A stretch of DNA of 42,848 nucleotides. It comes from a virus (lineage: Duplodnaviria > Heunggongvirae > Uroviricota > Caudoviricetes). Shown here piece after piece: positions 1 to 42,848 of the stretch; positions within the stretch are counted from its first letter, which is position 1, and every line of letters begins with the position of its first letter. Under the pieces are notes generated by a model. It made no database searches. It was not told the DNA's origin and saw only the letters and a program-made list of their open reading frames with translations. The position numbers and the translations under genes were made by a program. The stretch spans positions 1-42,848 of the IMG/VR virus record IMGVR_UViG_2563366985_000002, one strand, 5' to 3'.

Positions 1-1236
1 CTACGATAACCGCGCATTCAACATGGCTATCTGTTCGTCGTTCATGTCATCAATCCACATACCGTAAATTTCATACACCATCTGCGCAGTTTCATGCCCC
101 ATTTGGCTGGCTATAAATGCCGGGTTCGCTCCTGCCGTCAACAGCCAGCAGGCAAAAGTATGCCGCGTATGGTACGGATTACGGCGGCGAATACCAGCAC
201 GTTTTACTGCTGCATTCCACCTTGCCCCCAAACTGCTTACCGAGTAATAAGGTTTTTGTTTTCCGTTACACACCCTGGGCATGAAAACAAAATGCAGTTT
301 TTGCTTTTCGGTTCTGCCGTACTCCCGATGATAAAAGGTGATTTCGCTTTTGCGATGATGCCCGGTCAGTTTGTATTGCTCCTTCAGTGCTTCAAGAGCA
401 GGCTGCAGTAGTGTTACTGTTCGGATCCCGGCATTTGTTTTTGGGGGACCGAACATATCAAGTATCGTCAGGTTTCTTCTGACATTCACTATTCCCTTTT
501 CGAGATCCACATCCTCCCACGCCAGAGCTGCCAGTTCCCCGTGACGAAGTCCTGAGTAAACGGCAAATTTCCACAAGTTCTGGCTCTGTCCTTTTTCACT
601 TTCCATTAATGCATTGAATTCTGTTTTAGATAACGGATCAGGCTTTATTCTGTTTCGCTGTAATTTTTTTACTCCTTCAAATGGTTTGGTTGATATAAAT
701 CCCGACTGATACGCAAAACGCAACAGCGAACAGAGCAGGGCGATATAGTTATCAACTGTGCGCACGGTTCTTCCTTTTTTGTTGGATCTTGGATTATCCA
801 GGTAAAGCGTTTCTCCATGCAGCAGTTCATTCCGGTAGTTTAAGATATCGCTATAACGAATATGTGATATCGGGGTACTTTCACAAATTATTATTCTGAG
901 TGTTTTTAATTGTGATTTCGTTTTCTTCATTGTGTTTGTTGTTAACTCTGTCTCTTTAATTTTTGTCCAGATATCACAAAGCTCTCCGAACGTTTTTATG
1001 ACTCTCGTTGTCACCATTTTTGCCCCAGTGCTGGACTGGGGAAAACGTCTTAAATACTCAAATTCACCGGAGTTTATTTCATGAACTATCAGCGATCTTA
1101 AATTTCCGGCCTTTTTAATATTACTGTTTGTAATCTCCCAGCCTTTTAATGTTTCCCGACATCGTTTTCCTCGAAACATGAACCAGATGCGAATGTATCT
1201 ACCTCTAATCTCGACACCTGTTGGTAATTTAGACAT
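1..1236 (-). CDS. intR: Phage integrase, tyrosine recombinase (Rac-type)
   Basis: 411-aa ORF; C-terminal tyrosine-recombinase motifs (R..HTRHT..Y region); translation recognised as Rac IntR; sits at prophage left end next to excisionase. Confidence 0.9.
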   Translation of the reverse strand: MSKLPTGVEIRGRYIRIWFMFRGKRCRETLKGWEITNSNIKKAGNLRSLIVHEINSGEFEYLRRFPQSSTGAKMVTTRVIKTFGELCDIWTKIKETELTTNTMKKTKSQLKTLRIIICESTPISHIRYSDILNYRNELLHGETLYLDNPRSNKKGRTVRTVDNYIALLCSLLRFAYQSGFISTKPFEGVKKLQRNRIKPDPLSKTEFNALMESEKGQSQNLWKFAVYSGLRHGELAALAWEDVDLEKGIVNVRRNLTILDMFGPPKTNAGIRTVTLLQPALEALKEQYKLTGHHRKSEITFYHREYGRTEKQKLHFVFMPRVCNGKQKPYYSVSSLGARWNAAVKRAGIRRRNPYHTRHTFACWLLTAGANPAFIASQMGHETAQMVYEIYGMWIDDMNDEQIAMLNARLS

Positions 1237-1237
1237 A

Positions 1238-1453
1238 TCATGAGTCTTTGATAAACTGATTTATCTTTGGATAGTTGTACCAGATAATCCCTCGTTTGCT
1301 GTCTGGCTTACCTAAAGGAGATACTCGTTTGAAGTGGAAGCCCTCCACCCAACAGTTCTGGCGGTATGCTTCAATTTGTCTGGCCCCCAGACCAGTGCGA
1401 AGCATCAGGCCGTATTCAACCATCCACTCTTCATTAAAGATTACTTGTGCCAT
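1238..1453 (-). CDS. Excisionase-like protein (Rac XisR/YdaQ-like)
   Basis: Small ORF immediately upstream of int with stop 1 nt from int start; start placed at the internal Met ([10 protein letters not shown]...) giving 71 aa; position typical of xis. Confidence 0.65.
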
Positions 1454-1531
1454 CGCATCACCTCTGGCAGGCGCCAATGTTAGACTGAAATTGACGCCCG
1501 ATGTTGATTATTAATAATCAGCTATGAAGTT

Positions 1532-1741
1532 TTAATTTGAATACAATGCAATTCTCGAGGACTGAAGTTTCTCGCAATTAAAATTTATCAGTTTTACTTT
1601 CTGCTCTCTGGAAACGCCTGCTTCTTTTTTACCTGAGAGCATTTTTTCGCATTCTGATTTCGTTAGTTTAGATTTTGAATATCTTGTCCAGTTAGTAGGA
1701 GTGCCACCTTCCTTTTCAATAGTGGCGGTAATTTTATACAT
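1532..1741 (-). CDS. ydaC: Small prophage protein YdaC-like
   Basis: ORF with GAGGTG Shine-Dalgarno before the MYKITATIEKEGG start; 69 aa; sits between ralR and xis as in Rac. Confidence 0.5.
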   Translation of the reverse strand: MYKITATIEKEGGTPTNWTRYSKSKLTKSECEKMLSGKKEAGVSREQKVKLINFNCEKLQSSRIALYSN

Positions 1742-1928
1742 GAACACCTCCATTATTATTTCCAGTGGTTCGTTTATTCCATCTTTCGAGTGCTTCTTTT
1801 TCACTTCCACCATAACCGGTTCGGGATTCGCATCCGTTACACTTCGCTCGGTAATATCCTGAAATGGCTTTCACCGTTACTGATGGACAACCACAAAATG
1901 GACATGGTTTAACATTGTCATATCTCAT
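1734..1928 (-). CDS. ralR: Restriction-alleviation protein, Lar family (RalR)
   Basis: 64-aa product MRYDNVKPCPFCGCPSVTV...CNGCESRTGYGG with two Cys pairs (zinc-ribbon-like); recognised as Rac RalR/Lar. Confidence 0.8.
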   Translation of the reverse strand: MRYDNVKPCPFCGCPSVTVKAISGYYRAKCNGCESRTGYGGSEKEALERWNKRTTGNNNGGVHV

Positions 1929-1984
1929 AATTTTTCTCATAAAAAATATTTCAAGTTGGCGGTGCATTACACCGCCAGGCTGAA

Positions 1985-2794
1985 TTATTCCTCTGAATTA
2001 TCGATTACACTGTATTCCCCGGTTAATACAGAGGAATCTGCAGGATCGATTGTCAGTGGTTCCTTTTCATCCATTGATACTGCACGCTGGATCTCAATTG
2101 ATACGGGCAGATATTTGAACAGGCGACGAATAGCCGTTTTCTTTGCCATTTCTTCCCAGTGAGTTACCCACGGCCCGTTATTACCAGCTTTACTCAGGCT
2201 GCGCACCAGCTCAATCTGTTTGCGCGTCATAACTTCAAACTGAGTACCTCCGTCTTTCAGTCTTGCGACAGCATAGACGTGGGTAACCGGGGCATCTTCG
2301 TTTTCTCCCGGGCGGTGTATTAACTTTTCATCAAGGCCAAATTCGAAGCTAAACTCGTCACCTTCACGGACAACACGGGCTGACAGGCTGGCGATTTGAC
2401 CAGAACGGCGAGCCAGATCAATCATGCCGCGATAGCCAATGATTAGCTGAACGTTCTTTTTACCGCTCTTTTCGTTTTTATTACCAAAAGGCAGTAAATA
2501 TGCATGACCGAGGGCGCTACCTGGCTCAAGTCCGAGCTGTGAACACTGTACGATCGCACTGACAAAACTCATAGTGTCACAGTTTCCTAACGCCGGAACT
2601 TTACGAATTTCTGTGGTGGCGATACGGATCATACGTTCAGCCGTCATATGGCGTGGAAGAGCTGCTGCCAGTTGCTCTTTCATTGATGGCTGGTTAATAA
2701 AACTAATCACGTCGCTATTTTTAACTGCTGCTGGTGCACGGTTTCCCTGAGTTTTTTGCAGATCGGCTTTTGCGATTGGTGGTTGCTTAGTCAT
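1985..2794 (-). CDS. recT: RecT single-strand annealing recombinase
   Basis: Translation from [16 protein letters not shown]... recognised as RecT (269 aa); start trimmed from the longer six-frame ORF; overlaps recE stop as in the recET operon. Confidence 0.9.
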
Positions 2795-5387
2795 TTGCAT
2801 ATTCCTTAGCCCAGCGGGGCAGTGATAATGTCTTAATAGCTGGCCATTCATCGGTATTCAGGCAGTCAGACAGGGTTCGCAGATTGCGGTGATATTCCTG
2901 TTGACCTGCCAGTTTTGCTTCTTCGCCCATCATGAAAATTTCAACCGGATAACGTCCGCATTCAATAGTTGTGCTGGCAACCAGAAAAACGAAAGTTGGC
3001 TGCACTCCAAACTGTGCTTCATAACCGTCACTGTAGAATGCATCCTGAACGTGATAGCGGTAGTCGTAATAAGCGGTTTTGAATCGTTGAATATCCGCCG
3101 TAGTTTTCACGTCCATGATCCAGTGAAATTCAGGGATAATTTTGTCCGGACGGCACCGACACAAAATTCCTGTTTCAGGATCTTCCCAGTAAATTGATGA
3201 TTCAGCGTGTCCGGCGCTTTCAACAAGCCATTGCCCCAGCGGCAAAGCCATAACGCTTTGATACATGAGTTCAATTTTCCGGCCTTCTTCCGCAGTGATA
3301 ACCGTTTTTCCTGTGCTTGCGCATTCCATCAGAAACGCTTTCTCTTCTTCTTTTCCGGCGTTTGTACGGCGGTTAAATTCAGGTGCTACGATAAAGCGGT
3401 TACTGAATTCTTCCGGTTCAAGTACCCGGCAGTGGAAAGCAGTTCCTAAATCGAGCGTTTTTGTCTTTGTGGTGTCCACGGGGGCATTTTTACGCCACAA
3501 ATATAGTGCCGGAGTATCAGCAATGTCATCGAGCTGAGACTTACTGATACCGGGACCCGCGTGGTAATTCTCATTCGAAATTCCGTAATAAATACCTGGC
3601 TCTATGTCTTCTACGATTACGGGATCTGCGACTTCGCCAGTTTCATCACTGCAATCGCGATGCGGATCGCTGCCAGCATTCTCATTGTGCGGATGTTCAG
3701 CGCCTTCCATTTCCTCCGGATCATTTTCCTTAGCTTCAACCTGACTCTCTTCATCGAATGTTTCCTGGTATGTTGCGTCGCCCATCACCGCACCACAGTC
3801 AGGGCAGTTATCCCCGCCAGTCTGGCCGCAGGCATTGCAGGCTATTTCCGGTTCCTGTTGCACTACTGGCTCAGGTTGATTCATATCTGGGCTGGTTTTT
3901 TCCGTTTCTGGCTGGTTCTGGTACACACAATCGCGAGTCTGGATCCCCTTTACCCATTTCGGATCGTTCGGGTCGCTAATTCCGTCAACAAATTCACCAC
4001 GTGATGCAGCAAGCAATTTATCGTCATCGACAGGATTTTTTGATGGAATGTTTTTCCGGGCTTCATGGAGTTCTGCCCGCAGTTCCTGATATTTCGCATC
4101 AACAGAATTTACCTGTGACTGAGCATCCAGCGGCTGCGTGTCCTGATGATGTTCAGTTGCGTCCGGTTCCATTGTTTCAGCCTCTCCCTGTTCAACTGCC
4201 GTTGTTCCAGATGGTTGCGGTTTTTCTTCATCATCCTGTTTTCCTTCTTCTGTTACTCGCTGCGGCATCGGGGCAGAGGAGCGACCGCAGGCAATATCCA
4301 CGATTTCCGGATCAGGGTTGGCATGATCGGTTTCAGTCAGTACTTTGTTCAGATATTCAGTGACGTGCGCGGGGATGACCTCGATCCCAATTGGTGCTTC
4401 TTTTACGGACGCAACCACGATGGCGCGGGAATAATCCAGCCCGCCAGGCATGGTGATGAATTTGTCGCGGAAAACAGAAAAGGGCGGTTTATTTTCAGCG
4501 ATAATTTCCTCAATGCGTTTAGCGTGTGCCGGATGAAGGTTATAGATGTCCAGATCCATTGAACGGGCCAGTACGCCAGTGGCTACGTCGCGCGCCAGTG
4601 ACGTCAGATCGTGTACGAAACCTTCGCCGCGATCGGTGAGGTTTCCGCCGCCAGCATTAGCACCGGAAGCCGTGCGAGTGATGTGTGAAACACGATTACC
4701 CTTCATCCACTCTTTTGTCAGCAGTCCTCGATCGGTGTAGTCAGCGTTCAGGTATGCTTCGAAAAAAGCAGTTATCAGTCCCAGGTTTGAATTACCAGGA
4801 TTAGGGAAAACTTTGTCAGTGTCACGAACCAGTTTGTGGAGTTCGCGAATTTCCAGCGGGTCGAGCAGGCTGGTTTTGTGGGAAACAGCCAGGGCAGTAA
4901 CAGCCGGTAGTTCTTCAGCCCGAGCAATGTGTAATGCCTGGAGTCCGTCGCGTGAAACGTGCGTTACCGGTTTTTCGCTGCCGTGTTGAGCAAGCCAACG
5001 AATGGGCAGTTCCTGGCCAGAAATTGGGAGTAGCATATTCTCCTCAATCTCAGTCATGTCTTCGCCGTTGACGTTGGTATTGCCTTGATAGTGAGCGTTG
5101 TCTGGTGCTGCTCCCGGTTTTAGTTCCCATGTCATGGAGTCTTTGCTGAGTTGATAGCGTTCACTCCAGGTAAAATCGATCTCACCTTCAGCGGGCAGGT
5201 CATTAACGACAGGAAAATTCGTGGCAACAGCTTTAAAATAGCTGCTCAGTTTTTTACCTGACTTAACGATCAGGTAGTCCAGAGTGGCACAGGTCGATTC
5301 AAAATCGTTGCTTGCCCACAGGACGACGTCAGGTTCACCGGATGATTTTTTCGCTTTCCGTAACAGGAAGAGTGGTTTTGTGCTCAT
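2787..5387 (-). CDS. recE: Exodeoxyribonuclease VIII (RecE)
   Basis: 866-aa ORF recognised as RecE; directly upstream of and overlapping recT. Confidence 0.9.
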
Positions 5388-5495
5388 TGTTTTTTAACCT
5401 CAACTCAGATTAAAATTCGTTTTGTTCAGTGAATGATCTTGCCGGATACACACTGTTCATAGCCTGCGCCATACGCAGGCTATTTCTTTCAGATT

Positions 5496-5765
5496 TCACC
5501 TTTTAATTTCATTGCAATTAGAGTTGCCAGAAATTCGGCTTTTTTTTTCTGCGGGCAGATTCTTTCCGATATGCACCAGGCACATTTTTTTGACACCTTC
5601 ATCAAGTGTTTTTACGTTGCCTGATGGACCATCGATATCAACCACAGTGAATGGGGTTTCTTTATTTTCTGTTTTAATTACGTAGCCAATGCGCTTTCCT
5701 TCCAGATTCACCTCGTGAACAATGTCATCGGTAGTTACAACAGTGGCTTCATAATTGGTAATCAT
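5496..5765 (-). CDS. racC: RacC-like prophage protein
   Basis: Translation MITNYEATVVTTDDIVHEVNLEGKRIGYV... recognised as RacC N-terminus; C-terminal tail after a T9 run at about 5536-5544 looks different from what I recall, so a length variant or frameshift is possible. Confidence 0.6.
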   Translation of the reverse strand: MITNYEATVVTTDDIVHEVNLEGKRIGYVIKTENKETPFTVVDIDGPSGNVKTLDEGVKKMCLVHIGKNLPAEKKSRISGNSNCNEIKR

Positions 5766-5839
5766 GTTTTTCTCCTTAATTAAGGTTGAGCGAATACCTG
5801 CCATTTCTGGCATAAATTCAGTTTCGAATAGTCAATTAA

Positions 5840-6010
5840 TTAAAGTTCATGTGCCATCTGGTCTTTTTCGGCACAAGCTTCACTGCAATATTTTCTCGGT
5901 TCGTCTTTTGATAAAATCCCGTGCATGAAGTGAAGCATTCTTTCAATAGCTTTGCTTTCTTCAACGTCTTTTTTGCAAAGGTGGTAAGCACATTTTATTT
6001 TCTTAGTCAT
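5840..6010 (-). CDS. ydaE: Small zinc-ribbon-like protein YdaE
   Basis: Hand-translated 56-aa [59 protein letters not shown] (absent from the ORF track because under 60 aa); its ATG overlaps the kilR stop (ATGA). Confidence 0.6.
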   Translation of the reverse strand: MTKKIKCAYHLCKKDVEESKAIERMLHFMHGILSKDEPRKYCSEACAEKDQMAHEL

Positions 6011-6231
6011 CACCATGACTCCGCCTTTACAGGTAAACCATCACGACCGAGGAAGACTTTAATCATGCGGTCAGTAATGAATGTTTTTGTGGTCAGGTTA
6101 CGAATATATAGTTTTCGCTTTTTAATATTGTTTGCCGAGGCAATATATGTCCGGCCTTCATGAAGAACATAATCGCCAGGAGTCACACACTGACGTGGTA
6201 TTTCATCAGTTCCGAAGTGATGTGCAATCAT
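6010..6231 (-). CDS. kilR: KilR, FtsZ-targeting cell-division inhibitor
   Basis: 73-aa product [40 protein letters not shown]... recognised as Rac KilR; start trimmed from the 77-aa ORF. Confidence 0.75.
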
Positions 6232-6672
6232 AATTATCTCCATTTTTACAAATGAACTTTGTTGATGCGGTGTCTGGTGCCTCCAGGTGACTGCAACCAG
6301 TTAACAATTACAGTCGGCTTTCCCACCCAAACCAATAAGGACTAACATGACTTTTAACTGTGCCACGTGCGCTTAGCCGCATTCACCGCATCACAAAATT
6401 TACTTTAAAAAGGGCGGACATCAGCCGAACTTCAAGAAAAAAACTGATGCCGCCAGGACTACACACAGCAATGTCGTTATTTACAACCGGAGGCGCACTC
6501 CCACCATTTAAATTTAACAGACAAGACCGACTCTTTATGGATATCGGAAATGCGCCTTCGTGTTGTGCCCGGTTTTATTTCACCACCTCCGGGCTTCGGT
6601 GGTCTCGGCTATACCCCTACAGCGAGAGCTTGTGTTAACATTTCAATACCCTTACAGTTGAGAGTTATTGAT

Positions 6673-7161
6673 ATGTTGGATGTATTTACTCCATTGTTGA
6701 AACTTTTTGCTAACGAGCCACTCGAAAGACTTATGTATACGATTATCATTTTTGGTCTCACTCTCTGGCTGATACCGAAAGAGTTTACTGTCGCATTCAA
6801 TGCTTATACTGAAATACCTTGGCTCTTTCAGATTATCGTTTTTGCCTTTTCTTTCGTGGTCGCCATTTCCTTCTCAAGATTGCGAGCACATATTCAAAAG
6901 CATTATTCATTACTACCAGAGCAACGAGTATTGCTTCGTTTATCTGAGAAAGAAATCGCTGTATTTAAAGATTTCCTTAAAACAGGAAATCTTATTATCA
7001 CTTCTCCTTGCCGTAACCCGGTTATGAAAAAATTAGAACGGAAGGGCATCATTCAACATCAGAGTGATAGCGCAAACTGTTCTTATTATCTCGTCACCGA
7101 AAAATACTCCCATTTTATGAAGTTATTCTGGAACAGCAGGAGTAGACGTTTTAATCGTTAG
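6673..7161 (+). CDS. sieB: Superinfection exclusion protein SieB
   Basis: 162-aa product from MLDVFTPLLKLFANEPLERLMYTIIIFGLTLWLIPKEF... with hydrophobic membrane-spanning segments; recognised as Rac SieB; upstream part of the six-frame ORF is extension. Confidence 0.8.
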   Translation: MLDVFTPLLKLFANEPLERLMYTIIIFGLTLWLIPKEFTVAFNAYTEIPWLFQIIVFAFSFVVAISFSRLRAHIQKHYSLLPEQRVLLRLSEKEIAVFKDFLKTGNLIITSPCRNPVMKKLERKGIIQHQSDSANCSYYLVTEKYSHFMKLFWNSRSRRFNR

Positions 7162-7313
7162 CTTACTGTGTGCTTCTCCAACCATCGGCGCGCACCAGTT
7201 TCGGTTTTAAATGTTTTGCTTTTGGTATACGTCATGGCAGTGAACGTTCCATCCTGGTTGGGGAACACGCCGCACACCAGGGATTCGTTGTTGCCGAGGT
7301 CGATTTTTTGCAT
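7158..7313 (-). CDS. ydaF: Small prophage protein YdaF
   Basis: Hand-translated 51-aa ORF MQKIDLGNNESLVCGVFPNQDGTFTAMTYTKSKTFKTETGARRWLEKHTVS; convergent with sieB, 4-bp overlap. Confidence 0.5.
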   Translation of the reverse strand: MQKIDLGNNESLVCGVFPNQDGTFTAMTYTKSKTFKTETGARRWLEKHTVS

Positions 7314-7323
7314 TTTGCGAATC

Positions 7324-7458
7324 TCACATCTTGTTGCTACGTATAGCGACTTCTGCCTGCCAGAGATCCCAGTCGTTGCTGCGTAAAGCCTGCACAGCCT
7401 GGTTGTAAGTGATACCGCAACAATCCATCAAATACTGAACTACTTCGTAATGCACCAT
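7324..7458 (-). CDS. ydaG: Small prophage protein YdaG
   Basis: Hand-translated 44-aa ORF MVHYEVVQYLMDCCGITYNQAVQALRSNDWDLWQAEVAIRSNKM, first gene downstream of the leftward promoter. Confidence 0.5.
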   Translation of the reverse strand: MVHYEVVQYLMDCCGITYNQAVQALRSNDWDLWQAEVAIRSNKM

Positions 7459-7627
7459 CTTATCTCTCCCCTTAACGCCGGGTGGCGGAACTAACTGCTG
7501 CACTGCAAAATTTGAATCCCGCCGTCATGTTCATACGCCTCGGGCTGGCTACTTAACCCCTTACCACTGCCTGGTAACTCGAAGTATTGCCCGGCGTTCT
7601 GTGGGGCGGGGTGGGTGGTATGCTGGA

Positions 7628-7693
7628 ACTATAGGTAATGCCTAATTGATTGTCAATAGGCTATGCCTAATGTTTTGAGCGTAACCTAATAGG
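7628..7693 (-). promoter_or_regulatory. Leftward promoter/operator (PL/OL-like): TTGACA-17 bp-TATAGT on minus strand with (G/A)CCTAAT operator motifs
   Basis: Minus-strand reading gives TTGACA (plus 7651-7656) and TATAGT (plus 7628-7633) with a 17-nt spacer; three CCTAAT motifs at 7640-7646, 7665-7671, 7684-7690; inverted copy of the 8296-8340 region. Confidence 0.5.
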
Positions 7694-7766
7694 TGATGGC
7701 GACAGCAGAAAGTGATGGGGGGGTTAAATAACGGAATCCAGGAGTTTTCCGTCAGACCATATAAGT

Positions 7767-8243
7767 TTAAGTTCCAGTTTTTGTGATGTTCTGGCTTTTC
7801 CGTTCAGATTCAAGAGCTTTCAGATACTTACCCACTTTCATTTCCATCGCTGCTATGTAGGCGCGAACATCGTGGTCAACCCAATCTGGTTCTGTAGCAT
7901 TTCCAGATAACAGGAAAGCTACAATCGCTCTTATTTCATCAGAGGCTGCTTGATAAAGGTTGTTTATATCTAAAAGTTCACTTTTTGTATCTGAATTGGT
8001 GGGGGTTGGTATGGGGTATTCGTTAAGCCCCCAATGCTCTGGACCAACAACATCAGAAAAGAAACGCCATAATTCTGGAAGTTTATCTTTACTTATAGAG
8101 CCTTTCTTAATCCAGTCATAAATTGATGGTGGTTGGACTTTAAAGTGGCGTGCGACCTCCGCCTTTGATTTGACGGATCCCGATGCGATTTTTTTGTTAA
8201 TGGCCTGCTCTATCGCTCGGCCTAAGTCTTTACCACTAAGCAT
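7767..8243 (-). CDS. racR: Prophage repressor RacR
   Basis: 158-aa ORF recognised as RacR; divergent from ydaS; N-terminal HTH-like segment. Confidence 0.85.
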   Translation of the reverse strand: MLSGKDLGRAIEQAINKKIASGSVKSKAEVARHFKVQPPSIYDWIKKGSISKDKLPELWRFFSDVVGPEHWGLNEYPIPTPTNSDTKSELLDINNLYQAASDEIRAIVAFLLSGNATEPDWVDHDVRAYIAAMEMKVGKYLKALESERKSQNITKTGT

Positions 8244-8264
8244 TGCTTAATATTCTCCTATGCG

Positions 8265-8346
8265 CATTACATTAGGCAATCCCTACCCTTACTGCATTAG
8301 GCACAGCCTATTGACAATTGCGTTAGGCGTCGCCTAATATTTCTGT
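8265..8346 (+). promoter_or_regulatory. Rightward promoter/operator (PR/OR-like) for ydaS: TTGACA-TAATAT with ATTAGGC operator repeats
   Basis: TTGACA at 8311-8316, TAATAT at 8335-8340; ATTAGGC at 8271-8277 and 8296-8302, GTTAGGC at 8322-8328, inverted GCCTAAT at 8332-8338; lies between divergent racR and ydaS. Confidence 0.5.
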
Positions 8347-8366
8347 GTGTTTTTGGAGTTCATTCG

Positions 8367-8663
8367 ATGAAAAAAGAGAACTATTCATTCAAGCAAGCTT
8401 GTGCTGTTGTCGGTGGGCAATCAGCAATGGCTAGGCTTTTAGGTGTATCACCTCCAAGCGTAAATCAATGGATCAAAGGGGTACGTCAATTGCCTGCCGA
8501 GAGATGTCCAGCAATTGAACGTGCAACAAGAGGTGAGGTTCTGTGCGAAGAACTTCGTCCTGATATTGACTGGTCATATTTACGACGTTCGGCATGTTGT
8601 TCGCAGAATATGTCAGTGAAGCAACTAAATGACAGTAACAAATCCTCATTTGATCATACCTGA
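8367..8663 (+). CDS. ydaS: Cro-like HTH protein YdaS
   Basis: 98-aa ORF with HTH-like segment (QSAMARLLGVSPPSVNQWIKG); recognised as Rac YdaS; first gene rightward of racR. Confidence 0.8.
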   Translation: MKKENYSFKQACAVVGGQSAMARLLGVSPPSVNQWIKGVRQLPAERCPAIERATRGEVLCEELRPDIDWSYLRRSACCSQNMSVKQLNDSNKSSFDHT

Positions 8664-8685
8664 AACATCAAGAGGCAAATGATTC

Positions 8686-9108
8686 ATGAAAATCAAGCAT
8701 GAGCACATCGAATCAGTGTTGTTTGCCCTAGCAGCCGAAAAAGGGCAGGCATGGGTAGCCAATGCAATTACTGAAGAATATCTGCGCCAGGGGGGCGGCG
8801 AATTGCCCCTGGTTCCAGGCAAGGACTGGAACAATCAGCAGAATATCTATCACCGTTGGTTGAAAGGTGAAACGAAAACGCAAAGAGAAAAAATTCAGAA
8901 GCTGATCCCAGCAATTCTGGCAATCCTTCCGCGCGAGCTGCGTCACCGACTCTGCATCTTCGATACCCTGGAACGCCGTGCATTACTGGCGGCGCAGGAA
9001 GCGTTAAGTACGGCAATTGATGCGCATGATGATGCAGTCCAAGCCGTTTACCGGAAAGCGCATTTCAGCGGCGGCGGTTCTTCCGACGATTCTGTCATTG
9101 TTCATTAA
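8686..9108 (+). CDS. ydaT: YdaT protein (co-expressed with YdaS)
   Basis: 140-aa ORF with AGAGG Shine-Dalgarno, immediately after ydaS; recognised as Rac YdaT. Confidence 0.8.
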   Translation: MKIKHEHIESVLFALAAEKGQAWVANAITEEYLRQGGGELPLVPGKDWNNQQNIYHRWLKGETKTQREKIQKLIPAILAILPRELRHRLCIFDTLERRALLAAQEALSTAIDAHDDAVQAVYRKAHFSGGGSSDDSVIVH

Positions 9109-9120
9109 GCAAAAGTTTCC

Positions 9121-9978
9121 ATGCTGTTTGTGCTTATTCTAAGCCACCGGGCAGCATCATACGGGGCAATTATGGCCGCATTACCATACATGCAACTGTA
9201 CATAGCTGATTACCTGGCTGACACCATGCATTTGTCAGCAGAGGAGCATGGTGCGTATTTGTTGCTGATGTTCAATTACTGGCAAACAGGAAAGCCAATA
9301 CCTAAAAACAGGCTGGCAAAAATTGCCCGTCTGACTAACGAGCGATGGGCTGATGTTGAACCATCCTTGCAGGAGTTTTTTTGCGATAACGGCGAGGAAT
9401 GGGTGCATCTTCGGATTGAGGAAGATCTGGCATCAGTCAGGGAAAAATTAACCAAAAAATCAGCCGCAGGAAAAGCATCTGTTCAGGCCAGAAGAAGCAG
9501 AAAGGAAGCAGATGTTCAAACAAAACAAGAGAGAAATTTAACAGGTGTTCAAACAGATGTTGAAGTGGTGTTTGAACATGATGTCAACACAAAGGCAACT
9601 AATAAAGATACAGATAAAGATCTAAAAACAGATCCCCCCCTAAATCCCCCCCGGGGGAATCGAGGTGTCAAAAAGTTTGACCCTCTGGATATTACTTTGC
9701 CGAACTGGATTTCTGTCTCGCTTTGGCGTGAGTGGGTTGAATTTCGCCAGGCATTGCGAAAACCGATTCGAACGGAGCAGGGCGCTAACGGGGCGATACG
9801 GGAGCTGGAAAAATTCCGCCAGCAGGGTTTTTCACCTGAGCAGGTGATTCGACACAGCATCGCCAATGAATACCAGGGCTTGTTCGCGCCGAAAGGTGTT
9901 CGACCTGAGACGTTACTCCGACAGGTTAACACCGTCTCGTTACCGGATAGTGCGATCCCGCCAGGCTTCAGGGGGTAA
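9121..9978 (+). CDS. ydaU: Replication initiation-like protein YdaU
   Basis: 285-aa ORF placed where lambda O would be; recognised as Rac YdaU. Confidence 0.7.
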   Translation: MLFVLILSHRAASYGAIMAALPYMQLYIADYLADTMHLSAEEHGAYLLLMFNYWQTGKPIPKNRLAKIARLTNERWADVEPSLQEFFCDNGEEWVHLRIEEDLASVREKLTKKSAAGKASVQARRSRKEADVQTKQERNLTGVQTDVEVVFEHDVNTKATNKDTDKDLKTDPPLNPPRGNRGVKKFDPLDITLPNWISVSLWREWVEFRQALRKPIRTEQGANGAIRELEKFRQQGFSPEQVIRHSIANEYQGLFAPKGVRPETLLRQVNTVSLPDSAIPPGFRG

Positions 9979-9984
9979 CTGACC

Positions 9985-10731
9985 ATGAAAAATATTGCGA
10001 CAGGCGATGTTCTTGAACGTATCCGCAGACTGGCCCCGTCACATGTAACCGCGCCATTCAAGACGGTAGCGGAGTGGCGCGAGTGGCAACTTTCCGAAGG
10101 CCAGAAACGTTGTGAGGAGATCAACCGTCAGAATCGTCAGTTGCGGGTGGAAAAAATTCTGAATCGCTCTGGCATCCAGCCATTGCACCGCAAATGCTCG
10201 TTTTCGAATTACCAGGTGCAGAACGAAGGGCAGCGATACGCGTTGAGTCAGGCGAAATCCATCGCTGATGAACTGATGACCGGGTGTACAAATTTTGCGT
10301 TCAGCGGAAAACCTGGTACCGGGAAGAACCACTTAGCGGCAGCTATCGGGAATCGCCTGCTGAAAGACGGTCAGACAGTGATTGTGGTTACCGTGGCTGA
10401 TGTTATGAGTGCCCTGCACGCCAGCTATGACGATGGGCAGTCAGGCGAAAAATTTTTGCGGGAACTGTGCGAAGTGGATCTGCTGGTTCTTGATGAAATT
10501 GGCATTCAGCGCGAGACGAAAAACGAGCAGGTGGTACTGCACCAGATTGTTGATCGCCGGACAGCGTCGATGCGCAGCGTGGGGATGCTGACAAACCTGA
10601 ACTATGAGGCCATGAAAACATTGCTCGGCGAGCGGATTATGGATCGCATGACCATGAACGGCGGGCGATGGGTGAATTTTAACTGGGAGAGCTGGCGTCC
10701 GAATGTCGTCCAGCCAGGAATTGCGAAGTAA
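9985..10731 (+). CDS. ydaV: DnaC-like helicase loader (AAA+ ATPase) YdaV
   Basis: 248 aa; Walker [16 protein letters not shown] and Walker B LLVLDEIG; recognised as Rac YdaV. Confidence 0.85.
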
Positions 10732-10753
10732 TTTTTACCGGGAGAAAAATTTA

Positions 10754-11515
10754 ATGGAGACTGTTTTTGACGCACTGAAAGCAATGGGAAAAGCCACATC
10801 CATAGAACTTGCTGCGCGACTTGATATCAGTCGTGAAGAAGTGCTGAACGAACTATGGGAACTGAAAAAGGCTGGTTTTGTTGATAAAAGCGCGTACACC
10901 TGGCGTGTGGCTGATAACAATGTTCAGCAGGAACAGCCAGCGCAGGCAGAACTGCCGGAAGAAATCACCACAGCAACAGTAGCGAAAATCTCAGAGTGCG
11001 ATTTAACCGCGACGATTGAACAACGAGGACCACAAACGGCTGATGAGCTGGCTACATTGTTTGGTACCACATCACGCAAAGTGGCTTCAACGCTGGCAAT
11101 GGCAATCAGCAAAGGTCGTCTGATTCGCGTAAATCAGGGCGGTAAATTTCGTTACTGCATACCGGGCGATAATTTACCAGCAGAGCCGAAAGCAGCATCG
11201 GTAGCGGAAACTGATGGTAAGGCCTTTCCTCAGACCGCAGGTGTTGCGTTACCAGTACAGGAGGCTGCAACACAGGAAGATATTAAAACAGAAACTGTGG
11301 CGGACATTGTGCAGTCGCTGCCATCGTTTACTGAAACGCGAGCGGATGACCTGGTTTTACCATCACTGCATATGGCAAACCGCGAACTGCGTCGGGCGAA
11401 AAATCATGTCCAGAAGTGGGAGCGTGTCTGCGCCGCGCTGCGTGAGTTGAACAAGCACAGGGATATTGTACGACAGATTACTGATTCTTCCCGCCATGTT
11501 GCATCGGAAAAGTGA
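10754..11515 (+). CDS. ydaW: YdaW-like protein, apparently intact
   Basis: ORF starting [13 protein letters not shown]... with GGAGAAA Shine-Dalgarno; follows ydaV; full-length here. Confidence 0.6.
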
Positions 11516-11530
11516 TTGCCGGAGGCACCT

Positions 11531-11908
11531 ATGGCAAAAGTATTTACACCAGAAGAGCGAGAAAAAATTAAAGGACAGGTTGTTGAACTTGTACCTCTGA
11601 GCGGTCGCGAGACGTTACGGGCTCTGGAGGCTAAAACCGGTGCATCAAGGTATTACATAAGCACTCTCGCCAGAGAACTAGTCGCCAGTGGTGATGTTTA
11701 CAATTCAGGCTACGGATTATTCCCGTCTGAGCAGGCGCGTAAAGACTGGCAAAACGCCCGCAAAAAACTATCAAGGACAAAGGTGAAGAAACCGGTTGTG
11801 GTTGATCCTGACCTTATCTGGTCATTACCAGACGGAGAAATACGCCGTTACGACAGGCGTCTGAACATAATCTGTCGCGAGTGCCTGAAGAGTGAAGTTA
11901 TGCAGTGA
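11531..11908 (+). CDS. Hypothetical nin-region protein
   Basis: ORF with GGAGG Shine-Dalgarno 5 nt before the ATG (MAKVFTPEEREKIKGQ...); no family recognised by eye. Confidence 0.45.
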   Translation: MAKVFTPEEREKIKGQVVELVPLSGRETLRALEAKTGASRYYISTLARELVASGDVYNSGYGLFPSEQARKDWQNARKKLSRTKVKKPVVVDPDLIWSLPDGEIRRYDRRLNIICRECLKSEVMQ

Positions 11909-12198
11909 ATATTGGCATTTTATCAGTGAATCATGCTGCATTTATAGGTATTTTTAGTTTAAATAGCATTGGTTCATATGTAAATTGACATTTTTATGGT
12001 ACAGGGTAGAACTAGTGTGGTTGCCTGCTTTGTGCCAGCTGCGGACATTACTTAAACAAATGCTGTATTATTTTATCGGTAAAGGTGGTAAAGAGTGGCC
12101 CTGAAGTGTCAAGATAATTATTAGCAGTATATATCATGCAAGAACCCATTTAATTTAGGCATGAAATTAATTTTAAAAAAGTAGAGGATTCCAATTAT

Positions 12199-13881
12199 AT
12201 GGCCAAACAGTTTATGTTAATGGAACCAAAAAATGAGAACTTCAATGAATTAATTGGAGGGTCAAATAAGTACATTGTTCCTAGATTCCAGCGAGACTAT
12301 GCTTGGGATGTAGAACAATGGGAGGACCTTTGGAGTGATGTTACAGCACTTGATGATGAAGGTTTTCATTATATGGGATATATAGTTCTTCAACAAAAAG
12401 AACAGTATCAACATGAGGTCATTGACGGTCAACAACGATTAGTAACCTTGTCGATTATAGTTCTAGCAGCCATGAAAGCCATTAAAAACTTGATAGATAA
12501 AGGAGAGGAGGTTGAACAAAACACAGAGCGACTTGATGCAATAACAAAGACATTTGTGGGTAACAAAAACTTCGTTTCATTAAAGGTGGTTAGCAAGCTA
12601 GATTTAAATAGAAATAATAAAAGATATTTTCAAAGCATCTGTTCAAACTTAGAAGCTCCTAATACTCGTGGAACTACATCTACAAATAAGCTACTCAAGA
12701 AATGCTTTGATTTTTTCCAAAAGAAGGAGTTCGGTAATACCGGCGCTGAGATCGCACAGTTTATTGCCGATTTTTCTTCGAGTATGGTTTTTACAAAAAT
12801 AGTTGTTCAAGATGATTTAAATGCATACAAAGTATTTGAAACTTTAAATGCGAGAGGAGTCCAGTTATCCACGCCAGATCTCTTAAAAAACTATTTGTTT
12901 TCGATAGTAACTAAGGATGAGAAAATCGGAGATGAGGAATTAGATGAGTTAGATGAGCAATGGTCGGAGATTATCGATCAGTTGGGAGAAAGCAATGTTT
13001 CTGATTACATTAGGTATCATCATAATTCTCATAGAAAAATGGTCACAAAAAATAATTTATACACTTCAATGAGAAAAGTAATTACAACCCCTAAAGAAGC
13101 ATACGATTATTTAAGATCACTGATAAATTCCGCACCTATTTATGCATCATTGATTAACCCGAATGATTCATGGTGGGCAGAGCAAGATACTAAATACAAG
13201 AAGGCCATTCATTATCTGAACGGCATTAGACTCTTTAATATTAGACAGCCATTAACAGTATTGCTATCAGCTTTTAATCAATTCAATCCAGATGAGTTCG
13301 TCAGCCTGACTCGTTATTTATATATTTTATCAATTAGATACAATGTTATTTGTCATTTATCACCAAGTGAACAAGAAAGCATGTATAATCAAATTGCGAT
13401 TAAGATCTCCAATAAGGAATACAAGAGAGCTAGCAATGTGAAAAATGGGGAGGAGTTTAAGAGGTTATATCCTGATGATAACGTGTTCTTTAATGCTTTT
13501 GAATTTCATCGAATGCCAAGTAGACAAACAGCCAAAAAAATTAGATTTCTCTTGGCTGAAATTGAACAATATCTTGGTAATAATTGCGATCATGAAAAAG
13601 TTACACTCGAACATATTTGTCCATTTAACCCAGAGAAGGGGTGGTGCAATTCGTTTGGGGAGGGGGTTAATGACGTAAAGGATAGGTTAGGAAATATGGT
13701 TTTGATGGATAAAGATAATCTAAAAAGAGCTTCATTTGAAGTGAAGAAAAATGAATATGGAAAATCAAAGTATAAATTAGCGGCTAAGATTACACAGTAT
13801 CCTGAATGGAATTTAGAGGCTGTCAATGATTTTCAAAAATGGATGTCGGAACAAGCAGTAAATGTATGGAAAGTTGGTTAA
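12199..13881 (+). CDS. DUF262/DUF1524 two-domain nuclease, GmrSD-family-like (putative type IV restriction / anti-phage defence)
   Basis: 560 aa; N-terminal DUF262 signature (FQRDYAW ... VIDGQQRLVT); C-terminal His-Me finger-like DUF1524 region (EKVTLEHICPF...N); gene markedly AT-rich relative to flanking prophage DNA. Confidence 0.75.
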   Translation: MAKQFMLMEPKNENFNELIGGSNKYIVPRFQRDYAWDVEQWEDLWSDVTALDDEGFHYMGYIVLQQKEQYQHEVIDGQQRLVTLSIIVLAAMKAIKNLIDKGEEVEQNTERLDAITKTFVGNKNFVSLKVVSKLDLNRNNKRYFQSICSNLEAPNTRGTTSTNKLLKKCFDFFQKKEFGNTGAEIAQFIADFSSSMVFTKIVVQDDLNAYKVFETLNARGVQLSTPDLLKNYLFSIVTKDEKIGDEELDELDEQWSEIIDQLGESNVSDYIRYHHNSHRKMVTKNNLYTSMRKVITTPKEAYDYLRSLINSAPIYASLINPNDSWWAEQDTKYKKAIHYLNGIRLFNIRQPLTVLLSAFNQFNPDEFVSLTRYLYILSIRYNVICHLSPSEQESMYNQIAIKISNKEYKRASNVKNGEEFKRLYPDDNVFFNAFEFHRMPSRQTAKKIRFLLAEIEQYLGNNCDHEKVTLEHICPFNPEKGWCNSFGEGVNDVKDRLGNMVLMDKDNLKRASFEVKKNEYGKSKYKLAAKITQYPEWNLEAVNDFQKWMSEQAVNVWKVG

Positions 13882-14003
13882 TCTATCAATAAAACATAGG
13901 CGTAAGTGGGATGTTTTACTGACAGTTTGATGAGTCATGGATATCCTGCTAGGCCTACAACATGTCTTCAATTATATCATTACGAGATAGGCTCGATATT
14001 AAC

Positions 14004-14029
14004 AAGTCCGCTCCTCGCTCAAAGCGGAC
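14004..14029 (+). repeat. 26-bp repeat copy 1 (AAGTCCGCTCCTCGCTCAAAGCGGAC), contains GTCCGC/GCGGAC hairpin
   Basis: Matches 15529-15554 at 22 of 26 positions; lies 3' of the DUF262/DUF1524 gene. Confidence 0.6.
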
Positions 14030-14408
14030 CTTTCTTTTGCATCTACCTTTTACTTTTCCCCTTTCTTCCGTATCTACTTTTCCCATGTATACGATTAATC
14101 CACCCAGATACGACTTTAGCATTTTTCAGCTCTGCCGAGAAGAAAAAGGCGTGATTGTCAAAATTTAACGAAAACAAGCAGATTGTTGCGGATGGCGATT
14201 TTTTGTTTTCTTGGATGAAAAATGTGCATATTTTTGCTAAAAGTGGTTAAATATGTCTAACGGCGAATTAGCGACGAAGCGATACTCAGATTTTCAACCA
14301 GAACGTTCGTCTGGCCTTAGATAGAATGGACATTTTTGGATCCACTTTGTCCACGGAGGGCCATATAAGTGCCAACGTTTTAAAAAAGCTACTCAGGAGT
14401 ATTTATAA

Positions 14409-15458
14409 ATGGGATTTATTTCACAACTATTCAATTTGCTTACCTCCAGGATAACTTCTGCAAAAACAATGACGCCTTCAAGTTTGCATGAGTTAACAGC
14501 TAACATAACTCCTAAACTCAAGAAACAAAACGGAAATATATCAATCGAAAACGATTGGCTTACTATTGATTCTCCTTATTTTTTTGGACAAGCGTATCTG
14601 TCTGCAAACAAACATTGGGTTGTAGGCTGTAGTGACTTTGATGGCAATGGAAGGGGAGGGCACCGGGAAAGTGGATTTGGAACAGTTGTTTTAGTTAATA
14701 AACCAACTTTTCGTATCCTTCATAAGCTCAGAACTATTGCCCGACCATTTAATGCTGCTGTCGCTGACACAGGTGATTATATTGTTCATGACGCTGGATT
14801 TGGTTCTGCGCTGCAAGCTGATTTGATTGCTATTGATGTTGAAGGAAATGAAAAGTTTAGACGTCATTATGAAGCAAATATCTATAATATCGGAATTTCT
14901 CATTGTGGTAAATACGCATCGGTTCAGACAGCCGCAGCGCCCGGTAAAGATGGAAATATCCTTGAGGTAATAAATCTGTGGTCAAAAACAACAATATTTT
15001 CCATTAAACCTGAGTATGGATGGGCTGATAGTTATTTCTTCGATCTCGATGAAAATGGGGGGCTAAGATCGCTGAAAGTGAAATGCAAAAATATTGGATA
15101 CTTCAGATACACTGCCATCGGTATTCCCATTGACGTGGAAGCGTATAAAGATGCTTGTCTATATAAAGGAAATTTCAACCTTAAAGTAGAGGCCGCGAGA
15201 GCGCTTTTAAGAGAACATCCCAGTGAGAAGAATGCTCAAAAAGCATTGAAAGCAATTGAAATGGCTCTTAATGAAGGAGCGAAAGACCGAACTGACTGGG
15301 CTGCAGCCGCATTTCGCATCAAAGGTGAAGCAAATGATTTACTTGGTAACTTTAGTGATGCTCTTGATGCCTATGAAAAAGCTTTGAGCTTTAATCCAAA
15401 AATAGGGGTTCAGAGACGAGTTAATGCTCTGCGTAAAAAATTACAGAGATTAAAATAA
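14409..15458 (+). CDS. Hypothetical protein, beta-rich N-domain with C-terminal TPR-like repeat
   Basis: 349-aa ORF with AGGAG Shine-Dalgarno; C-terminus AAAAFRIKGEANDLLGNFSDALDAYEKALSFNPK fits a TPR repeat; no catalytic motif recognised. Confidence 0.6.
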   Translation: MGFISQLFNLLTSRITSAKTMTPSSLHELTANITPKLKKQNGNISIENDWLTIDSPYFFGQAYLSANKHWVVGCSDFDGNGRGGHRESGFGTVVLVNKPTFRILHKLRTIARPFNAAVADTGDYIVHDAGFGSALQADLIAIDVEGNEKFRRHYEANIYNIGISHCGKYASVQTAAAPGKDGNILEVINLWSKTTIFSIKPEYGWADSYFFDLDENGGLRSLKVKCKNIGYFRYTAIGIPIDVEAYKDACLYKGNFNLKVEAARALLREHPSEKNAQKALKAIEMALNEGAKDRTDWAAAAFRIKGEANDLLGNFSDALDAYEKALSFNPKIGVQRRVNALRKKLQRLK

Positions 15459-15528
15459 AACCAGCAAGTATCACGATAGAGAAATTTTTTCGGAACTACC
15501 TGTAGTGATTATGTTTCTATATACACCA

Positions 15529-15554
15529 AAGTTAGCTCCTCGTTCAAAGCAGAC
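15529..15554 (+). repeat. 26-bp repeat copy 2 (AAGTTAGCTCCTCGTTCAAAGCAGAC)
   Basis: Matches 14004-14029 at 22 of 26 positions; lies 3' of the 349-aa gene. Confidence 0.6.
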
Positions 15555-16032
15555 TAGATGTTGGCTTCCGTCGGACTTGGCGTATTTAAAGAAGTGCTGG
15601 TAGTGACTGGTTGTTGTATTCCATTTCTACAGAACAAAATCACAGAAACTATACCCAATAGTTGTATTGAATCACTGACGAGACAGCCTCATATTTATCA
15701 GGGCAGGTGCACGTCCAATACAGGAGGTTGTCGTGCTGGTTCTCAAGTGTGCGTTGGCTATTGCGGCTGTGGTGGCAATTTATTGTCTTGCTATTGTTCT
15801 TATGGATCGCCTTTCTGATTGATTTCATATTGGCGAAGTAAAGGGGGTTAAATAGTATGGCTGCGGGGGCTTGAGGCTATCTGCCTTGGGCATGAAAACC
15901 AAAGGCAGATAGAAAAAGTCCCAGTTGATATTACGCATCCGGCAAGAGGCTTAACATTAATCTGGGGCCCAATCTATGCCTTACAAACGTAGGTTAGTCT
16001 CTTACGTGCTGAAAGGCAAGAAGAAGCGGGCT

Positions 16033-16188
16033 ATGAAGCAGCAAAAGGCGATGTTAATCACCCTGATCGTCATCTGTTTAACCGTTATAGTGACGGTACT
16101 GGTAACGAGGAAAGACCTCTGCGAGGTACGAATCCGAACCGACCAGACGGAGGTCGCTGTCTTCACAGCTTACGAACTTGGGGAGTAA
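16033..16188 (+). CDS. hok: Hok/Gef-family type I toxin (membrane peptide)
   Basis: 51-aa product MKQQKAMLITLIVICLTVIVTVLVTRKDLCEVRIRTDQTEVAVFTAYELGE, closely resembling HokD/RelF; the six-frame ORF carries a 19-codon in-frame upstream extension. Confidence 0.8.
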   Translation: MKQQKAMLITLIVICLTVIVTVLVTRKDLCEVRIRTDQTEVAVFTAYELGE

Positions 16189-16200
16189 GAGGACCAGCGG

Positions 16201-16210
16201 GGAGAAATCC
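16201..16210 (+). repeat. IS186 target-site duplication, left copy (GGAGAAATCC)
   Basis: Identical 10-mer abuts both IS186 termini. Confidence 0.75.
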
Positions 16211-17549
16211 CATAAGCGCTAACTTAAGGGTTGAACCATCTGAAGAATGCGACGCCTCGGTGCCTCGTTAAGACGATGCCTCGCGTTCTTCAATTGCGTT
16301 TTGTAGGCTGTCAGGGATACTGTCCCACGAATGGCCACCTGTAAGCTCCAGATGACCATTTTTGTTATTCTCCACAACGAGTTAGTTCTTCTTTTCGGAT
16401 CCGGCACTTCTGGGGGGGAAATCCAGCGATGGCTGGATTATGTCGTCAATTAAAAATGCGGCGAGTAGATTAGCAAATATCCACGCTTTCGCGAGTTCAG
16501 GTTCCTTTGCACGCAAAGCATCCAGGTGCAGCAAACTTTTGAGCCGCTTAAAAGCCAGTTCAATTTGCCATCGCAGACGGTAACAATCAGCCACTTGCTC
16601 TGCTGAATATTCATCTTCCGGTAATGATGTTAGCAATAGCACATGGCCCGCTGCTTCCAGCGTTTCCGCCTGAACTACTCGTCCTTTTCGACGATTCTCG
16701 CTGAGCAGTCGGGTTTTACTGATTAATGCTTTTTCGGGAGGAAGTGATACGGCAATGAGACGTGCCGGAAAGGGAGCTCCGGCTTTTTTATTACCTGAAT
16801 TGCCTATCATTACAGTGGTTTCACCGTTCTTACCGCAATCCAGCCCGCGCAGAAAACCCATCATGTCAAAGCGCATTCCTTCTGCAGTTAACCAGCGCAA
16901 TCCTCGCCAGTGAACCCGGACGATATAATCAGCTTCTCCAAAAGCAAGTGAGCGGATACATTCGGGACGCGAACCGAATCCCCGGTCAGCAATGCGTATC
17001 TCGTCTGCCGTTTGCGCAAATCGGTCCAGCCGTTCAGCGTCTCTGCTGTCGGTTAGCTCAAAATCAGTGAACTGACAGGTATGAGGATCATATCCCATAT
17101 GTAGTCGCCATTCAGCGCTGCCGCCCCCGGGCGCACTGATTGCTGTTCCATCGACAAGACGCAATCTCTTTCCGCTTGTACAACCCGTAACTGCGGCGCG
17201 TACAGCAAGTGTTTGTGCGGCAAGTATGCCAAACCAGTCGGCGGCATTCCGCAGCCGCTTCAGGAGAGCCACGTCAGATAATGTTGCAACGTCATGGAGC
17301 TGAGCCCATGCAGTGACTTCACGTAATGACATCCCCCCGGGGCCGTAAGCCAGCCCCAGACGTAGCAGAGTTGCAGCATCACGAATTTCGCGGCGGCGGG
17401 TTAGAGCCCCGGCATTACGTGCCGAAGTATCCAGTTCTTCGGGCTTACCAATATGGGCCAGAATTGCTGACCAGTTATCGTGAGAGTAATTCATCGGCAC
17501 GTTAAATCATATCAGGCGTAATACCACAACCCTTAAGTTAGCGCTTATG
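16211..17549 (-). mobile_element. IS186 (IS4 family), complete copy
   Basis: 23-bp perfect terminal inverted repeats CATAAGCGCTAACTTAAGGGTTG at 16211-16233 and reverse-complemented at 17527-17549; encloses the transposase ORF; flanked by a 10-bp direct repeat. Confidence 0.85.
16382..17500 (-). CDS. insL: IS186 transposase
   Basis: 372-aa ORF (start possibly 2 codons in, at MNYSHDNW) recognised as IS186 InsL transposase. Confidence 0.9.
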   Translation of the reverse strand: MPMNYSHDNWSAILAHIGKPEELDTSARNAGALTRRREIRDAATLLRLGLAYGPGGMSLREVTAWAQLHDVATLSDVALLKRLRNAADWFGILAAQTLAVRAAVTGCTSGKRLRLVDGTAISAPGGGSAEWRLHMGYDPHTCQFTDFELTDSRDAERLDRFAQTADEIRIADRGFGSRPECIRSLAFGEADYIVRVHWRGLRWLTAEGMRFDMMGFLRGLDCGKNGETTVMIGNSGNKKAGAPFPARLIAVSLPPEKALISKTRLLSENRRKGRVVQAETLEAAGHVLLLTSLPEDEYSAEQVADCYRLRWQIELAFKRLKSLLHLDALRAKEPELAKAWIFANLLAAFLIDDIIQPSLDFPPRSAGSEKKN

Positions 17550-17559
17550 GGAGAAATCC
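17550..17559 (+). repeat. IS186 target-site duplication, right copy (GGAGAAATCC)
   Basis: Identical to 16201-16210. Confidence 0.75.
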
Positions 17560-18000
17560 CCGCAACCTCTGATGTATTATGCATCCTCAACGCAGCCACA
17601 GTTAACCTGATTGGCGGGTTTACTTCATCTGTAAATATTTTTATAAAAATAATGCCCACGCACAGCATAAAACAAAAAGTATTACAGATAAAAAAGGAAC
17701 GTAATGTACAGATTTGTTGTTTTCCATATTTACTCACCTTAATATGATTAACCCTGATAGGGCTGTTATTTCAGCAGTTTTCAAATGAGATATTATGGTG
17801 ATCTGACAAATTTGCATAACATTAAAATTTAATTTGTTTAACCGCTTTTAATAATAAGCGTTGTTTGTATCCCAGCAATCTGTTGTTTGGTTTTTATTCC
17901 ATTAAGGTGGGGGCTTTACACTGGAACCAGTTTATTTATACTTTATACGTCAGCCTGAACAACTGGCATCTGCTGCACTGCGCCATCGAGAGATTGAGAA

Positions 18001-18600
18001 ATGGCGCATATACAACTGGTCAAACAAACTTCTTCTGGTTTACTTCTCCCGGCGACGCCGGAGAGTTGCGATTTTCTGCATCAAATCAAAATAGGTGAGT
18101 GGATACACGCAGACTTTAAGCGTGTGCGTAACTACGCATTCCACAAGCGTTTTTTCAAACTCCTGCAACTGGGATTCGATTACTGGACTCCGGTCGGTGG
18201 GGCGATCACGCCTCGCGAACGAGAACTGCTGTCTGGTTTCGTTGATTACCTGTGCGAATCAGTTGGTCGGGAACACACGCCAGCCCTGAGTGATGCCGCA
18301 GAGCAATACCTTAACACCGTTGCGACTCGTAGAACCCGGGATACGGCGTTGCTAAAGTCGTTTGAGGCTTTCCGCGAGTGGGTAACCATTCAGGCCGGAT
18401 TTTACACCGAGCATATTTATCCGGACGGTAGCCGTGGGCGTCGGGCAAAATCCATCGCTTTTGCGAATATGGACGAAGTCGAGTTTCAGCAGGTTTATAA
18501 ATCTGTACTGAATGTGCTGTGGAACTGGATTCTGTTCCGTAAATTCTCCTCTCAGGAGGAAGTTGAAAATGTGGCCGCACAACTACTGGAGTTTGCGTAA
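18001..18600 (+). CDS. Phage nin-region protein (DUF1367-like, tentative)
   Basis: 199-aa ORF immediately upstream of and abutting the ybcO-like gene; family assignment from memory only. Confidence 0.45.
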   Translation: MAHIQLVKQTSSGLLLPATPESCDFLHQIKIGEWIHADFKRVRNYAFHKRFFKLLQLGFDYWTPVGGAITPRERELLSGFVDYLCESVGREHTPALSDAAEQYLNTVATRRTRDTALLKSFEAFREWVTIQAGFYTEHIYPDGSRGRRAKSIAFANMDEVEFQQVYKSVLNVLWNWILFRKFSSQEEVENVAAQLLEFA

Positions 18601-18890
18601 TGGTGAATTTACGTAAAGCGGCTAAAGGCCAGATGTGCCAGATCAGAATCCCTGGCTACTGCAATCACAATCCCGAAACCTCTGTGCTGGCGCATTACAG
18701 GCTGGCGGGGACGTGCGGAACAGCGACAAAACCACACGATATGCAGGCGGCGATAGCCTGTAGCTCATGCCACGATCTAATCGACGGGCGGGTAAAAACC
18801 AGCGATTACACCAAAGAAGAATTGCGCCTGATGCATGCTGAAGGGGGTTTTCGCACACAAGAAATCTGGAGAAAGAAAGGTCATTTATGA
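18600..18890 (+). CDS. YbcO-like protein (DUF1364, putative nuclease with Cys/His metal site)
   Basis: 96 aa; CQIRIPGYC ... CSSCHDLID motif pattern as in DLP12 YbcO; ATGA overlap with the preceding gene. Confidence 0.6.
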   Translation: MVNLRKAAKGQMCQIRIPGYCNHNPETSVLAHYRLAGTCGTATKPHDMQAAIACSSCHDLIDGRVKTSDYTKEELRLMHAEGGFRTQEIWRKKGHL

Positions 18891-19429
18891 TTTACCCAAC
18901 AAATACAGGTAAAAGCGGGGAACACCTTCGTCTCACCACGCTGGAAAGTGTCTGGATTCAGGGAAAACTGCGCATGTGGGGGCGCTGGTCGTATATTGGC
19001 GGCGGTAAGACGGGGAATATGTTCAACCAGTTGTTGGGCTCTAAAAAGCTGACAAAAACGGCAATTAACGAGGCGCTCCGGAGGATGAAAAAAGCAGGTC
19101 TGAACAAGTCTGAACTTGAGGCTTTTTTGCGGGATATGATTAACGGTAAGCAAAAGAGCTGGCTGGCGCATTGTACTGATGCAGAGGCGTTATGTATTGA
19201 TCGGGTCATAAGTGAGGTGCTGGCAGAGCATCCAGGATTGATTAGCGTCCTTCGGCAACGGTATGAGGGGCGGGGGATGACCAAACGCAAAATGGCTGAA
19301 TTGCTAAATGATGCACACCCAGAGTGGTGTTTTAGCACATGCGAAAAGCGAATTGCTAATTGGTTAGCCGTTGCTGAATATGCCCTGTATATTCCCATGC
19401 GAGAATCATTTGCTCAAAAAATAGCTTGA
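18887..19429 (+). CDS. Putative late-gene antiterminator (Q-like) by position
   Basis: 180-aa ORF directly upstream of a short terminator, the tRNAs and the lysis cassette; assignment positional, sequence family not confirmed. Confidence 0.4.
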   Translation: MIYPTNTGKSGEHLRLTTLESVWIQGKLRMWGRWSYIGGGKTGNMFNQLLGSKKLTKTAINEALRRMKKAGLNKSELEAFLRDMINGKQKSWLAHCTDAEALCIDRVISEVLAEHPGLISVLRQRYEGRGMTKRKMAELLNDAHPEWCFSTCEKRIANWLAVAEYALYIPMRESFAQKIA

Positions 19430-19513
19430 TTTTTTACGCATAAATTGCTTCAATTCCGGTATGCTTCGCAAAGCTGTATCGCGAGGCGAACCAAGCGCAT
19501 GAACTTTACCAGA

Positions 19514-19541
19514 ACCCGCCATTGAGCGGGTTTTGTTGTTT
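19514..19541 (+). terminator. Intrinsic terminator (tR'-like) downstream of Q-like gene
   Basis: ACCCGC-cattga-GCGGGT hairpin followed by TTTGTTGTTT. Confidence 0.45.
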
Positions 19542-19762
19542 CTGGGGGGCATTTCGTTAAATGAAGCTGTGTTGTGCGCAATTAGCTAATAACACGAATC
19601 GTGAATGTATATAATGCGCTTGTTCCTTCGATGGTGTATTCGAATAACGGATTACTGAATACAGCTATCCCATTAAGGGAACACCGCCATCTGCTCATCG
19701 GGAAGAGCCGACCATCATTTAAGTGGTAGGTGTGAGGTTCGATACCTCGGTGGCGGTTCTGT

Positions 19763-19838
<76 letters not shown>

Positions 19839-19841
19839 TAT

Positions 19842-19916
<75 letters not shown>

Positions 19917-20191
19917 GCATTTGAAATAAGCCTTATTGTATTGCAGCACTGGCGTATTTTTATTACGTGGGAGCAGGTTGTTTCGAAAAAGCATTCTGTT
20001 CTCTGGCTATGATTTGAGGCCAGGTGTAGCCTCAGTGCTGATTTTTTTACGGCAGCAGAATGGTGCATTATCGGTGGAGATTTTGTATTTCCTTGCAGGG
20101 CCGGTGATGTGCCATCCCGATGTTGTAAACATCGCTAAAAATGACATTGAGATTAATCATATACTAAGCAAAACCTGGAAATACATCCTTT

Positions 20192-20218
20192 ACCGCCTCC
20201 ACCGGGCGGTTTTTTTTA
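20192..20218 (+). terminator. Intrinsic terminator
   Basis: ACCGCC-tccaccg-GGCGGT hairpin followed by a T8 run. Confidence 0.5.
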
Positions 20219-20603
20219 TTCTGAACCCTAAAAAAAGAAACACGGACACTGATAATGCCCGTGTGGCAATGCCATGTAAGTTAGCGATGAATATGGCGCA
20301 AAAAAAAGCGCGGCCGTCGGATTAACGCCGCGGGACAAAGTCCATGAAGACTCATAAGTATTGGCCCCCTTCTGGGGACATGTTCATACTACTAAGCTTC
20401 AGAAGTGGTTTAAATCATCAAATTAACCTTAATTTTCGATAAGTCTTATTTCATTTCTTTGCGCCACATCTGGCGCGCATCAAATAACGCCACGCAAAGG
20501 GCATCTGCGGATGCCGGTGCTTTTGACGGGGTGTTTTTTACGGGCCGCTGGTGGCCATTTTTTGTTTCCATTACACAGCGCCCGCATCTGCGAGGTGGGG
20601 GTT

Positions 20604-20819
20604 ATGAAATCCATGGATAAGTTAACAACGGGTGTCGCCTATGGCACCTCCGCAGGCAGTGCTGGCTACTGGTTTTTACAGTTGCTCGATAGAGTAACTC
20701 CGTCACAGTGGGCTGCAATCGGTGTGCTGGGCAGTCTGGTTTTTGGCCTGCTGACGTACCTGACAAACCTTTATTTCAAGATTAAAGAAGATAAGCGCAA
20801 GGCTGCGAGAGGTGAATAA
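20604..20819 (+). CDS. Holin (dual-start MKSM motif)
   Basis: 71-aa product [28 protein letters not shown]... with hydrophobic segments and charged C-terminus; GAGGTGGGGG Shine-Dalgarno; precedes the endolysin. Confidence 0.8.
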
Positions 20820-21316
20820 TGCCTCCATCATTACGAAAAGCCGTTGCTGCTGCTATTGGTGGCGGAGCAATTGCTATAGCATCGGTGTTAATCACTGGCC
20901 CAAGTGGTAACGATGGTCTGGAAGGTGTCAGCTACATACCATACAAAGATATTGTTGGTGTATGGACTGTATGTCACGGGCATACAGGAAAAGACATCAT
21001 GCTCGGTAAAACGTATACCAAAGCAGAATGCAAAGCACTCTTGAATAAAGACCTTGCCACTGTCGCCAGACAAATTAACCCGTACATCAAAGTCGATATA
21101 CCGGAAACAACGCGCGGCGCTCTTTACTCATTCGTTTACAACGTGGGTGCTGGCAATTTCAGAACATCGACGCTTCTTCGCAAAATAAACCAGGGCGATA
21201 TCAAAGGCGCATGTGATCAGCTACGTCGCTGGACATATGCTGGCGGTAAGCAATGGAAAGGTCTCATGACTCGTCGTGAGATTGAGCGTGAAATCTGTTT
21301 GTGGGGTCAGCAATGA
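20819..21316 (+). CDS. SAR endolysin (phage lysozyme, RrrD-like)
   Basis: 165 aa; N-terminal Gly/Ala-rich signal-anchor-release segment ([20 protein letters not shown]); recognised as lambdoid prophage lysozyme. Confidence 0.85.
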
Positions 21317-21777
21317 ACAGAGTAACCGCGATTATCTCCGCTCTGGTTATCTGCATCATCGTCTGCCTGTCATGGGCTGTTAATCATTACCGTGATAACG
21401 CCATTACCTACAAAGCCCAGCGCGACAAAAATGCCAGAGAACTGAAGCTGGCGAACGCGGCAATTACTGACATGCAGATGCGTCAGCGTGATGTTGCTGC
21501 GCTCGATGCAAAATACACGAAGGAGTTAGCTGATGCGAAAGCTGAAAATGATGCTCTGCGTGATGATGTTGCCGCTGGTCGTCGTCGGTTGCACATCAAA
21601 GCAGTCTGTCAGTCAGTGCGTGAAGCCACCACCGCCTCCGGCGTGGATAATGCAGCCTCCCCCCGACTGGCAGACACCGCTGAACGGGATTATTTCACCC
21701 TCCGGGAACGACTGGTAATGATGCAGGCCCAACTTGAAGGTGCTCAGCAATACATAACCGAACAGTGTTTAAAGTAA
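21313..21777 (+). CDS. Rz i-spanin
   Basis: N-terminal TM segment then coiled-coil-like periplasmic domain; ATGA overlap with endolysin stop; contains the embedded Rz1 frame. Confidence 0.8.
21533..21718 (+). CDS. Rz1 o-spanin lipoprotein (embedded in the +1 frame of Rz)
   Basis: 61 aa; signal peptide with lipobox LVVVGC and proline-rich mature region ([15 protein letters not shown]). Confidence 0.75.
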
Positions 21778-21914
21778 AATCTTAACTACAATATGATTCA
21801 TTTTGATGATTGTTTCATAAGGAACAGTGAAGTAAGATCTAAGAGGAGTTAAATTTTATACAGTATAATCATAATATTGCAGCAAGGTGGTTATAATTGA
21901 AAGAATATTTAGAT

Positions 21915-23372
21915 ATGAATACATCTCATGTAAGAGTTGTTACTCATATGTGTGGGTTCCTGGTTTGGCTCTATAGTCTTTCAATGTTGCCACCAATGGT
22001 TGTAGCATTGTTTTATAAAGAAAAAAGCCTGTTCGTTTTCTTTATAACTTTCGTTATATTTTTTTGCATTGGTGGCGGAGCGTGGTATACAACTAAGAAA
22101 TCTGGCATTCAATTACGTACCCGTGATGGGTTTATTATAATTGTAATGTTTTGGATTTTGTTTTCTGTTATTAGTGCATTCCCTTTATGGATTGACTCAG
22201 AACTTAATTTAACGTTCATTGATGCTCTGTTTGAAGGGGTTTCTGGAATAACAACAACAGGAGCAACTGTAATTGATGATGTTAGTTCATTACCTCGGGC
22301 ATATTTGTACTATCGGTCACAGTTAAATTTTATAGGTGGTTTAGGAGTTATTGTTCTGGCGGTTGCTGTATTGCCATTATTGGGTATTGGTGGTGCAAAG
22401 CTTTATCAGTCAGAAATGCCGGGGCCATTTAAGGATGACAAACTCACTCCCCGCCTGGCCGATACGTCACGGACACTGTGGATAACTTATTCTTTATTAG
22501 GTATTGCTTGTATTGTCTGTTATAGACTTGCAGGAATGCCTTTGTTTGATGCTATTTGTCACGGGATTTCCACAGTTTCGCTTGGTGGTTTCTCAACTCA
22601 TAGCGAGAGTATCGGATATTTTAATAACTATTTGGTTGAGCTGGTGGCTGGTTCTTTTTCCCTGCTATCGGCTTTCAACTTCACTCTTTGGTATATTGTT
22701 ATTAGCAGGAAAACGATAAAACCTTTAATCAGAGATATTGAACTTCGTTTCTTTCTGTTAATAGCCTTAGGGGTGATCATTGTTACCTCTTTCCAGGTCT
22801 GGCATATAGGTATGTATGACTTGCATGGAAGTTTTATTCATTCGTTTTTTCTTGCCAGCTCCATGCTCACTGATAATGGTTTAGCTACGCAGGATTATGC
22901 AAACTGGCCCACGCACACGATAGTGTTTTTGCTGTTGTCAAGTTTCTTTGGGGGATGTATAGGTTCAACTTGTGGTGGAATTAAGTCACTTCGATTTCTT
23001 ATACTTTTCAAACAAAGCAAACACGAGATAAATCAGCTTTCTCATCCCAGAGCGTTGTTGAGTGTAAATGTAGGAGGGAAGATAGTTACAGATCGTGTAA
23101 TGAGGTCTGTATGGAGTTTCTTTTTTCTTTATACTCTCTTCACGGTGTTTTTTATACTGGTGTTAAATGGTATGGGATATGATTTTCTTACATCATTTGC
23201 AACAGTGGCTGCATGTATTAATAATATGGGATTAGGTTTTGGGGCTACTGCATCGTCATTCGGAGTGCTTAATGACATTGCAAAATATTTAATGTGCATA
23301 GCTATGATTCTTGGTCGCCTTGAAATTTATCCTGTTATTATATTGTTTTCAGGTTTTTTTTGGCGCTCCTAA
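21915..23372 (+). CDS. trkG: TrkG potassium uptake protein (TrkH family)
   Basis: 485-aa polytopic membrane protein from MNTSHVRVVTHMCGF...; recognised as Rac TrkG; AT-rich gene. Confidence 0.9.
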   Translation: MNTSHVRVVTHMCGFLVWLYSLSMLPPMVVALFYKEKSLFVFFITFVIFFCIGGGAWYTTKKSGIQLRTRDGFIIIVMFWILFSVISAFPLWIDSELNLTFIDALFEGVSGITTTGATVIDDVSSLPRAYLYYRSQLNFIGGLGVIVLAVAVLPLLGIGGAKLYQSEMPGPFKDDKLTPRLADTSRTLWITYSLLGIACIVCYRLAGMPLFDAICHGISTVSLGGFSTHSESIGYFNNYLVELVAGSFSLLSAFNFTLWYIVISRKTIKPLIRDIELRFFLLIALGVIIVTSFQVWHIGMYDLHGSFIHSFFLASSMLTDNGLATQDYANWPTHTIVFLLLSSFFGGCIGSTCGGIKSLRFLILFKQSKHEINQLSHPRALLSVNVGGKIVTDRVMRSVWSFFFLYTLFTVFFILVLNGMGYDFLTSFATVAACINNMGLGFGATASSFGVLNDIAKYLMCIAMILGRLEIYPVIILFSGFFWRS

Positions 23373-23509
23373 TATATGGCTGATTTATAATTGTGAGTTT
23401 AATATTATATTGACTCACTCATTGATCCAATACCTAACTTTACCAGCAACACCTCCGCCCCCAGTAGCACTGGCTGCTGGGGTGCGTTTTATTCATAAAG
23501 CAAGGCTGT

Positions 23510-24298
23510 ATGAGCGAGAAATTAAAGATAGTCTATCGCCCATTACAAGAATTGTCACCGTATGCGCACAACGCCAGGACGCACAGTACTGAGCAGGTGG
23601 CACAACTGGTAGAAAGTATTAAGCAATTCGGCTGGACTAATCCGGTGCTGATTGACGAAAAGGGCGAAATTATTGCGGGTCACGGTCGTGTTATGGCGGC
23701 TGAAATGCTCAAAATGGATTCTGTTCCGGTCATTGTTCTGTCTGGCCTGACGGATGAGCAGAAAAAGGCGTACCGCCTGGCAGATAATCGCCTACCGATG
23801 AATGCTGGCTGGGATGAAGATCTATTGCGGATGGAGCTGTCGGACCTAATCAATGCTGATTTTGATGTCTCCCTGACAGGCTTCGGCCCGACAGAAATTG
23901 ATGAACTGTTGACGGATGTTTTGCCCGGTACAGGAAATAAGGAGGAGCCGTATACGACGAAAATTGATACGCCTGTTTATGAGCCGTCGGGCGGTAAACC
24001 GGATATCAGTGAACTGTACGACGATACGAAAACTCAGGAGCTGATCAGCCGGATACGTTCGGCGTCCCTTGATCCTGATATTGAGAAATTCCTCCTGTGT
24101 GCGGCAGAACGTCACACGGTGTTTAATTTCAGCAGAATTGCGGACTATTACGCTCATGCCCCCGCTGAAATTCAGTGCCTTTTCGAGGAGTCGGCGCTGG
24201 TGATCATTGATTATCAGCAGGCTATTGAAAATGGATTTGTCCGAATGACGCAGCGCATGGTGGCGATCATGCATAGCGGGGAGGAGGAATATGCGTGA
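23510..24298 (+). CDS. ParB-like nuclease domain protein (YnaK-like, full length)
   Basis: 262 aa; N-terminal ParB/Srx-like segment (NPVLIDEKGEIIAGHGRVMAA); sits just upstream of the packaging genes. Confidence 0.65.
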   Translation: MSEKLKIVYRPLQELSPYAHNARTHSTEQVAQLVESIKQFGWTNPVLIDEKGEIIAGHGRVMAAEMLKMDSVPVIVLSGLTDEQKKAYRLADNRLPMNAGWDEDLLRMELSDLINADFDVSLTGFGPTEIDELLTDVLPGTGNKEEPYTTKIDTPVYEPSGGKPDISELYDDTKTQELISRIRSASLDPDIEKFLLCAAERHTVFNFSRIADYYAHAPAEIQCLFEESALVIIDYQQAIENGFVRMTQRMVAIMHSGEEEYA

Positions 24299-25223
24299 TG
24301 ATTTTTGCGCCTTTATTCTGACTCACGGGCGACCGGACAAAGTTCTGACTTACCGGACGTTGCGTCGTGCTGGCTATACCGGGAAAATTTTTATCGTTGT
24401 TGATGATGAAGATAAGACACGGCATCAGTACATGGCTGAATTTGGTGAACAGGTGCTGGTATTTTCCAAAGCCGATATTGCCAGTCGTTTTGACGAAGCC
24501 GATAATTTTGGTGACCGCCGCTCAATTTTTTACGCCCGTAATGCCTGTTTCGACCTGGCAAAACTGGTCGGGTGTAAATACTTCATTCAGCTCGATGATG
24601 ATTATCACGAGTTCCAGTTTCGGGTGGATCGCAACTATGACCAGGCCTATTTCCCGATAAGGAAACTGGATGCGATCCTTTCTGAAATGCTGGCGTATTA
24701 CGAATCAATACCCGCGCTTTCCATCGCTATGTCGCAGGGCGGGGATTTTCTTGGTGACAATGGCGGCCATGCTTCGTGGGTGAAACGCAAGGCAATGAAC
24801 AGCTTTATCTGTTCGGTTGATCGACCGTTCTCATTCATGGGGCGCATTAACGAGGATGTGAATACGTACACGAATCTCGGTCGCTGTGGTGAATTGTTTA
24901 TGACGATCGGTGCTGTCCAGTTAGGGCAGAAACAGACGCAGAAAAACAGCGGCGGAATGACCGAGCTGTATCTGGATTCCGGAACCTACGTTAAAAGTTT
25001 TTACTCCGTCATGTATGCGCCGTCGTGCGTAAAAATCTCACTGATGGGTGCCAGCCATAAACGCATTCACCATCAGGTCACCTGGAACAACGCTGCAGTA
25101 AAAATCCTTCACGAAAAATACAGGAAGAAGACACCCTGCATATCAATGGGGGTGACAAATGATTCCGTATTCGAAAGTCGAGTCTCTGGCAGCGTGCCGG
25201 ATGACTGCACAACAAATCGCTGA
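24291..25223 (+). CDS. Hypothetical protein (YdaY-like) with DDD acidic motif
   Basis: 310-aa ORF with strong GGAGGAGG Shine-Dalgarno; FIQLDDDYHEF motif reminiscent of a DxD nucleotide-sugar transferase site; 3' end uncertain because it overlaps the next ORF. Confidence 0.5.
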   Translation: MRDDFCAFILTHGRPDKVLTYRTLRRAGYTGKIFIVVDDEDKTRHQYMAEFGEQVLVFSKADIASRFDEADNFGDRRSIFYARNACFDLAKLVGCKYFIQLDDDYHEFQFRVDRNYDQAYFPIRKLDAILSEMLAYYESIPALSIAMSQGGDFLGDNGGHASWVKRKAMNSFICSVDRPFSFMGRINEDVNTYTNLGRCGELFMTIGAVQLGQKQTQKNSGGMTELYLDSGTYVKSFYSVMYAPSCVKISLMGASHKRIHHQVTWNNAAVKILHEKYRKKTPCISMGVTNDSVFESRVSGSVPDDCTTNR

Positions 25224-25410
25224 CGTTCTGGATGTTGATCTGAACCGACTGAAAGAAAATCGGGAAGCAATGACAGATTTTTATGCGGCCATCCGTAAGG
25301 GCAGAGCGAAAGGTGAAGCCGAGTTACGAGCGGCATTGTTTAAGCTTGCCAGAAAAGGGGATGCCTTTGCTCTGCGCGAACTACTCAGGGTGGATAAAAA
25401 TCAGGACTAA
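25159..25410 (+). CDS. Small HTH-like protein upstream of terminase (possible packaging accessory)
   Basis: 83-aa ORF with GGGGGTGA Shine-Dalgarno; overlaps the 3' end of the preceding ORF in another frame. Confidence 0.4.
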   Translation: MIPYSKVESLAACRMTAQQIADVLDVDLNRLKENREAMTDFYAAIRKGRAKGEAELRAALFKLARKGDAFALRELLRVDKNQD

Positions 25411-25413
25411 CTG

Positions 25414-26508
25414 ATGAGCAGACCGGACTGGGGGGCGTTGCAGCAGGAGTATATTGCTGAATACACCCGCTCCGGTATATCTCCGGTGGCATGGTGTGAA
25501 GCAAGGGGACTGAACTACGCAACAGCCCGTCGTTACATCAAAAAAACTCCGAAAAATGCGCAGAAAGAAATGCGCAAAACTGCGCAAAAAAGTGCGCGAA
25601 AAAAAACTGCGCAGACTGCGCAAAGGCAGAACGGAAAATCTCAGAAAAAAAAGGCTGTATCCGATGCACTCCTGATTGAGGGGGACACGGAAGAAATTTC
25701 GTTCTGCCCCGATGAATTCGGTATTTCTGACCAGCAGGCAAAATTCGCCATGTTGGTTGCTCAGGGGAAAAAGCCGACAGAGGCATACCGACTGGCTGGT
25801 TATGAGGGGCAAGGTGCGACAGCTAACAGCAACGCCAGCCGTATGCTTAGAAATGCCAGGGTTTATCGTGCTATCAGCTACTTCCGCAATCAGTACCAGA
25901 AACGCTATACCGCAGACCTGGATTTACTGGTGAGCCAGTTGATGGCCATTGTCCAGGCCGACCCCAATCAGTTGGCACAATTTCGCCGTGTTAACTGCCG
26001 TTATTGCTGGGGCGAGAATCATCTCTACCAGTGGCGTGATATTGCAGAATTCGATAAGGCTGCGGCACAGGCCTCCAGAGATGGTAAACCCGAGCCGGAA
26101 TATGGAGGCCTCGGCTTTGTTGATAACGCCATACCCAATCCGGATTGCCCGAAGTGCTGCGGTGAGGGAACGGGACAGCTTTATATGGCTGATACCACAC
26201 TGCTTGATGGGGATGCGCGGCAATTATATGCAGGGTCAAAGCTCGGAAAATACGGTGTTGAGATCCTGCTGGAGGATAAGGCTGCCGCCCGGCGTGAATT
26301 GTTGCGTTTGCTTTCTGCTGGCGGGGCATTATGTGCAGATAAACGGCTACAGGAACTGGAAATTGAACGGCGCAGAATAGAAAACCAGAAGCTGCGCAAA
26401 GAGATCGAAACGGTGGAGGATAATGAACATCCCCAGCCTGTGGCGATCAATATTAATGTGGTTGATGCCAGATTAAGGAGTGATGAAGATGATCTCTCCG
26501 ACGCTTAA
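25414..26508 (+). CDS. Terminase small subunit (putative)
   Basis: 364-aa ORF immediately upstream of and overlapping the large terminase; basic N-terminal region; contains a cluster of TGCGCA repeats. Confidence 0.55.
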   Translation: MSRPDWGALQQEYIAEYTRSGISPVAWCEARGLNYATARRYIKKTPKNAQKEMRKTAQKSARKKTAQTAQRQNGKSQKKKAVSDALLIEGDTEEISFCPDEFGISDQQAKFAMLVAQGKKPTEAYRLAGYEGQGATANSNASRMLRNARVYRAISYFRNQYQKRYTADLDLLVSQLMAIVQADPNQLAQFRRVNCRYCWGENHLYQWRDIAEFDKAAAQASRDGKPEPEYGGLGFVDNAIPNPDCPKCCGEGTGQLYMADTTLLDGDARQLYAGSKLGKYGVEILLEDKAAARRELLRLLSAGGALCADKRLQELEIERRRIENQKLRKEIETVEDNEHPQPVAININVVDARLRSDEDDLSDA

Positions 26509-27790
26509 TGTGCCTCAGGCGCGATTTCTTTCAATGCCCCATAAATTTAAAGCCTATATTGCTGGTTTTGGCTCGGGCAAAACATGGGTTGGGTGTGGCG
26601 GCATATGCAAGGGGATTTGGGAGCATCCAGGTATAAATCAGGGATATTTTGCGCCAACGTATCCCCAAATTCGCGATATTTTTTACCCTACAGTGGAAGA
26701 AGTTGCTGCTGACTGGGGATTGAACGTAAAAATTAATGAGGGAAATAAAGAGGTTCACTTTTATTACGGACGCCAGTATCGGGGAACCACTATCTGCAGA
26801 TCGATGGAGAAGCCACAAACGATCGTCGGTTTCAAAATTGGTAATGCGCTGGTGGATGAACTGGATATTTTGCCGAAGGAAAAAGCCAGAACGGCGTGGC
26901 GCAAGATAATTGCGCGTATGCGTTATAAGATTGATGGACTTCGCAACGGTATTGACGTTACAACCACGCCGGAAGGATTCAAATTTGTCTACGAGCAGTT
27001 TGTTAAAGCCGTGCGTGAAAAAACAGAGCTGGCCTCACTGTATGGTCTGGTGCAGGCATCTACTTTCGATAATGAAAAGAACCTGCCAGCAGATTACATT
27101 CCTTCACTTCTTGAATCATACCCTCCAGGGTTGATTAAAGCCTATCTTCTAGGACGGTTTACTAACCTGACAAGTGGTACTGTTTACCATCAGTTTGACC
27201 GGAAACTGAATAATTGCGAAGAAGTGGAGCAGCCAGGGGAGCCGATTTATATTGGGATGGATTTTAACGTTGGAAAGATGGCGGGAATCGTCCATGTGCT
27301 GCGTTTGGGGCTTCCATGTGCGGTAACTGAAATCATCAATGCCTACGATACGCCGGATATGATCCGCCTCATTAAAGAACGCTTCTGGCCGTATGACGGG
27401 CATGATTACCGGAAAGTGAGGGAGATTTATATTTATCCAGATGCTTCCGGAGATTCCAGAAAATCAAGTAACGCAAGTACGACGGATATAGCCCAGCTTA
27501 AGCAGGCAGGTTTTAACGTTGTGGTGAACAGCTCGAACCCGCCAGTAAAAGATCGCGTTAACTCAATGAATGCAATGTTCTGCAATGCCAATGGTGAGCG
27601 TCGCTATAAAGTTAATGTGAAGCGTTGTCCGGTATATGCCGAATCTCTGGAGCAACAGGTCTGGGATGATAAGGGGGAGCCTGATAAAAAATCTGGCAAT
27701 GATCACCCGAATGATGCCGGAGGTTATTTCATCGTTAAGCAATTCCCTATTGTCAAACCGACCGGAAGAGTCACATCACTTCGGATTTAA
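26480..27790 (+). CDS. Terminase large subunit
   Basis: 436 aa with Walker A-like GFGSGKT and nuclease-like C-terminal region; precedes portal. Confidence 0.85.
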   Translation: MMKMISPTLNVPQARFLSMPHKFKAYIAGFGSGKTWVGCGGICKGIWEHPGINQGYFAPTYPQIRDIFYPTVEEVAADWGLNVKINEGNKEVHFYYGRQYRGTTICRSMEKPQTIVGFKIGNALVDELDILPKEKARTAWRKIIARMRYKIDGLRNGIDVTTTPEGFKFVYEQFVKAVREKTELASLYGLVQASTFDNEKNLPADYIPSLLESYPPGLIKAYLLGRFTNLTSGTVYHQFDRKLNNCEEVEQPGEPIYIGMDFNVGKMAGIVHVLRLGLPCAVTEIINAYDTPDMIRLIKERFWPYDGHDYRKVREIYIYPDASGDSRKSSNASTTDIAQLKQAGFNVVVNSSNPPVKDRVNSMNAMFCNANGERRYKVNVKRCPVYAESLEQQVWDDKGEPDKKSGNDHPNDAGGYFIVKQFPIVKPTGRVTSLRI

Positions 27791-27792
27791 TT

Positions 27793-29199
27793 ATGGCTGA
27801 TATATCAACACCCAACCTCGACTATAACGATATGCTGGAGGCGTGGGATATTAACGACGCATTGATGGGCGGTACGCTTGAAATGCGCAGGCAGGGGGAA
27901 AATTATCTCCCCAAATGGCCTAATGAAGATGAAGACGCTTATAAAAAACGCCTGTCTGTGGCTACGCTACTTCCTGTGTATGAAGAAAGCATCAAACAAA
28001 ATATTGGGCGCATATTTGCAGAGCCGACAGTATTGAGTGAGGAAACGCCGGAAAAAATCAGGGAATATGCAGAAAATATCGACATGGAGGGGAGCCGACT
28101 GGATGTGTGGGCGCAGCAATTTTTCAGTCTCGCATTTCAGTATGGTGTGGCACATGCGCTGGTGGACTATCCACGAACGGATATGAACGAGATTCGGACA
28201 AAAGCCGATGAAAACGCGGCCGGTGGTCGCCCGTACGTTACGATGCTGAATCCACGCCAGGTTATTGGATGGAAATCGAAAGTTGAAAAAGGGAAAGTTG
28301 TTCTCACTGATTTGCGTATAAAAGAGGTCATCATTATTGATGGTGATGATTTCGGGCAGAAGAAGGTGGAGCAGATCCGCCATATTATGCCCCGTCGAGT
28401 AGAAATTTATCGACGCAGCGAAGGTACTAATGGCGAATCTGTCTGGATGCTTCATGAGTCATGGAATACCAGCCGTGATGATATTCCTCTGGTAACACTG
28501 TATACGAAGAAAACAGGGTTTATGCGTGGTACACCGCCATTGCTTAATCTTGGCTTGCTGAATATCAAGCACTGGCAAAGCCAGAGCGAGCAGGACAATA
28601 TTCTTCATGTTGCCCGCGTTCCATTGCTGGTGGCCTACGGGCTGGACAGGAATGAAGAACTGACGGTTGGTGCATCCACCGCTACGATTTTTGAGGACAG
28701 AACAAAAAATGGCCTCGAATATGTTGAACATAGTGGCGCAGCGATAGAATCTGGCGAAACATCACTTGAGAAGCTGGAAAATCAGATGCGTCATGCCGGC
28801 GCTAAACTTCTGCGGGCTGAAAATACATCCACCAAATCTGTTGATCAGACTAATGAAGAGCGGATGCAGGAACACTCGCCGCTTTATACAATGGCGAACT
28901 CCCTCGAAGATGCCCTCGATAATATTCTCCAGATAATGGCGGAATGGAGCGGAGAGAGTTGCGGTGGCAATGTGGATGTGCGCACTGAACTGGATGTATC
29001 TGCCCAGGTGTTTGACTCATCCTCCGCGCTGGCTGTTCAGTCATTGCGTCAGGGCGGTGATATACGTCAGATTGATGCGGTTCGGGTGTTGCAGGCGTTG
29101 AAATTTATCGATCAGGATTCCCGTCCAGAGGAAGTGATCGATGAATTAAAAAATCAGAGTGTAATGCTGATGGAAATCAATGATGCAAACCGTGAATGA
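27793..29199 (+). CDS. Portal protein
   Basis: 468-aa ORF directly after terminase, typical order and size. Confidence 0.8.
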   Translation: MADISTPNLDYNDMLEAWDINDALMGGTLEMRRQGENYLPKWPNEDEDAYKKRLSVATLLPVYEESIKQNIGRIFAEPTVLSEETPEKIREYAENIDMEGSRLDVWAQQFFSLAFQYGVAHALVDYPRTDMNEIRTKADENAAGGRPYVTMLNPRQVIGWKSKVEKGKVVLTDLRIKEVIIIDGDDFGQKKVEQIRHIMPRRVEIYRRSEGTNGESVWMLHESWNTSRDDIPLVTLYTKKTGFMRGTPPLLNLGLLNIKHWQSQSEQDNILHVARVPLLVAYGLDRNEELTVGASTATIFEDRTKNGLEYVEHSGAAIESGETSLEKLENQMRHAGAKLLRAENTSTKSVDQTNEERMQEHSPLYTMANSLEDALDNILQIMAEWSGESCGGNVDVRTELDVSAQVFDSSSALAVQSLRQGGDIRQIDAVRVLQALKFIDQDSRPEEVIDELKNQSVMLMEINDANRE

Positions 29200-30295
29200 A
29201 CGGCTGCGTGATGAATCAATTGCTCATGCAGTCTGGATATCCCGCTATAGCACTGGTGTGGCTGCCAGAATGGTGAAAATACTGAATGACAGCGATGCGG
29301 AGCTTACAGCTCGCCTGCTGGTAGCACTGGACAGCCTCGATCCTGGTAGTTTTACCGTTACGCGCCTGGAGTCACTTCTGGCGAGTGTCAGAGAGGTTAA
29401 CCGCGCTGCTATTAACAGCATGTTTACCAGTCTCTCCGGAGAGCTGAACGAGCTGGCAATTTATGAGGCTGGTTATCAGTTAAGTCTGTTTGATTCTCTG
29501 CTACCTGATTTTGTTGCTGATGTTCACCCTCTGGTTGGTATATCTTCTGATGCACTTTACGCCGCTGCAATGGCGCGACCATTCCAGGGACGACTGCTCA
29601 GTGAGTGGGCCTTGGATCTTGAGGCGGATCGGCTCAGACGCATAACAAATACGGTGCGTCAGGGTTTTTTGCTGGGGGATACCAATGAGCAGATCGCAAG
29701 AAAAATTCGGGGACATGTCAGCAAGGGATTTCAGGATGGTGCATTGCAGATGAGCCGGGCTAATGCGGCCAGCATTGCAAAAACAGCGGTTGGACATCTT
29801 GCTGCTACTGCCCGTGAGAGTTTTGCCAGCGCGAATAATGATTTGATTAAGGGTAAGCAATGGTTATCAACGCTTGATAATCGTACTACGCCACAATGTC
29901 GAATCAGGGATCGCCTCAAATATACGCTGGATAATAAACCTGTAGGTCACAGTGTGCCTTATTTGCATGGGCCGGGAAAAATTCATTTCTGCTGCCGCTC
30001 AACGGAAACGTTCATTCTGAAATCAGCGAAGGAACTGGGTATTGATGTTCGTGATATTTCCCCGGCTGAGCGGGCCAGCATGGATGGCGTGGTGGCCGGA
30101 GATACAACCTACAGGGAATGGTTTTTGCGTCAGCCTTACACCAGACAAAAACAGATTGTGGGGGAAACCCGGGCAAAGCTGATTCGGGATGGCGGTATGT
30201 CGCCAGATGAATTTTACACCGATAAAGGCGAATGGCTGACGCTGAAGCAACTCCGTGAGCGTGATGCACAGGTATTCAGAAAAGCAGGGATTTAA
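29180..30295 (+). CDS. Head morphogenesis / minor head protein (Mu F-like)
   Basis: 371-aa ORF following portal with overlap; C-terminal region typical of phage minor head proteins. Confidence 0.7.
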   Translation: MMQTVNERLRDESIAHAVWISRYSTGVAARMVKILNDSDAELTARLLVALDSLDPGSFTVTRLESLLASVREVNRAAINSMFTSLSGELNELAIYEAGYQLSLFDSLLPDFVADVHPLVGISSDALYAAAMARPFQGRLLSEWALDLEADRLRRITNTVRQGFLLGDTNEQIARKIRGHVSKGFQDGALQMSRANAASIAKTAVGHLAATARESFASANNDLIKGKQWLSTLDNRTTPQCRIRDRLKYTLDNKPVGHSVPYLHGPGKIHFCCRSTETFILKSAKELGIDVRDISPAERASMDGVVAGDTTYREWFLRQPYTRQKQIVGETRAKLIRDGGMSPDEFYTDKGEWLTLKQLRERDAQVFRKAGI

Positions 30296-30315
30296 ATAAA
30301 TCATTTATTACAACA

Positions 30316-30340
30316 GGCTACCTTCGGGTGGCCTTTTTTA
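30316..30340 (+). terminator. Intrinsic terminator-like hairpin
   Basis: GGCTACC-ttcg-GGTGGCC (one mismatch) followed by TTTTTT. Confidence 0.45.
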
Positions 30341-30399
30341 TTGCTGCGATCCGGATGGTGAGCAGCGTAACTGTCGGAAGACTTAAACCAGGTACTAAT

Positions 30400-31164
30400 A
30401 TGAAACTGAAAACGGTCGAGATTAACGGAAAACAATACGCAGAAATTGATACTGCTGGCCTGCCAGTTTATGTGCACGACGATGGTAAAGAAATCGGCTT
30501 CGATGCACCGCTGGCGATAAAAAAAATTACAGAGCTTAATGGCGAGGCAAAAAATCATCGCCTGGCTAAAGAAGCTGCAGAGGAAAAACTGGCTAAGTTT
30601 GCCGCTATCGAAGACCCGAAGAAGGCGATCGAGGCACTGGAAATGCTGTCAAAAATCGACCAGAAAAAGCTGATCGATGCGGGACAGGTTGACCAGGTTA
30701 AGGCAGAAATTACGAAAAATTTTCAGCAGCAATTAGATGAAGAAAAGCAACGCTCTCAGATGCTGGAGACGCAGCTTTACGATTCTATGATTGGCGGTAG
30801 TTTTGCGGGTTCAAAATATATTGCCGATAAAATTGCGATCCCGGCAGATTTATTACAAGCCCGCTTCGGGCAGGCATTCAAAGTGGAAGAAGGGAAGATC
30901 GTTGCTTATGACGCTTCCGGCAACAAAATTTATTCCCGCGCGAAGCCTGGCGAACTGGCGCAGTTTGATGAGGCGCTGGAGTTCCTCGTCGAAAATTACC
31001 CTCAGAAAGACTACATCCTGAAAGCCAGTGGCAACAATGGCGGCGGCTCCCGTCCGACACAGCATGATGTTGGTCAGAAAACGATGAAACGCTCTGCTTT
31101 TGATGCACTGGATGTTGCAGGTAAGCAAAACGCATTGAAAGACGGTATCACAATTGTTGATTAA
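30400..31164 (+). CDS. Scaffolding-like protein
   Basis: Acidic, helix-rich ORF between head morphogenesis and capsid genes; start placed at MKLKTVEING because the longer ORF would begin inside the upstream hairpin. Confidence 0.5.
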   Translation: MKLKTVEINGKQYAEIDTAGLPVYVHDDGKEIGFDAPLAIKKITELNGEAKNHRLAKEAAEEKLAKFAAIEDPKKAIEALEMLSKIDQKKLIDAGQVDQVKAEITKNFQQQLDEEKQRSQMLETQLYDSMIGGSFAGSKYIADKIAIPADLLQARFGQAFKVEEGKIVAYDASGNKIYSRAKPGELAQFDEALEFLVENYPQKDYILKASGNNGGGSRPTQHDVGQKTMKRSAFDALDVAGKQNALKDGITIVD

Positions 31165-31262
31165 CACATTTGTCAGCTTCCGGATGGGAGCTGGTGTCAG
31201 GGCTGGATAGCTCATTACTCCATCTATTCACAATTACGCAAATTTTTAAGGAATATTTAATT

Positions 31263-32402
31263 ATGGCTGGAAATACCCTGACCGGGTTGATCCCGACTAT
31301 TTATACCGCCCTGGATATTGTATCCCGTGAGCAGGTAGGTTTTATCCCTGCGGTAGCAAAAAACGCAAAAGCTGACGCCGCAGCAAAAGATCAGACGGTA
31401 ACCGCGCCAGTTGCGCCTGAGGCGAAAACCGAAGATATCGTACCGGGGCCGTCAGCTCCGAATACCGGTGATCAAAATATTGGCACTGTTGATGTGAAAA
31501 TTACTAAATCCAAAATGGCACCGGTTAAATGGAATGGTGAAGAACAACTGGCTCTTGGCCCTTCAGGGACTTACAACACCATTCTGGCTGATCAGTTCAA
31601 GCAGGCTTTTCGCGCCCTTGCAAACGAGGTTGAGGCTGATCTTGGTGCGTTGTATTTCGGTGCTTCCCGCGCCGTGGGAACCGCAGGGACAACGCCGTTT
31701 GGTGTTAAAGATGATCTTTCTGATGCTGCTCTGGCTCGTCAGGTTCTGGAGGATAACGGCGCACCGACAACCGATCTGCAGATGGTGCTTGGCTCCACTG
31801 CCATTGCTAATTTGCGCGGAAAACAGTCTGTACTGTTTAAAGTGAATGAATCCGGCACTGAACAGCTACTGCGTGAGGGCGTGTTGGGGCGTCTGGAGGG
31901 ATTCAATATTCACAGTTCGGCAGGTGTAAAACGAGCGCCAAAGGTTGCTGCAACTGGTTATCTCGTGAATGGCGAGAAAAAAGAAGGCGATGTTCTTATT
32001 TCCATTGATACTGGTTCGGGGAGTATTTCTGCAGGTCAGATTGTTACGTTCGCTGGCGATCCGAATCAGTATGTTGTGGCAGCAGCGACCAGCAATCTGA
32101 TTACTCTTGCAGCGCCCGGACTGCGTCAGGATCTGGCCGATGATACTGCAATCACAGTTGTTGGCTCCTTTACTGCAAATATGGCGTTTGATCGCAACGC
32201 GTTTCTGCTGGCATCCCGTACTCCGGCAATGCCGGAAGGTGGCGATAATGCTGATGATGTAATGAATGTTACGGACCCGATTTCAGGGATTACGTTCCAG
32301 ATTGCACTGTATCGTCAGTATCGCCAGGTGCGCTATGAAGTTGGACTGGCATGGGGTGTTTCATCAGTGAAGCCGGCACATGGTTGTCTGATTCTTGGTT
32401 AA
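31263..32402 (+). CDS. Major capsid protein
   Basis: ORF from MAGNTLTGLIPTIY... with AAGGAA Shine-Dalgarno; followed by a strong terminator, as typical for coat genes. Confidence 0.75.
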   Translation: MAGNTLTGLIPTIYTALDIVSREQVGFIPAVAKNAKADAAAKDQTVTAPVAPEAKTEDIVPGPSAPNTGDQNIGTVDVKITKSKMAPVKWNGEEQLALGPSGTYNTILADQFKQAFRALANEVEADLGALYFGASRAVGTAGTTPFGVKDDLSDAALARQVLEDNGAPTTDLQMVLGSTAIANLRGKQSVLFKVNESGTEQLLREGVLGRLEGFNIHSSAGVKRAPKVAATGYLVNGEKKEGDVLISIDTGSGSISAGQIVTFAGDPNQYVVAAATSNLITLAAPGLRQDLADDTAITVVGSFTANMAFDRNAFLLASRTPAMPEGGDNADDVMNVTDPISGITFQIALYRQYRQVRYEVGLAWGVSSVKPAHGCLILG

Positions 32403-32412
32403 ACATTCAAAC

Positions 32413-32433
32413 GGGGCTTCGGCCCCATTTTTA
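32413..32433 (+). terminator. Intrinsic terminator after capsid gene
   Basis: GGGGC-ttcg-GCCCC hairpin followed by ATTTTTA. Confidence 0.55.
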
Positions 32434-32444
32434 ATGGGGGGCAT

Positions 32445-32621
32445 ATGGCCGGATTAACTAAAGAGCAAAGAGCACAGCGTGAAGCCGCACAAAAAACGCA
32501 AATTGAGTTAGTGGTTATGGTGACCGATTATCAGATGTTTCCCGGCGCACCAACTATCGCTAATGTTCATCCTGATGAAGTTGACAACTGGAAGGCTATG
32601 GGCTGGAAAACTCAGGAGTAA
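32445..32621 (+). CDS. Small hypothetical protein (58 aa)
   Basis: Hand-translated MAGLTKEQRAQREAAQKTQIELVVMVTDYQMFPGAPTIANVHPDEVDNWKAMGWKTQE; G-rich Shine-Dalgarno; fills the gap between capsid and connector genes. Confidence 0.35.
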   Translation: MAGLTKEQRAQREAAQKTQIELVVMVTDYQMFPGAPTIANVHPDEVDNWKAMGWKTQE

Positions 32622-32624
32622 CAC

Positions 32625-33020
32625 ATGATCACTTACGTGACCTGTGATGACGTTGATAATGCGTTTGGGAACGCCTGGACGAGTGAGAACGCTAAAAATA
32701 AAGCTGTTTTAATGGCTAATGCCTGGCTTAATGGCTTCAACCTGAAAATTAACCCATCCCGTATTCCGGAAGAGGTAAAACTTGCGGGAGCATATGCAGC
32801 CAGAATTGCCTCATTCGGTAAGTTGTTTCAGCAGAAAAATGATTCTGGCGTTGTTATCAGTAAAGCCGTGTCGGCTGACGGGGTCAGTGTATCGAAATCA
32901 TTTTCTGAGTTGCCAGCAAACAGCACTGCATTGCTTGAACCCGATTTACAGCTTGCGATAGCACTGCTGAAACCGTACGGACTTAGTCGCTCACAAGTCA
33001 GGGTTGTGAGGGGGGGATAA
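32625..33020 (+). CDS. Head-tail connector / DNA-packaging protein (gp6-like)
   Basis: 131-aa ORF in a tightly packed head-completion gene series; assignment positional. Confidence 0.5.
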   Translation: MITYVTCDDVDNAFGNAWTSENAKNKAVLMANAWLNGFNLKINPSRIPEEVKLAGAYAARIASFGKLFQQKNDSGVVISKAVSADGVSVSKSFSELPANSTALLEPDLQLAIALLKPYGLSRSQVRVVRGG

Positions 33021-33403
33021 TGGGGCTTCGTGAAGAGATTCAGTCAGAGGTTGCCGCTGCTTTTGATGAGGATTTAGCGGACGCCGTGAGTGATTTTTCT
33101 GGTTCTTACGTTACGCACCGGCACTGGGATCCTGTGACGGAAACTGGCGGCGAATCCACCGAAATCTATACCGGGCGAGGCGTGTTGACACGTTATAAGC
33201 TGGGCAGAATTGATGGGATTAATATTTTGCATGGTGACCTTAAATTAACCGCTCTGGTATGCGAGGTTACGGATAAACCAGCTGTCGACCATATTATTGA
33301 GATTTATGATCCTGTATCAAGGCAGTTACAACGATACGAGGTAATTACAGCAAGTGTAGATCCTTCCGCATCAGTTTACTCTATCCAGTTAAGGAGAGCG
33401 TAA
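33020..33403 (+). CDS. Head-tail adaptor / head completion protein
   Basis: 127-aa ORF with ATGG overlap with the previous gene; assignment positional. Confidence 0.5.
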   Translation: MGLREEIQSEVAAAFDEDLADAVSDFSGSYVTHRHWDPVTETGGESTEIYTGRGVLTRYKLGRIDGINILHGDLKLTALVCEVTDKPAVDHIIEIYDPVSRQLQRYEVITASVDPSASVYSIQLRRA

Positions 33404-33784
33404 ATGGCAAAGGCATGGGATATAGAACCGTCAATATTTGCCGGGATGATTGAGGAAGATGTAGGGCTGAAGATTCGCTACATCGCTATTCAGATTCTTA
33501 CTGCTATTGATATTGCTGCTCCGGTTGATACCGGACGTTTCAGAAATAACAACCTGGTGTCGTTACAGCATCCCGATTTTGGTATATCTGATAACGTGGA
33601 TCCGAACGGTACGATTGCTGTTCAGCGTGGGATCGGGGTTATTTCGAAAGCTGCAAATTACGGAGTTATTTATATCCAGAATAACCTTCCTTATGCAGAG
33701 GCTCTTGAAAACGGTCATTCACAACAAGCGCCAACTGGCGTGTATGCCAACGCTTTTCATGGTGTTTTACAGGCTTACAAATGA
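33404..33784 (+). CDS. Neck/tail completion protein (HK97 gp10-like, tentative)
   Basis: 126-aa ORF in the head-tail joining series. Confidence 0.45.
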   Translation: MAKAWDIEPSIFAGMIEEDVGLKIRYIAIQILTAIDIAAPVDTGRFRNNNLVSLQHPDFGISDNVDPNGTIAVQRGIGVISKAANYGVIYIQNNLPYAEALENGHSQQAPTGVYANAFHGVLQAYK

Positions 33785-34173
33785 CGTTTACTGAAATCAG
33801 AAATACGGTTATTTCCAGAATGACGGCACAGACGATTATTGATGGAAAAGACGTATTGTATCCGAACGCGCCAACGTTCGATCCTTCCGGTAAGTTAATC
33901 TGGGCGCGGTTAAGTAATATTCCCGGGCAGGCTGGAGTTAATGAAATTGGCGCGGGGCCGATTGTTTATCGCACGGGGATAATCATTATTCAGTTATTTG
34001 TCCCCGCAGGTTCTGGTTCAAAACTCATTACTGAGACAGCCGATAAATTGCGGGAACTGTTTGAGTTTCAGGATGACGATCGTCTCAGTTACCAGGCTGT
34101 TTCCTCAATAGCCGTTGGCGAAAAGAATGGCTGGTTCCAGCTTAATCTTCAAATTCCATATCGCGCGCTCTAG
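33781..34173 (+). CDS. Tail terminator-like protein
   Basis: 130-aa ORF immediately upstream of the major tail gene; overlaps the previous gene. Confidence 0.45.
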   Translation: MTFTEIRNTVISRMTAQTIIDGKDVLYPNAPTFDPSGKLIWARLSNIPGQAGVNEIGAGPIVYRTGIIIIQLFVPAGSGSKLITETADKLRELFEFQDDDRLSYQAVSSIAVGEKNGWFQLNLQIPYRAL

Positions 34174-34199
34174 CGCAATTAATGACATAGGAGGCTCCT

Positions 34200-35162
34200 G
34201 TGAGTTCAGGTGCAAAGGTTATCTCGGCATTTATCCGGGAGACGGTTGCAGGCACTACGCCAGCAAGTGGTGACTGGAGTTTATTAAAACGCACAAGCTG
34301 GGGAGTAAAACCCACCCAGAATAAAGGCGAAAATAATGAGATTGGTGGCTCCCGGATGGCTCAGGGGGCGACGCCTGGCACTGTGGATGTCGGCGGTGAT
34401 GTTGGTACCAAATTTCGCTGGGGTCAACATGATGATTTTCTTGCATCCTGTTTCGGCGCGGAATGGTCAGGCGATTCTCTGACAATGGGGAATGAGCGAA
34501 TAACATTTTCTCTGGCGACCTATGCGTCCGATGTCGGAATTGCCTCTGTCGTCAGAGGAGCGCAGGTTGGCTCATGGAAAATGCAGATCCCTAACGACGG
34601 CGATATTACAGCGACCGTAACCTTTGCCGGACTGGACTGGGAATCAAAGGCCGATGATACGAATTTTATCAAAGGCGAACCTGTGGATAGTGCAGGAAAG
34701 CTACGTTATTCGTTTAAGGAGGTTTCAGCAGTAAGCCTGAATGGTGTTGCCGGAGGTAACGGTTTTTGTATCGACAGTTTTGATATTCAGTTCGATAACA
34801 AACTCCAGACACAGCGTTGTATCGGGACTGGCTCGCCTTATGCAGGAGCAAATATTCCGACTACTTTTACACCGTCCGGTACGGTGACGCTTTCATGGTC
34901 TAAAGCCGCGTGGGAAATCTGGAGTAAAACACTGACTGGAGAAACAGTTCCGTTCAGCTTCACGCTTTCGAATGGAGAGGGGGCATACACTTTCAGTTTC
35001 CCGAAGGTTCAGGTGTCAGGTGAATGGCCTGATGGGGGTAATAGCGACATTATCCAGGTTCAATTGAGCATTACCGCAGCAGATGAAGCACCTACGATAA
35101 CCAGAAAAAAAAATTCCCCGGCTGCCGTGATCGCAAAAGCCAGTGCTGAGGCGATTAGTTGA
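34200..35162 (+). CDS. Major tail (tube) protein
   Basis: 320-aa ORF with AGGAGG Shine-Dalgarno, located before the frameshifted chaperone pair and tape measure. Confidence 0.6.
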   Translation: MSSGAKVISAFIRETVAGTTPASGDWSLLKRTSWGVKPTQNKGENNEIGGSRMAQGATPGTVDVGGDVGTKFRWGQHDDFLASCFGAEWSGDSLTMGNERITFSLATYASDVGIASVVRGAQVGSWKMQIPNDGDITATVTFAGLDWESKADDTNFIKGEPVDSAGKLRYSFKEVSAVSLNGVAGGNGFCIDSFDIQFDNKLQTQRCIGTGSPYAGANIPTTFTPSGTVTLSWSKAAWEIWSKTLTGETVPFSFTLSNGEGAYTFSFPKVQVSGEWPDGGNSDIIQVQLSITAADEAPTITRKKNSPAAVIAKASAEAIS

Positions 35163-35210
35163 TTTTCCGTTATTCCTCCTGTGGTACTGCCCTACAGGGG
35201 GACGCATTGA

Positions 35211-35672
35211 ATGAGGTTATGGATGTTTATTCTTAATCAGAAAATTATCATTGGTGGAGAACGCTGGTTTACGCCAATGAAGGACTTAAAACCTGTAGAC
35301 GGGTTAAAACTGTTGGTGGCAAGCAGCGATAACGATCAGTATCGCTCCCGTAATGCATTAATCCGTCGCCACATTGAGAAAATGGATGCCAGTTTGCACG
35401 TCGGAACGAAGGAGTTTGATATTTCAAAGGTTTCCGAGGTGGATTCTGTTGATGATTTACTCATTGATAATGCCGCTCGTTATCTGCTGAAAGACTGGAA
35501 AGGGGTTGGTGAACTGGTTAATGGTGTTGAGGTTGCACTGGAATATACGGCAGAACGAGGGATCGCGCTGCTTAAGCAGAATCCAGAGTTGTACTGGCAG
35601 ATCCTTGCAGAAGCAGCCAGCATCGCCCAGGGTAAAGAGCAGCAGAAGCAGGATACGATAAAAAAGCCATAG
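35211..35672 (+). CDS. Tail assembly chaperone (gpG-like)
   Basis: ORF ending at a slippery heptamer just before its stop; precedes the tape measure gene. Confidence 0.6.
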   Translation: MRLWMFILNQKIIIGGERWFTPMKDLKPVDGLKLLVASSDNDQYRSRNALIRRHIEKMDASLHVGTKEFDISKVSEVDSVDDLLIDNAARYLLKDWKGVGELVNGVEVALEYTAERGIALLKQNPELYWQILAEAASIAQGKEQQKQDTIKKP

Positions 35673-35980
35673 CTGCCCAGCGGTGGTTATCGGAGTTCGG
35701 GGGAGAAAGGGGGGAAAAGGCAAGATGGAAGCGAGAAAAACTCAGGTTGCCACCGATACCGGAACCAGAAATAGACCCGGTGCTTAAGGAGTTGTTGTAC
35801 GCCTATTCGGTAATATCCCGTGCCCGACGTTATGCTGGAATGGCTGGGGTGCCTTTGCCTTTATCTCTGACAGAGATAAATGAATATTTAGCCACTCATC
35901 CGGTATTGATTGAGCGCGATGAATTTGAAGCAGTGATCTTTGCACTGGATGACCAGTATTTTCAGGAGCAGTGTGTGTAG
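35211..35980 (+). CDS. Tail assembly chaperone frameshift fusion (gpGT-like), made by -1 shift at 35660-35666
   Basis: The -1 frame after the slippery site reads ...AIAAQRWLSEF...PPIPEPEIDPVLKELLYAYSV... to a stop at 35978-35980, matching the 77-aa six-frame ORF. Confidence 0.55.
35660..35666 (+). promoter_or_regulatory. Programmed -1 ribosomal frameshift slippery site A_AAA_AAG
   Basis: Heptamer AAAAAAG ends 4 nt before the chaperone stop codon; the -1 frame stays open to 35980. Confidence 0.6.
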
Positions 35981-36102
35981 TTGTTAATTACGTACACTCT
36001 GTTACAGAGATGTGATGGTGTCTTTAATTAAATCGATGATGCTCCTGGAGAAAAGCATTGCGTGGCCTCGTAATCGCTATATCTACTATTATGTCGCCTG
36101 AA

Positions 36103-36126
36103 ACCCACTTCGCGGTGGGTTTTTTG
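36103..36126 (+). terminator. Hairpin plus T-run upstream of tape measure gene
   Basis: ACCCAC-ttcgcg-GTGGGT followed by TTTTTGTTGT. Confidence 0.4.
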
Positions 36127-36145
36127 TTGTCAGGAGTTTTAATAA

Positions 36146-39100
36146 ATGGCAGAGCAAACCTCGCGTCTCGCAATAATTATTGATAGCACTGGAGCGAAAA
36201 ATAATGCTGACAATCTGACCTCCTCATTAGTCAAAATGACGCAGGCTGGGGAAACTGCTGCAAATAGCGCAGGGAAAGTGACTAAGGCAACAGAAGATGA
36301 GAAGAACGCGCTCGCAAAATTAAAAGTAGCTATTGATCCAGTTGGTGCCGCAATTGATACTGTCGGTCGACGCTATTCTGAATTAAAGAAATTTTTCGAT
36401 AAAGGGCTTATTGATAAAGAAGAATATGAATTTCTTGTCCGTAAACTTAATGAAACCACAGAGGAATTGAGCGGGGTTGCGCAAGCGCAGAGAGAAGCCG
36501 AGAAGGCCGGAAAACTTGCTGCCGCCCAGCAGGAAGCGCAGGCTCAGGCCTTTCAAAGAATGCTGGACAAGATCGACCCTCTGGCTGCGGCGCTAAGAAA
36601 TCTTGAACAACAGCATGATGAACTTAATGCTGCGTTTGCATCCGGGAAAATAAATGGTTCTCAGTTTGAGAATTATAGCCGAAAAATACAGGAAACACGG
36701 CGAGAGCTTACCGGAGAGGCTCAGGCAGAGCGAGAAGCAGCAAAAGCGCATGATGAACAGGTTGTTGCTTTGCAACGTCTGATTGCTCAACTTGATCCTG
36801 TCGGAACTGCTTTTAATCGTCTGGTAGAACAACAGAAACAGCTCAATGAAGCAAAAGCTAAGGGGATGCTTTCTCCTGAAATGTATGAGGAGCTTTCTGG
36901 AAAACTTCGTGCTATGCGGAGTGAGCTTGAGGTTACTCAATCACAATTAAGCAAAACCGGAATGTCGGCAAAACAAACGGCTTTTGCTATGCGCATGTTG
37001 CCTGCACAAATGACGGATATTGTTGTTGGGTTGTCCACTGGTCAGTCGCCATTTATGGTGTTAATGCAGCAGGGCGGCCAGCTAAAAGATATGTTCGGTG
37101 GGATTGGCCCGGCGATCAAAGGTGTAGGTTCTTATGTGCTGGGATTAGTTAATCCTTTTACCCTAGCCGCAGCAGCCGTTGGGGTCTTAGGACTGGCTTA
37201 CTATAAAGGCTCTCAGGAGCAGGACGAATTTAATAAATCTCTTATTCTTACCGGAAATCAGTTGGGGACAACCAGCGGGCAATTGGGCGATATAGCTCAA
37301 CGTGCCGGGAATGCGGCTGATTCGACAACTGGTGCTGCGGCGGCAGTATTAAATCAGCTTGTGCGTTCGGGAAAGGTAGCGAGCAGTTCGCTGGAGCAAG
37401 TGACGACAGCGATAGTAAAAACGAGCGAAGTAACAGGAATATCAACCGAACAACTGGTTAATGACTTCAATGAAATTACAAAGGATCCTGTCAGTGCCAT
37501 ATCAAAACTTAATGATCAGTACCATTTTCTGACACTTGCGACTTATAACCAGATTAAGGCGCTACAGGATGAAGGGAACCAGCAGGAGGCCGCCCGCATT
37601 GCGACAGAAGAATACTCATCCTCAATGATCCAGCGCACCAACCAGATTAAAGAAAATCTTGGTTATCTTGAGACTGCATGGAAAGCTGTCGCAGACTCCG
37701 CAAAATGGGCATGGGATTCCATGCTGGATATTGGCCGTGAGACCTCCCTTGATCAAAAAATCTCAGATGTTCTCCGTCAAATTGATGAAATAGAAAAAAA
37801 TACCCGACCCGGAGTTTTCGGGTTAGGTGGCATTGGAGATGGCGGAGCTCAAAATAAAAGGCTGGCACGATTAAAGCAGCAATTGGGCGTACTTCAAGCA
37901 GAAAAAATTGCTCAGGACGTACTAAATTCATCAATAAACGATTACAACAAGCGACAACAGGAAGGAATTGAACTCAGACAGAGAGCAGATGCCTTTTCAA
38001 AACAATATCAGACCCGGGAGCAGCAGAGAGCTAGTGAACTTGCAAAACTGGAAAAGCTAAAGAATCAGTATTCAAAGGAAGAATATAATAATCTTATCGC
38101 TCAAATAAATGAGCGTTATAAAGATCCAAAGCAACCAAAGGCGAAAGGTTATTCTGATGATGCAGCCCAACGAATGATTGATCATCTGAATCAACAGAAT
38201 GCGTTACTAAGTTCACAAGCTGAGTTGACCGTTAAATTAAGTTCCTCTGAACAGGAACTGGTTAAGTGGCGTCAGCGGATTGCCGACCTAGAGTCACGAC
38301 CATCAACGAAATTAACCCAGGATCAGAAATCGCTTCTCTTACACCGGGAAGAAATAACCGCGTTGATGGAGAAAAATGTTGCGATTGAAAAAAATAACAG
38401 GCTAATCAAGGAATCCGCCGAAATAACAGCATGGCGTGATTCATTGCAGGCTTCGATTGATAATCGTCAGCAGGGGTATGATATTCAGATTGCTGGTTAT
38501 GGGGTTGGCGATAAAAATCAGCAACGCCAGCAGGAATTACTGCGGATTGAACATGGATATAACAATCAGCGTCTGCAACTTGAACGTGACTATGCAGATA
38601 AATCCCGTGGAATGTCAGATCATGTTTTTCAAGAGAAAATGCAGGCTCTGAATGATGCTCTGGAACGGGAAAAAGAAATTGTCAGACAGAAAAACGAGCA
38701 GCTCGATATTCAGGCAGGAGACTGGGTTAGTGGTGCCTCCCAGGGATTCAATAACTGGCTGGATGACACTAAGGATATCAGTGAGCAGATAAAATCAACC
38801 ACGACTCAGATGTTTGATGGGATGACCGATGCGCTGGGTGATTTTGTCACGACAGGCAAGGCAAATTTTCGTTCTTTCGCTACTTCCGTGATTTCGGATC
38901 TTAGTCGAATAGCATTAAAGGCTTCAATTACTGGGATTTTCGACAGCATTAGTAACAGTTCTTCTGGGGGGGTTTTAGGAACTATCGGGAGTGCTATTAG
39001 TAAATTTATTCCGAATGCAAAGGGCGGTGTTTATGAGTCTCCGTCATTGAGCACGTATTCGAACGGTATTTATGATTCCCCGCAATTTTTTGCTTTTGCA

Positions 39101-39379
39101 AAAGGGGCTGGTGTTTTTGGTGAGGCTGGACCGGAAGCTATTATGCCATTAACACGAACTTCCGATGGTTCTCTTGGTGTCAGAGCTATTAATAGTAAAA
39201 GTGGTAATGGAGGCGGAGATATTACCTATGCCCCTGTATACCAAATCACTATTCAAAATGACGGCCAGAATGGAGAGATTGGCCCTCAGGCAATAAAAGC
39301 ACTTATGGGGATGGTTGATCAGCGGGTGCAGGGCAATCTGTTAAATATGCGACGTGATGGGGGAATGTTAAGTGGCTAA
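36146..39379 (+). CDS. Tail tape measure protein
   Basis: 1077 aa, long coiled-coil-rich, Ala/Gln/Glu-rich; CAGGAG Shine-Dalgarno; follows the chaperone pair. Confidence 0.85.
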
Positions 39380-39710
39380 TACGGAAGAATTTCACTGGTT
39401 ACCAGAGGATGGAATGAAAACAGAAAATAAACCATCGATAAAAACTGTAAGATTTGGTGATGGTTATGAGCAACGAAGTCCAAATGGACTTAATCATTCT
39501 CTGCGCGTTTTCACCTGTGATTTCAAAGTTGAGGCGAATGAACGTGATTCATTTGAAAAATTTTTAGCCCGGCATGAAGGCTATAAATCTTTTTTTTGGC
39601 GCCCGCCGGGTATTAACAGAAAAATCAGAGTGGTGTGTCGAACGTGGTCAGCGACAGAACATATCACCTATACCGATTTTTCGTGTCAGTTTGACGAAGT
39701 GGTGATCTGA
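39372..39710 (+). CDS. M: Minor tail protein M (lambda-like)
   Basis: 112-aa ORF after tape measure; lambda gpM-like size and position. Confidence 0.75.
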
Positions 39711-40408
39711 TGCAGGACATACGACAGGAAACACTGAATGAATGCATCCGTGTGGAGCAGACGGCCAGCGTGGTGCTCTGGGAAATTGATCTGACAGAGG
39801 TCGGTGGGGAGCGTTACTTTTTCTGCAATGAGCAGAATGAAAAAGGTGAACCGGTTACCTGGCAGGGGCGAAAGTATCAGGCGTACCCCATTCAGGGAAG
39901 CGGCTTTGAGATGAACGGTAAGGGCAGCAGCGCACGTCCCACACTTAAGGTATCTAACCTGTATGGCATGGTCACCGGGATGGCCGAAGACCTGCAGAGT
40001 CTGGTCGGCGGAACGGTGGTCAGGCGTAAGGTTTATGCCCGTTTTCTGGATGCGGTGAACTTCATCAACGGAAACAGCGAAGCCGATCCGGAGCAGGAGG
40101 TGATCAGCCGCTGGCGCATCGAGCAGTGCAGCGAACTGAGCGCGGTCAGTGCCTCCTTTGTACTGTCCACGCCGACGGAAACGGACGGCGCTGTTTTTCC
40201 GGGGCGCATCATGCTTGCTAATACCTGCACCTGGACCTATCGCGGTGATGAGTGCGGTTATCACGGTCCGGCGGTCGCGGATGAATATGACCAGCCGACA
40301 TCCGAAATCACGAAGGATAAATGCAGCAAATGCCTGAGTGGCTGTAAGTTCCGCAATAATGTCGGCAACTTTGGCGGCTTCCTTTCCATTAACAAACTTT
40401 CGCAGTAA
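39710..40408 (+). CDS. L: Minor tail protein L (lambda-like)
   Basis: 232 aa, same length as lambda gpL; Cys cluster near C-terminus. Confidence 0.8.
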   Translation: MQDIRQETLNECIRVEQTASVVLWEIDLTEVGGERYFFCNEQNEKGEPVTWQGRKYQAYPIQGSGFEMNGKGSSARPTLKVSNLYGMVTGMAEDLQSLVGGTVVRRKVYARFLDAVNFINGNSEADPEQEVISRWRIEQCSELSAVSASFVLSTPTETDGAVFPGRIMLANTCTWTYRGDECGYHGPAVADEYDQPTSEITKDKCSKCLSGCKFRNNVGNFGGFLSINKLSQ

Positions 40409-40413
40409 ATCCC

Positions 40414-41157
40414 ATGACAGAGACAGAATCAGCGATTCTGGCGCACGCCCGGCGATGTGCGCCAGCGGAGTCGTGCGGCTTCGTGGTGAGAACGTCGGAA
40501 GGGGAAAGATATTTTCCCTGCGTGAATATCTCCGGTGAGCCGGAGGATTATTTCCAGATGGCTCCGGAGGACTGGCTGCGGGCAGAGATGCAGGGTGAGA
40601 TTGTGGCGCTGGTCCACAGCCACCCCGGTGGCCTGCCCTGGCTGAGTGAGGCTGACCGGCGGCTGCAGGTGCAGAGTGATTTGCCATGGTGGCTGGTCTG
40701 CCGGGGGGCGATTCATAAATTCCGCTGTGTGCCGCATCTTACCGGGCGGCGCTTTGAGCACGGGGTGACGGATTGTTACACGCTGTTCCGGGACGCTTAC
40801 CATCTGGCGGGGATTGAGATGCCGGATTTTCATCGCGAGGATGACTGGTGGCGTAACGGCCAGAATCTCTATCTGGATAATCTGGAGGCCACAGGGCTGT
40901 ATCAGGTGCCGTTGTCATCAGCACAACCGGGTGATGTGCTGCTGTGCTGTTTTGGTTCATCGGTGCCGAATCATGCCGCCATTTACTGTGGTGACGGCGA
41001 GCTGCTGCACCATATTCCTGAACAACTGAGTAAACGAGAGAGGTATACCGACAAATGGCAGCGACGCACACACTCCCTCTGGCGTCACCGGGCATGGCGC
41101 GAATCTGCCTTTACGGGGATTTACAACGATTTGGCCGCCGCATCGACCTGCGTGTGA
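40414..41157 (+). CDS. K: Tail assembly protein K (JAB/MPN plus NlpC/P60-like domains)
   Basis: 247 aa; JAMM-like HSHPGG motif; lambda gpK-like position. Confidence 0.8.
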   Translation: MTETESAILAHARRCAPAESCGFVVRTSEGERYFPCVNISGEPEDYFQMAPEDWLRAEMQGEIVALVHSHPGGLPWLSEADRRLQVQSDLPWWLVCRGAIHKFRCVPHLTGRRFEHGVTDCYTLFRDAYHLAGIEMPDFHREDDWWRNGQNLYLDNLEATGLYQVPLSSAQPGDVLLCCFGSSVPNHAAIYCGDGELLHHIPEQLSKRERYTDKWQRRTHSLWRHRAWRESAFTGIYNDLAAASTCV

Positions 41158-41702
41158 AAACGGGGGCCGAAGCAGTCCGGGCGCTGACCACACAGCTTCC
41201 GGCGTTTCGTCAGAAACTGAGCGACGGCTGGTATCAGGTACGCATTGCCGGGCGTGATGCAGGTGAAACTGAATTATCAGCCCGTCTTAATGAACCGCTG
41301 GCAAATGGTGCCGTGATCCACATTGTGCCGCGTCTGGCGGGAGCCAAAAGTGGCGGTCTTTTTCAGGCTGTGCTGGGGGCGGCGCTGATTGCGGTGGCAT
41401 GGTGGAACCCTGCAGGTTGGTTGGGGGCTGCCGCAATTACAGGAATGTATGGTGCGGGGGCCAGTATGGTGCTCGGTGGTGTGGCGCAGATGCTGGCACC
41501 GAAAGCCAGAACTCCCCGTACACAGACAACGGATAACGGCAAACAGAACACCTATTTCTCCTCACTGGATAACATGGTTGCCCAGGGCAATGTTCTGCCG
41601 GTTCTGTACGGTGAAATGCGCGTGGGGTCACGGGTGATTTCGCAGGAGATCAGCACGGCAGATGAAGGAGATGGTGGTCAGGTTGTGGTGATTGGTCGTT
41701 GA
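41055..41702 (+). CDS. I: Tail assembly protein I (lambda-like)
   Basis: Begins MAATHTLPLASPGMARICLYGDLQRFGRRIDLRVKTGAEAVRAL..., recognised as lambda gpI; overlaps K as in lambda. Confidence 0.8.
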   Translation: MAATHTLPLASPGMARICLYGDLQRFGRRIDLRVKTGAEAVRALTTQLPAFRQKLSDGWYQVRIAGRDAGETELSARLNEPLANGAVIHIVPRLAGAKSGGLFQAVLGAALIAVAWWNPAGWLGAAAITGMYGAGASMVLGGVAQMLAPKARTPRTQTTDNGKQNTYFSSLDNMVAQGNVLPVLYGEMRVGSRVISQEISTADEGDGGQVVVIGR

Positions 41703-41762
41703 TGCAGAATGTTTTGTGTGAAACCGCCTCAGGGCGGTTTTGTCGTTTCTGGAGCGTGAGGA

Positions 41763-42848
41763 ATGGGTAAAGGCAGCAGTAAGGGGCATACCCCGCGCGA
41801 AGCGAAGGACAACCTGAAATCATCCCAGATGCTGAGCGTGATAGACGCCATCAGTGAAGGGCCGATTGAAGGTCCGGTGGACGGATTAAAAAGTGTGCTG
41901 CTGAACAGTACGCCGGTGCTGGACAGTGAGGGGAATACCAATATCTCCGGTGTCACGGTGGTGTTCCGGGCAGGTGAGCAGGAGCAGACACCGCCGGAGG
42001 GATTTGAATCCTCCGGCTCCGAGACGGTGCTGGGTACGGAAGTGAAGTACGACACGCCGATTACCCGGACCATCACGTCTGCAAACATCGACCGTCTGCG
42101 CTTTACCTTCGGTGTGCAGGCACTGGTGGAAACCACCTCAAAGGGGGACCGGAATCCGTCGGAAGTCCGCCTGCTGGTTCAGATACAGCGTAACGGTGGC
42201 TGGGTGACGGAAAAAGACATCACCATTAAAGGCAAAACCACCTCGCAGTATCTGGCCTCGGTGGTGGTGGATAACCTGCCGCCGCGCCCGTTTAATATCC
42301 GGATGCGCAGGATGACGCCGGACAGCACCACAGACCAGCTGCAGAACAAAACGCTCTGGTCGTCATACACCGAAATCATCGATGTGAAACAGTGCTACCC
42401 GAACACGGCACTGGTCGGCGTACAGGTGGACTCGGAGCAGTTCGGCAGCCAGCAGGTGAGTCGTAATTATCATCTTCGCGGGCGCATTCTGCAGGTGCCG
42501 TCGAACTATAACCCGCAGACGCGACAATACAGCGGTATCTGGGACGGAACGTTTAAGCCAGCATACAGCAACAACATGGCCTGGTGTCTGTGGGATATGC
42601 TGACCCACCCGCGCTACGGCATGGGAAAACGTCTTGGTGCGTCGGATGTGGATAAATGGGCGCTGTATGTCATCGGCCAGAATTGCGACCAGTCGGTGCC
42701 GGACGGCTTTGGCGGCACGGAGCCGCGCATCGCCTGTAATGCGTACCTGACCACACAGCGCAAGGCCTGGGATGTGCTCAGTGATTTCTGCTCGGCGATG
42801 CGCTGTATGCCGGTATGGAACGGGCAGACGCTGACGTTCGTGCAGGAC
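41763..42848 (+). CDS. J: Tail tip/host specificity protein J, N-terminal part (truncated by window end)
   Basis: Open frame from MGKGSSKGHTPREAKDNLKSSQMLSVIDAISEGPIEGPVDGLK... to the window end, recognised as near-identical to lambda gpJ; missing from the ORF track because no stop is reached. Confidence 0.9.
   Translation, partial: MGKGSSKGHTPREAKDNLKSSQMLSVIDAISEGPIEGPVDGLKSVLLNSTPVLDSEGNTNISGVTVVFRAGEQEQTPPEGFESSGSETVLGTEVKYDTPITRTITSANIDRLRFTFGVQALVETTSKGDRNPSEVRLLVQIQRNGGWVTEKDITIKGKTTSQYLASVVVDNLPPRPFNIRMRRMTPDSTTDQLQNKTLWSSYTEIIDVKQCYPNTALVGVQVDSEQFGSQQVSRNYHLRGRILQVPSNYNPQTRQYSGIWDGTFKPAYSNNMAWCLWDMLTHPRYGMGKRLGASDVDKWALYVIGQNCDQSVPDGFGGTEPRIACNAYLTTQRKAWDVLSDFCSAMRCMPVWNGQTLTFVQD

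Follow-up and report, generated by a model that had tools for sequence, protein, structure and literature searches.

Most of a full-length Rac-family prophage, from which K-12 Rac very probably differs by three block deletions

By sequence comparison, the 42,848-nucleotide stretch of DNA held as IMG/VR virus record IMGVR_UViG_2563366985_000002 (positions 1 to 42,848, the whole of which is called the window here) very probably represents a temperate Rac-family prophage of full length, of which it covers the left ~83%, with K-12 Rac being a colinear derivative that has lost three blocks. Rac-family prophages are lambdoid and have ttcA as their integration site in E. coli. Observed directly in the window were its homologies, its colinearity, the open reading frames and the domain assignments. 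A full-length Rac-family prophage is an ordinary, previously described kind of element, and because full-size and even active Rac-like prophages have been published (KingRac, Sp10, Rac-SA53), the finding is not new.

The layout of the window is standard lambdoid. The early part contains int-xis, RecET, the RacR/YdaS/YdaT switch, YdaU/YdaV and a nin-type region with cargo, and the late part proceeds from a Q21-type late antiterminator through the lysis cassette to the packaging, head and tail genes, as follows.

1-1453, minus strand: integration module, intR (1-1236) and xisR (1238-1453); 99.96% identical to K-12 Rac, names from PGAP in the relative ET358 and in K-12
1532-6231, minus: early-left operon of rcbA, ralR, recT (1985-2794), recE (2787-5387), racC (5496-5765), ydaE and kilR (6010-6231)
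1557-1735, plus: RalA sRNA (Rfam, 225 bits)
6673-7458: sieB (6673-7161, plus), ydaF (7158-7313, minus) and ydaG (7324-7458, minus)
7767-9108: immunity region, racR (7767-8243, minus), Cro-like ydaS (8367-8663, plus) and CII-like ydaT (8686-9108, plus)
9121-11908, plus: ydaU (DUF1376, O-like), ydaV (DnaC/IstB-like ATPase), ydaW and a DUF977 gene (11531-11908) (Pfam)
12199-15458, plus: low-GC cargo island, GmrSD-family type IV restriction enzyme (12199-13881) and TPR protein (14409-15458)
15865-16188, plus: hok/sok type I toxin-antitoxin locus, hok coding sequence 16033-16188 (Rfam sok, 92 bits; PGAP Hok/Gef)
16209-17551, minus: IS421 (IS4 family); its inverted repeats are perfect over 25 bp and its DDE transposase ORF (372 codons) is open
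18001-19429, plus: end of the nin region, DUF1367 (18001-18600), YbcO putative nuclease (18600-18890) and Q21-type antiterminator (DUF1133, 18887-19429) (Pfam)
19510-19535, plus: terminator-like hairpin 80 bp after the stop of the Q-like gene, putative tR'
19763-19838 and 19842-19916, plus: tRNA-Thr(UGU) and tRNA-Gly(UCC)
20604-21777, plus: lysis cassette, phage-21-type holin (20604-20819), RrrD-like lysozyme (20819-21316) and Rz (21313-21777)
21533-21718, plus: Rz1, embedded in Rz
21915-23372, plus: trkG potassium transporter, a cargo gene (moron), 99.4% identical to K-12
23510-24298, plus: full-length YnaK, ParB_N and a conserved C-terminal domain (Pfam; PHROG 620 and 842 for the pair with the next gene)
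24291-25223, plus: TAGT-family GT-A glycosyltransferase (Pfam TAGT, E = 5.5e-35), overlapping YnaK by 8 bp
25201-25410, plus: small ORF
25414-26508 and 26489-27790, plus: TerS and TerL (T4-type Terminase_6)
27793-29199 and 29183-30295, plus: portal (DUF4055) and Mu-F-like minor head protein
30400-31164 and 31263-32402, plus: scaffold (DUF6651) and P22-type major capsid protein
From 32445, plus: neck and tail shaft, a 58-aa ORF, head-tail adaptor Ad1, head closure Hc1 and Neck1/tail completion protein (PHROG, Pfam)
33781-34173 and 34200-35162, plus: tail terminator and tail tube (PHROG, Pfam)
35211-35980, plus: tail assembly chaperone pair of G/GT type (PHROG 313; frame analysis)
36146-39379, plus: tape-measure protein of 1077 aa, 29% identical to lambda H
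39372-39710, plus: M-like protein, 42% identical to lambda M
39686-42848, plus: lambda-like tail-tip cassette, L (39710-40408), K (40414-41157), I (41154-41702) and J (41763-42848)

The K-12 Rac reference (NC_000913.3, 1411899-1434958) was colinear with the window apart from three missing blocks, and at the junctions the segments overlap by no more than 2 bp. Identity to K-12 Rac was 99.96% over window 1-11203 (intR to the 5' part of ydaW), 99.4% over the trkG segment (21333-23763) and 99.9% over the ydaY-to-tmpR segment, which bears out the first-pass annotation in assigning the early region and trkG to the Rac type. Deletion 1 (10.1 kb, window 11204-21332) runs from the 3' end of ydaW (edge 11203/11204) into Rz (edge 21332/21333), removing the rest of ydaW (full-length in the window, 10754-11515, DUF1627), DUF977, the cargo, DUF1367, ybcO, Q, the tRNAs, holin, lysozyme and the 5' end of Rz. 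Deletion 2 (11.6 kb, window 23764-35320) runs from the 3' end of ynaK (edge 23763/23764) to the tail chaperone gene (edge 35320/35321), removing most of ynaK, the glycosyltransferase, the terminase, head, neck and tube genes and the 5' end of the chaperone gene, of which K-12 ydaY is the 3' stump. Deletion 3 starts in the tape-measure gene (edge 37080/37081; tmpR/ynaA in K-12), and everything from 37081 to lom is gone. The K-12 genes ydaW, rzpR, ynaK, ydaY and tmpR/ynaA appear to be deletion stumps, the paired edges of each missing block. Since K-12 Rac is colinear but minus three blocks, the window is best read as a less-decayed form and not as a Rac/lambda hybrid. The previous description of a less decayed relative is upheld, as every K-12 Rac segment maps colinearly and the K-12 stumps are block edges; the statement that K-12 lacks the nin-to-lysis region was correct but incomplete, because K-12 also lacks the whole packaging, head and tail-shaft block.

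The nearest complete relatives were ET358 (98.98% over the whole window) and Ecol_316 (99.9% over 21501-42848). Both prophages sit between ttcA and uspF/ompN, which is the Rac locus, and in ET358 a 26-bp att repeat bounds about 51.85 kb. Window 1-25000 is nearly identical to ET358, and the 25-43 kb part is 99.9% identical to Ecol_316 and ~93-99% to ET358; on these identities the window is a recombinant within the Rac family.

An origin as a hybrid chimera would require recent recombination between a K-12-like Rac early region and the nin, lysis, head and tail genes of an unrelated lambdoid phage. Mosaicism is usual in lambdoid phages, there is a sharp boundary of lambda homology and GC content at the M/L junction, the window is itself the within-family recombinant just described, and Rac-SA53 shares the early region at 91% identity but is missing from the records that contain most of the late module. 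However, K-12 keeps the 3' end of Rz, trkG, the 5' end of ynaK, the 3' end of the chaperone gene and the 5' end of the tape-measure gene, and these fragments of supposedly foreign parts occur in the same order with 99.4-99.9% identity. The lom gene and 5' end of stf in ET358 also match K-12 (90-91%). Furthermore, the L-K-I-J block is flanked by tmpR and lomR, both retained in K-12, and would therefore be ancestral Rac architecture lost there by deletion; the earlier view of a recombinant or mosaic, if taken as Rac early genes plus a foreign lambda tail, is not supported. As K-12 retains ordered fragments of the parts in question, three deletions in the K-12 lineage are the simplest history, and we regard a recent hybrid origin as very improbable.

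The window had also been described as apparently complete. It starts at the stop codon of intR, and for this reason lacks attL, which lies ~75-100 bp to the left (att repeat located in ET358), and its right end cuts J after 362 codons, leaving most of J (the 3' two-thirds), the tail fibres and attR outside; the prophage of the closest complete relative continues for another ~9 kb. The window is thus not a complete element. In the late region, 22 of 22 genes are open, and the region is almost identical to a module present in 685 of the 5426 complete genomes of E. coli (a genome being scored if at least 80% of the late region lay in one place), with 30 substitutions and no indels against Ecol_316. 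Every gene of the packaging and head module (25201-32402) is open, and its product differs from that of Ecol_316 at 0-1 amino acids; TrkG does not differ at all. The lysis cassette, Q-like gene and packaging and head genes are present and open as first reported, and so are the neck, tube, chaperone and tape-measure genes. Pfam and PHROG matches assign functions to all steps of morphogenesis.

Homology to lambda starts at lambda 13407, the M/L boundary, where GC content steps from 0.456 to 0.571, and the tail-tip cassette is 92.7% identical to lambda 13407-18002 at the DNA level (measured in ET358). Identities of L, K, I and visible J to lambda are 94, 96, 79 and 97.8% for protein and 91.0, 94.3, 80.8 and 95.6% for DNA, so that J is indeed near-identical to lambda J over its 362 visible codons, and the lambda-type label applies to L, K, I and J but not to M. 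The tube, terminator, chaperone, head and terminase proteins gave no blastp match to lambda at E<1e-3. Because M and H are so weakly identical and the tail shaft lacks a lambda match, the lambda-like tail module proposed earlier reduces to the tail-tip cassette (L, K, I and 5' J). Judged by sequence, the packaging and virion modules combine a T4-type large terminase and a capsid of P22 type with the neck, tube, frameshifting chaperone and tape measure of a siphovirus unlike lambda, and with a lambda-type L-K-I-J tip. A T4-type large terminase would imply headful packaging. The G-like ORF of the chaperone pair extends to 35672. Two codons short of its stop lies the slippery heptamer A AAA AAG (35660-35666), a canonical -1 site, and in the -1 frame the sequence is open to 35980.

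Upstream of the terminase genes, a ParB-like protein adjoins the TAGT-family glycosyltransferase, which has an invariant DDDY motif and a GT-A fold; this pairing is conserved in unrelated phages. In the lysis cassette, the holin matched Pfam Phage_holin_2_1, and Rz and Rz1 are 95% and 98% identical to the lambda proteins. The Q-like protein is predicted to adopt the phage-21 Q fold: the top nine PDB matches to its AF2 model were all phage-21 Q (TM 0.55/0.65), with the next at E>2. Its match to PF06530 is borderline, and members of its family carry PF06530.

The immunity region is identical to that of K-12; YdaS matched Pfam YdaS_toxin and P22_Cro, YdaT matched YdaT_toxin, and the roles of racR, ydaS and ydaT follow Jobling (PMC5917428). 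Pfam detected a weak HTH in RacR and no peptidase S24 self-cleavage domain, and a Rem-type antirepressor, annotated in another Rac-type record, was not found in the window; therefore, a route for SOS induction is not evident. The sieB, ydaF and ydaG genes occupy the position held in lambda by N and sieB (SieB is 27% identical to lambda SieB), and no N-like antiterminator was identified in the window. Two features had been overlooked in the first-pass annotation. The C-terminus of racC is frameshifted by a homopolymer, T9 (5540-5548) versus T8, on comparison with the K-12 translation. The other, IS421, is bounded by a ~10-bp direct repeat, GGAGAAATCC, and targeted the hairpin GCGGGGAGAAATCCCCGC just 3' of hok and upstream of DUF1367-ybcO-Q; it matches IS copies elsewhere at 100% (H74), and the empty site is present in the Ecol_316 prophage. 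The cargo island has a GC content of 0.365 and in this version occurs in only 14-16 of 5426 complete genomes; its restriction enzyme matched Pfam GmrSD_N and GmrSD_C and PADLOC HEC-06 (E=4e-221).

In a lysogen, RacR would hold the promoter on the YdaS/YdaT side off. On derepression, rightward transcription would reach the gene for the Q21-type protein and, with this protein as antiterminator, would then read through the 19510-19535 hairpin to the genes for lysis and morphogenesis. For the present copy, we put the chance that the element is already defective (cryptic), perhaps able to excise yet kept by lesions in regulation or outside the window from forming infectious particles, at slightly under one half. 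IS421 lies in the delayed-early transcription path, antisense between hok and DUF1367-ybcO-Q, and could be polar on Q expression, although the insertion is intergenic with a clean target duplication, and promoter-like sites, not above chance, lie between it and DUF1367. No SOS-cleavable repressor or antirepressor was found in the window, racC is frameshifted, and close relatives are decaying: ET358 carries pseudogenes of ynaK, the glycosyltransferase, the side tail-fibre gene stf and the invertase, SZQ1 has a ydaU-ydaV deletion, and a ydaU-like gene is frameshifted in Ecol_316. Even KingRac is only weakly inducible. On the other hand, all window genes with a known requirement in replication, lysis or morphogenesis are open, and purifying conservation of the late module across the 685 genomes suggests recent function. 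GenBank "phage" records with this module are all in-silico prophage cut-outs, one including host uspF/ompN, and hence none is a virion-derived genome for this exact module.

Compared with lambda, the window has the same overall gene order, 81-96% DNA identity in L, K, I and 5' J, 95-98% protein identity in Rz/Rz1 and a chaperone frameshift on the G/GT principle, but no detectable similarity in terminase, portal, capsid, FI/FII, Z, U, V, G/T, Q, S or R, and different integrase, recombination, immunity and replication genes; lambda packaging is cos-based, whereas that of the window is probably headful. Phage 21 shares the Q fold, and the window holin falls in the P21 holin S family, but the Q-like protein is only 14-17% identical to Q21 and belongs to a separate Pfam family, DUF1133. 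K-12 Rac shares int/xis, RecET, kilR, sieB, racR-ydaS-ydaT, ydaU-ydaV, trkG and the chaperone and tape-measure fragments, as well as its chromosomal locus with the closest relatives of the window, and differs in having IS5 in lomR; the window has IS421 after hok.

Full-sized Rac-like prophages have been described (PMC5917428), and Sp10 and CP-933R of O157:H7 integrate at ttcA (PMC4632033). KingRac, an active full-size prophage of 49,357 bp at the Rac locus of a mouse-gut E. coli B1 strain (PMC6731689), is weakly mitomycin C-inducible, forms particles, takes the place of K-12 Rac and carries flanking DNA by transduction (PMC6731689; PMC12251178). The first-pass annotation proposed that the prophage in the window may be inducible; KingRac demonstrates activity for elements of this kind. 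KingRac, Sp10/CP-933R and Rac-SA53 share with the window the Rac locus or Rac-type early genes, a size of ~49-52 kb and lambdoid organisation. Immunity regions differ among Rac-like members, the Ecol_316 repressor being unlike that of the window. At 91% identity, Rac-SA53 (KU052037) aligns with 40% of window 1-21800, and it carries LT-II toxin as cargo, versus GmrSD, TPR and hok in the window; since the records that contain most of the late region do not include it, its late module appears to be different. KingRac, by description, has a 249-nm tail, longer than the roughly 160 nm that we estimate from the 1077-aa tape-measure protein of the window.

We aligned the window with the Rac locus of E. 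coli K-12, and the match resolved into three colinear blocks, the neighboring ones of which meet in K-12 with 2-bp overlaps.

Colinear blocks shared by the window and the K-12 Rac locus (L003)
Block 1: window 1-11203, K-12 locus 3001-14202, 99.96% identity
Block 2: window 21333-23763, K-12 locus 14201-16631, 99.4% identity
Block 3: window 35321-37080, K-12 locus 16630-18389, 99.9% identity

Past the end of the window, where the related element of E. coli ET358 served as a proxy, the K-12 match returned in lom and the 5' part of stf at 90-91% identity. The alignment indicates that K-12 Rac is the architecture of the window minus three internal blocks.

Blocks missing from K-12 Rac
Missing block 1: 10.1 kb, 3' part of ydaW to 5' part of Rz
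Missing block 2: 11.6 kb, 3' part of ynaK to 5' part of the tail assembly chaperone gene
Missing block 3: ~8.5 kb, tape-measure gene to lom

K-12 ydaW, rzpR, ynaK, ydaY and tmpR/ynaA are the stumps of these deletions, with "ydaY" consisting of the 3' remnant of the chaperone gene fused to the ynaK stump. The map thus restores the original identities of K-12 orphan genes.

Original identities of K-12 orphan genes
ydaW: DUF1627 protein
rzpR: Rz
ynaK: ParB-like partner of a glycosyltransferase
ydaY: tail assembly chaperone
tmpR: tape-measure protein

Other characters place the window in the Rac family. The IntR/XisR module occupies window 1-1453, inside the block that is 99.96% identical to K-12, and PGAP annotates intR and xisR in ET358. 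RecE/RecT, KilR, SieB, RacR-YdaS-YdaT and YdaU/YdaV follow in Rac order, and the cargo gene trkG (21915-23372, 99.4% identical to K-12) lies between the lysis and packaging genes. The first-pass annotation had described a mosaic, apparently complete Rac-type prophage with a lambda-like tail module, either less decayed than K-12 Rac or recombinant. Its observation was real and mostly accurate: the early region is Rac-type, as in K-12, and the "less decayed" half of its proposal is right, given the three colinear blocks and the three internal blocks missing from K-12. Its lambda mosaicism and its completeness were overstated. It had also suggested aligning the whole prophage with K-12 Rac and lambda; run here, that comparison gave the three K-12 blocks and, for lambda, a DNA match at Rz/Rz1 and the tail tip only.

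The second lambda stretch runs from lambda position 13407 onward, covering the end of M and then L, K, I and J. GC content steps from 0.456 to 0.571 at this boundary, and the same stretch of lambda has a GC content of 0.577.

Identity of window genes to their lambda counterparts
Rz: protein 95%, DNA 92.7%
Rz1: protein 98%
H: protein 29%, DNA 47.8%
M: protein 42%, DNA 52.5%
L: protein 94%, DNA 91.0%
K: protein 96%, DNA 94.3%
I: protein 79%, DNA 80.8%
J (first 362 aa): protein 97.8%, DNA 95.6%

The M-L-K-I-J tail tip is therefore present, with M homologous to its lambda counterpart yet far less similar than its neighbors. The description of M, L, K, I and J as lambda-type stands for the last four, while M is a distant relative; J is near-identical to lambda J over the visible part, as had been noted. 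Elsewhere, blastp against lambda proteins gave no match at E<1e-3 for the terminase, portal, scaffold, capsid, connector, tail terminator, tube and chaperone proteins, or for Q, holin, lysozyme, YdaU and YdaV. By the same search, counterparts of the lambda Nu1/A terminase, B portal, C/Nu3, D and E head proteins were not found, and proteins of the Terminase_2/Terminase_6, DUF4055, Mu-F-like, DUF6651 and P22-type coat families stand in their place. Among the tail shaft proteins Z, U, V, G/T and H, H alone matched by blastp, and the tube and terminator proteins fall in other Pfam and PHROG families than those of lambda. "Lambda-like tail tip" is thus the better wording for what had been called a lambda-like tail module. 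A recombinant of Rac early genes with a foreign tail was also rejected, because K-12 has kept segments on both sides of the lambda-like tail tip.

A different kind of recombination emerged from comparison with the nearest relatives. The window (GC ~0.46, lower in an island at 12-15.5 kb and rising to 0.57 past ~39.7 kb) has two long transcription blocks, early-left genes on the minus strand to ~8.2 kb and nearly all later genes on the plus strand, and two tRNA genes. By megablast of the window against 5,426 complete E. coli genomes, ET358 was the best relative overall, and direct alignment with it gave 98.98% identity with 25 gap openings. A bridging query matched none of these genomes exactly, so the source of the window lies beyond the collection. 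Differences were unevenly spread: window 1-25,000 differs at a handful of sites, and divergence is found at 25-33 kb and 39-42.8 kb, reaching 105 sites per kb (~10%) in the worst kilobase. Window 21501-42848 is 99.9% identical to the prophage of E. coli Ecol_316, with 30 substitutions and no indels, and this version of the right half is common to many other clinical isolates. The near-identity of the left ~25 kb to ET358 and of the right part to Ecol_316 makes the window a within-family recombinant of two lineages of one prophage family. ET358 is a sediment isolate, and Ecol_316 and similar strains are clinical isolates.

The elements of ET358, Ecol_316 and SZQ1, a further E. coli relative, all lie between ttcA and uspF/ompN, the Rac locus, and in ET358 a 26-bp direct repeat bounds ~51.85 kb. 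In the Ecol_316-type relatives, a sitABCD iron/manganese transporter separates the tail-fibre genes from uspF at the prophage's right end (42784-46233 of the Ecol_316 locus, L005). The left edge of the window falls exactly on the intR stop codon and its right edge after codon 362 of J, so that it covers ~83% of such an element and neither att site, and "apparently complete" claimed too much.

Within these limits, the late module is well preserved. The lysis cassette, Q-like gene and packaging and head genes are present and open inside the window, as had been stated; all 22 late genes are open, with 0-5 residue differences from Ecol_316, and this pattern of conservation suggests a recently functional module. 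The Q-like DUF1133 protein also reaches the Pfam threshold for Phage_antitermQ (26.5 bits, cut-off 26.0), and members of its family carry both domains. Its sequence gave no significant match in the PDB (E about 0.3); in a fold search of the PDB with its AlphaFold model (pLDDT 67, moderate), the first nine structures were all phage-21 Q (TM 0.55/0.65, probability 1.0), and the next match had E>2. With a terminator-like hairpin 80 bp downstream of the gene, the modeled fold and the position upstream of the terminator and lysis genes are consistent with a phage-21-type Q. Genes for tRNA-Thr(UGU) and tRNA-Gly(UCC) lie at 19763-19916, between the Q-like gene and the lysis cassette; the same pair occurs in phage phi467 and relatives, and Stx phages carry tRNAs between Q and the lysis genes.

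The lysis cassette comprises a P21-type holin, an RrrD-type lysozyme and lambda-like Rz/Rz1. Packaging genes encode TerS and a T4-type TerL, and the head genes a DUF4055 portal, a Mu-F-like minor head protein, a DUF6651 scaffold and a P22-type coat protein. The connectors Ad1, Hc1 and Neck1 are followed by tail terminator, tail tube and tail assembly chaperone, and the tail ends with a 1077-aa tape-measure protein and then M, L, K, I and J. In the chaperone gene (35211-35980), a canonical -1 slippery heptamer, A AAA AAG, lies at 35660-35666, two codons ahead of the stop, and the -1 frame continues without interruption for ~105 more codons, to 35980, the same arrangement as in lambda G/GT.

The early region encodes the RalA sRNA and differs from K-12 and ET358 in racC, where a T9 run (5540-5548) replaces T8 and the frameshift swaps the last 16 residues for 14 others. 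The extra T could be a sequencing error in the homopolymer, and racC is not known to be essential. Pfam searches gave RacR a weak helix-turn-helix match and no S24 peptidase domain, and classed YdaS as Cro-like, YdaT in a CII-equivalent family, YdaU as DUF1376 and YdaV as a DnaC/IstB-type ATPase; roles for the proteins of the RacR/YdaS/YdaT region have been argued previously (PMC5917428). The position of lambda N beside sieB is taken by ydaF and ydaG (7158-7503), two small ORFs that are read from the minus strand in different frames, and the window showed no recognisable N-like antiterminator.

A cargo island and an IS element follow the early genes.

Cargo island: 12199-15458, GC 0.365, between the replication genes and hok
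IS421: 16209-17551, 25-bp perfect inverted repeats, open DDE transposase ORF, direct repeat of ~10 bp

The cargo island, after which comes the hok/sok locus, encodes a GmrSD-family type IV restriction enzyme (Pfam GmrSD_N and GmrSD_C; PADLOC HEC-06, E=4e-221) and a 349-aa TPR protein. This early-plus-cargo version was found in just 14-16 of the 5,426 complete genomes, and Ecol_316 has different genes at the same position; the Rac family carries variable defence cargo, in the window a GmrSD-type enzyme. IS421 entered the hairpin GCGGGGAGAAATCCCCGC, directly 3' of hok, with a clean target duplication, and the corresponding site of the Ecol_316 prophage (L005, near 9936) is empty, its hairpin uninterrupted. 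SZQ1 is not IS-free, as it has IS421. The element is intergenic; it lies, in antisense orientation, where transcription would pass from the early-right promoter toward DUF1367-ybcO-Q, and may be polar on expression of the Q-like gene. A promoter scan gave fewer matches than in shuffled controls.

Whether this copy could produce particles is a question with evidence on both sides, and we place its chances about halfway. Inside the window, replication, lysis and morphogenesis genes are uninterrupted, which would favor inducibility; the rest of J, the tail fibres and both att sites lie beyond it. The early-to-late path is not free of mobile elements, as IS421 lies between hok and DUF1367-ybcO-Q, and no RecA-cleavable repressor or antirepressor was found: RacR is without S24, and tblastn detected a Rem homologue in none of the window, ET358, Ecol_316 and K-12. 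In another Rac-type record, MN652886.1, a "Rem prophage antirepressor" is annotated between hok and DUF1367 (L012, 5745-6005). Possible polarity of IS421, together with the lack of a self-cleaving repressor domain, of Rem and of a recognised N-like function, would count against inducibility, as would signs of ongoing decay in the relatives. SZQ1 has a ydaU-ydaV deletion (L009, 9320-9607), and in ET358 ynaK is truncated, the glycosyltransferase gene is frameshifted, and a side tail-fibre gene and a recombinase (invertase) gene are truncated; these are cases of independent decay. The ET358 pseudogene flags do not carry over to the window, where ynaK and the glycosyltransferase gene are open. Induction by other routes is possible, e.g. 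the RpoS-linked excision reported for K-12 Rac (PMC4632033).

At least 80% of the late half (21501-42848) was found in one place in 685 of the 5,426 complete E. coli genomes. GenBank "phage" records with the late module were rejected as evidence of virions, as they are in-silico prophage cut-outs: the vB_EcoS-* records (vB_EcoS-683R6 and others; ON470581-ON470616) are PHASTER predictions, and "Salmonella phage SPF_0923" (ON032529.1, 28143-35262) is a cut-out with sitABCD and the host genes uspF, ompN and ydbK. No virion-derived genome was found among these entries. Full-sized Rac-like prophages are already in the literature, including carriers of LT-II (Jobling, as cited in PMC5917428), Sp10 and CP-933R, which sit at ttcA in O157:H7 (PMC4632033), and KingRac, a 49,357-bp Rac-related prophage that is weakly inducible by mitomycin C and forms tailed particles (PMC6731689); Rac-SA53 (KU052037) was among the GenBank matches. 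KingRac is active: it lysogenises K-12 by replacing Rac, a replacement described in the mouse gut (PMC6731689), and it appears to transduce flanking DNA (PMC12251178). The element is therefore of a known, common and published kind, and the window matters little as a prophage.

The gene pair beside the terminase genes merits a closer look.

YnaK-glycosyltransferase pair: 23510-25223, between trkG and the terminase genes, overlapping by 8 bp

Full-length YnaK (23510-24298) has 262 aa, with ParB_N and a conserved C-terminal domain. Its 310-aa partner matches the full profile of Pfam PF20691, TAGT or "TET-associated glycosyltransferase" (E=5.5e-35; PHROG 842), and belongs to a family of >8,000 database relatives in which a DDDY motif is invariant. 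No sequence relative was found in the PDB. The confident N-terminal half of its model has a GT-A fold, nearest to SpsA, COLGALT1 and glycogenin, and the C-terminal half was modeled poorly, so the structural support applies to the GT-A core. The same ordered, overlapping pair lies by the terminase in two unrelated phage contigs from metagenomes, whose head genes are of HK97 or lambda type, and in Lactobacillus phage phi jlb1, Nocardia phage NTR1, a Porphyromonas phage and the haloarchaeal virus HHTV-2, and it is also terminase-adjacent in phages of other Proteobacteria. Homologues of the ParB-like partner were found in seven other phages or contigs. Both partners are homologous over their full length (ParB-like 27-48% identical, glycosyltransferase 27-47%), and a Vibrio phage keeps just the C-terminal domain of the ParB-like protein. 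Conservation of the cassette thus extends to viruses of both bacteria and archaea.

Mycobacteriophages provide a precedent for glycosylation of virions by phage glycosyltransferases. For DNA, a general remark that phage glycosyltransferases adjoin ParB and terminase genes has been made (bioRxiv 10.1101/2023.12.21.572611), the second glucosyltransferase of T2/T6 belongs to PF20691 (PMC13216743), and ParB-like proteins activate phage thymine dioxygenases (PMC13229309). By sequence, the window has two components of such a pathway, a putative glycosyltransferase of a DNA-modifying family and a ParB-like partner. No 5mYOX/TET-JBP dioxygenase or dNMP hydroxymethylase domain was found in the scanned window proteins, or in the neighborhoods of the cassette in other phages, though very divergent versions could escape, and the acceptor may be either DNA or a protein of the virion or the packaging machinery. 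That the prophage also encodes a GmrSD-type enzyme would argue against glucosyl-hydroxymethylcytosine as the product, a consideration that we do not raise to a claim. We therefore offer, as a tentative and rather improbable proposal, that the translationally coupled YnaK-TAGT pair is an uncharacterised modification system linked to DNA packaging, with phage DNA, or else a protein of the virion or the packaging machinery, as its possible target for glycosylation during packaging of the genome. K-12 ynaK would in that case be the stump of that system. Such a pair would differ from the known phage DNA-glycosylation pathways, which include a dioxygenase or hydroxymethylase, in acting without either enzyme.

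What the first reader, a model, noticed from the sequence alone, without database searches (positions are those of the whole stretch)
7628..8346. racR repressor gene flanked by two near-identical promoter/operator modules in inverted orientation
The reverse complement of 7640-7680 (CATTAGGCATAGCCTATTGACAATCAATTAGGCAT) closely matches 8296-8330 (CATTAGGCACAGCCTATTGACAATTGCGTTAGGC). Each carries a consensus TTGACA -35 and repeated ATTAGGC motifs that are probably RacR binding sites. This gives a lambda-like layout: repressor between a rightward promoter for ydaS-ydaT-replication genes and a leftward promoter for ydaG-ydaF-kilR-recET. The leftward copy has a near-consensus TTGACA-17-TATAGT.
Basis: seen in the sequence. 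Interest (0 to 1): 0.5.

Follow-up and report, generated by a model that had tools for sequence, protein, structure and literature searches.

The report
Rac prophage left operator-promoter (OL/PL)
The repressor gene racR of the E. coli Rac prophage has the same 43-base promoter-plus-repressor-site cassette on both sides, pointing outwards as in phage lambda; the right copy is already characterised, and the left copy looks like an undescribed but expected switch for the kil, recombination and excision genes.

Summary
The window is a Rac-type prophage whose immunity region is about 99.97% identical to E. coli K-12 over window 4001-11002.

racR (7767-8243, minus strand) is flanked by two inverted copies of one cassette: operator, TTGACA, operator, -10.
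- Right copy (8297-8340): the published ydaS promoter, with mapped start site and RacR DNase I footprint.
- Left copy (7628-7670): two TTAGGC-N3-GCCTA-type sites 25 bp apart. The best sigma-70 match in the first 12 kb (TTGACA-17-TATAGT) is built into them and fires leftward toward ydaG, ydaF, kilR, recET, xisR and intR.

Support for the left copy:
- The only five close matches to the RacR operator consensus in 42.8 kb are these two plus three in the right region.
- The same downstream pair occurs in 9 of 10 repressor-homologue loci from seven genera, inside otherwise unrelated sequence.
- Among 41 E. coli-type variants, half-site bases almost never vary while the flanks do.
- Published RNA-seq shows 40-100-fold derepression of the leftward genes when RacR is depleted, even with a CRISPRi block inside racR.

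I found no paper describing this left site for Rac, though the sister prophage CP-933P has a validated equivalent. RacR binding and a transcription start at the left copy remain untested.

Verdict: a new member of a known kind, of modest interest.

The parts
7621..7621 (-). Predicted PL transcription start: an A, 7 nt after the -10 hexamer
   Evidence: Inferred from the position of the -10 hexamer. Not mapped experimentally.
7628..7633 (-). PL -10 hexamer TATAGT. Its first three bases (TAT) are the last bases of OL1.
   Evidence: Promoter scan, 11 of 12 matches with a 17-nt spacer. TAT/TAG follows the proximal operator in all 9 loci that have a left module.
7631..7645 (.). OL1, the promoter-proximal left operator. 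On the minus strand it reads TTAGGC-ATT-ACCTAT (2 mismatches to TTAGGCN3GCCTAA). It lies between -35 and -10 and overlaps the -10.
   Evidence: The half-sites are nearly invariant in 41 sequence variants.
7651..7656 (-). PL -35 hexamer TTGACA. Its first T is the last base of OL2.
   Evidence: TTGAC(A/T) is conserved in this position in all 9 left modules.
7656..7670 (.). OL2, the left operator abutting the -35. On the minus strand it reads TTAGGC-ATA-GCCTAT (1 mismatch). It lies 25 bp centre to centre from OL1.
   Evidence: In 41 variants only the N3 spacer varies.
7675..7689 (.). Possible weak third left site (OL3?). On the minus strand it reads TTAGGT-TAC-GCTCAA (3 mismatches), 19 bp from OL2.
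   Evidence: Only the TTAGGT half is conserved among E. coli variants and the other half varies freely. It is absent outside Escherichia. Doubtful.
7767..8243 (-). racR, the gene for the 158-aa Rac repressor
   Evidence: Weak HTH match in Pfam.
8236..8250 (.). Degenerate operator over the racR start codon (TTAAGC-AAT-GCTTAG on the minus strand). This is the published 'O3', which overlaps the binding site of the C protein of the Csp231I restriction-modification system.
   Evidence: PMC9638921.
8272..8286 (.). Right operator distal to the ydaS promoter: TTAGGC-AAT-CCCTAC (2 mismatches), in the racR promoter region
   Evidence: RacR DNase I footprint over the racR promoters (PMC9638921).
8297..8311 (.). 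OR2: TTAGGC-ACA-GCCTAT (1 mismatch), abutting the -35 of the ydaS promoter. This is the counterpart of OL2.
8311..8316 (+). PR (ydaS promoter) -35 hexamer TTGACA
   Evidence: Start site mapped by primer extension (PMC9638921).
8323..8337 (.). OR1: TTAGGC-GTC-GCCTAA, a perfect palindrome between -35 and -10 of the ydaS promoter. It is protected first at the lowest RacR concentration.
   Evidence: PMC9638921.
8335..8340 (+). PR -10 hexamer TAATAT. Its first three bases (TAA) are the last bases of OR1.
   Evidence: Replacing TAATAT with CCCGGG abolishes promoter activity (PMC9638921).
8367..8663 (+). ydaS, the Cro-like first gene of the rightward operon
   Evidence: Pfam YdaS_toxin and P22_Cro.
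7324..7458 (-). ydaG, the first gene downstream of PL, after a leader of about 160 nt
   Evidence: Pfam UBA-like match.
7158..7313 (-). ydaF (DUF1391), the second gene of the leftward operon. kilR, ydaE, racC, recE, recT, ralR, ydaC (position taken from the K-12 map, not checked in the window), xisR and intR follow on the same strand down to position 1.

Best explanation
racR sits between two outward-facing copies of one 43-bp promoter-operator cassette. The layout is operator, TTGACA, 5-6 nt, operator, then the rest of the -10. The last base of the upstream operator supplies the first T of the -35. The last three bases of the downstream operator supply the first three bases of the -10. RacR bound to either site of a cassette should therefore exclude RNA polymerase.

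The right copy is the established RacR-repressed ydaS-ydaT promoter, the equivalent of lambda PR/OR.

The left copy (7628-7670) is the equivalent of lambda PL/OL. It would be a strong sigma-70 promoter starting near 7621 and reading leftward through ydaG, ydaF, kilR, ydaE, racC, recE, recT, ralR, xisR and intR. RacR dimers on OL1 and OL2 would keep it off in the lysogen.

Loss of RacR opens both promoters together. That would explain the joint derepression of the replication-side genes and of the kil, recombination and excision genes.

Shown here: the sequence architecture, its statistical significance, its conservation and the pattern of constraint on it. Shown in the literature: the RacR motif, RacR binding and the promoter at the right copy, and derepression of the leftward genes on RacR depletion. 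Inferred: RacR occupancy of OL1/OL2, the PL start site, and cooperation between the left and right sites.
For: 1. Only five sites in the 42.8 kb window match TTAGGCN3GCCTAA with at most 2 mismatches. Two are in the racR-ydaG spacer, 25 bp apart, and three are in the racR-ydaS spacer.

2. The left promoter is the best sigma-70 consensus match in window 1-12000, at 11 of 12.

3. The left/right alignment score is 12 sd above shuffles.

4. The same downstream cassette (TTAGGC-N3-GCCTAT|TGACA-N5-TTAGGC-N3-RCCTAW|TAT) occurs in 9 of 10 racR-homologue loci. These are E. coli K-12, E. ruysiae, E. coli NCTC9112, Mixta, Morganella, Proteus, an Achromobacter MAG, Pigmentiphaga and Klebsiella phage KpF5. 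Repressor identity falls to about 56% over the full length. The sequence around the cassette shows no evident similarity between genera and the downstream ORFs differ. The chance expectation for such a pair is about 8e-6 per 2 kb.

5. In 41 distinct E. coli-type variants, 2 of 24 half-site columns vary, against 41 of 90 flank columns (Fisher p = 7e-4). Variation inside the operators falls mainly in the N3 spacers.

6. Literature:
- ATTAGGC / TAGGC-N3-GCCTA is the footprinted RacR site, and TTGACA/TAATAT is the mapped ydaS promoter (PMC9638921; PMC5700373).
- ydaG, ydaF, kilR, ydaE, racC, ydaC and ralA rise 40-70-fold, and xisR/intR about 100-fold, when racR expression is silenced (PMC6765115; PMC11014345).
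- The same genes rise when Cascade-CRISPRi is parked inside racR and racR mRNA falls 11-20-fold (bioRxiv 10.64898/2026.09.06.749655). That rules out read-through from the racR promoter as the source.
- CP-933P, a related prophage, has a GFP-validated PL with OL1-3 and the same -35/-10 as its PR (PMC8630535).
Against: - There is no direct evidence of RacR binding to the left sites. Published EMSA, footprinting and ChIP-qPCR used only the racR-ydaS region.
- No transcription start has been mapped near 7621.
- OL1 in K-12 departs from consensus at two positions (ACCTAT half-site), so its affinity may be low.
- One homologue locus, Klebsiella sp. R390 (L007), has no left pair within 2 kb. More distant Pseudomonas phage homologues were inconclusive.
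- Part of the leftward induction after RacR loss could be indirect, through YdaS/YdaT or through excision and replication of Rac.
- Rho/NusG-dependent termination also controls kilR (PMC4150792, PMC5793797).
Confidence: 0.8

Rival explanations
1. The left sites are real RacR sites but act mainly as an auxiliary operator. They would anchor a RacR-mediated DNA loop to the right operators, tightening repression of ydaS or autoregulating racR. They might also block racR read-through transcripts. The promoter look-alike would contribute little transcription.
For: - RacR is reported to form octamers (PMC11014345), as lambda CI does when it bridges OL and OR.
- There is no intrinsic terminator on the minus strand between the racR stop codon and the left sites. 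A bound repressor could therefore act as a roadblock there.
Against: - The -35 and -10 hexamers are as conserved as the operator half-sites, across genera and within E. coli. A pure looping site would not need them.
- The leftward genes are induced 40-100-fold while racR transcription is reduced or blocked (PMC6765115; bioRxiv 10.64898/2026.09.06.749655). That requires a promoter downstream of racR.
- This rival is compatible with the best explanation as an added function.
Confidence: 0.1
2. The leftward genes are expressed by read-through from the racR promoters, normally stopped by Rho/NusG (the 'trac' terminator). On this view the left module is irrelevant to their control.
For: - A Rho-dependent terminator inside racR was shown to limit transcription toward kilR (PMC4150792).
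- Repression of nusG by the small RNA OxyS induces kilR (PMC5793797).
- No intrinsic terminator follows racR.
Against: - When racR mRNA falls 11-100-fold, the leftward genes rise 40-100-fold. This happens even with a Cascade roadblock inside racR (PMC6765115, PMC11014345, bioRxiv 10.64898/2026.09.06.749655).
- Read-through does not explain the cross-genus conservation of a promoter-operator cassette downstream of the repressor gene.
- Read-through probably exists as a second, minor route.
Confidence: 0.05
3. The left copy is an inert relic of a duplication or of recombination between prophages. It has no present function, and the leftward genes respond indirectly, through YdaS, YdaT or the copy-number rise after excision.
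For: - Rac in K-12 is defective.
- Excision and transient replication follow RacR depletion (PMC11014345).
- YdaT is a transcription factor with sites inside Rac (PMC11879457).
Against: - Half-site, -35 and -10 positions are under clear constraint relative to their flanks.
- The cassette persists in seven genera within otherwise unrelated DNA, including a phage isolated from hospital wastewater (Klebsiella phage KpF5).
- The copy-number rise is unlikely to reach 40-100-fold.
Confidence: 0.05

Closest known systems
Bacteriophage lambda OL/PL and OR/PR flanking cI
   Same: - The repressor gene lies between two outward promoters, each overlapped by several dyad-symmetric operators with one shared consensus.
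- The leftward operon carries kil, recombination, xis and int.
- The rightward operon starts with a cro-like gene, then a cII-like gene and replication genes.
- The repressor is reported to form octamers.
   Different: - The operator sequence is unrelated: 15-bp TTAGGC-N3-GCCTAA, against lambda's 17-bp sites.
- There are two good left sites rather than three.
- The left and right clusters are only about 640-690 bp apart, against 2.4 kb in lambda, because no rexAB-type genes lie between repressor gene and PL in Rac.
- RacR has no S24 self-cleavage domain.
- No homologue of the lambda antiterminator N, and no nut site, was recognised downstream of PL.
- No intrinsic terminator separates racR from PL.
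PL933P with OL1-OL3 of prophage CP-933P (PaaR2 / YdaS / YdaT), PMC8630535
   Same: - It belongs to the same class of ydaS-ydaT immunity region.
- A second promoter beyond the repressor operon has -35/-10 elements identical to PR and operators like those at PR.
- It was shown with GFP fusions to be regulated by the repressor and by YdaS.
- The repressor forms octamers.
   Different: - The repressor (PaaR2) and its operator sequence (GTTTAGTAA-type repeats) are different.
- A toxin-antitoxin pair lies between the repressor gene and PL.
- It has been validated experimentally, whereas the Rac left module has not.
Published RacR operators O1-O3 (later described as four inverted repeats) in the racR-ydaS intergenic region, PMC9638921 / PMC11014345
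   Same: - The half-site is identical (T/A)TAGGC, with the same 3-nt spacer.
- The spacing between sites is 25-26 bp.
- The register relative to the TTGACA and -10 hexamers is the same.
   Different: - These sites lie upstream of racR and were footprinted. The left pair lies downstream of racR and was not included in any DNA fragment tested in those papers.
- The right proximal site is a perfect palindrome, whereas the left proximal site has two mismatches.

Membership tests
Lambdoid immunity region with paired OL/PL and OR/PR | The repressor gene is transcribed divergently from a cro-like gene, which is followed by a cII-like gene and replication genes | tested here: met
   racR is on the minus strand. 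ydaS (Pfam YdaS_toxin / P22_Cro), ydaT, ydaU and ydaV are on the plus strand.
Lambdoid immunity region with paired OL/PL and OR/PR | Several dyad-symmetric operators of one consensus overlap the rightward promoter | tested here: met
   Sites at 8272-8286, 8297-8311 and 8323-8337 overlap TTGACA-18-TAATAT. The footprint and start site are published (PMC9638921).
Lambdoid immunity region with paired OL/PL and OR/PR | A second cluster of operators of the same consensus, on the far side of the repressor gene, overlaps a leftward promoter | tested here: met
   Sites at 7631-7645 and 7656-7670 overlap TTGACA-17-TATAGT on the minus strand. The arrangement is conserved in 9 of 10 homologue loci.
Lambdoid immunity region with paired OL/PL and OR/PR | The leftward operon carries kil, recombination, and excision/integration genes | tested here: met
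   ydaG, ydaF, kilR, ydaE, racC, recE, recT, ralR, xisR and intR all lie on the minus strand from 7458 down to 1. No strong minus-strand intrinsic terminator lies between them.
Lambdoid immunity region with paired OL/PL and OR/PR | The repressor physically occupies the left operators and represses the left promoter | not testable with these tools
   Only indirect support exists: 40-100-fold derepression of the leftward genes on RacR depletion (PMC6765115, PMC11014345, bioRxiv 10.64898/2026.09.06.749655). I found no EMSA, footprint or ChIP on this fragment.
Lambdoid immunity region with paired OL/PL and OR/PR | Long-range cooperation (looping) between the left and right operators through repressor octamers | not testable with these tools
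   A RacR octamer was reported by size-exclusion chromatography (PMC11014345). Its authors assigned it to four sites in the right region. The left-to-right distance is 641-692 bp (this work).
RacR operator (TAGGC-N3-GCCTA inverted repeat) | Two 5-6-nt half-sites (T/A)TAGGC in inverted orientation, separated by exactly 3 nt | tested here: met
   OL2 is TTAGGC-ATA-GCCTAT and OL1 is TTAGGC-ATT-ACCTAT. The motif definition comes from PMC9638921.
RacR operator (TAGGC-N3-GCCTA inverted repeat) | Selective constraint falls on the half-site bases and not on the spacer or flanks | tested here: met
   Variable columns: 2 of 24 in half-sites, 2 of 6 in N3 spacers, 41 of 90 in flanks, across 41 variants. 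Fisher p = 7e-4 for half-sites against flanks.
Sigma-70 promoter | -35 and -10 hexamers close to consensus, with a 16-18-nt spacer | tested here: met
   TTGACA-17-TATAGT, 11 of 12, the best match in window 1-12000.
Sigma-70 promoter | A transcript 5' end about 7 nt downstream of the -10 | not testable with these tools
   No start-site data were available to me. The promoter is expected to be silent in wild-type lysogens.

The most novel reading that the evidence does not exclude
The RacR octamer may not sit on four sites of the right region alone, as has been proposed. Instead it may bridge OL1-OL2 and OR1-OR2 across a loop of only about 650-690 bp that encloses racR itself. The same OL-bound repressor would then act as a roadblock, stopping racR read-through transcripts from entering kilR. 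This would link repressor occupancy to the known Rho/NusG dependence of kilR silencing.

The 43-bp cassette, in which operator ends complete the -35 and -10, would be a portable unit shared by repressors with one DNA-binding domain and different C-terminal domains: RacR-type oligomerisation, or the S24 self-cleaving type.
Probability: 0.35. Interest if true: 0.5.

Novelty: new member of a known kind. Interest (0 to 1): 0.33.

Why it matters
RacR is one of the few essential transcription factors of E. coli K-12. Recent work treats it almost entirely as the repressor of ydaS-ydaT through the racR-ydaS intergenic region.

A second RacR-controlled promoter downstream of racR would have four consequences:
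- It gives a direct mechanism for RacR control of kilR, recET, ralR and xisR/intR: one repressor and two mirror-image promoters.
- It offers a different reading of the reported RacR octamer, as a left-right loop.
- It predicts which DNA must be included in in-vitro and reporter experiments. [quoted passage not shown]
- It supplies a compact, tightly repressible promoter cassette.

None of this would surprise a phage biologist. It fills a gap in the map of a model organism.

Tried and rejected
- **RNA in the PL leader.** Rfam found nothing in 7100-8450 at E <= 1. The whole-window hits (RalA, sok, two tRNAs) lie elsewhere. Folding the predicted leader (7455-7621, minus strand) gave z = -1.6, which is not significant. 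I therefore propose no put- or nut-like RNA element.
- **Third left operator (7675-7689).** It has 3 mismatches, only one half is conserved and the spacing is 19 bp. I treat it as doubtful.
- **Distant Pseudomonas phage homologues (L017-L019).** They have a related but different right-hand motif. No clear left pair was found, apart from two sites 81 bp apart in L017. This is inconclusive and was not used.
- **Co-variation of left and right operators.** I looked for changes in specificity that affect both sides together. I could not test this, because all homologues with a recognisable module share the TTAGGC half-site.
- **Literature.**
  - A full-text search for the left-module sequence in either orientation found no paper.
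  - Searches on RacR+ydaG, sbcA alleles and the kil gene found no description of a Rac PL/OL.
  - The 1996 kilR paper (PMID 8752325) is not held.
  - The cap on papers stopped further reading.
  - Older subscription papers on sbcA mutations and the Rac immunity region (Kaiser & Murray; the Clark laboratory) and the RegulonDB/EcoCyc curation could not be consulted. Prior description therefore cannot be fully excluded.
- **RefSeq annotation.** The NC_000913.3 annotation has no regulatory feature in this region.

Full report
**What the window is.** The 1.4 kb around the finding is 100% identical to E. coli K-12 strains. Window 4001-11002 aligns with MG1655 1,416,000-1,423,000 at 99.97%, so window coordinate + 1,411,998 gives the MG1655 coordinate.

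- racR 7767-8243 (-), ydaS 8367-8663 (+), ydaT 8686-9108 (+).
- ydaG 7324-7458 (-), ydaF 7158-7313 (-), sieB (+), kilR 6010-6243 (-).
- Further left on the minus strand: ydaE, racC, recE, recT, ralR, xisR and intR.

Beyond about 11 kb the window is not K-12's truncated Rac. It is a full-length Rac-type prophage with terminase and capsid genes.

**The observation.** The inverted repeat is real.
- The repeat finder gives arms 7649-7683 and 8284-8318, 35 nt at 83%.
- A gapped alignment of the two intergenic regions in inverted orientation scores 45. One thousand dinucleotide shuffles gave 16.5 +/- 2.4, maximum 28.
- The promoter scan picks out TTGACA-17-TATAGT on the minus strand (7656..7628, 11/12) and TTGACA-18-TAATAT on the plus strand (8311..8340, 10/12). 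These are the best and joint-second-best matches in the first 12 kb on either strand.
- TTAGGC is under-represented in the window as a whole: 9 copies against about 19 expected. Seven of the nine lie between 7640 and 8337.

**Anatomy.** I scanned the window for the palindrome TTAGGC-N3-GCCTAA, allowing two mismatches. This gives exactly five hits in 42,848 bases (shuffles 1.55 +/- 1.26).
- Left: 7631-7645 and 7656-7670.
- Right: 8272-8286, 8297-8311 and 8323-8337.
- A more degenerate site overlaps the racR start codon (8236-8250), and a doubtful one lies at 7675-7689.

Written in the direction of transcription, the two modules share one plan:
- Left: TTAGGCATAGCCTAT|TGACA atcaa TTAGGCATTACCTAT|AGT.
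- Right: TTAGGCACAGCCTAT|TGACA attgcg TTAGGCGTCGCCTAA|TAT.

The last T of the upstream operator is the first T of the -35. The last three bases of the downstream operator are the first three of the -10. A repressor dimer on either site must therefore clash with RNA polymerase. The operators are 25 bp apart centre to centre on the left and 26 bp apart on the right.

**What is already known.** The right module is well characterised.
- Krishnamurthi et al. noted three GCCTAA/TTAGGC repeats in the 123-bp racR-ydaS region. They showed RacR binding by EMSA, thermal shift and ChIP-qPCR, and repression of a GFP fusion (PMC5700373).
- Mruk's group mapped a single ydaS start site downstream of TTGACA/TAATAT and abolished the promoter by mutating TAATAT.
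- They footprinted RacR, with the ydaS promoter protected first, and derived the ATTAGGC monomer motif and the (T/A)TAGGC-N3-GCCTA(T/A) operators (PMC9638921).
- They later described four inverted repeats upstream of racR and a RacR octamer (PMC11014345).

None of the papers I could read mentions sites downstream of racR. 'ydaG' appears in them only in lists of induced genes. A full-text search for the left-module sequence in either orientation found nothing. The MG1655 RefSeq record has no regulatory feature there.

In the related prophage CP-933P, a PL with OL1-3 and the same -35/-10 as its PR was predicted by analogy with lambda. It was confirmed with GFP fusions (PMC8630535).

**Evidence that the left module is functional.**

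*Conservation across genera.* I fetched loci encoding RacR homologues. A pair of operators 25 bp apart, with TTGAC(A/T) between them and TAT/TAG after them, lies downstream of the repressor gene in 9 of 10 loci:
- E. coli K-12, E. ruysiae and E. coli NCTC9112.
- Mixta (62% repressor identity), Morganella (57%) and Proteus (60%).
- An Achromobacter MAG and Pigmentiphaga, where only the N-terminal domain is homologous, at about 75%.
- Klebsiella phage KpF5 (56%).

The sequence on either side of the cassette shows no evident similarity between genera, and the downstream ORFs differ.

In KpF5 and Pigmentiphaga the cassette lies 1.4 and 1.2 kb past the repressor gene. Other DNA lies between: in KpF5 an annotated DUF450 gene, and in Pigmentiphaga a stretch I did not examine. 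This is the position rexAB occupies in lambda. The chance expectation for such a pair is about 8e-6 per 2 kb. Klebsiella sp. R390 lacks it within 2 kb.

*Constraint within E. coli-type sequences.* Eighty-three loci gave 41 distinct racR-downstream spacers. Only 2 of 24 half-site columns vary, against 24 of 45 and 17 of 45 columns in the two flanks (Fisher p = 7e-4). Changes inside the operators fall mostly in the N3 spacers. The -35 and -10 vary only in single sequences. Against the 86%-identical NCTC9112 locus, the 47 bases from CATTAGGC to TATAGTT carry one substitution, while the flanks diverge more.

*Published transcriptomes.*
- Silencing racR with the C protein of the Csp231I restriction-modification system lowers racR mRNA about 100-fold. 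It raises ydaC, kilR and ralA more than 70-fold, ydaF, ydaG, ydaE and racC about 40-fold, and xisR/intR about 100-fold (PMC6765115, PMC11014345).

In these experiments transcription through racR is reduced or physically blocked while the downstream genes rise. Read-through from the racR promoters therefore cannot be the source. A RacR-repressed promoter between racR and ydaG is required, and 7656-7628 is the only strong candidate.

**Mechanism proposed.** In the lysogen, RacR dimers fill OL1/OL2 and OR1/OR2 and shut both outward promoters. When RacR falls, both fire. PR gives YdaS, YdaT and the replication genes. PL, starting near 7621, gives ydaG, ydaF, kilR, racC, recET, ralR, xisR and intR.

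No strong intrinsic terminator lies on the minus strand along this operon, so one transcript could reach int unless Rho stops it.

Two further points are inference only:
- RacR is reported to form octamers, and the left and right clusters are only 641-692 bp apart. A lambda-style OL-OR loop enclosing racR is therefore plausible and would be an alternative to the published placement of the octamer on four right-hand sites.
- No intrinsic terminator separates racR from OL. RacR bound at OL could therefore also block racR read-through transcripts. It would act alongside the Rho/NusG-dependent 'trac' termination that protects cells from kilR (PMC4150792, PMC5793797).

**Rivals.** I rate each of these well below the main explanation, for the reasons given under each rival:
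- a looping-only operator;
- read-through from the racR promoters as the sole route to the leftward genes;
- an inert duplication relic.

The first two are better seen as possible additional functions or routes.

**What is missing.** There is no binding assay, ChIP or start-site map covering 7600-7700. K-12's OL1 is imperfect (ACCTAT half-site). I could not read the older subscription literature on sbcA mutations and the Rac immunity region, nor the RegulonDB/EcoCyc curation. Prior description cannot be excluded.

**Comparison and verdict.** This works like lambda OL/PL and like PL933P of CP-933P. Every sequence-level feature that defines a lambdoid left operator-promoter is met. The biochemical features could not be tested here.

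It differs from lambda in four ways:
- operator sequence;
- two good left sites rather than three;
- a very short left-right distance;
- a repressor without an S24 domain.

The right half and the motif are already known. The left half appears undescribed for Rac but is what analogy predicts. I class it as a new member of a known kind, with modest interest (0.33). It is useful for interpreting RacR biology and for designing experiments, and it would not surprise a specialist.

Noticed in passing
window 10000-34000; tRNAs at 19763-19835 and 19842-19913; sok at 15865-16038: The window is not K-12's truncated Rac beyond about 11 kb. It matches full-length Rac-type prophages of other E. coli strains, with trkG, terminase, a P22-type capsid gene and a DUF262 gene. 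It also carries two tRNA genes and a sok antitoxin RNA. The K-12-type immunity region therefore also occurs in an apparently complete prophage.
   Followed up: partly
L009 2001-3098, L010 2001-2906, L017 2501-3361: In Achromobacter, Pigmentiphaga and Pseudomonas-phage homologues, the RacR-type N-terminal DNA-binding domain is fused to a Peptidase_S24 (LexA/CI self-cleavage) domain. The two Burkholderiales loci use the same TTAGGC-N3-GCCTAA operators on both sides of the gene. The enterobacterial RacR looks like a CI-type repressor whose SOS-cleavable domain was replaced.
   Followed up: partly
window 7596-7621 and 7480-7560, minus strand: The first 25 nt or so of the predicted PL transcript are very C-rich and G-poor (AUACCACCCACCCCGCCCCACAGAAC), which resembles a Rho-loading site. 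Further into the 160-nt leader, a stretch stays about 88% conserved against the otherwise 86%-identical NCTC9112 locus. There is no Rfam match and the fold is not significant.
   Followed up: partly
L014 2576-3876 (Klebsiella phage KpF5); L010 2907-4113: In these two loci, 1.2-1.4 kb lies between the repressor gene and the left operator pair. In KpF5 this includes an annotated DUF450 gene. This is the position lambda uses for rexAB, so it may be a slot for lysogen-expressed accessory or defence genes.
   Followed up: no
window 7324-7458 (ydaG): The 44-aa YdaG, the first product of the predicted PL operon, matches the Pfam UBA-like domain UBA_4 above the curated cut-off (24.1 bits against 21.8). 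I know of no assigned function.
   Followed up: no
L003 (JARKOR010000130.1): A 5.2-kb contig binned into a 'Candidatus Nanosynbacter' metagenome-assembled genome encodes a RacR 100% identical to the E. coli protein. It is most likely E. coli DNA mis-binned into that MAG.
   Followed up: no
window 7675-7689: A third, degenerate TTAGGT half-site lies upstream of OL2, at 19-bp rather than 25-bp spacing. The TTAGGT half is conserved in E. coli-type variants while the other half varies freely. It could be a decayed third operator or a monomer contact.
   Followed up: partly
window 8236-8250 and 8220-8225: The degenerate operator over the racR start codon (TTAAGC-AAT-GCTTAG) keeps its position in all ten RacR-homologue loci examined (L004-L010, L014, L015 and K-12). 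It always begins 7 nt before the ATG. This suggests conserved autoregulation of a leaderless or short-leader repressor mRNA.
   Followed up: partly

What the first reader, a model, noticed from the sequence alone, without database searches (positions are those of the whole stretch)
11909..15560. AT-rich cargo island in the nin-equivalent region carrying a GmrSD-like nuclease and an unknown TPR protein: candidate prophage-borne anti-phage module
Between the replication genes and the Q/lysis module lies a block whose composition is visibly different from the rest of the prophage (long A/T runs, A/T-ending codons). It encodes a 560-aa DUF262/DUF1524 protein (12199-13881) and a 349-aa protein with no recognisable catalytic motif but a C-terminal TPR-like repeat (14409-15458). 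DUF262/DUF1524 is the architecture of GmrSD, BrxU and SspE, which cleave modified or invading DNA; the block is missing from the Rac prophage layout I recall for E. coli K-12. A two-gene defence system in which the TPR protein acts as sensor or regulator is plausible but unproven.
Basis: partly seen in the sequence, partly recalled or inferred. Interest (0 to 1): 0.85.

Follow-up and report, generated by a model that had tools for sequence, protein, structure and literature searches.

The report
Two separate prophage defence cassettes
The AT-rich island in this Rac-like E. coli prophage is real, but it is two independent cargo cassettes: one carries HEC-06, an anti-phage nuclease already tested experimentally, and the other an uncharacterised beta-propeller/TPR gene that does not travel with it.

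Summary
In detail: ORFs, domains, low GC and island limits (11909-15560) are as described.

- **The 560-aa gene is already known.** It is a GmrSD-family protein, identical over all 399 residues I could compare to HEC-06. Payne et al. 2024 showed that HEC-06 defends E. coli as a single gene.
- **The 349-aa protein is not its partner.**
  - None of 28 non-redundant homologue loci outside the E. coli island has a GmrSD-like gene within about 10 kb.
  - No partner gene of any kind is conserved next to these homologues.
  - Close HEC-06 homologues sit alone on a plasmid and in a P4-like element.
  - An 88%-identical homologue forms its own cassette in a metagenomic contig.
- **What the 349-aa protein is.** It has a disordered N-terminus, a WD40-like beta-propeller and three TPR hairpins, with no catalytic domain. 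Rare relatives fuse the whole module to VRR-NUC or DEDD nucleases. I therefore read it as a stand-alone sensor or adaptor-type candidate defence gene; this is not proven.
- **Unexpected extra.** The cassettes are bracketed by two related 24-nt hairpin motifs, L and R. These also flank varied, largely defence-type cargo in lambdoid and P2-like phages (including P2 fun(Z)) and in non-phage genomic islands. The tandem R|L junction occurs in 40% of complete E. coli genomes and is never annotated.

The parts
11909..15560 (+). Whole low-GC cargo island in the ren(DUF977)-hok slot of a Rac-like prophage
   Evidence: GC is 0.363 against 0.47-0.49 in the flanks. Backbone similarity to other prophages ends at about 11905 and resumes at 15561. 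The block is present in 31 of 5426 E. coli genomes.
12023..12046 (+). L-type boundary motif, degenerate (GCCTGCTTTGTGCCAGCTGCGGAC, preceded by GTGGTT), 152 nt upstream of the HEC-06 start codon
   Evidence: It has 3 mismatches to the L consensus GTCCGCTnTGTGCCAnnAGCGGAC. The same GTGGTT+L arrangement occurs in phages Evi and Tritos and in E. coli O177. This segment is conserved in L089, which carries different cargo.
12199..13881 (+). HEC-06: single-gene GmrSD-like (DUF262 NTPase + DUF1524 His-Me/HNH nuclease) anti-phage protein, 560 aa
   Evidence: Pfam GmrSD_N and GmrSD_C hits. PADLOC HEC-06 model PDLC04154, E 4.3e-221, full length. DGQQR at residue 76, EHICP at 471, and S46/Q79/R80/E471/H472 all in place. 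Identical over 399/399 aa and 398/399 nt to the tested representative WP_096851903.1.
14006..14029 (+). R-type boundary hairpin, perfect copy (GTCCGCTCCTCGCTCAAAGCGGAC), 124 nt after the HEC-06 stop codon; closes cassette 1
   Evidence: Found as repeat D2. Zero matches expected by chance in the window. Covariance model score 43.8 bits. Predicted fold energy -9.5 kcal/mol.
14030..14352 (.). 323-nt spacer with no counterpart in the L007 TPR cassette; holds a 22-nt direct repeat (14029-14050 and 14060-14081); no L-type motif detected
   Evidence: Homology between L007 and the window starts at 14353. No L or R element was found here.
14409..15458 (+). Uncharacterised 349-aa protein: conserved N-terminal MGFISKL helix, disordered linker (about 12-39), beta-propeller (44-235), three TPR-like hairpins (243-348)
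15531..15554 (+). Degenerate R-type motif (GTTAGCTCCTCGTTCAAAGCAGAC), 72 nt after the TPR stop codon and 6 nt before the backbone resumes; closes cassette 2
   Evidence: Second copy of repeat D2, 85% identical to the first. It has 4 mismatches to the R consensus. Homology to L007 ends exactly at 15554.
15865..16188 (+). hok/sok type I toxin-antitoxin; the conserved backbone to the right of the slot, not part of the island
   Evidence: Rfam sok, 92.4 bits. Pfam HOK_GEF, E 1.3e-20.

Best explanation
The island is a tandem array of two independently acquired cargo cassettes. They sit in a variable slot of lambdoid prophages, between the Ren-like DUF977 gene and hok/sok.

**Cassette 1 (about 12023-14029)** carries HEC-06, a self-sufficient GmrSD-family enzyme.
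- Shown by others: HEC-06 reduces plaquing as a single gene, and defence needs both the DGQQR motif of the DUF262 domain (the paper's nucleotide binding/hydrolysis mutants) and the EHICP nuclease motif of the DUF1524 domain.
- Inferred: the DUF262 NTPase domain controls the nuclease domain, which cuts incoming phage DNA, probably DNA with modified bases such as that of T-even phages.

**Cassette 2 (14353-15554)** carries an unrelated 349-aa protein made of a beta-propeller and TPR repeats, with no catalytic domain.
- It is a solitary, mobile cargo gene with no conserved partner.
- Inferred: it is expressed from the prophage and acts by protein binding, as a stand-alone sensor or adaptor. It would recognise a phage or host protein and either block infection directly or recruit a nuclease in trans. 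In a few relatives the same module is covalently fused to VRR-NUC or DEDD nucleases.

The two genes are neighbours by insertion history, not by function.
For: **HEC-06 identity**
- Pfam and PADLOC hits.
- Identity to the tested allele, with all mutated residues in place.
- HEC-06 is reported to block T4. A distant Bacteroides homologue is modification-dependent: it defends against T4 but not T4-GT7.

**Independence of the two genes**
- 28 non-redundant TPR-homologue loci outside the E. coli island contain no GmrSD-like ORF and no DGQQR-type motif.
- They share no conserved neighbour beyond phage backbone genes.
- In Morganella lambdoid prophages the TPR homologue sits alone in the equivalent slot, just upstream of DUF1367.
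- HEC-06 homologues are solitary on a Salmonella plasmid and in a Klebsiella P4-like element.
- A distant HEC-06-family gene sits in its own L-R cassette in L105, followed by a different cassette.
- L007 carries L-TPR-R as a separate cassette.

**The slot is variable.** Other cargo occupies the same position in L020, L021 and L022 and in phages Evi and Tritos.

**TPR protein as candidate defence sensor**
- Structure.
- Homologues occur in prophages, viral contigs and defence-type neighbourhoods.
- Fusions to VRR_NUC (twice) and to RNase_T/DEDDh, which matches PADLOC candidate PDC-S48.
- Proteins 5' of R hairpins hit 112 PADLOC families; proteins 3' of them hit 5.
Against: - No experiment here. 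I could compare only the first 399 of 560 residues with the published HEC-06 sequence.
- The modification dependence of this exact allele is inferred from family behaviour and from a 22%-identical homologue.
- The TPR protein hits no defence model. 3 of 7 large neighbours of distant homologues are unrelated to defence: AcrB, an autotransporter and a DUF11 surface protein.
- The nuclease fusions are rare: 3 of the 10 longer-than-usual family members I scanned, out of the 150 best family hits listed.
- The GmrSD HMM used for the co-occurrence test was built from close homologues (at least 63% identity). It could miss very divergent DUF262 genes, although the DGQQR motif scan also found none.
- A lineage-specific functional link between the two genes in these 31 genomes cannot be excluded by comparative data alone.
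Confidence: 0.78

Rival explanations
1. One reading: HEC-06 and the TPR protein form one two-gene defence system, in which the TPR protein senses infection or regulates the nuclease.
For: - The genes are adjacent, on the same strand, and have similar low GC.
- They are always together in the genomes that carry the island. In LR-45 the HEC-06 gene is truncated by a deletion.
- Relatives of the TPR module are fused to nucleases, so the module can work with a nuclease effector.
Against: - HEC-06 is active alone.
- Co-occurrence is found only in one clonal block of at least 99% identity.
- 0 of 28 other TPR loci have a GmrSD gene, and HEC-06 homologues lack a TPR neighbour.
- The genes are 527 nt apart, with a cassette-end hairpin between them.
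- The fused nucleases are VRR-NUC and DEDD, not GmrSD.
Confidence: 0.07
2. The TPR/propeller gene is not a defence gene. It is instead a phage accessory, counter-defence or host-takeover protein of the nin region, expressed in the lytic cycle, or a lysogenic-conversion factor unrelated to phages.
For: - In E. coli and Morganella it lies in the early-right (nin) region, on the same strand as the lytic genes. In Morganella it is next to Dam and Lar anti-restriction genes.
- It has no PADLOC hit and no catalytic domain.
- Some homologue neighbourhoods are not defence-like.
Against: - It occurs outside phages, next to helicase/nuclease defence-type genes.
- It occupies L-R cassettes whose other cargo is rich in known defence genes.
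- It is fused to nucleases typical of defence effectors.
Confidence: 0.3
3. The low-GC block is a single ancestral unit, for example a remnant of another mobile element, and the hairpin motifs are simply intrinsic terminators of morons with no role in mobility.
For: - The window's perfect R copy is followed by a T-rich run and was flagged as terminator-like.
- From my own knowledge: morons are classically described as flanked by a promoter and a terminator.
- Stem variation shows few compensatory changes.
Against: - Most R and L copies have no T-run after them.
- The 24-nt sequence, including its 10-nt loop, is conserved amid 80 different upstream and 57 different downstream contexts.
- The same motifs occur in unrelated phage backbones: the lambdoid nin region, the lambda-like stf region, and the P2 G-FI slot.
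- The two cassettes have separate homologues elsewhere.
Confidence: 0.2

Closest known systems
HEC-06 (Payne et al. 2024, bioRxiv 10.1101/2024.01.29.577857; PADLOC PDLC04154)
   Same: - Same protein over the 399 residues I could compare, same length (560 aa), and the same motif numbering (S46, Q79, R80, E471, H472, EHICP).
- Full-length PADLOC hit at E 4.3e-221.
- The tested gene came from an E. coli strain (MOD1-EC1687), and its DNA is 398/399 identical to the window.
   Different: Nothing detected. The family was defined from genes embedded in Hma and type I R-M systems, whereas here it sits in a prophage cargo slot. The last 161 residues could not be compared.
GmrSD / BrxU / SspE (type IV restriction-like DUF262-DUF1524 enzymes)
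   Same: Domain architecture, the DGQQR NTPase motif and the His-Me/HNH nuclease motif. The family targets modified or invading DNA.
   Different: - No RLFDS motif.
- Not embedded in BREX, and no Ssp genes seen.
- Only weak N-terminal hits to SspE models.
- BrxU and SspE are not detected by sequence in the PDB search. Only 9jfl, a DUF262 protein, is found, at E 1.2e-17.
- The paper reports 23.7% identity to BrxU over 11% alignment coverage.
P2/P4 and other prophage defence hotspots (Rousset et al. 2022, PMC9122126); morons of lambdoid phages
   Same: A fixed slot between conserved phage genes that holds interchangeable, low-GC, mostly defence cargo.
   Different: This slot lies between the Ren-like DUF977 gene and hok in Rac/lambdoid phages. 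The cassettes carry conserved L and R hairpin motifs that Rousset et al. do not mention.
Sensor-effector defence proteins with repeat sensors (e.g. Avs/NLR-like TPR or WD40 sensors)
   Same: The propeller plus TPR repeat module is a plausible recognition surface. Rare relatives fuse it to nucleases.
   Different: No STAND/NTPase domain and no effector in the 349-aa protein. No sequence relationship to any PADLOC model.
Cassette-boundary elements: integron attC sites; PeSL cassettes of T4-type phages (Arbiol et al. 2010, PMC2839356)
   Same: Short conserved stem-loop sequences flank interchangeable gene cassettes and occur in tandem arrays.
   Different: The sequence is different. There are two distinct end types, L and R, that share a stem but differ in the loop. 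No dedicated integrase was identified. The hosts are temperate enterobacterial phages and islands.

Membership tests
GmrSD family (Pfam PF03235 + PF07510) | N-terminal DUF262 (ParB-like NTPase) and C-terminal DUF1524 (His-Me/HNH nuclease) in one polypeptide | tested here: met
   GmrSD_N 129.9 bits (cut-off 33.2) and GmrSD_C 63.8 bits (cut-off 23).
GmrSD family | DGQQR NTPase motif and a catalytic (D/E)H nuclease motif | tested here: met
   DGQQR at residue 76 and EHICP at residue 471.
HEC-06 (PADLOC candidate, validated by Payne et al. 2024) | Full-length match to the HEC-06 HMM and sequence identity to the tested protein | tested here: met
   PDLC04154 at E 4.3e-221 over residues 1-559. 399/399 aa identical to WP_096851903.1 over the part printed in the paper's supplementary table.
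HEC-06 | A single gene is sufficient for phage resistance | not testable with these tools
   Reported in the paper.
BrxU | RLFDS nucleotide-binding motif and embedding in a BREX locus | tested here: not met
   RLFDS is absent. The neighbours are prophage genes, not BREX genes.
SspE | Full-length similarity to SspE and association with the SspABCD phosphorothioation genes | tested here: not met
   Only residues 15-111 match a 766-position SspE model (56.6 bits). No ssp genes are annotated around the island in SE11.
   0 of 28 non-redundant TPR-homologue loci outside the E. coli island carry a GmrSD-like ORF within about 10 kb. 0 of 5 HEC-06-homologue loci (two distinct contexts) carry a TPR homologue.
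TPR repeat proteins | Tandem 34-residue helix-turn-helix repeats | tested here: met
WD40-like beta-propellers | Blades of four antiparallel strands arranged around an axis | tested here: inconclusive
Avs/NLR-like STAND defence proteins | Central STAND NTPase between an effector and a repeat sensor | tested here: not met
   No NTPase domain in Pfam and no PADLOC hit. At 349 aa the protein is fully accounted for by the propeller and TPR parts.
Integron-type cassette arrays (considered for the L/R hairpins) | An adjacent integron integrase with attI, and attC sites with conserved R/L core boxes | tested here: not met
   No integron integrase is annotated near the slot in SE11, Evi, Tritos or phage 899. 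The motif sequence is unrelated to the attC core GTTRRRY (from sequence inspection and my own knowledge).

The most novel reading that the evidence does not exclude
Two linked readings remain open.

1. **L and R hairpins as cassette-exchange sites.** The two motif types share a 7-bp stem but have different 10-nt loops. They may be the end sequences of a cassette-exchange system that is undescribed in the literature I could search. Exchange would work either through short homology arms used by phage recombinases such as RecET or Red, or through heterospecific sites of an unknown site-specific recombinase. This would move defence genes between unrelated temperate phages (lambdoid, P2-like) and genomic islands.
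2. **A new stand-alone immunity protein.** The beta-propeller/TPR gene carried in such cassettes may be a non-enzymatic anti-phage protein.
Probability: 0.3. Interest if true: 0.8.

Novelty: already known. Interest (0 to 1): 0.42.

Why it matters
- **For the finding as posed, little changes.** The defence gene is HEC-06, which is already in PADLOC and already tested. The proposed two-gene system does not hold.
- **The 349-aa protein is a worthwhile candidate.** It belongs to a compact, uncharacterised family of about 290 clusters at 50% identity. The family rides in phage cargo cassettes and is occasionally fused to nucleases, and it is cheap to test.
- **The L/R hairpins could be a discovery handle.** They give a sequence label for cargo cassettes in enterobacterial phages and islands, and the tandem junction occurs in 40% of complete E. 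coli genomes. If they mark exchangeable units, scanning between L and R would be a direct way to harvest new defence genes. It would also address how hotspots are refilled, which Rousset et al. 2022 left as further experimental work for the P2/P4 hotspots.

Tried and rejected
- **Family libraries.** NCBIfam found nothing for either protein. PHROGs gave only an unnamed family for HEC-06 and nothing real for the TPR protein.
- **Phage collection.** No phage record carries the island DNA.
- **RNA families.** Rfam found only sok in 11500-16400, and nothing at the hairpins in five other loci.
- **Fold searches.**
  - The afdb50 library was unavailable.
  - BFVD returned only generic WD40 and BTB proteins of giant viruses.
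- **Conserved partner for the TPR gene.** The large neighbouring ORFs turned out to be unrelated to each other, and only partly defence-like.
- **Covariation in the hairpin stems.** Changes are mostly one-sided and few are compensatory, so a functional secondary structure is not demonstrated.
- **Promoter and terminator scan of the island.** Promoter-like sites are no more frequent than in shuffled sequence.
- **Literature.**
  - Text searches for the motif sequences found no paper.
  - Nilsson et al. 2004 (Mol Biol Evol 21:1) and Odegrip et al. 2006 may describe the P2 variable loci and their flanks. Neither is held in the library. The novelty of the hairpins is therefore unverified.


Full report
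**1. Observation**

- The region from 12000 to 15500 has 32-39% GC, against 47-53% on either side.
- By gene, HEC-06 is 34.3% GC (GC3 31%) and the TPR gene is 39% GC (GC3 28%).
- The context is a Rac-like prophage at ttcA: intR, xisR, recET, kilR, sieB, ydaS/T/U/V, DUF1627, DUF977, then the island, then hok/sok, an IS, DUF1367, DUF1364 and DUF1133.
- PHROGs names the DUF977 protein 'Ren-like exclusion protein'.
- A query made of the two flanks shows that similarity to thousands of other prophages ends at about 11905 and resumes at 15561.
- The island itself is rare and clonal: 31 of 5426 complete E. coli genomes, all at 99% identity or more.

**2. The 560-aa protein is HEC-06**

- It has Pfam GmrSD_N and GmrSD_C above threshold.
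- It has a full-length hit to PADLOC model HEC-06 (E 4.3e-221).
- Payne et al. (bioRxiv 10.1101/2024.01.29.577857) tested one HEC-06 representative as a single gene with its native promoter in E. coli. It reduced plaquing. Q79A, R80A, E471A and H472A abolished defence, and S46A did not. The nuclease motif is EHICP.
- The window protein has S46, Q79, R80, E471, H472 and EHICP at 471.
- The paper's supplementary table gives the representative as WP_096851903.1 from E. coli MOD1-EC1687. The printed part of that sequence is 399/399 aa and 398/399 nt identical to the window.
- A later study states that HEC-06 blocks T4. It also shows that a 22%-identical Bacteroides homologue defends against T-even phages but not T4-GT7, so that homologue is modification-dependent.
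- The protein is distant from BrxU and SspE. It has no RLFDS motif. Only weak N-terminal SspE hits appear. The one solved relative by sequence is a DUF262 protein, 9jfl.

**3. The 349-aa protein**

- It has no PADLOC, NCBIfam or PHROG family.
- An AlphaFold model built on 34 homologues has a mean pLDDT of 87:
  - a short, conserved N-terminal helix (MGFISKL...);
  - a disordered linker to about residue 39;
  - a 17-strand beta domain at 44-235;
  - six helices at 243-348.
- No catalytic family appears.
- A word-indexed search found 44 clusters. An exhaustive profile search found 287 clusters at E<=1e-30, nearly all 300-350 aa.
- Among the 10 longer-than-usual family members I scanned, three carry the whole module followed by a nuclease. 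Two have VRR_NUC. One has RNase_T/DEDDh plus BRCT, and its nuclease part matches PADLOC candidate PDC-S48.

**4. Do the two genes belong together?**

*Neighbourhoods of TPR homologues:*
- Morganella lambdoid prophages carry the homologue alone in the equivalent slot, after DnaB, Dam and Lar and just before DUF1367.
- It sits in a Pandoraea prophage beside a SocA_Panacea gene.
- It sits in a Pectobacterium AlpA island.
- It sits in a Serratia island between a 2138-aa NACHT-like protein and an Mrr_cat/TOPRIM protein.
- It sits in a phage-like contig next to Arc, Bro and Ant genes.

*Quantitative test:*
- With further loci from genome and viral collections, I called ORFs in 45 loci.
- I searched them with an HMM of the HEC-06 family and with a DGQQR motif.
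- The only hits were in copies of the E. coli island itself.
- All-against-all clustering of neighbours in 32 non-redundant loci found no conserved partner. Only phage backbone genes shared among lambdoid prophages clustered.

*From the other side:*
- HEC-06 homologues at 86% and 80% identity are solitary. One is next to a relaxase on a Salmonella plasmid, and one is at the cargo end of a Klebsiella P4-like element.

*Mixed evidence on defence association:*
- Of seven large neighbours of distant homologues, four are defence-like: a PDC-S37/Hhe-like helicase-nuclease, a DrmD/BrxH-like SNF2 protein, a ResIII helicase and an LmuB-like SMC ATPase.
- The other three are not: AcrB, an autotransporter and a DUF11 protein.

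**5. Cassette boundaries**

*In the window:*
- A repeat search found a 26-nt direct repeat at 14004-14029 and 15529-15554, one copy after each gene.
- The core is a hairpin, GTCCGCT-N10-AGCGGAC, with a conserved loop.

*In other phages and viral contigs:*
- The 106 unique copies lie in 80 different upstream and 57 different downstream contexts. 89 of the 106 are intergenic.
- A covariance model and a mismatch scan then revealed a second, related motif, GTCCGCTnTGTGCCAnnAGCGGAC (L-type). It lies upstream of cargo in the same orientation as the first motif (R-type), which lies downstream.
- In 119 viral loci there are 78 uninterrupted L-to-R pairs, 427-4108 nt apart (median 1575). There are 33 tandem R|L junctions, mostly with 16-18-nt spacers.

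*Layout in the window:*
- L (12023-12046, 3 mismatches), then HEC-06, then R (14006-14029, perfect).
- Then a 323-nt unrelated spacer, then the TPR gene, then a degenerate R (15531-15554), then the backbone at 15561.

*Layout in L007:*
- In metagenomic contig L007 the 88%-identical TPR gene has its own L and R.
- Nucleotide homology to the window runs exactly from 14353 to 15554.

*The same L-cargo-R layout elsewhere:*
- phages Evi and Tritos, and E. coli O177, in the same slot;
- a P2-like phage, between the tail-fibre assembly and sheath genes;
- a lambda-like phage, after stf;
- phage P2 itself, where fun(Z), annotated in the record as blocking growth of T5, is bracketed by an L and a degenerate R.

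*What the cassettes carry:*
- 110 proteins encoded within 3.5 kb 5' of R copies hit 112 PADLOC families. These include PifA, HEC-06, NsnA, PD-T4-2, RmrA, PD-T7-1, DarG and several PDC candidates.
- 110 proteins encoded 3' of R copies hit only 5 families.

*Prevalence:*
- The 73-nt tandem junction matches 2183 of 5426 complete E. coli genomes. No annotated feature lies under the match in any of the 25 listed rows.
- Some copies are in non-phage islands.

*Limits of this evidence:*
- Stem variation shows few compensatory changes, and most copies lack a T-run. Neither a structural RNA nor a terminator role is established.
- Not all cargo in this slot has the motifs (L020 and L022).
- No Rfam family and no paper text matches the motifs.
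- Two older papers on the P2 variable loci that might describe them could not be read.

**6. Conclusion**

- The island is a two-cassette array.
- Cassette 1 is the already known single-gene defence HEC-06. Cassette 2 is an independent, uncharacterised propeller-TPR gene.
- The best-supported reading of cassette 2 is a stand-alone recognition or adaptor protein with a probable but untested role in phage exclusion.
- The two-gene model is not supported.
- The L/R boundary hairpins are the most interesting by-product and deserve separate study.

Noticed in passing
window 12023-12046, 14006-14029, 15531-15554; also L007, L021, L176-L179, L182 (phage P2 15335-15358 and about 17431-17454), L057-L175: Two related 24-nt hairpin motifs bracket cargo cassettes in unrelated temperate phages and genomic islands. 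L is GTCCGCTnTGTGCCAnnAGCGGAC and R is GTCCGCTnnTCGCTCAnAGCGGAC. They form tandem R|L junctions with 16-18-nt spacers. Cargo on the 5' side of R is rich in known defence genes. The tandem junction occurs in 2183 of 5426 complete E. coli genomes and is not annotated in the listed records.
   Followed up: partly
protein ids P0243, P0293, P0262 (relatives of window 14409-15458): Rare relatives fuse the complete propeller-TPR module to C-terminal VRR-NUC or DEDDh(+BRCT) nucleases. This suggests the module is a sensor that can be wired to nuclease effectors.
   Followed up: partly
window 14029-14081: A 22-nt direct repeat (CCTTTCTTTTGCATCTACCTTT and CCTTTCTTCCGTATCTACTTTT, 31 nt apart) lies immediately after the R hairpin. 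It sits in a 323-nt spacer that has no counterpart in the L007 TPR cassette. Its function is unknown.
   Followed up: no
window 16382-17500 (- strand): An IS4-family transposase gene (annotated IS421-like in strain LR-45) is inserted between hok/sok and the DUF1367 gene. SE11 has an IS3-family element at about the same place. Other strains have IS1 insertions inside the island, between the two cargo genes.
   Followed up: no
L002 (E. coli LR-45) 3901-6494: A deletion joins recE to the middle of the HEC-06 gene. It leaves a 147-aa HNH fragment next to an intact TPR gene. This is a natural HEC-06 knockout that keeps the TPR gene.
   Followed up: no
L021, L022, L020, L176, L177 (same slot in other prophages and phages): The DUF977-hok slot holds unrelated cargo in other prophages and phages. 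Examples are pairs of hypothetical proteins of 184-333 aa, a 444-aa protein in phage Tritos, and a regulator plus an acetyltransferase pair in phage Evi. None of these was characterised here.
   Followed up: no
window 15558-15818: An 86-aa Cys/Gly-rich ORF overlaps the conserved backbone just upstream of hok/sok. It has no Pfam or PHROG hit and is probably not a gene.
   Followed up: no

What the first reader, a model, noticed from the sequence alone, without database searches (positions are those of the whole stretch)
14004..15554. Imperfect 26-bp direct repeats follow both cargo genes
AAGTCCGCTCCTCGCTCAAAGCGGAC (14004-14029) and AAGTTAGCTCCTCGTTCAAAGCAGAC (15529-15554) are identical at 22 of 26 positions and each lies shortly 3' of one cargo gene. 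The first copy contains a perfect 6-bp inverted repeat (GTCCGC...GCGGAC). They may be cassette-boundary or recombination sites, or diverged copies of a shared 3' terminator.
Basis: seen in the sequence. Interest (0 to 1): 0.45.

Follow-up and report, generated by a model that had tools for sequence, protein, structure and literature searches.

The report
Cassette-boundary recombination sites in a prophage
The two repeats are copies of a 24-bp palindromic site that marks the ends of swappable cargo (mostly anti-phage defence) gene cassettes in lambdoid and P2-like prophages, genomic islands and plasmids; the site was noted in P2 phages in 2004, but how it works is still unknown.

Summary
14004-14029 and 15529-15554 match at 22 of 26 positions and no shuffle gives such a pair. 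A third, inverted and degenerate copy lies at 12023-12046.

They are not private to this prophage. They are copies of a 24-bp palindromic site, GTCCGC-N12-GCGGAC, in two forms that differ in the central 6 bp: L (TGGCAC) and R (TCGCTC). Its core is the inner end of the 'left/right inverted repeats' annotated around the P2 Z/fun locus (Nilsson et al. 2004).

In Rac-like prophages an inverted L and an R site bracket a cargo hotspot between lygF (DUF977) and hok/sok. About 1,300-1,480 of 5,426 E. coli genomes carry these flanks. A sample of about 170 phage contigs holds 57 cargo classes.

Identical cassettes (99.4-99.8%) sit in both P2-like and Rac-like phages. Identity runs from the first base of L to the last base of R. 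Outer-arm bases follow the backbone and inner-arm bases follow the cassette, so crossovers fall inside the site.

In this window copy 1 ends a GmrSD (HEC-06) segment. Copy 2 ends a TPR-gene cassette that occurs alone elsewhere.

The enzyme is unknown. This is a new member of a known kind, of moderate-to-high interest.

The parts
11516..11908 (+). lygF (DUF977) gene, the last conserved backbone gene to the left of the hotspot. The backbone continues to 12022.
   Evidence: Pfam DUF977 E=1e-21. Annotated as LygF/DUF977 in matching E. coli and phage records. Used as the anchor for related loci.
12023..12046 (-). Left boundary site: an L-type 24-bp site in inverted orientation, degenerate here (GCCTGCTTTGTGCCAGCTGCGGAC on the + strand).
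   Evidence: Found with 7 mismatches to the reverse complement of copy 1. It sits at the same position (lygF end + 115) as the intact L sites of Tritos, mEp460_ev081, L128 and L207. It no longer folds as the hairpin.
12199..13881 (+). Cargo gene 1: a GmrSD-family (DUF262/DUF1524) type IV restriction-like nuclease.
   Evidence: Pfam GmrSD_N 1.7e-37 and GmrSD_C 1.9e-17. PADLOC HEC-06 E=4e-221.
14006..14029 (+). Copy 1 of the finding: an intact R-type site, GTCCGCTCCTCGCTCAAAGCGGAC, at the right end of the GmrSD segment.
   Evidence: It matches the R site of phage P2 before gene FI at 23 of 24 positions. It folds as a 7-bp stem with a 10-nt loop, -10.5 kcal/mol. The exact 24-mer recurs in other E. 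coli genomes and species.
14030..14352 (+). Spacer segment between the cassettes. Its first ~220 nt are 81% identical to the DNA next to an R site in a Citrobacter amalonaticus integrase island. It holds two 22-nt direct repeats (14029-14050 and 14060-14081).
   Evidence: It is absent from the phage collection and from other E. coli contexts.
14353..15530 (+). TPR-gene cassette body: a 56-nt leader, the 349-aa TPR protein gene (14409-15458) and its 3' untranslated stretch.
   Evidence: Homologous to stand-alone TPR cassettes in L332 and L331 from 14353 onward (score 62 against a shuffle maximum of 28). Pfam TPR_1 match below the cut-off, and no PADLOC hit.
15531..15554 (+). Copy 2 of the finding: a diverged R-type site, GTTAGCTCCTCGTTCAAAGCAGAC. 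It is the right end of the TPR cassette and the right boundary of the hotspot.
   Evidence: Homology to phages Evi and Tritos starts at window ~15535. Homology to TPR cassettes from other contexts stops at its last base. It does not fold as the hairpin.
15555..16188 (+). Right backbone: a conserved spacer, then the hok/sok type I toxin-antitoxin locus.
   Evidence: Rfam sok 92.4 bits, E=1.5e-20, at 15865-16038. Hok/Gef annotation in matching records. Used as the right-backbone anchor.

Best explanation
The repeats are copies of a 24-bp palindromic boundary site with 9-bp arms (GTCCGCTNN / NNAGCGGAC) around a 6-bp centre. The site comes in two forms: L (centre TGGCAC) and R (centre TCGCTC).

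In Rac-like lambdoid prophages an inverted L site and an R site bracket a cargo hotspot between lygF and hok/sok. The same pair brackets the Z/fun hotspot of P2-like phages and cargo in integrase islands.

Shown: cargo segments are exchanged as units bounded by these sites, within and between unrelated backbones, and the crossover falls inside the site.

Inferred, and the mechanism I commit to: the sites are substrates of a conservative site-specific recombination reaction. It would be tyrosine-recombinase-like, with exchange at or in the central 6 bp, carried out by an enzyme not encoded next to the sites. Because L and R differ in the centre and face each other, L x L plus R x R exchange swaps a cassette without excising it, as in engineered recombinase-mediated cassette exchange. 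A single L x L or R x R insertion builds tandem arrays.

In this window the hotspot holds two units. The first is a GmrSD (HEC-06) segment ending in R copy 1. The second is a TPR-gene cassette ending in R copy 2. The outer two sites have decayed, so this pair may now be fixed in place.
For: 1. Family identity. Copy 1 matches the R site of phage P2 at 23 of 24 positions. The sites are the inner ends of the 'left/right inverted repeat' features of GenBank AJ512680 and AJ512681. PMC8987985 summarises Nilsson 2004 as saying that fun is flanked by inverted repeats enabling site-specific recombination.

2. Boundary role. In Tritos, mEp460_ev081, E308, L128, L207 and the window the DNA outside the sites is conserved and the DNA inside is unrelated. 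In about 1,300 E. coli genomes homology to Tritos stops 0-4 nt inside each site.

3. Cargo diversity. 24-30 cargo classes were found among 84 loci and 57 classes among 169 left-anchored loci.

4. Portability. One 1,466-nt cassette, sites included, is identical in three backbones about 20% diverged. The 1,941-nt cassette occurs alone and inside a three-cassette array, with identity running exactly from site to site. Cassettes of 1,008, 2,761, 2,219 and 1,606 nt are 99.4-99.8% identical between the P2 Z locus and the Rac lygF-hok locus, again exactly site to site.

5. Crossover inside the site. In site-unbiased samples the outer arm plus centre are at least 94-100% conserved per backbone, while the inner arm varies with the cargo. 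Position 8 of L is T in Rac (100%) and C in P2 (94%). Position 21 of R is G in Rac (100%) and A in P2 (95%). In shared cassettes these markers follow the backbone, while the inner arm follows the cassette.

6. Arrays. R-spacer-L doublets separate cassettes in phage and chromosomal arrays.

7. The TPR gene is a stand-alone L...R cassette in L332.
Against: No recombinase is linked to the sites. The elements that carry them (P2-like, Rac-like, P4-type islands, ICEs, plasmids) share no obvious dedicated enzyme. ORFs near 120 sites in other genomes show no recurrent transposase or recombinase.

No empty site and no circular intermediate was found.

The site resembles neither Xer/dif nor integron attC consensus sequences (by reading).

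The crossover mapping rests on one marker per site and on 1-4 independent shared cassette classes per end. Homologous recombination within 24 bp would give the same marker pattern.

In E. coli the two cargo genes of this window always occur together (31 genomes). The GmrSD gene is not site-flanked in most other contexts. The internal copy therefore has no demonstrated activity here.

The 2004 paper could not be read, so what it showed experimentally is known only second-hand.
Confidence: 0.55

Rival explanations
1. The sites are portable short homologies. Cassette exchange is done by general or phage-encoded homologous recombination (RecA, Rac RecET, lambda Red), or by replication template switching at the palindromes. 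The 24-bp sites act only as shared landing pads, and no dedicated enzyme exists.
For: No linked recombinase was found. Rac-like and lambdoid phages encode single-strand-annealing recombinases that work with short homologies (established knowledge of RecET and Red). Between P2 and Rac backbones the only shared sequence at the loci is the site itself. The marker positions lie near the outer edge, so a crossover anywhere in the remaining 16 nt gives the observed pattern. Some junctions fall at other places: L256 keeps only the inner 16 nt of an L site, and L188 and strain A20 keep only the outer part of R.
Against: This does not explain why the site is palindromic, why there are two forms with different centres always facing each other, or why the same 24 bp is kept in very different replicons and taxa. 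24 bp is at or below the efficient limit for RecA and Red (established knowledge). P2 has no general recombinase of its own (from memory).
Confidence: 0.28
2. The sites are REP-like intergenic hairpins or transcription terminators that punctuate transcription units. Cargo boundaries coincide with them only because genes end there. They play no part in recombination.
For: Copy 1 is a stable hairpin followed by a U-rich tail and lies 3' of its gene. In Erwinia mediterraneensis, Ewingella and Pseudescherichia, doublets sit between ordinary operons every 1-2 kb, as REP/BIME elements do. Some alphaproteobacterial MAGs hold many copies.
Against: Most copies have no T-run after the stem. In Tritos and mEp460 the R site lies upstream of a minus-strand cargo gene. 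Inner arms are often decayed, so no hairpin can form, yet the outer arm and centre are kept. Stem changes are not compensated. Identity of shared cassettes ends exactly at the sites in unrelated backbones, with the switch inside the site. A passive terminator does not predict this.
Confidence: 0.12
3. The match is a chance similarity in AT-rich intergenic DNA.
For: None beyond the short length.
Against: 0 of 100 and 0 of 20 shuffles give such a match. The same 24-mer recurs in 1,439 E. coli genomes and in more than 120 other genome stretches, where I calculate about 1 expected by chance.
Confidence: 0.01

Closest known systems
Inverted repeats flanking the Z/fun locus of P2-like coliphages (Nilsson, Karlsson & Haggard-Ljungquist 2004, Mol Biol Evol 21:1; GenBank AJ512680, AJ512681)
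   Same: The core sequence is the same: copy 1 matches the R site of P2 at 23 of 24 positions. The arrangement is the same, with an inverted L on the left and an R on the right of variable, mostly defence, cargo. Internal R sites sit between ORFs in P2-EC48, as in this window. Identical cassettes are shared between the two loci.
   Different: The backbone is a Rac-like lambdoid prophage (lygF-hok locus), not a P2 tail-gene junction. The P2 annotation spans 91-113 nt because the P2 backbone adds further inverted sequence (TCTGACA / TGTCAGA), which is absent here. The outer-arm bases differ by backbone (L position 8, R position 21). The two outer sites in this window are decayed.
Integron gene cassettes and attC sites (including integrase-less attC clusters, CALINs)
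   Same: Promoter-poor single-gene or few-gene cassettes, often defence genes, are separated by short imperfect palindromes. An R-spacer-L doublet of about 65 nt folds into one long hairpin with fixed mismatches. Tandem arrays occur, and there is no linked recombinase, as in CALINs.
   Different: The attC core boxes RYYYAAC / GTTRRRY are absent. The site sequence itself is conserved, whereas attC sites conserve structure rather than sequence. Each half is itself a palindrome. Cassettes are flanked by two different inverted sites rather than one attC. No IntI and no attI are present. This works like an integron in outline but is not a member.
pdif (Xer) modules of Acinetobacter plasmids, and engineered recombinase-mediated cassette exchange with heterospecific lox/FRT sites
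   Same: Modules are bounded by inverted arm-spacer-arm sites used by an enzyme encoded elsewhere. Two incompatible sites facing each other allow a swap without excision.
   Different: There is no similarity to XerC/XerD binding arms (by reading, against dif and cer recalled from memory). Arms are 9 bp rather than 11 bp. No enzyme has been identified. Nothing was tested experimentally.
REP/BIME and REPIN elements
   Same: They are short intergenic palindromes, occur as inverted doublets, lie 3' of transcription units, and reach many copies in some genomes.
   Different: The sequence is unlike E. coli REP and lacks the 5' GTAG/GTGG tetranucleotide of RAYT-associated REPs (from memory). The same sequence is shared across orders and classes, whereas REPs are usually species-specific. 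No RAYT was seen nearby. In E. coli the copy number is low (1-4 per genome) and the copies lie in mobile elements.

Membership tests
P2 Z/fun-locus inverted-repeat family (Nilsson 2004) | Sequence similarity to the annotated left and right inverted repeats | tested here: met
   The BLAST hit lies within the 'right inverted repeat' of AJ512680. Copy 1 matches the P2 R site at 23 of 24 positions. The window's left copy matches the L core of the left inverted repeat.
P2 Z/fun-locus inverted-repeat family (Nilsson 2004) | The two repeats face each other and bracket variable, non-essential cargo between conserved backbone genes | tested here: met
   Window: inverted L at 12023, R at 15531, with an internal R at 14006. 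The same layout occurs in at least 84 Rac-type and about 88 P2-type loci.
P2 Z/fun-locus inverted-repeat family (Nilsson 2004) | Homology between relatives breaks at the repeats, and the same cargo occurs elsewhere bounded by the repeats | tested here: met
P2 Z/fun-locus inverted-repeat family (Nilsson 2004) | The repeats are substrates of a site-specific recombinase | not testable with these tools
   This is only inferred, both here and, as far as I can tell from the secondary citation, in the literature. The crossover maps inside the site, but no enzyme is known.
Integron attC site | Conserved R'' (RYYYAAC) and R' (GTTRRRY) boxes at the two ends of the site | tested here: not met
   By reading the more than 120 sites and their flanks. 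The ends are GTCCGC/GCGGAC, and no GTTRRRY follows the doublets.
Integron attC site | An adjacent intI integrase with attI and Pc (or, for CALINs, at least two attC sites recognised by the attC model) | tested here: not met
   No integrase lies next to the hotspot in the window or in related loci. The attC covariance model itself was not run.
Intrinsic (Rho-independent) terminator | A GC-rich stem-loop immediately followed by a T-run | tested here: inconclusive
   Copy 1 has a 7-bp stem followed by CTTTCTTTTG, and the scan flags 14015-14027. Copy 2, the left copy and most family members have no T-run or no stem.
REP/REPIN elements | Species-specific high-copy palindromes associated with a RAYT transposase, with a conserved 5' GTAG-type tetranucleotide | tested here: not met
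   There are 1-4 copies per E. coli genome, in mobile elements. The sequence is shared across classes. No Y1 transposase was found among ORFs near 120 sites (clustering only, no HMM scan). The 5' end is GTCC.
Known RNA families (Rfam 15) | A match to a curated covariance model | tested here: not met
   Only sok matched in the window region. Nothing matched at the sites, and nothing matched in eight doublet-bearing loci.

The most novel reading that the evidence does not exclude
The 24-bp L and R sites are the substrates of a still unidentified recombination system that is host-encoded or widely shared. It would carry out natural recombinase-mediated cassette exchange, amounting to an integron-like gene-cassette economy without a linked integrase. 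Such a system would move defence and accessory genes between otherwise unrelated elements (P2-like phages, lambdoid phages, P4-type and leuX islands, ICEs, plasmids). The same 24-mer recurs in chromosomes of Enterobacterales, Alphaproteobacteria and Nitrosomonadaceae, so the system may be spread far beyond E. coli.
Probability: 0.3. Interest if true: 0.85.

Novelty: new member of a known kind. Interest (0 to 1): 0.62.

Why it matters
How phage and island defence hotspots are refilled is an open question. The main study of P2/P4 hotspots explicitly leaves the recombination pathway unexplained (PMC9122126).

These sites give that question a concrete handle. They are a defined 24-bp sequence at which cargo is swapped, shared by at least two unrelated phage families and several island types, with the crossover mapped to a few bases.

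The hypothesis is directly testable with marked cassettes, site mutants and recombination-deficient hosts. The sites also offer a simple sequence tag for finding cargo cassettes, and candidate defence genes such as the TPR protein here, in genomes. If an enzyme exists, it would be a natural cassette-exchange tool.

Tried and rejected
1. Chance match: rejected by shuffles.

2. Known RNA families: only sok matched, and nothing matched at the sites.

3. Exact-sequence literature searches for the site: 0 papers. Keyword searches found only the 2004 P2 work, through citations. The 2004 paper itself is not held.

4. tRNA fragment, att core, CRISPR repeat, sigma-54 promoter, Hin/Gin sites, Xer/dif and IS ends: considered by reading and from memory, with no convincing similarity. 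None was formally tested.

5. Associated transposase or recombinase: clustering of 1,243 ORFs around 120 sites gave only ordinary paralogous families (ABC substrate-binding proteins, cyclases, LysR, SDR). A small FimB-like recombinase appeared in 3 alphaproteobacterial loci. This was not pursued.

6. Empty site: none was found. The shortest E. coli case (strain A20) is a 230-nt remnant with a truncated R. Apparent 100-200-nt P2 sites were false anchors.

7. Idea that the GmrSD block was inserted into the leader of a TPR cassette: the right junction (14353) is significant, but the left-side similarity (12053-12076) is no better than shuffles. The idea stays unproven.

8. Idea that the 220 nt after copy 1 is P4 backbone: no match in the phage collection or elsewhere in E. 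coli.

9. Independent mobility of the two cargo genes within E. coli: not seen; they always occur together.

10. The association of R position 21 with backbone in the first two scans was circular, because the search patterns fixed that base. It was repeated with left-anchored patterns.
Full report
**1. The observation**

The window is a Rac-like lambdoid prophage of E. coli, with integrase at the left end, replication genes, a nin/Q region, lysis genes and morphogenesis genes. They agree at 22 of 26 positions and are the only such pair. No dinucleotide shuffle of the window matches either the exact or the degenerate pattern, and no shuffle of 11500-17000 yields any pair of 26-mers at 22/26 or better. 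Each copy lies 3' of a cargo ORF. The palindrome in copy 1 is 7 bp with a 10-nt loop (-10.5 kcal/mol, z -2.75). A third copy, inverted and more degenerate, lies at 12023-12046, directly after the backbone gene lygF (DUF977, 11516-11908).

**2. What lies around it**

The cargo is a GmrSD-type nuclease (12199-13881; Pfam GmrSD_N and GmrSD_C; PADLOC HEC-06, E=4e-221) and a 349-aa TPR protein (14409-15458; no PADLOC family). To the right come a conserved spacer, the hok/sok toxin-antitoxin locus (Rfam sok at 15865-16038) and an IS421 copy. Related phages share the DNA to the left of about 12050 and to the right of about 15535 but not the DNA in between.

**3. The repeats are boundary sites of a cargo hotspot**

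In phages Tritos and mEp460_ev081 and in the E. coli E308 prophage, the same motif flanks quite different cargo: an FRG-domain/PDC-S15 gene, or a LysR-GGCT-MFS trio. In every case an inverted copy (GTCCGCTTTGTGCCARNAGCGGAC on the + strand, here called L) follows the lygF backbone. A direct copy (GTCCGCTYYTCGCTCAAAGCGGAC, called R) precedes the hok backbone. The DNA outside is conserved and the DNA inside is unrelated.

With the Tritos locus as query, about 1,300 E. coli genomes match only the flanks. Homology ends 0-4 nt inside the inner edge of each site. 1,478 of 5,426 genomes carry the flanks. No empty site was found; the shortest locus is a 230-nt remnant.

A scan of viral contigs for the right boundary gave 84 loci with both sites and 24-30 cargo classes of 0.84-6.7 kb. 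Several are tandem arrays in which cassettes are separated by an R-spacer-L doublet, by a lone R or by a lone L.

**4. The site family was already annotated in P2**

A short BLAST of copy 1 against phage records hits P2-like phages. These include AJ512680 and AJ512681 (P2-EC46 and P2-EC48 'Z-region'), where the hit lies in a feature called 'right inverted repeat'. In P2 itself an inverted L site follows the tail-fibre assembly gene, and an R site (GTCCGCTCCTCGCTCAAAGCAGAC, 23 of 24 identical to copy 1) precedes gene FI. P2-EC48 has R sites between its three ORFs, like this window.

These records belong to Nilsson, Karlsson & Haggard-Ljungquist 2004, which I could not read. [quoted passage not shown] The main recent study of P2/P4 defence hotspots does not mention hairpins or repeats and leaves the exchange pathway open (PMC9122126). 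I found nothing on the lygF-hok locus as a hotspot or on these sites outside P2.

**5. Cassettes move between backbones, and the crossover is inside the site**

- A 1,466-nt cassette, sites included, is identical in three Rac-type backbones that are about 20% diverged. Divergence begins 6 nt to the left and 16 nt to the right of the sites.
- The 1,941-nt FRG cassette occurs alone and as the middle unit of a three-cassette array. Identity runs from the first base of L to the last base of R.
- A 3.7-kb module is joined through an internal L site to at least five different downstream cassettes.
- Cassettes of 1,008, 2,761, 2,219 and 1,606 nt, and the 3.7-kb module, are 99.4-99.8% identical between P2-type Z loci and Rac-type lygF-hok loci, again exactly site to site. 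The flanking backbones are unrelated.

To avoid circularity I re-sampled both loci using patterns in the left backbone only. This gave 72 Rac-type and 97 P2-type loci; about 9 of the P2-type loci are false anchors. In each backbone type the outer arm and centre of each site are nearly invariant, whereas the inner arm varies with the cargo. In Rac-type loci, L positions 1-15 are at least 97% conserved and R positions 10-24 at least 94%.

Two positions distinguish the backbones. L position 8 is T in Rac (100%) and C in P2 (94%). R position 21 is G in Rac (100%) and A in P2 (95%). In the cassettes found in both backbones these markers follow the backbone. The inner arm, and in one case an unusual R centre (TCACTC), follow the cassette.

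The switch therefore lies between L positions 8 and 16 and between R positions 15 and 21, inside the 24-bp site. The number of independent shared classes is small: one or two for L, and three or four for R.

**6. This window in detail**

The TPR gene is a cassette in its own right. In a phage-like contig (L332, 88% protein identity) it sits between an L and an R site, followed 10 nt later by the L site of the next cassette. In Pectobacterium (L331, 81%) degenerate L and R sites flank it. GmrSD is absent from both contigs.

Homology of the window to both contigs runs from 56 nt upstream of the TPR start (14353; score 62 against a shuffle maximum of 28) to the last base of copy 2. It then stops, and each sequence continues into its own context. 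Copy 2 shares its odd centre (TCGTTC) and GCAG arm with the Pectobacterium copy, so it probably arrived with the cassette.

Copy 1 ends the GmrSD segment. The 220 nt after it are 81% identical to the DNA beyond an R site in a Citrobacter amalonaticus island. That island reads P4-type integrase, L site, Old-like nuclease plus DpnII-like endonuclease, R site. Relatives of the GmrSD gene sit in ICE, plasmid and satellite contexts, and only one (Erwinia amylovora) has an R site downstream. Within E. coli the two genes always occur together, in 31 genomes.

My reading is as follows. The left L site and copy 2 have drifted from consensus and no longer fold, so this pair may be fixed in place. How the GmrSD segment was joined on its left side is not resolved.

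**7. Mechanism**

Shown: the sites are the junctions of cassette exchange. Not shown: the reaction that does it.

The architecture suggests a conservative site-specific recombinase. The features are 9-bp inverted arms around a 6-bp asymmetric centre, two forms that differ in the centre and always face each other across a cassette, doublets between tandem cassettes, and crossover inside the site. Two different inverted sites would allow a swap without loss, as in engineered cassette exchange. I put this at about 0.55.

The main rival (about 0.28) is recombination by RecA, RecET or Red, or template switching, using the 24 bp as portable homology. It explains the lack of any linked enzyme and predicts the same marker pattern. 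It does not explain the palindromy, the two forms or the conservation.

A purely passive terminator or REP role (about 0.12) fits copy 1 and the chromosomal arrays. It does not fit the absence of T-runs, the decayed inner arms with conserved outer halves, or the site-exact junctions.

**8. Wider distribution (not followed to the end)**

- The site occurs in 1,439 of 5,426 E. coli genomes, always intergenic. It also lies at the variable/conserved junction of leuX islands, including Sakai SpLE5.
- It occurs on 508 plasmids, mostly from Klebsiella and Pantoea.
These include many Enterobacterales, Xanthobacteraceae and other Alphaproteobacteria, and Nitrosomonadaceae.
- In enterics the L site is often followed 10-20 nt later by an inverted R site. 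This doublet folds as one long imperfect hairpin (-39 kcal/mol, z -4.35).
- In Erwinia mediterraneensis, Ewingella and Pseudescherichia such doublets separate ordinary operons such as arsHRBC and vapBC every 1-2 kb.
- Why the same 24 bp is kept across classes is unexplained.

**9. Verdict**

The element is a member of a family already noted in P2-like phages, found here in a lambdoid hotspot where I could find no prior description. The evidence assembled here is hairpin-exact sharing of cassettes between P2-like and lambdoid phages and a crossover inside a 9-6-9 site. This makes an old, untested proposal of site-specific recombination directly testable.

Noticed in passing
L008-L127 (genome-contig hits; e.g. 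L096, L087, L021): The same 24-mer (GTCCGCTTYTGGCACAAAGCGGAC) occurs in Alphaproteobacteria (Xanthobacteraceae, Pseudolabrys, Methyloceanibacter), in Nitrosomonadaceae and in a few MAGs of other phyla, often with many copies per MAG. In Alphaproteobacteria it is typically followed about 20 nt later by a second hairpin, GTCCGCTTTCGGGGGTAAAGCGGAC. Conservation of a 24-bp palindrome across classes is unexplained.
   Followed up: partly
L086 548-5911; L063; L062 51-4648; L079: Chromosomal arrays in Erwinia mediterraneensis, Ewingella americana, Pseudescherichia and Enterobacter have L-spacer-R doublets every 1-2 kb. The doublets separate small functional modules (ArsR/ACT/ABM, AraC+LysE, arsHRBC, vapBC). 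The layout looks like a cassette array or a REP-like punctuation system.
   Followed up: partly
window 14029-14250: Two 22-nt direct repeats (CCTTTCTTTTGCATCTACCTTT and CCTTTCTTCCGTATCTACTTTT, 31 nt apart) and an 8-bp stem-loop lie in a 220-nt segment directly after copy 1. The segment is 81% identical to DNA beyond an R site in Citrobacter amalonaticus (L035) and is partly conserved in Pseudescherichia (L062). Its function is unknown. It is absent from the phage collection and from other E. coli contexts.
   Followed up: partly
window 14409-15458; L331-L335: The 349-aa protein has an unannotated N-terminal part and one C-terminal TPR. It has no PADLOC family, yet it travels as its own site-bounded cassette in phage and island contexts. 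In Serratia fonticola it sits next to a 2,138-aa NACHT protein and an Mrr/OLD-like gene. It is a candidate defence gene.
   Followed up: partly
L035 579-5686 (Citrobacter amalonaticus): A P4-type integrase island carries, between an L and an R site, an Old-like AAA/TOPRIM nuclease and a DpnII/MboI-type endonuclease-domain protein. This is the same site pair in a third kind of mobile element.
   Followed up: partly
L004 4001-4024 (E. coli Sakai SpLE5), L005 (strain LAM_HS), L007: An R-type site lies exactly at the junction between conserved integrase-proximal DNA and variable cargo (HNH endonuclease, McrBC; type I R-M nearby) in leuX-associated and other islands.
   Followed up: partly
L059, L084, L117 (alphaproteobacterial MAG contigs): A small (~206 aa) FimB/FimE-like tyrosine recombinase recurs near the sites in three of about 70 alphaproteobacterial loci. 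This could be chance. It was not tested as a candidate enzyme.
   Followed up: no
window 16382-17500 (-): An IS4-family element (annotated IS421 in matching genomes) is inserted just to the right of hok/sok. Some otherwise identical prophages lack it, or carry IS1 insertions within the cargo (H13, H16, H24).
   Followed up: no
L211 1607-1884 (E. coli strain A20): This is the shortest occupant of the hotspot: an intact L site, about 230 nt of non-coding remnant, and an R site truncated to its outer 15 nt. No truly empty site was found among 5,426 E. coli genomes.
   Followed up: yes
L265 cargo vs L209/L364 (P2-EC48 type ORF1): A lygF-hok cassette gene is 70% identical over 930 nt to ORF1 of the P2-EC48 Z region. 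This indicates older sharing of cargo between the two hotspots, in addition to the near-identical cassettes.
   Followed up: no

What the first reader, a model, noticed from the sequence alone, without database searches (positions are those of the whole stretch)
14409..15458. 349-aa protein of unknown function with a C-terminal TPR-like repeat
The N-terminal 250 residues are Gly/aromatic-rich with no motif I can assign; the C-terminus (AAAAFRIKGEANDLLGNFSDALDAYEKALSFNPK) fits the TPR pattern. It has its own AGGAG Shine-Dalgarno and sits 527 bp after the nuclease gene, so it may be independently transcribed. It could be a partner of the nuclease or a separate moron.
Basis: inference. Interest (0 to 1): 0.65.

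Follow-up and report, generated by a model that had tools for sequence, protein, structure and literature searches.

The report
Membrane-tethered propeller–TPR prophage cargo protein
The 349-aa gene is real and belongs to a widespread but uncharacterised family of probably membrane-tethered protein-binding scaffolds; it is carried as a self-contained cassette in a prophage site that otherwise holds proven anti-phage genes, so it is a good candidate for a new single-gene phage defence and not a partner of the neighbouring nuclease.

Summary
The ORF (14409-15458, +) is confirmed, including its start, its Shine-Dalgarno site and the 527-bp gap. It is under purifying selection.

The "unassignable" N-terminal part is a conserved short hydrophobic/basic N-terminal motif, a disordered linker and a WD40-like beta-propeller of about four blades. 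The C-terminus is a three-hairpin TPR domain with one canonical TPR.

About 286 sequence clusters (50% identity) share the full-length architecture. None matches PADLOC, PHROGs or NCBIfam, and Pfam gives only sub-threshold TPR hits. Some relatives have true transmembrane helices in place of the N-terminal motif. A few carry C-terminal VRR-NUC or DEDD-exonuclease/BRCT domains.

The window is an E. coli Rac-like prophage. The upstream nuclease is HEC-06, a GmrSD-like enzyme published as defending on its own. Homologues at 88%, 81% and 46% identity lie in other elements where no GmrSD gene was seen. The transferable unit is only 14353-15554.

It ends at a 24-nt hairpin-like motif that also follows the GmrSD gene. 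The same motif marks the cargo edge of hotspots in more than 100 prophage stretches, P2-like ones included. Cargo there includes PD-T7-1/3/5, PD-T4-6, PD-Lambda-1, PifA and Shedu.

Best reading: an independent, membrane-anchored, enzyme-free anti-phage or exclusion protein. The function is inferred, not shown.

The parts
14409..15458 (+). CDS of the 349-aa propeller-TPR protein (stop codon included)
   Evidence: Homologues. dN/dS 0.24. Structure model with mean pLDDT 87.8.
14395..14399 (+). Shine-Dalgarno AGGAG, 9 nt before the ATG
   Evidence: It is conserved in the Pectobacterium copy.
14409..14450 (+). N-terminal motif MGFISQLFNLLTSR (family consensus M-G-[LF]-[LIF]-[SD]-[KR]-L-[FL]-G); inferred membrane anchor
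   Evidence: The motif is present in 105/178 family members and in 2/328 control proteins. A further 15 members have a hydrophobic TM-like segment in the first 90 residues without the motif. Basic residues after the TM helix in P0148 and P0175 suggest a cytoplasmic body (positive-inside rule, inference).
14451..14537 (+). Low-confidence linker, probably disordered (aa 15-43)
   Evidence: pLDDT below 50 over aa 1-38. Length and sequence vary in the alignment.
14538..15128 (+). WD40-like beta-propeller domain of about four blades (aa 44-240)
15135..15455 (+). C-terminal helical TPR-like domain (aa 243-349): three hairpins plus a basic capping helix
15300..15401 (+). The one canonical TPR repeat (aa 298-331)
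   Evidence: Pfam TPR_1 9e-6, below the gathering score. PDB phmmer hit to CTPR at 2.9e-8. Family-profile hits to consensus TPR proteins.
14353..15554 (+). The horizontally shared module: the extent of nucleotide homology to copies in other elements
   Evidence: 89% identity to the P22-like prophage contig L061 over 14353-15554. 85% identity to the Pectobacterium island L051 over 14378-15555.
15531..15554 (+). Degenerate copy of the 24-nt hotspot-boundary motif (GTTAGCTCCTCGTTCAAAGCAGAC), right end of the module
   Evidence: Homology to the common E. coli prophage backbone starts at 15535.
14006..14029 (+). Perfect copy of the boundary motif (GTCCGCTCCTCGCTCAAAGCGGAC) ending the upstream GmrSD cassette
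   Evidence: None of 100 shuffles of the window gave a match.
12199..13881 (+). Neighbour, not part of the unit: the HEC-06-type GmrSD restriction enzyme
   Evidence: Pfam GmrSD_N and GmrSD_C. PADLOC HEC-06 at 4.3e-221. Catalytic residues as in the published protein.

Best explanation
The gene is a self-contained, horizontally mobile cargo cassette. It sits in a defence hotspot of a Rac-like lambdoid prophage, between the replication module and hok/sok plus the DUF1367-Q genes.

Its product has no recognisable enzymatic domain. It consists of a short conserved hydrophobic/basic N-terminal segment, a flexible linker, a WD40-like beta-propeller of about four blades, and a three-hairpin TPR domain with a very basic last helix. 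The N-terminal segment most likely tethers the protein to the cytoplasmic face of the inner membrane.

I propose that it acts on its own as an anti-phage protein of the superinfection-exclusion or abortive-infection type. In this model the two repeat scaffolds bind a phage protein, or a host protein that phages need, at the membrane. Binding would block or trap an early step such as genome entry or assembly of a replication or injection complex. In a minority of relatives the same module is fused to a nuclease, so the module would there serve as the targeting or sensing part.

Shown: the gene is real and under selection; the fold; the N-terminal motif and its replacement by TM helices in relatives; the module boundaries; the variable neighbours; the hotspot cargo.

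Inferred: membrane association, the defence function and the mechanism.
For: (1) Real, constrained gene. There are 286 representatives at E<=1e-30, nearly all 300-350 aa and matched over nearly their whole length. dN/dS is 0.24.

(2) Fold. Mean pLDDT is 87.8, with a propeller plus TPR. No catalytic family matches in Pfam, NCBIfam, PHROGs or PADLOC. The conserved residues are mainly blade-type structural positions.

(3) Membrane tether. The N-terminal motif is in 105/178 members against 2/328 controls. A further 15 members have a hydrophobic TM-like segment instead, and in P0148 and P0175 it is followed by basic residues.

(4) Independence from the nuclease. The shared module is only 14353-15554. 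The Morganella homologue occupies the same slot, directly before DUF1367, with no GmrSD gene. No neighbour is conserved across 41 loci. HEC-06 defends alone.

(5) Defence location. The same slot in another E. coli prophage holds an anti-phage dCTP deaminase. The boundary motif that ends the cassette marks cargo sites in at least 119 IMG/VR stretches. Cargo there includes PD-T7-1, PD-T7-3, PD-T7-5, PD-T4-6, PD-Lambda-1, PifA, HEC-06, an RT, SduA, HEPN, AIPR and Schlafen proteins.

(6) Neighbours of homologues elsewhere are often defence or toxin-antitoxin genes: MkoC (4 loci), CBASS (5 loci), AbiE, PD-T4-5, a NACHT protein plus Mrr/OLD, HipA, Panacea, and ResIII and SNF2 helicases.

(7) Fusions to VRR-NUC, with the PD...ExK motif visibly intact, and to RNase_T plus BRCT.

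(8) The gene is rare (31/5426 E. coli genomes), has low GC (0.39 against 0.46 for the window) and is sometimes interrupted by IS elements. This is the behaviour of an accessory gene.
Against: There is no experimental or homology-based link to any known defence protein, and PADLOC gives no hit.

Several homologues sit in contexts with no obvious defence gene: Aeromonas between housekeeping genes, a contig beside metabolic genes, and a contig beside ankyrin-repeat and hypothetical genes.

An enzyme-free scaffold gives no obvious killing or blocking activity.

Membrane association rests on sequence pattern only. By a hydrophobic-moment criterion only 33 of 153 scorable N-termini counted as clearly amphipathic.

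Genes at this position in a lambdoid phage are also transcribed early in lytic growth (established knowledge of lambdoid phages). That would fit a counter-defence or host-takeover role equally well.

No family member was found in 50,697 deposited phage genomes.

Guilt by location is weak evidence for any single gene.
Confidence: 0.45

Rival explanations
1. Accessory subunit of nucleic-acid enzymes. In this reading the propeller-TPR protein is an adaptor, sensor or regulator that works with an adjacent nuclease or helicase. Here that would be the HEC-06 GmrSD. It could localise the enzyme to the membrane, gate it, or widen its target range.
For: In E. coli the two genes are always together: 30 of the 31 carriers hold at least 80% of the 4.1-kb block at 99% identity or more, and in the other (PSJ-16) the target gene is split by IS1. 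No separate copy of the GmrSD gene is seen at this sensitivity. Both genes have low GC.

Relatives are fused to VRR-NUC or to a DEDD exonuclease with BRCT.

In about a third of loci the gene follows a co-directional gene with a gap of 30 nt or less, or an overlap. These include MkoC, a ResIII helicase, AbiEii, PD-T4-5 and a 1248-aa protein.
Against: HEC-06 was cloned alone and protects. MkoC and PD-T4-5 are listed as single-gene systems (the PADLOC model names are; their single-gene status is my own knowledge).

The upstream partner differs in nearly every lineage, and no neighbour cluster spans more than 5 loci.

Close homologues at 81% and 46% identity have no GmrSD gene nearby. The contig of the 88% homologue is cut 161 nt upstream, so it is uninformative on that side.

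The module boundaries exclude the nuclease, and a boundary motif separates the two genes.

Nucleases and helicases are the commonest content of defence islands (my own knowledge), so adjacency to them is expected by chance.
Confidence: 0.2
2. A moron that benefits the phage but is not a defence. It could be a counter-defence or host-modulating protein expressed early in lytic growth or in the lysogen, for example by sequestering a host immune sensor or altering envelope physiology.
For: The position between the replication and Q modules is transcribed early in lambdoid phages (established knowledge). The architecture is purely protein-binding. Family members occur on plasmids, on elements with conjugation genes and in prophages, where anti-defence genes also accumulate.
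Against: Many copies lie in chromosomal defence islands directly after defence genes. Cargo at the motif-marked hotspots that can be identified is overwhelmingly defensive. No copy was found in deposited phage genomes. Nuclease fusions fit an effector-bearing immune protein better than an inhibitor.
Confidence: 0.2
3. A housekeeping or envelope-biogenesis TPR protein, as suggested by the 'YfgM family protein' label in some RefSeq records, or a non-functional ORF.
For: PGAP names it 'YfgM family protein' in 6 of the 30 listed E. coli records. TPR proteins are common in envelope assembly (my own knowledge).
Against: NCBIfam returns no YfgM or other family above noise; the best hit is MamA at E 0.064. 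The gene is in 0.6% of E. coli genomes, and the inspected copies lie in prophage. It is foreign in GC and under purifying selection.
Confidence: 0.03

Closest known systems
TPR and WD40 sensor arms of bacterial STAND/Avs-type immune receptors
   Same: Repeat scaffolds (TPR, beta-propeller) encoded in defence islands. In those systems they bind phage proteins (my own knowledge). The fold-level resemblance is shown.
   Different: There is no NTPase domain and no effector domain. The protein is about 350 aa instead of more than 1000. It has an N-terminal membrane-anchor motif. No sequence homology to PADLOC Avs or NLR models was detected.
Prophage superinfection-exclusion proteins (lambda/P22 SieB, HK97 gp15, T4 Imm)
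   Same: Single prophage-borne genes, membrane-associated, no enzymatic domain, acting early in infection (my own knowledge). The related SE11 prophage carries an annotated sieB elsewhere.
   Different: No sequence or fold relationship was tested or expected. Those are small integral membrane proteins. This one is a 349-aa peripheral, two-domain cytoplasmic scaffold.
HEC-06 / GmrSD type IV restriction enzyme (the neighbouring gene)
   Same: Same cargo region, same low GC, and co-inherited in E. coli.
   Different: Unrelated protein. HEC-06 is a DUF262/DUF1524 nuclease that works alone. The target is separable from it in other taxa.
Cargo of the P2-like Z/fun and other prophage defence hotspots (PD-T7-1/3/5, PD-T4-6, PD-Lambda-1, PifA)
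   Same: AT-rich single- or few-gene cassettes lying immediately next to the same 24-nt boundary motif.
   Different: No homology to any of them. The function of this cassette has not been tested.
Eukaryotic beta-propeller plus alpha-solenoid proteins (IFT-A subunits, COPI alpha/beta')
   Different: TM-scores are low (0.25-0.31), there are about 4 blades and 3 hairpins only, and sequence identity is 7-13%. This is a resemblance of architecture, not evidence of common descent or function.

Membership tests
TPR repeat proteins (Pfam TPR_1/TPR_2) | A 34-residue helix-turn-helix repeat that matches the TPR profile above the curated cut-off | tested here: inconclusive
   The single sequence scores 25.7 bits against the cut-off of 27.8. 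Several homologues pass, for example P0148 at 34.4 bits. The family profile hits consensus TPR proteins strongly.
TPR repeat proteins (Pfam TPR_1/TPR_2) | Tandem antiparallel helical hairpins forming a right-handed superhelix | tested here: met
WD40 / beta-propeller proteins | Four-stranded antiparallel blades arranged as a propeller | tested here: met
WD40 / beta-propeller proteins | A closed ring of 6-8 blades and a match to the WD40 sequence profile | tested here: not met
   Only about 4 blades (aa 44-235) fit. Matches align 180-200 residues of targets that are 300 residues or longer. There is no Pfam WD40, PD40 or other propeller hit.
HEC-06 / GmrSD defence system | A single DUF262-DUF1524 protein; a partner would have to co-occur with it | tested here: not met
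   HEC-06 is defined and validated as one gene. Homologues of the target in 41 loci share no GmrSD neighbour outside the E. coli clone.
Any known or candidate defence system in PADLOC-DB v2.0.0 | A match to a system protein model | tested here: not met
   0 families at E<=1. The database dates from 2023, so later systems were not covered.
YfgM family (the RefSeq label in some genomes) | A match to the NCBIfam/Pfam YfgM model; an N-terminal TM helix plus a periplasmic TPR-like domain | tested here: not met
   No YfgM hit in NCBIfam or Pfam at E<=1. The architecture differs: it has a propeller and no TM helix in this member.
Superinfection-exclusion / abortive-infection proteins (a functional class) | Reduces infection by heterologous phages when expressed alone | not testable with these tools
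   This needs plaque and lysogenisation assays.
Peripheral membrane proteins with an N-terminal amphipathic anchor | An N-terminal segment necessary and sufficient for membrane binding | tested here: inconclusive
   The motif is enriched 105/178 against 2/328, and a further 15 relatives have a hydrophobic TM-like segment instead. The hydrophobic moment is above the threshold in only 33 of 153 scorable members. No localisation data exist.

The most novel reading that the evidence does not exclude
The family would be a new class of single-gene immunity: an enzyme-free receptor, tethered to the inner membrane, whose propeller-TPR surface recognises a phage component at the site of genome entry. 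The same sensor would be wired in cis to VRR-NUC or DEDD nucleases in some lineages. Its cassette, like many validated defence genes, would move between unrelated prophage families (lambdoid, P2-like, P22-like) and genomic islands by recombination at a shared 24-nt hairpin 'address' motif. That would be a concrete mechanism for the defence-cassette shuttling that a 2026 study of P2 and P4 hotspots left unexplained (PMC13586616).
Probability: 0.2. Interest if true: 0.85.

Novelty: new variant of a known kind. Interest (0 to 1): 0.62.

Why it matters
If the protein restricts phages, it adds a defence family with no enzymatic domain and a likely membrane location. The family is widespread: 286 clusters across Proteobacteria and beyond. 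That would point to a mechanism different from the nuclease, NADase or nucleotide-depletion systems that dominate current catalogues. The rare nuclease fusions would identify the propeller-TPR unit as a reusable sensor.

The result also corrects the annotation ('tetratricopeptide repeat protein' or 'YfgM family protein') and separates the gene from HEC-06.

The boundary motif found on the way may be more important than the gene. It gives a sequence handle for finding defence cargo in prophages of different families. It may also explain how cassettes are exchanged.

Tried and rejected
- **Sequence family searches.** Pfam, NCBIfam, PHROGs and PADLOC gave nothing beyond sub-threshold TPR hits.
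- **PDB sequence search.** Only designed TPR proteins and one weak eIF2A propeller hit at E 0.059.
- **Conserved partner gene.** All-against-all clustering of ORFs from 41 loci found no neighbour shared by more than 5 loci.
- **Catalytic residues.** A 163-sequence alignment shows mostly glycines, blade serines and structural aromatics. R112-P113, D128, N157, Q173-T174 and D181 are conserved, but no known motif is present.
- **Promoter and terminator scans.** No clear promoter lies upstream of the gene. Terminator-like hits number 8 against 2.8 expected, but none lies directly after the gene.
- **Rfam.** Only sok was found.
- **Literature.** No paper mentions WP_000505828. Searches combining propeller, TPR and anti-phage terms gave nothing specific.
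- **Deposited phage genomes.** No homologue in 50,697 records.
- **Second word-indexed protein search.** The run with a 139-sequence profile was limited by its candidate cap and added little beyond one more VRR-NUC fusion.
- **Hairpin structure of the motif.** I considered that it is a conserved RNA or DNA structure. The variants break stem pairs without compensation, so conservation looks sequence-based (by inspection).

Full report
**Observation**

The ORF is exactly as described. It runs from 14409 to 15458 on the + strand and encodes 349 aa. The ATG is the first possible start, because a TAA lies in frame at 14406. AGGAG lies 9 nt upstream. The stop of the preceding gene is 527 bp away. 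The quoted TPR string is aa 298-331.

It is a real gene. A first search found 44 homologue clusters. An exhaustive profile search found 286 representatives (50%-identity clusters) at E<=1e-30, almost all 300-350 aa and matched over nearly their whole length. Against an 81%-identical Pectobacterium copy, dN/dS is 0.24.

**Setting**

The window is an E. coli Rac-like lambdoid prophage. The target gene and its flanks are 100% identical to strain ET358, and the region has the same organisation as in SE11. The gene order is:
- ydaU/ydaV-type replication genes (as annotated in the related SE11 prophage)
- DUF1627
- DUF977
- a GmrSD-type nuclease (12199-13881)
- the target gene
- sok RNA and hok
- an IS element
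- DUF1367, DUF1364 and Q

.

The nuclease matches the PADLOC HEC-06 model at 4e-221. It has S46, Q79/R80 and E471/H472 at the positions mutated in the published HEC-06. That protein was synthesised as a single gene and shown to protect E. coli (bioRxiv 10.1101/2024.01.29.577857).

**What the protein is**

No curated library recognises it beyond a sub-threshold TPR hit. With a 35-sequence alignment, AlphaFold2 gives a confident model (mean pLDDT 87.8, pTM 0.79).
- aa 1-38 are low-confidence apart from a short N-terminal helix.
- aa 44-235 form 17 beta-strands grouped as about four four-stranded blades.
- aa 243-348 form six helices.

**The N-terminus**

The first dozen residues follow a family-wide pattern, M-G-[LF]-[LIF]-[SD]-[KR]-L-[FL]-G, often followed by K or R. 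The pattern is present in 105 of 178 members, against 2 of 328 control proteins taken from the same loci. A variable linker rich in Pro, Ala and Ser follows.

A further fifteen members instead have a hydrophobic TM-like segment in the first 90 residues. In P0148 and P0175 it is followed by basic residues, which suggests that the body of the protein is cytoplasmic. I infer a membrane tether. This is an inference from sequence pattern only. A simple hydrophobic-moment test was positive in only 33 of 153 scorable members.

**Fusions**

A few relatives carry extra C-terminal domains.
- VRR-NUC in at least two divergent lineages. P0122 also has two N-terminal TM helices. P0180 and P0194 are 47% identical to each other. 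The PD...ExK motif is visible in all three.
- RNase_T plus BRCT in P0142.

**Is it a partner of the nuclease?**

In E. coli the two genes occur together as one clonal block. At least 80% of the 4.1-kb block is present in 30 of 5426 complete genomes, and the target gene in 31, all at 99% identity or more.

Outside that clone the linkage disappears.
- Nucleotide homology to an 88%-identical copy in a P22-like prophage covers only window 14353-15554. Homology to the 81% copy in a Pectobacterium AlpA/DUF6387 island covers 14378-15555. Neither locus shows a GmrSD gene, although the P22-like contig ends 161 nt upstream of the gene.
- In Morganella prophages a 46% homologue occupies the equivalent slot, directly before DUF1367 and after Dam and Lar, again without GmrSD.
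- All-against-all clustering of ORFs from 41 loci found no neighbour shared by more than five loci.

The gene is therefore an independent module. The partner hypothesis survives only as a minority view. Its support is the E. coli co-inheritance, the nuclease fusions, and the frequent tight spacing behind large nuclease or helicase genes.

**Why defence is the leading hypothesis**

First, the slot. In another E. coli prophage the interval between DUF977 and hok holds an anti-phage dCTP deaminase.

Second, neighbours elsewhere:
- Mokosh MkoC directly upstream in four loci
- CBASS in five loci
- AbiE
- PD-T4-5
- a 2138-aa NACHT-like protein plus an Mrr/OLD protein
- HipA
- a Panacea antitoxin-domain protein
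- ResIII and SNF2 helicases
- conjugation and integrase genes

Third, the boundary motif described below ties the cassette to a pool of cargo that includes many experimentally validated systems.

Against this, some copies sit among housekeeping or uncharacterised genes. No member is in deposited phage genomes. A scaffold without an enzyme gives no self-evident mechanism.

**The boundary motif (found in passing)**

A 24-nt sequence, GTCCGCTCCTCGCTCAAAGCGGAC, lies 125 nt after the GmrSD stop (14006-14029). A 20/24 copy lies 73 nt after the target's stop (15531-15554). No shuffle of the window produced a match.

Three observations place the second copy at a boundary.
- The module homologies to the other elements end there.
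- Homology to the common prophage backbone, seen in 1,896 E. coli genomes, begins there, at 15535.

With the sequences anchored at the motif, the upstream DNA is unconserved and AT-rich, the motif and 7 nt before it are conserved, and the downstream DNA falls into backbone classes. One class of 25 contexts is P2-like: G, then cargo, then the motif, then the pF region and FI. P2 itself has a degenerate copy upstream of fun(Z). Another class of 23 contexts is the lambdoid hok-proximal backbone of this window. More than 40 other classes are small or singletons.

The ORFs next to the motif are hyper-diverse: 126 clusters among 193 ORFs. They include PD-T7-1, PD-T7-3, PD-T7-5, PD-T4-6, PD-Lambda-1, PifA, HEC-06, a reverse transcriptase, SduA, and HEPN, AIPR, Schlafen, RES and KAP proteins.

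Reverse-oriented copies lie about 180 nt upstream of target homologues in a Pantoea plasmid and in an IMG/VR contig. This is the same arrangement as the degenerate copy upstream of fun(Z) in P2.

A 2026 analysis of P2 and P4 hotspots states that the mechanism of cassette exchange with other elements is unknown, and the words motif, hairpin and stem-loop do not occur in its text (PMC13586616). I did not establish what the motif does. The variants break the stem without compensation, so conservation looks sequence-based.

**Verdict**

The protein founds an uncharacterised, widespread family with a defined architecture: N-terminal anchor motif, linker, short beta-propeller, TPR. It is a credible candidate for a new single-gene, membrane-associated anti-phage function.

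What is inferred is the function and the mechanism. What is shown is the anatomy, the mobility and the location.

Noticed in passing
window 14006-14029 and 15531-15554; also L061 1286-1309 and 2723-2746, L002 7801-7824 (-), L186 5122-5145 and 5801-5824 (-), L195 (phage P2) 2933-2958, and 119 IMG/VR stretches (L063 onward): A 24-nt hairpin-like motif, GTCCGCTCCTCGCTCAAAGCGGAC, marks the edge between hyper-variable AT-rich cargo and conserved backbone in prophages of different families. These include the P2-like G/FI (Z/fun) hotspot, the lambdoid hok-proximal hotspot and many others. Cargo next to it includes many validated defence systems. It may be a recombination or insulator site that lets defence cassettes move between unrelated elements. 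I found no description of it in the hotspot papers I searched.
   Followed up: partly
window 12199-13881 (+): The upstream gene is a HEC-06-type GmrSD type IV restriction enzyme (PADLOC 4e-221). It has the DGQQR motif and the EHICP motif at the same residue numbers as the experimentally tested protein, so it is very likely an active stand-alone defence.
   Followed up: yes
window 15865-16038 (sok RNA, +), 15976-16188 (hok/mok ORF, +), 16382-17500 (-): A hok/sok type I toxin-antitoxin locus follows the cargo (Rfam sok 92 bits; Pfam HOK_GEF). It is separated from the DUF1367-DUF1364-Q genes by a 372-aa transposase ORF. I recognise that ORF from memory as IS186/IS4-like, and I did not test this. 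In SE11 an IS3-family element sits there instead, and the IMG/VR copy L182 has no insertion there.
   Followed up: partly
L055 4301-5938 (E. coli KK19-02 prophage): The equivalent slot between DUF977 and hokD in another lambdoid prophage carries an annotated anti-phage dCTP deaminase. This shows that the site is a swap point for defence cargo.
   Followed up: yes
E. coli PSJ-16 (hit H2) and L187 4365-4742 / 6001-6534: The target gene is interrupted by IS1 in one E. coli genome. Its Morganella homologue is interrupted by an insertion of about 1.26 kb in one prophage. This suggests the gene is dispensable or sometimes costly.
   Followed up: no
L061 1367-2602 (-): In the P22-like prophage contig, a 411-aa protein with no Pfam match lies between two copies of the boundary motif, next to the target homologue. 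It is another uncharacterised cargo cassette worth testing.
   Followed up: no
window 14029-14081: Two 22-nt direct repeats 31 nt apart (CCTTTCTTTTGCATCTACCTTT and CCTTTCTTCCGTATCTACTTTT) lie immediately after the first motif copy, in the 527-bp spacer. The complete spacer is found only in the 31 E. coli genomes that carry this cassette, apart from a partial match of window 14006-14135 in four other records.
   Followed up: partly
L007, L010, L029, L030, L031 (high-GC genomes): In several high-GC hosts the homologue fails a simple third-codon-position GC test that the surrounding genes pass. This is consistent with recent foreign origin there too.
   Followed up: no
L015, L017, L019, L023: In four Betaproteobacteria and Alphaproteobacteria loci the homologue lies 6-25 nt after, or overlaps, a Mokosh type II (MkoC-like) helicase-nuclease gene (best E-value 2e-265). 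This is a recurrent pairing that might be functional.
   Followed up: partly

What the first reader, a model, noticed from the sequence alone, without database searches (positions are those of the whole stretch)
15976..17559. hok-family toxin gene with IS186 inserted 12 bp past its stop codon
The 51-aa Hok/Gef-type peptide gene (16033-16188) has an in-frame 19-codon upstream extension. A complete IS186 with 23-bp perfect terminal inverted repeats and a 10-bp target duplication (GGAGAAATCC) sits immediately downstream. In hok/sok loci the mRNA 3' end pairs with the 5' end to keep the message inert, so an insertion here would be expected to alter or silence the toxin message. Several chromosomal hok loci in E. 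coli K-12 are known to lie next to IS elements, so this may be another neutralised copy. No sok-like antisense gene can be assigned by eye in 15820-16030.
Basis: partly seen in the sequence, partly recalled or inferred. Interest (0 to 1): 0.6.

Follow-up and report, generated by a model that had tools for sequence, protein, structure and literature searches.

The report
IS186 splitting a prophage hok toxin message
A small membrane-toxin gene (hok, with its mok leader and Sok antisense antidote) in a Rac-type E. coli prophage has an IS186 jumping gene in the hairpin just after the toxin gene; the same thing has happened at other hok genes in thousands of E. coli genomes, so it is real but ordinary.

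Summary
The window holds a 51-aa Hok ORF (16033-16188) and an in-frame 70-aa mok frame from 15976. IS186 occupies 16211-17549 (1339 bp), with perfect 23-bp inverted repeats and a 10-bp duplication, GGAGAAATCC. It is identical to K-12 IS186A and IS186B.

The locus is a complete hok/mok/sok type I toxin-antitoxin module in the nin-like region of a Rac-family prophage at ttcA. A Sok gene can be assigned on the minus strand (15984 to 15909). It lines up with the annotated sokW, sokC, sokB and sokE.

IS186 sits in the loop of the GC-rich hairpin GCGGGG-AGAAAT-CCCCGC. This hairpin is the homologue of the 3'-terminal protective stem of processed R1 hok mRNA. The insertion leaves the fold-back (fbi) element (17585-17597) 1.35 kb downstream. 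With the IS removed, the message folds with a 5'/3' closing helix (10 of 12 pairs).

The hairpin matches the published IS186 target GGGG(N6)CCCC. K-12 hokC and hokE carry IS186 at the same nucleotide position. At least seven independent hits on hok hairpins were found, and occupied sites are present in hundreds to thousands of genomes.

Silencing of the toxin message is inferred, not shown. Verdict: a new member of a known kind, of low interest.

The parts
15830..15858 (+). Putative hok/mok promoter: -35 TTGGCG (15830-15835), 17-nt spacer, -10 TAGTAT (15853-15858). Predicted transcription start is about 15865.
   Evidence: Read from the sequence. The -10 aligns with the TATAAT of K-12 hokC. 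The Rfam leader model starts at 15865. The consensus scanner did not call this promoter.
15865..16038 (+). hok mRNA 5' leader. It holds tac (GGGGGCUUGAGG, 15865-15876), a 5' hairpin (15877-15912), the anti-SD/ucb (GUCCCAG, 15918-15924) and the mok SD strand (CUGGGGC, 15962-15968).
   Evidence: Rfam RF01794 'sok (CssrC)' scores 92.4 bits against a gathering score of 59, E = 1.3e-19, over the full model. Pair counts on a 10-sequence alignment support the helices.
15909..15984 (-). Sok antisense RNA gene. It starts at G15984, overlaps the first 9 nt of mok, and ends in a long hairpin followed by CUUUUU.
   Evidence: It lines up position for position with the annotated sokW of phage 933W and with sokC, sokB and sokE of K-12.
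15991..16019 (-). Sok promoter: -35 TTGCCT (16019-16014), 17-nt spacer, -10 TAACCT (15996-15991).
   Evidence: Both hexamers and the spacer length match those upstream of sokW in 933W.
15976..16188 (+). mok-type leader reading frame (70 aa), in frame with hok and sharing its stop codon.
   Evidence: ORF list. mokC of K-12 and mokW of 933W are annotated with the same layout.
16033..16188 (+). hok toxin gene (51 aa). The protein is identical in the uninterrupted allele of strain S3.
   Evidence: Pfam PF01848, 73.1 bits. PHROG 251. The same protein accession, WP_021554378.1, is annotated in PK8568 (with the IS) and in S3 (without it).
16197..16210 (+). Left half of the split 3' hairpin: stem GCGGGG (16197-16202), loop AGAAAT, then CC. 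It lies inside an outer stem, AGAGG (16188-16192).
   Evidence: Sequence. In the reconstructed fold it forms the hairpin GCGGGGA-GAAA-UCCCCGC.
16201..16210 (.). Left copy of the target-site duplication, GGAGAAATCC.
16211..17549 (-). IS186 (called IS421 in RefSeq), 1339 bp. Inverted repeats at 16211-16233 and 17527-17549. The transposase insL lies at 16382-17494 on the minus strand, antisense to hok.
   Evidence: It is 1339/1339 identical to K-12 IS186A and IS186B.
17550..17559 (.). Right copy of the target-site duplication, GGAGAAATCC.
17558..17570 (+). Right half of the split 3' hairpin (CCCCGC, 17558-17563) and the outer stem CCUCU (17566-17570).
17585..17597 (+). Displaced fbi (fold-back inhibition) element, CCUCAACGCAGCC. 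It is complementary to tac at 10 of 12 positions, with one bulged C.
   Evidence: It forms the closing helix in the MFE and centroid folds. It is homologous to CUUCAACGCACCC of hokC and CCUCAACGCACCC of K-12 hokD and 933W.
17604..17626 (+). Degenerate terminator of the full-length hok mRNA: AACCUG-AUUGG-CGGGUU, then UACUU.
   Evidence: It aligns with the clean terminator AACCCGCTTCGGCGGGTTTTT of K-12 hokD and Rac 442/2. It folds as a hairpin.

Best explanation
This is a hok/mok/sok type I toxin-antitoxin module carried as a moron in the nin-like region of a Rac-family prophage integrated at ttcA. It lies between a DUF262/TPR gene pair and the DUF1367-DUF1364-DUF1133 (Q-like) genes.

In its ancestral form the roughly 410-nt hok mRNA starts near 15865. 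It is kept closed and inert by pairing of its 5' tac element with the 3' fbi element. By analogy with plasmid R1, it is then slowly trimmed back to a GC-rich terminal stem-loop. That produces the active form, which Sok binds and destroys.

IS186 has a published target of GGGG(N6/7)CCCC. It inserted into the loop of exactly that terminal stem-loop, GCGGGG-AGAAAT-CCCCGC. This destroys the stem and moves fbi and the terminator 1.35 kb away, onto DNA no longer part of the same short transcript.

What is shown: the identity and layout of every element, the intact hok, mok and Sok sequences, the 5'/3' complementarity of the reconstructed allele, the exact insertion point, and its recurrence at other hok loci.

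What is inferred from work on R1 hok and K-12 gef: transcripts now run into and end inside IS186. They cannot form the stable closed reservoir and lack the natural 3' protective stem. The module therefore can no longer deliver delayed (post-segregational or stress-triggered) killing, while Sok still covers any residual message. The copy is functionally disarmed but not destroyed.

Why the IS is here is explained by target specificity. The hok terminal hairpin is one of the few IS186 target motifs in the genome, and an insertion in an untranslated region of an accessory toxin gene is tolerated or favoured.
For: Identity of the elements:
- Pfam HOK_GEF and PHROG 251 match the toxin.
- Rfam RF01794 matches the leader.
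- The Sok promoter, start and terminator line up with the annotated sokW, sokC, sokB and sokE.
- The mok layout matches mokC and mokW.

Genomic context: a Rac-type prophage at ttcA. Homologous uninterrupted hok/mok/sok modules are found in lambdoid phages including 933W and a 'phage Rac' record.

Reconstructed message:
- MFE -145.9 kcal/mol, z = -5.64, with the 5'/3' helix present in both the MFE and the centroid structure.
- tac/fbi pairs at 10 of 12 positions here and 11-12 of 12 in relatives.
- On the 10-sequence alignment the proposed structure is 84.9% paired, against 38-51% when the partners are slid, with 11 pairs changed on both sides.

Insertion point: the loop of the hairpin, at the same position as in K-12 hokC and hokE.

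Role of the hairpin: in R1, 19 single substitutions that break GC pairs of the terminal stem of the processed hok mRNA abolish toxicity, and the G345A and C358A mutants lose the processed RNA (PMC9841398). Those positions fall within the R1 hairpin that aligns with this one.

K-12 precedent: the IS186 downstream of gef/hokC is thought to disrupt fbi and normal processing, and the mRNA ends inside the IS (PMC3562002).

Target motif: GGGG(N6/N7)CCCC (PMC5009759). The IS-excised window contains only two such sites.
Against: - No RNA or toxicity data exist for this allele, so silencing is not shown.
- IS-free chromosomal hokA, hokB and hokC loci were reported unable to mediate post-segregational killing (summarised in bioRxiv 10.1101/2025.08.07.668861). 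The module may therefore already have been inert before the insertion.
- This allele's tac/fbi pairing is weaker than in relatives: -13.5 kcal/mol against -17 to -20.6. A duplex of that strength alone occurs about once per 780 nt in the window.
- K-12 gef, which has the same IS186 arrangement, is reported as still transcribed and regulated by its antisense RNA. The insertion therefore does not abolish expression outright.
- IS186 contains a strong internal hairpin (about 16242-16292) that could act as a substitute 3' protective structure.
Confidence: 0.75

Rival explanations
1. The insertion is a neutral hot-spot hit on an already inert locus. IS186 landed here only because the hairpin matches its target motif. 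The module was already non-functional, so the insertion changed nothing of consequence and persists by drift or hitch-hiking.
For: - The target motif is highly specific and rare (PMC5009759; two sites in this window).
- IS186 occupies the homologous site at hokC in 816 genomes and at hokE in 1756 of 5426 genomes.
- IS-free chromosomal hok loci reportedly do not mediate post-segregational killing.
- This allele has two tac/fbi mismatches, a GGGG mok SD that adds a pair to the SD/anti-SD stem (like the R1 loss-of-function change A106G), and a degenerate terminator.
- The IS-free sister allele in S3 carries a tac G-to-A change that corresponds to the R1 loss-of-function change G4A.
Against: - The Hok ORF, the mok frame, and the Sok promoter and terminator are all intact and conserved.
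- 42 of 45 tested Hok homologues from all kinds of location were toxic when expressed.
- hokE naturally has the GGGG SD, so that change is not necessarily inactivating.
- Other IS186 hot spots, in menC and fimA, are hit often in mutation-accumulation lines. This rival does not explain why the hok sites in particular are occupied in so many natural genomes, unless insertions there are at least harmless.
Confidence: 0.35
2. The insertion deregulates the toxin rather than silencing it. Without fbi the message is constitutively in the open, translatable, Sok-accessible form, and an IS-internal hairpin stabilises its 3' end. The module becomes a simple Sok-titrated toxin and remains potentially lethal if Sok falls.
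For: - In R1 the closed state depends on the tac/fbi helix (PMC9841398).
- K-12 gef, with IS186 in the same orientation, is still transcribed and antisense-regulated, with an mRNA of about 644 nt ending inside the IS.
- A strong hairpin lies in the first 80 nt or so of the IS on this strand.
Against: - A constitutively open toxin message would be expected to be costly, yet IS-occupied alleles are very common.
- In R1, weakening the natural terminal stem alone abolishes toxicity.
- No data exist for this allele.
Confidence: 0.15
3. The end of the IS supplies a surrogate fbi. The sequence GCCUCGGUGCCUC at 16255-16268, inside IS186, pairs with tac and restores a fold-back.
For: The predicted duplex energy is -16.0 kcal/mol, stronger than the native fbi (-13.5). 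It has a similar layout of 6 bp, a bulge, then 5 bp, and it lies at a similar distance from the hairpin.
Against: - Duplexes this strong occur 32 times in 83 kb of background sequence, so the chance of one within 300 nt is about 11%.
- With the commoner tac sequence GGGUGC it reaches only -13.3.
- The opposite IS orientation, found in 270 genomes, has no equivalent site at that position.
Confidence: 0.05

Closest known systems
E. coli K-12 hokC (gef)/mokC/sokC with IS186A
   Same: The family and layout are the same, including the in-frame mok. IS186 lies in the loop of the homologous hairpin (GCGGGG-AGTGAT-CCCCGC), at the same nucleotide position, with a 10-bp duplication and in the same orientation, transposase antisense to hok. 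fbi is displaced in the same way.
   Different: hokC is a chromosomal locus between dnaJ and nhaA, not in a prophage. Its Sok-target hairpin is 18 nt shorter. Its tac/fbi pairing is perfect at 12 of 12 positions, against 10 of 12 here.
E. coli K-12 hokE/sokE with IS186B
   Same: IS186 lies in the loop of the homologous hairpin (GCGGGG-AGTAAT-CCCCGC) with a 10-bp duplication. It also shares the GGGG mok SD.
   Different: The IS is in the opposite orientation. The Hok sequence is divergent. The locus is chromosomal, next to entD.
hokW/mokW/sokW of Stx2 phage 933W, and hok/mok of 'phage Rac' from E. coli 442/2
   Same: These are 87-88% identical uninterrupted modules in lambdoid phages. The Sok promoter hexamers and start are the same, mok is in frame, fbi is CCUCAACGCACCC, and the neighbours are similar, with the DUF1367-DUF1364-Q genes downstream in Rac 442/2.
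   Different: They carry no IS. The 933W hairpin (GCGGGGGAGTAATCTCCCGC) does not fit GGGG(N6)CCCC. Rac 442/2 has a rem gene between hok and the DUF1367 gene.
E. coli K-12 hokD (relF) in the Qin prophage
   Same: It is the closest named Hok protein, differing at 5 residues. It lies in a prophage, and its 3' UTR has the same hairpin, fbi and terminator order.
   Different: In K-12 hokD the upstream mok/sok/leader region is replaced by relBE. Its hairpin is mutated (CCCTC), and it carries no IS.
hok/sok of plasmid R1 (the paradigm)
   Same: It has the same set of elements: tac, ucb/anti-SD, mok SD, Sok, terminal GC stem-loop, fbi and terminator.
   Different: The R1 mok is out of frame with hok (from my own knowledge of the R1 sequence). 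The R1 hairpin (GGCGGGC-GCAG-GCCCGCC) is not an IS186 target. R1 is a plasmid with demonstrated post-segregational killing.

Membership tests
hok/sok (Hok/Gef) type I toxin-antitoxin | A toxin of about 50 aa with an N-terminal transmembrane helix and the conserved Hok/Gef C-terminal part. | tested here: met
   Pfam PF01848, 73.1 bits against a cut-off of 22. PHROG 251, E = 3.9e-30.
hok/sok (Hok/Gef) type I toxin-antitoxin | An overlapping mok leader frame that starts upstream of hok, inside the Sok target. | tested here: met
   A 70-aa frame at 15976-16188. Its ATG aligns with those of mokC and mokW.
hok/sok (Hok/Gef) type I toxin-antitoxin | A cis-encoded antisense Sok RNA with its own promoter and terminator, overlapping the mok start. 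| tested here: met
   It lies on the minus strand from 15984 to 15909. The -35, -10 and start site match the annotated sokW, and it ends in a hairpin plus a U-run. Expression was not tested.
hok/sok (Hok/Gef) type I toxin-antitoxin | A conserved, structured hok mRNA leader holding tac, ucb and the SD stem. | tested here: met
   Rfam RF01794, 92.4 bits against a gathering score of 59.
hok/sok (Hok/Gef) type I toxin-antitoxin | Long-range tac/fbi pairing between the 5' and 3' ends of one roughly 400-nt mRNA. | tested here: not met
   In the window as it stands, fbi (17585-17597) is separated from the message by 1339 bp of IS186. In the reconstructed ancestral allele the feature is met, with 10 of 12 pairs and the helix present in the MFE and centroid folds. 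The locus is therefore a disrupted member of the family, not a non-member.
hok/sok (Hok/Gef) type I toxin-antitoxin | A GC-rich terminal stem-loop just after the hok stop codon, which forms the 3' end of the processed active mRNA. | tested here: not met
   The stem GCGGGG/CCCCGC is split by the IS. Only three G-C pairs (GGG/CCC) can still form at the left junction. The stem is intact in the reconstructed allele.
hok/sok (Hok/Gef) type I toxin-antitoxin | Toxicity of Hok, repression by Sok, and post-segregational killing. | not testable with these tools
   This needs expression and plasmid-loss assays.
IS186 (IS4 family) | An element of about 1.34 kb with 23-bp perfect terminal inverted repeats. 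| tested here: met
   1339 bp, with 23/23 matching inverted repeats.
IS186 (IS4 family) | A single intact DDE transposase, InsL. | tested here: met
   A 370-aa ORF matching Pfam DDE_Tnp_1 at E = 1.6e-26. The DNA is 100% identical to K-12 IS186A and IS186B.
IS186 (IS4 family) | A target-site duplication within a GGGG(N6/N7)CCCC target. | tested here: met
   The target is GGGG-AGAAAT-CCCC and the duplication is 10 bp. The motif is from PMC5009759.

The most novel reading that the evidence does not exclude
The terminal stem-loops of hok mRNAs are the main natural landing sites of IS186 in E. coli, and the association is not just mutational bias. On this reading, IS186 insertion is a recurrent, selected and heritable off-switch for chromosomal, prophage and phage-plasmid hok modules. 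Alternatively, IS186 specificity has been shaped towards such harmless, terminator-like hairpins.

The evidence does not exclude this.
- At least seven independent hits on hok hairpins were found, in both orientations.
- Four of the eight distinct IS186 sites found in the species-representative scan are hok hairpins.
- Two of the three K-12 copies are at hok hairpins.
- Occupancy is 816 of 5426 genomes at hokC, 1756 of 5426 at hokE, and 190 plus 270 at this hokD-like family, against 518 empty sites.

An earlier preprint already noted hok/sok genes near insertion hot spots of mobile elements and suggested adaptive disruption (10.1101/527788).
Probability: 0.25. Interest if true: 0.45.

Novelty: new member of a known kind. 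Interest (0 to 1): 0.25.

Why it matters
The finding has limited importance by itself. It adds a Rac-prophage copy to the known set of hok loci interrupted by IS186. It also shows at nucleotide resolution that the insertion point is the loop of the hairpin that protects the active hok mRNA, and that this hairpin is an IS186 target motif.

For annotation, an 'intact' Hok ORF next to IS186/IS421 should not be counted as a functional toxin-antitoxin or defence module. In complete E. coli genomes a large fraction of hokC, hokE and hokD-like loci are in this state.

For evolution, it is a clean natural example of target-site specificity producing convergent, repeated disruption of the same regulatory RNA element in paralogous genes.

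Tried and rejected
- The consensus promoter/terminator scanner found no sigma-70 site or terminator for hok or Sok. The hexamers (TTGGCG/TAGTAT and TTGCCT/TAACCT) fall below its 9-of-12 threshold. The assignments therefore rest on alignment to annotated homologues, not on the scan.
- tac/fbi duplex energy on its own is not rare: -13.5 kcal/mol, with 55 comparable sites in 42.8 kb. It was not used as stand-alone evidence. Homology and the whole-message fold carry the argument.
- The IS-borne 'pseudo-fbi' at 16255-16268 was examined and rejected as being at chance level, about 11%.
- A candidate terminator-like hairpin inside the IS (16331-16359 plus a U-run) folds only weakly, at -9.5 kcal/mol. 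The real 3' end of the IS+ transcript could not be predicted.
- A direct position-by-position comparison of the window with strain PK8568 failed because of indels and was dropped.
- The SaiSree et al. 2001 paper on the IS186 consensus target (PMC95536) and the supplement of PMC5009759 are not held. Pedersen and Gerdes 1999, on K-12 hok loci and IS elements, is not in the library and is cited only from my own knowledge.
- The 29-aa ORF at 15733-15822 and the ORFs at 17507-17747 gave no Pfam or PHROG match.
- The Rfam E-value search of the uninterrupted allele found nothing apart from RF01794.
Full report
**1. Observation**

- The ORF at 16033-16188 encodes a 51-aa peptide that matches Pfam HOK_GEF (E = 1.3e-20) and PHROG 251 'MokW-like host killing'.
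- An in-frame ATG at 15976 extends it to 70 aa.
- IS186 occupies 16211-17549 (1339 bp). It has 23/23 perfect inverted repeats and the direct repeat GGAGAAATCC at 16201-16210 and 17550-17559.
- The IS is identical at all 1339 positions to K-12 IS186A and IS186B. It encodes an intact 370-aa DDE transposase on the strand opposite to hok.
- One precision: the duplication starts 12 bp after the stop codon, but the IS itself starts 22 bp after it.

**2. Context**

The window is a Rac-family defective prophage integrated at ttcA. It carries intR, xisR, ralR with the RalA sRNA, recET, kilR, sieB, racR and ydaST. It continues with DUF1627, DUF977, DUF262, a TPR protein, hok, IS186, DUF1367, DUF1364, DUF1133, two tRNAs, lysis genes, trkG and pinR.
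- The hok-IS186 segment (window 15700-17800) is 100% identical to strain PK8568 and others. 190 of 5426 complete E. coli genomes hold the same IS-occupied locus.
- Homologous uninterrupted modules (87-90% identity) sit in active lambdoid phages. In 933W, mokW, hokW and the SokW antisense RNA are annotated. A 'phage Rac' record also annotates mok and hok upstream of rem, DUF1367, DUF1364 and Q.

**3. Anatomy of the module**

- Rfam RF01794 matches 15865-16038 on the plus strand over the full model (92.4 bits against a gathering score of 59). This is the structured hok leader, beginning with tac (GGGGGCUUGAGG).
- A promoter can be read upstream: TTGGCG, 17 nt, TAGTAT, at 15830-15858. Its -10 aligns with the TATAAT of hokC.
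- On the minus strand, TTGCCT (16019-16014), 17 nt and TAACCT (15996-15991) precede a start at G15984. The RNA runs to about 15909 and ends in a long hairpin plus CUUUUU.
- This stretch lines up position for position with the annotated sokW of 933W, which has the same hexamers and the same start. It also aligns with sokC, sokB and sokE of K-12.
- The RNA overlaps the first 9 nt of mok, as sokW does with mokW.
- The in-frame mok layout is the one annotated for mokC and mokW.

**4. The reconstructed message**

Removing the IS and one repeat copy gives a sequence that exists in nature. Strain S3 is 99.7% identical, NCTC9699 is 99.5%, and 518 genomes hold an uninterrupted homologue.
- From 15865 to just past fbi the message is 386 nt. 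It folds at -145.9 kcal/mol (z = -5.64 against shuffles). In both the MFE and the centroid structure the 5' end pairs with CCUCAACGCAGCC at 17585-17597.
- The pairing covers 10 of 12 positions here. It covers 11 of 12 in the Combat11I9 allele and 12 of 12 in hokC, a phage-plasmid copy and the WP5-S17 allele. hokB shows a compensatory G-C to A-U change.
- On a 10-sequence alignment the proposed helices are 84.9% paired, against 38-51% when the partners are slid. Eleven pairs are changed on both sides.
- The duplex energy alone is not rare, so the case rests on homology and the global fold.
- Downstream of fbi lies a degenerate version of the clean terminator seen in K-12 hokD and Rac 442/2.

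**5. Where exactly the IS sits**

Between the stop codon and fbi the reconstructed 3' UTR forms an outer stem (AGAGG/CCUCU) enclosing the hairpin GCGGGG-AGAAAT-CCCCGC. The IS lies in the loop of this hairpin.
- In the R1-type sequence the aligned hairpin is GGCGGGC-GCAG-GCCCGCC. In R1 numbering it covers about 342-359.
[quoted passage not shown] In those two mutants the processed mRNA disappears, probably through 3'-to-5' exoribonucleases (PMC9841398).
- So IS186 splits the element that protects the active mRNA, and it removes fbi and the terminator to a distance of 1.35 kb.
- For K-12 gef/hokC the same arrangement is described as disrupting fbi and normal processing. That mRNA is about 644 nt long, ends inside the IS, and is still antisense-regulated (PMC3562002).

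**6. Why it is there**

IS186 inserts at GGGG(N6/N7)CCCC, a motif found only about 54 times in the K-12 genome (PMC5009759).
- The hok hairpin is GGGG-AGAAAT-CCCC. The IS-excised window has only one other such site, at 32413.
- K-12 hokC (GGGG-AGTGAT-CCCC) and hokE (GGGG-AGTAAT-CCCC) carry IS186 at the identical position with 10-bp duplications, hokE in the opposite orientation.
- A construct with the IS inverted matched 270 genomes over at least 80% of its length.
- Junctions were verified in several records: chromosome 300033 (opposite orientation), a phage-plasmid of strain CX21 (loop AGAGAT), and WP5-S17 (11-bp duplication). LR-64-1 has the same junction and orientation as the window on a different 5' allele, so it is not counted as a separate event.
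- A scan of species-representative genomes found eight distinct IS186 sites with this junction type. Four of them are hok hairpins, including an independent hit in an E. albertii hokE-like locus. The lon promoter hot spot is among the others.
- The K-12-type occupied sites are present in 816 genomes (hokC) and 1756 genomes (hokE) out of 5426, a count inflated by laboratory K-12 derivatives.
- A preprint already noted hok/sok genes near insertion hot spots of mobile elements (10.1101/527788).

**7. Consequence and rival explanations**

The best-supported reading is that the module is disarmed. There is no closed, stable mRNA reservoir and no natural 3' protective stem, so delayed killing is lost. 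Hok, mok and Sok themselves remain intact: the IS+ and IS- alleles encode the same protein. This step is inferred from work on R1 and K-12, not shown for this allele.

Three rivals were considered.
- The locus may already have been inert. IS-free chromosomal hok loci reportedly fail to mediate post-segregational killing, and this allele shows signs of weakening.
- Loss of fbi may deregulate the toxin rather than silence it.
- A sequence at the IS end might act as a surrogate fbi. This match is at chance level.

**8. Peculiarities of this allele**

Compared with its closest relatives, this allele differs in several regulatory elements.
- tac is GGGGGC instead of GGGUGC.
- fbi is GCAGCC instead of GCACCC.
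- The anti-SD is GUCCC instead of GCCCC.
- The mok SD is GGGG instead of GAGG.

The SD change closes the C·A mismatch in the SD/anti-SD stem, as the R1 loss-of-function mutation A106G does. However, hokE has the same GGGG naturally.

The IS-free S3 allele and the IS+ 300033 allele both have a tac G-to-A change that corresponds to the R1 loss-of-function change G4A. These changes hint at several routes of decay in this lineage. They were not tested.

**9. Verdict**

It belongs to a known kind, chromosomal or prophage hok loci interrupted by IS186 at the 3' hairpin. That kind has been known in K-12 since the 1990s (my own knowledge of Pedersen and Gerdes 1999, which is not held in the library) and is very common in E. 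coli genomes. Interest is low. What this analysis adds is the nucleotide-level account (target motif = terminal stem-loop) and the population numbers.

Noticed in passing
window 15733-15822 (+): A 29-aa strongly hydrophobic ORF (MLVLKCALAIAAVVAIYCLAIVLMDRLSD) starts at a GTG preceded by a strong AGGAGG ribosome-binding site, about 130 nt upstream of the hok transcript start. It has no Pfam or PHROG match. A 'membrane domain protein' fragment is annotated at the equivalent place upstream of hokD on the CX21 phage-plasmid. It may be a small membrane protein.
   Followed up: partly
window 12199-13881 (+) and 14409-15458 (+): Just upstream of hok lie a 560-aa DUF262 protein and a 349-aa TPR protein. 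The DUF262 protein matches the PADLOC candidate defence family HEC-06 at E = 4e-221, with weaker SspE and type IV restriction matches. The TPR protein has no PADLOC match. This is a probable anti-phage moron island next to the toxin-antitoxin module.
   Followed up: partly
window 1557-1735 (+): [quoted passage not shown] This is a second type I toxin-antitoxin module in the same Rac-type prophage.
   Followed up: no
window 19763-19835 and 19842-19913 (+): Two prophage-borne tRNA genes lie downstream of the Q-like gene. The matching genes in the PK8568 record are annotated as tRNA-Thr and tRNA-Gly.
   Followed up: no
window 15865-15876, 15918-15924, 15962-15968; L004 (S3) and L009 (300033): Regulatory elements differ between nearly identical alleles. 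tac reads GGGGGC in the window, GGGGAC in S3, GGAUAC in 300033 and GGGUGC in Combat11I9. The mok SD is GGGG in the window and S3 but GAGG in the others. Some of these changes correspond to the R1 loss-of-function substitutions G4A and A106G (PMC9841398). This suggests relaxed or inactivating evolution of the RNA switch in this lineage.
   Followed up: partly
window 16171-16174 (+): Hok codon 47 is TAC followed by G. This is the TACG context reported for TadA A-to-I editing that recodes a C-terminal tyrosine to cysteine in hokB, hokC, hokD and hokE (summarised in bioRxiv 10.1101/2025.08.07.668861). The motif GCTTACGAA is conserved in 9 of the 10 aligned hok loci.
   Followed up: no
window 32413-32426: This is the only other GGGG(N6/7)CCCC site in the IS-excised window (GGGGCTTCGGCCCC). 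It is unoccupied, and is a potential further IS186 target.
   Followed up: no
window 16255-16268 (+), inside IS186: The sequence GCCUCGGUGCCUC can pair with the hok tac element at -16.0 kcal/mol, in a layout like that of fbi. It was judged to be at chance level, about 11%.
   Followed up: yes
L020 (Escherichia albertii NBRC 107761), L022, L010: IS186 also sits in the 3' hairpin of a hokE-like gene in E. albertii (loop GTAAAA, orientation opposite to E. coli hokE). It also sits in the hok hairpin of phage-plasmids of about 95-145 kb. Several 'non-Escherichia' assemblies (Marinobacter, Kocuria, Streptosporangium, Enhygromyxa and some MAGs) contain short contigs that match the E. coli hokC::IS186, hokE::IS186 or lon::IS186 junction sequences. 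These are probably E. coli contamination.
   Followed up: partly
window 17560-18000: The 440-bp AT-rich spacer between the IS and the DUF1367 gene has no supported ORF. In 'phage Rac' 442/2 and in K-12 Qin, a rem gene lies between hok and the DUF1367 gene. The hok terminator here is degenerate compared with those records.
   Followed up: partly
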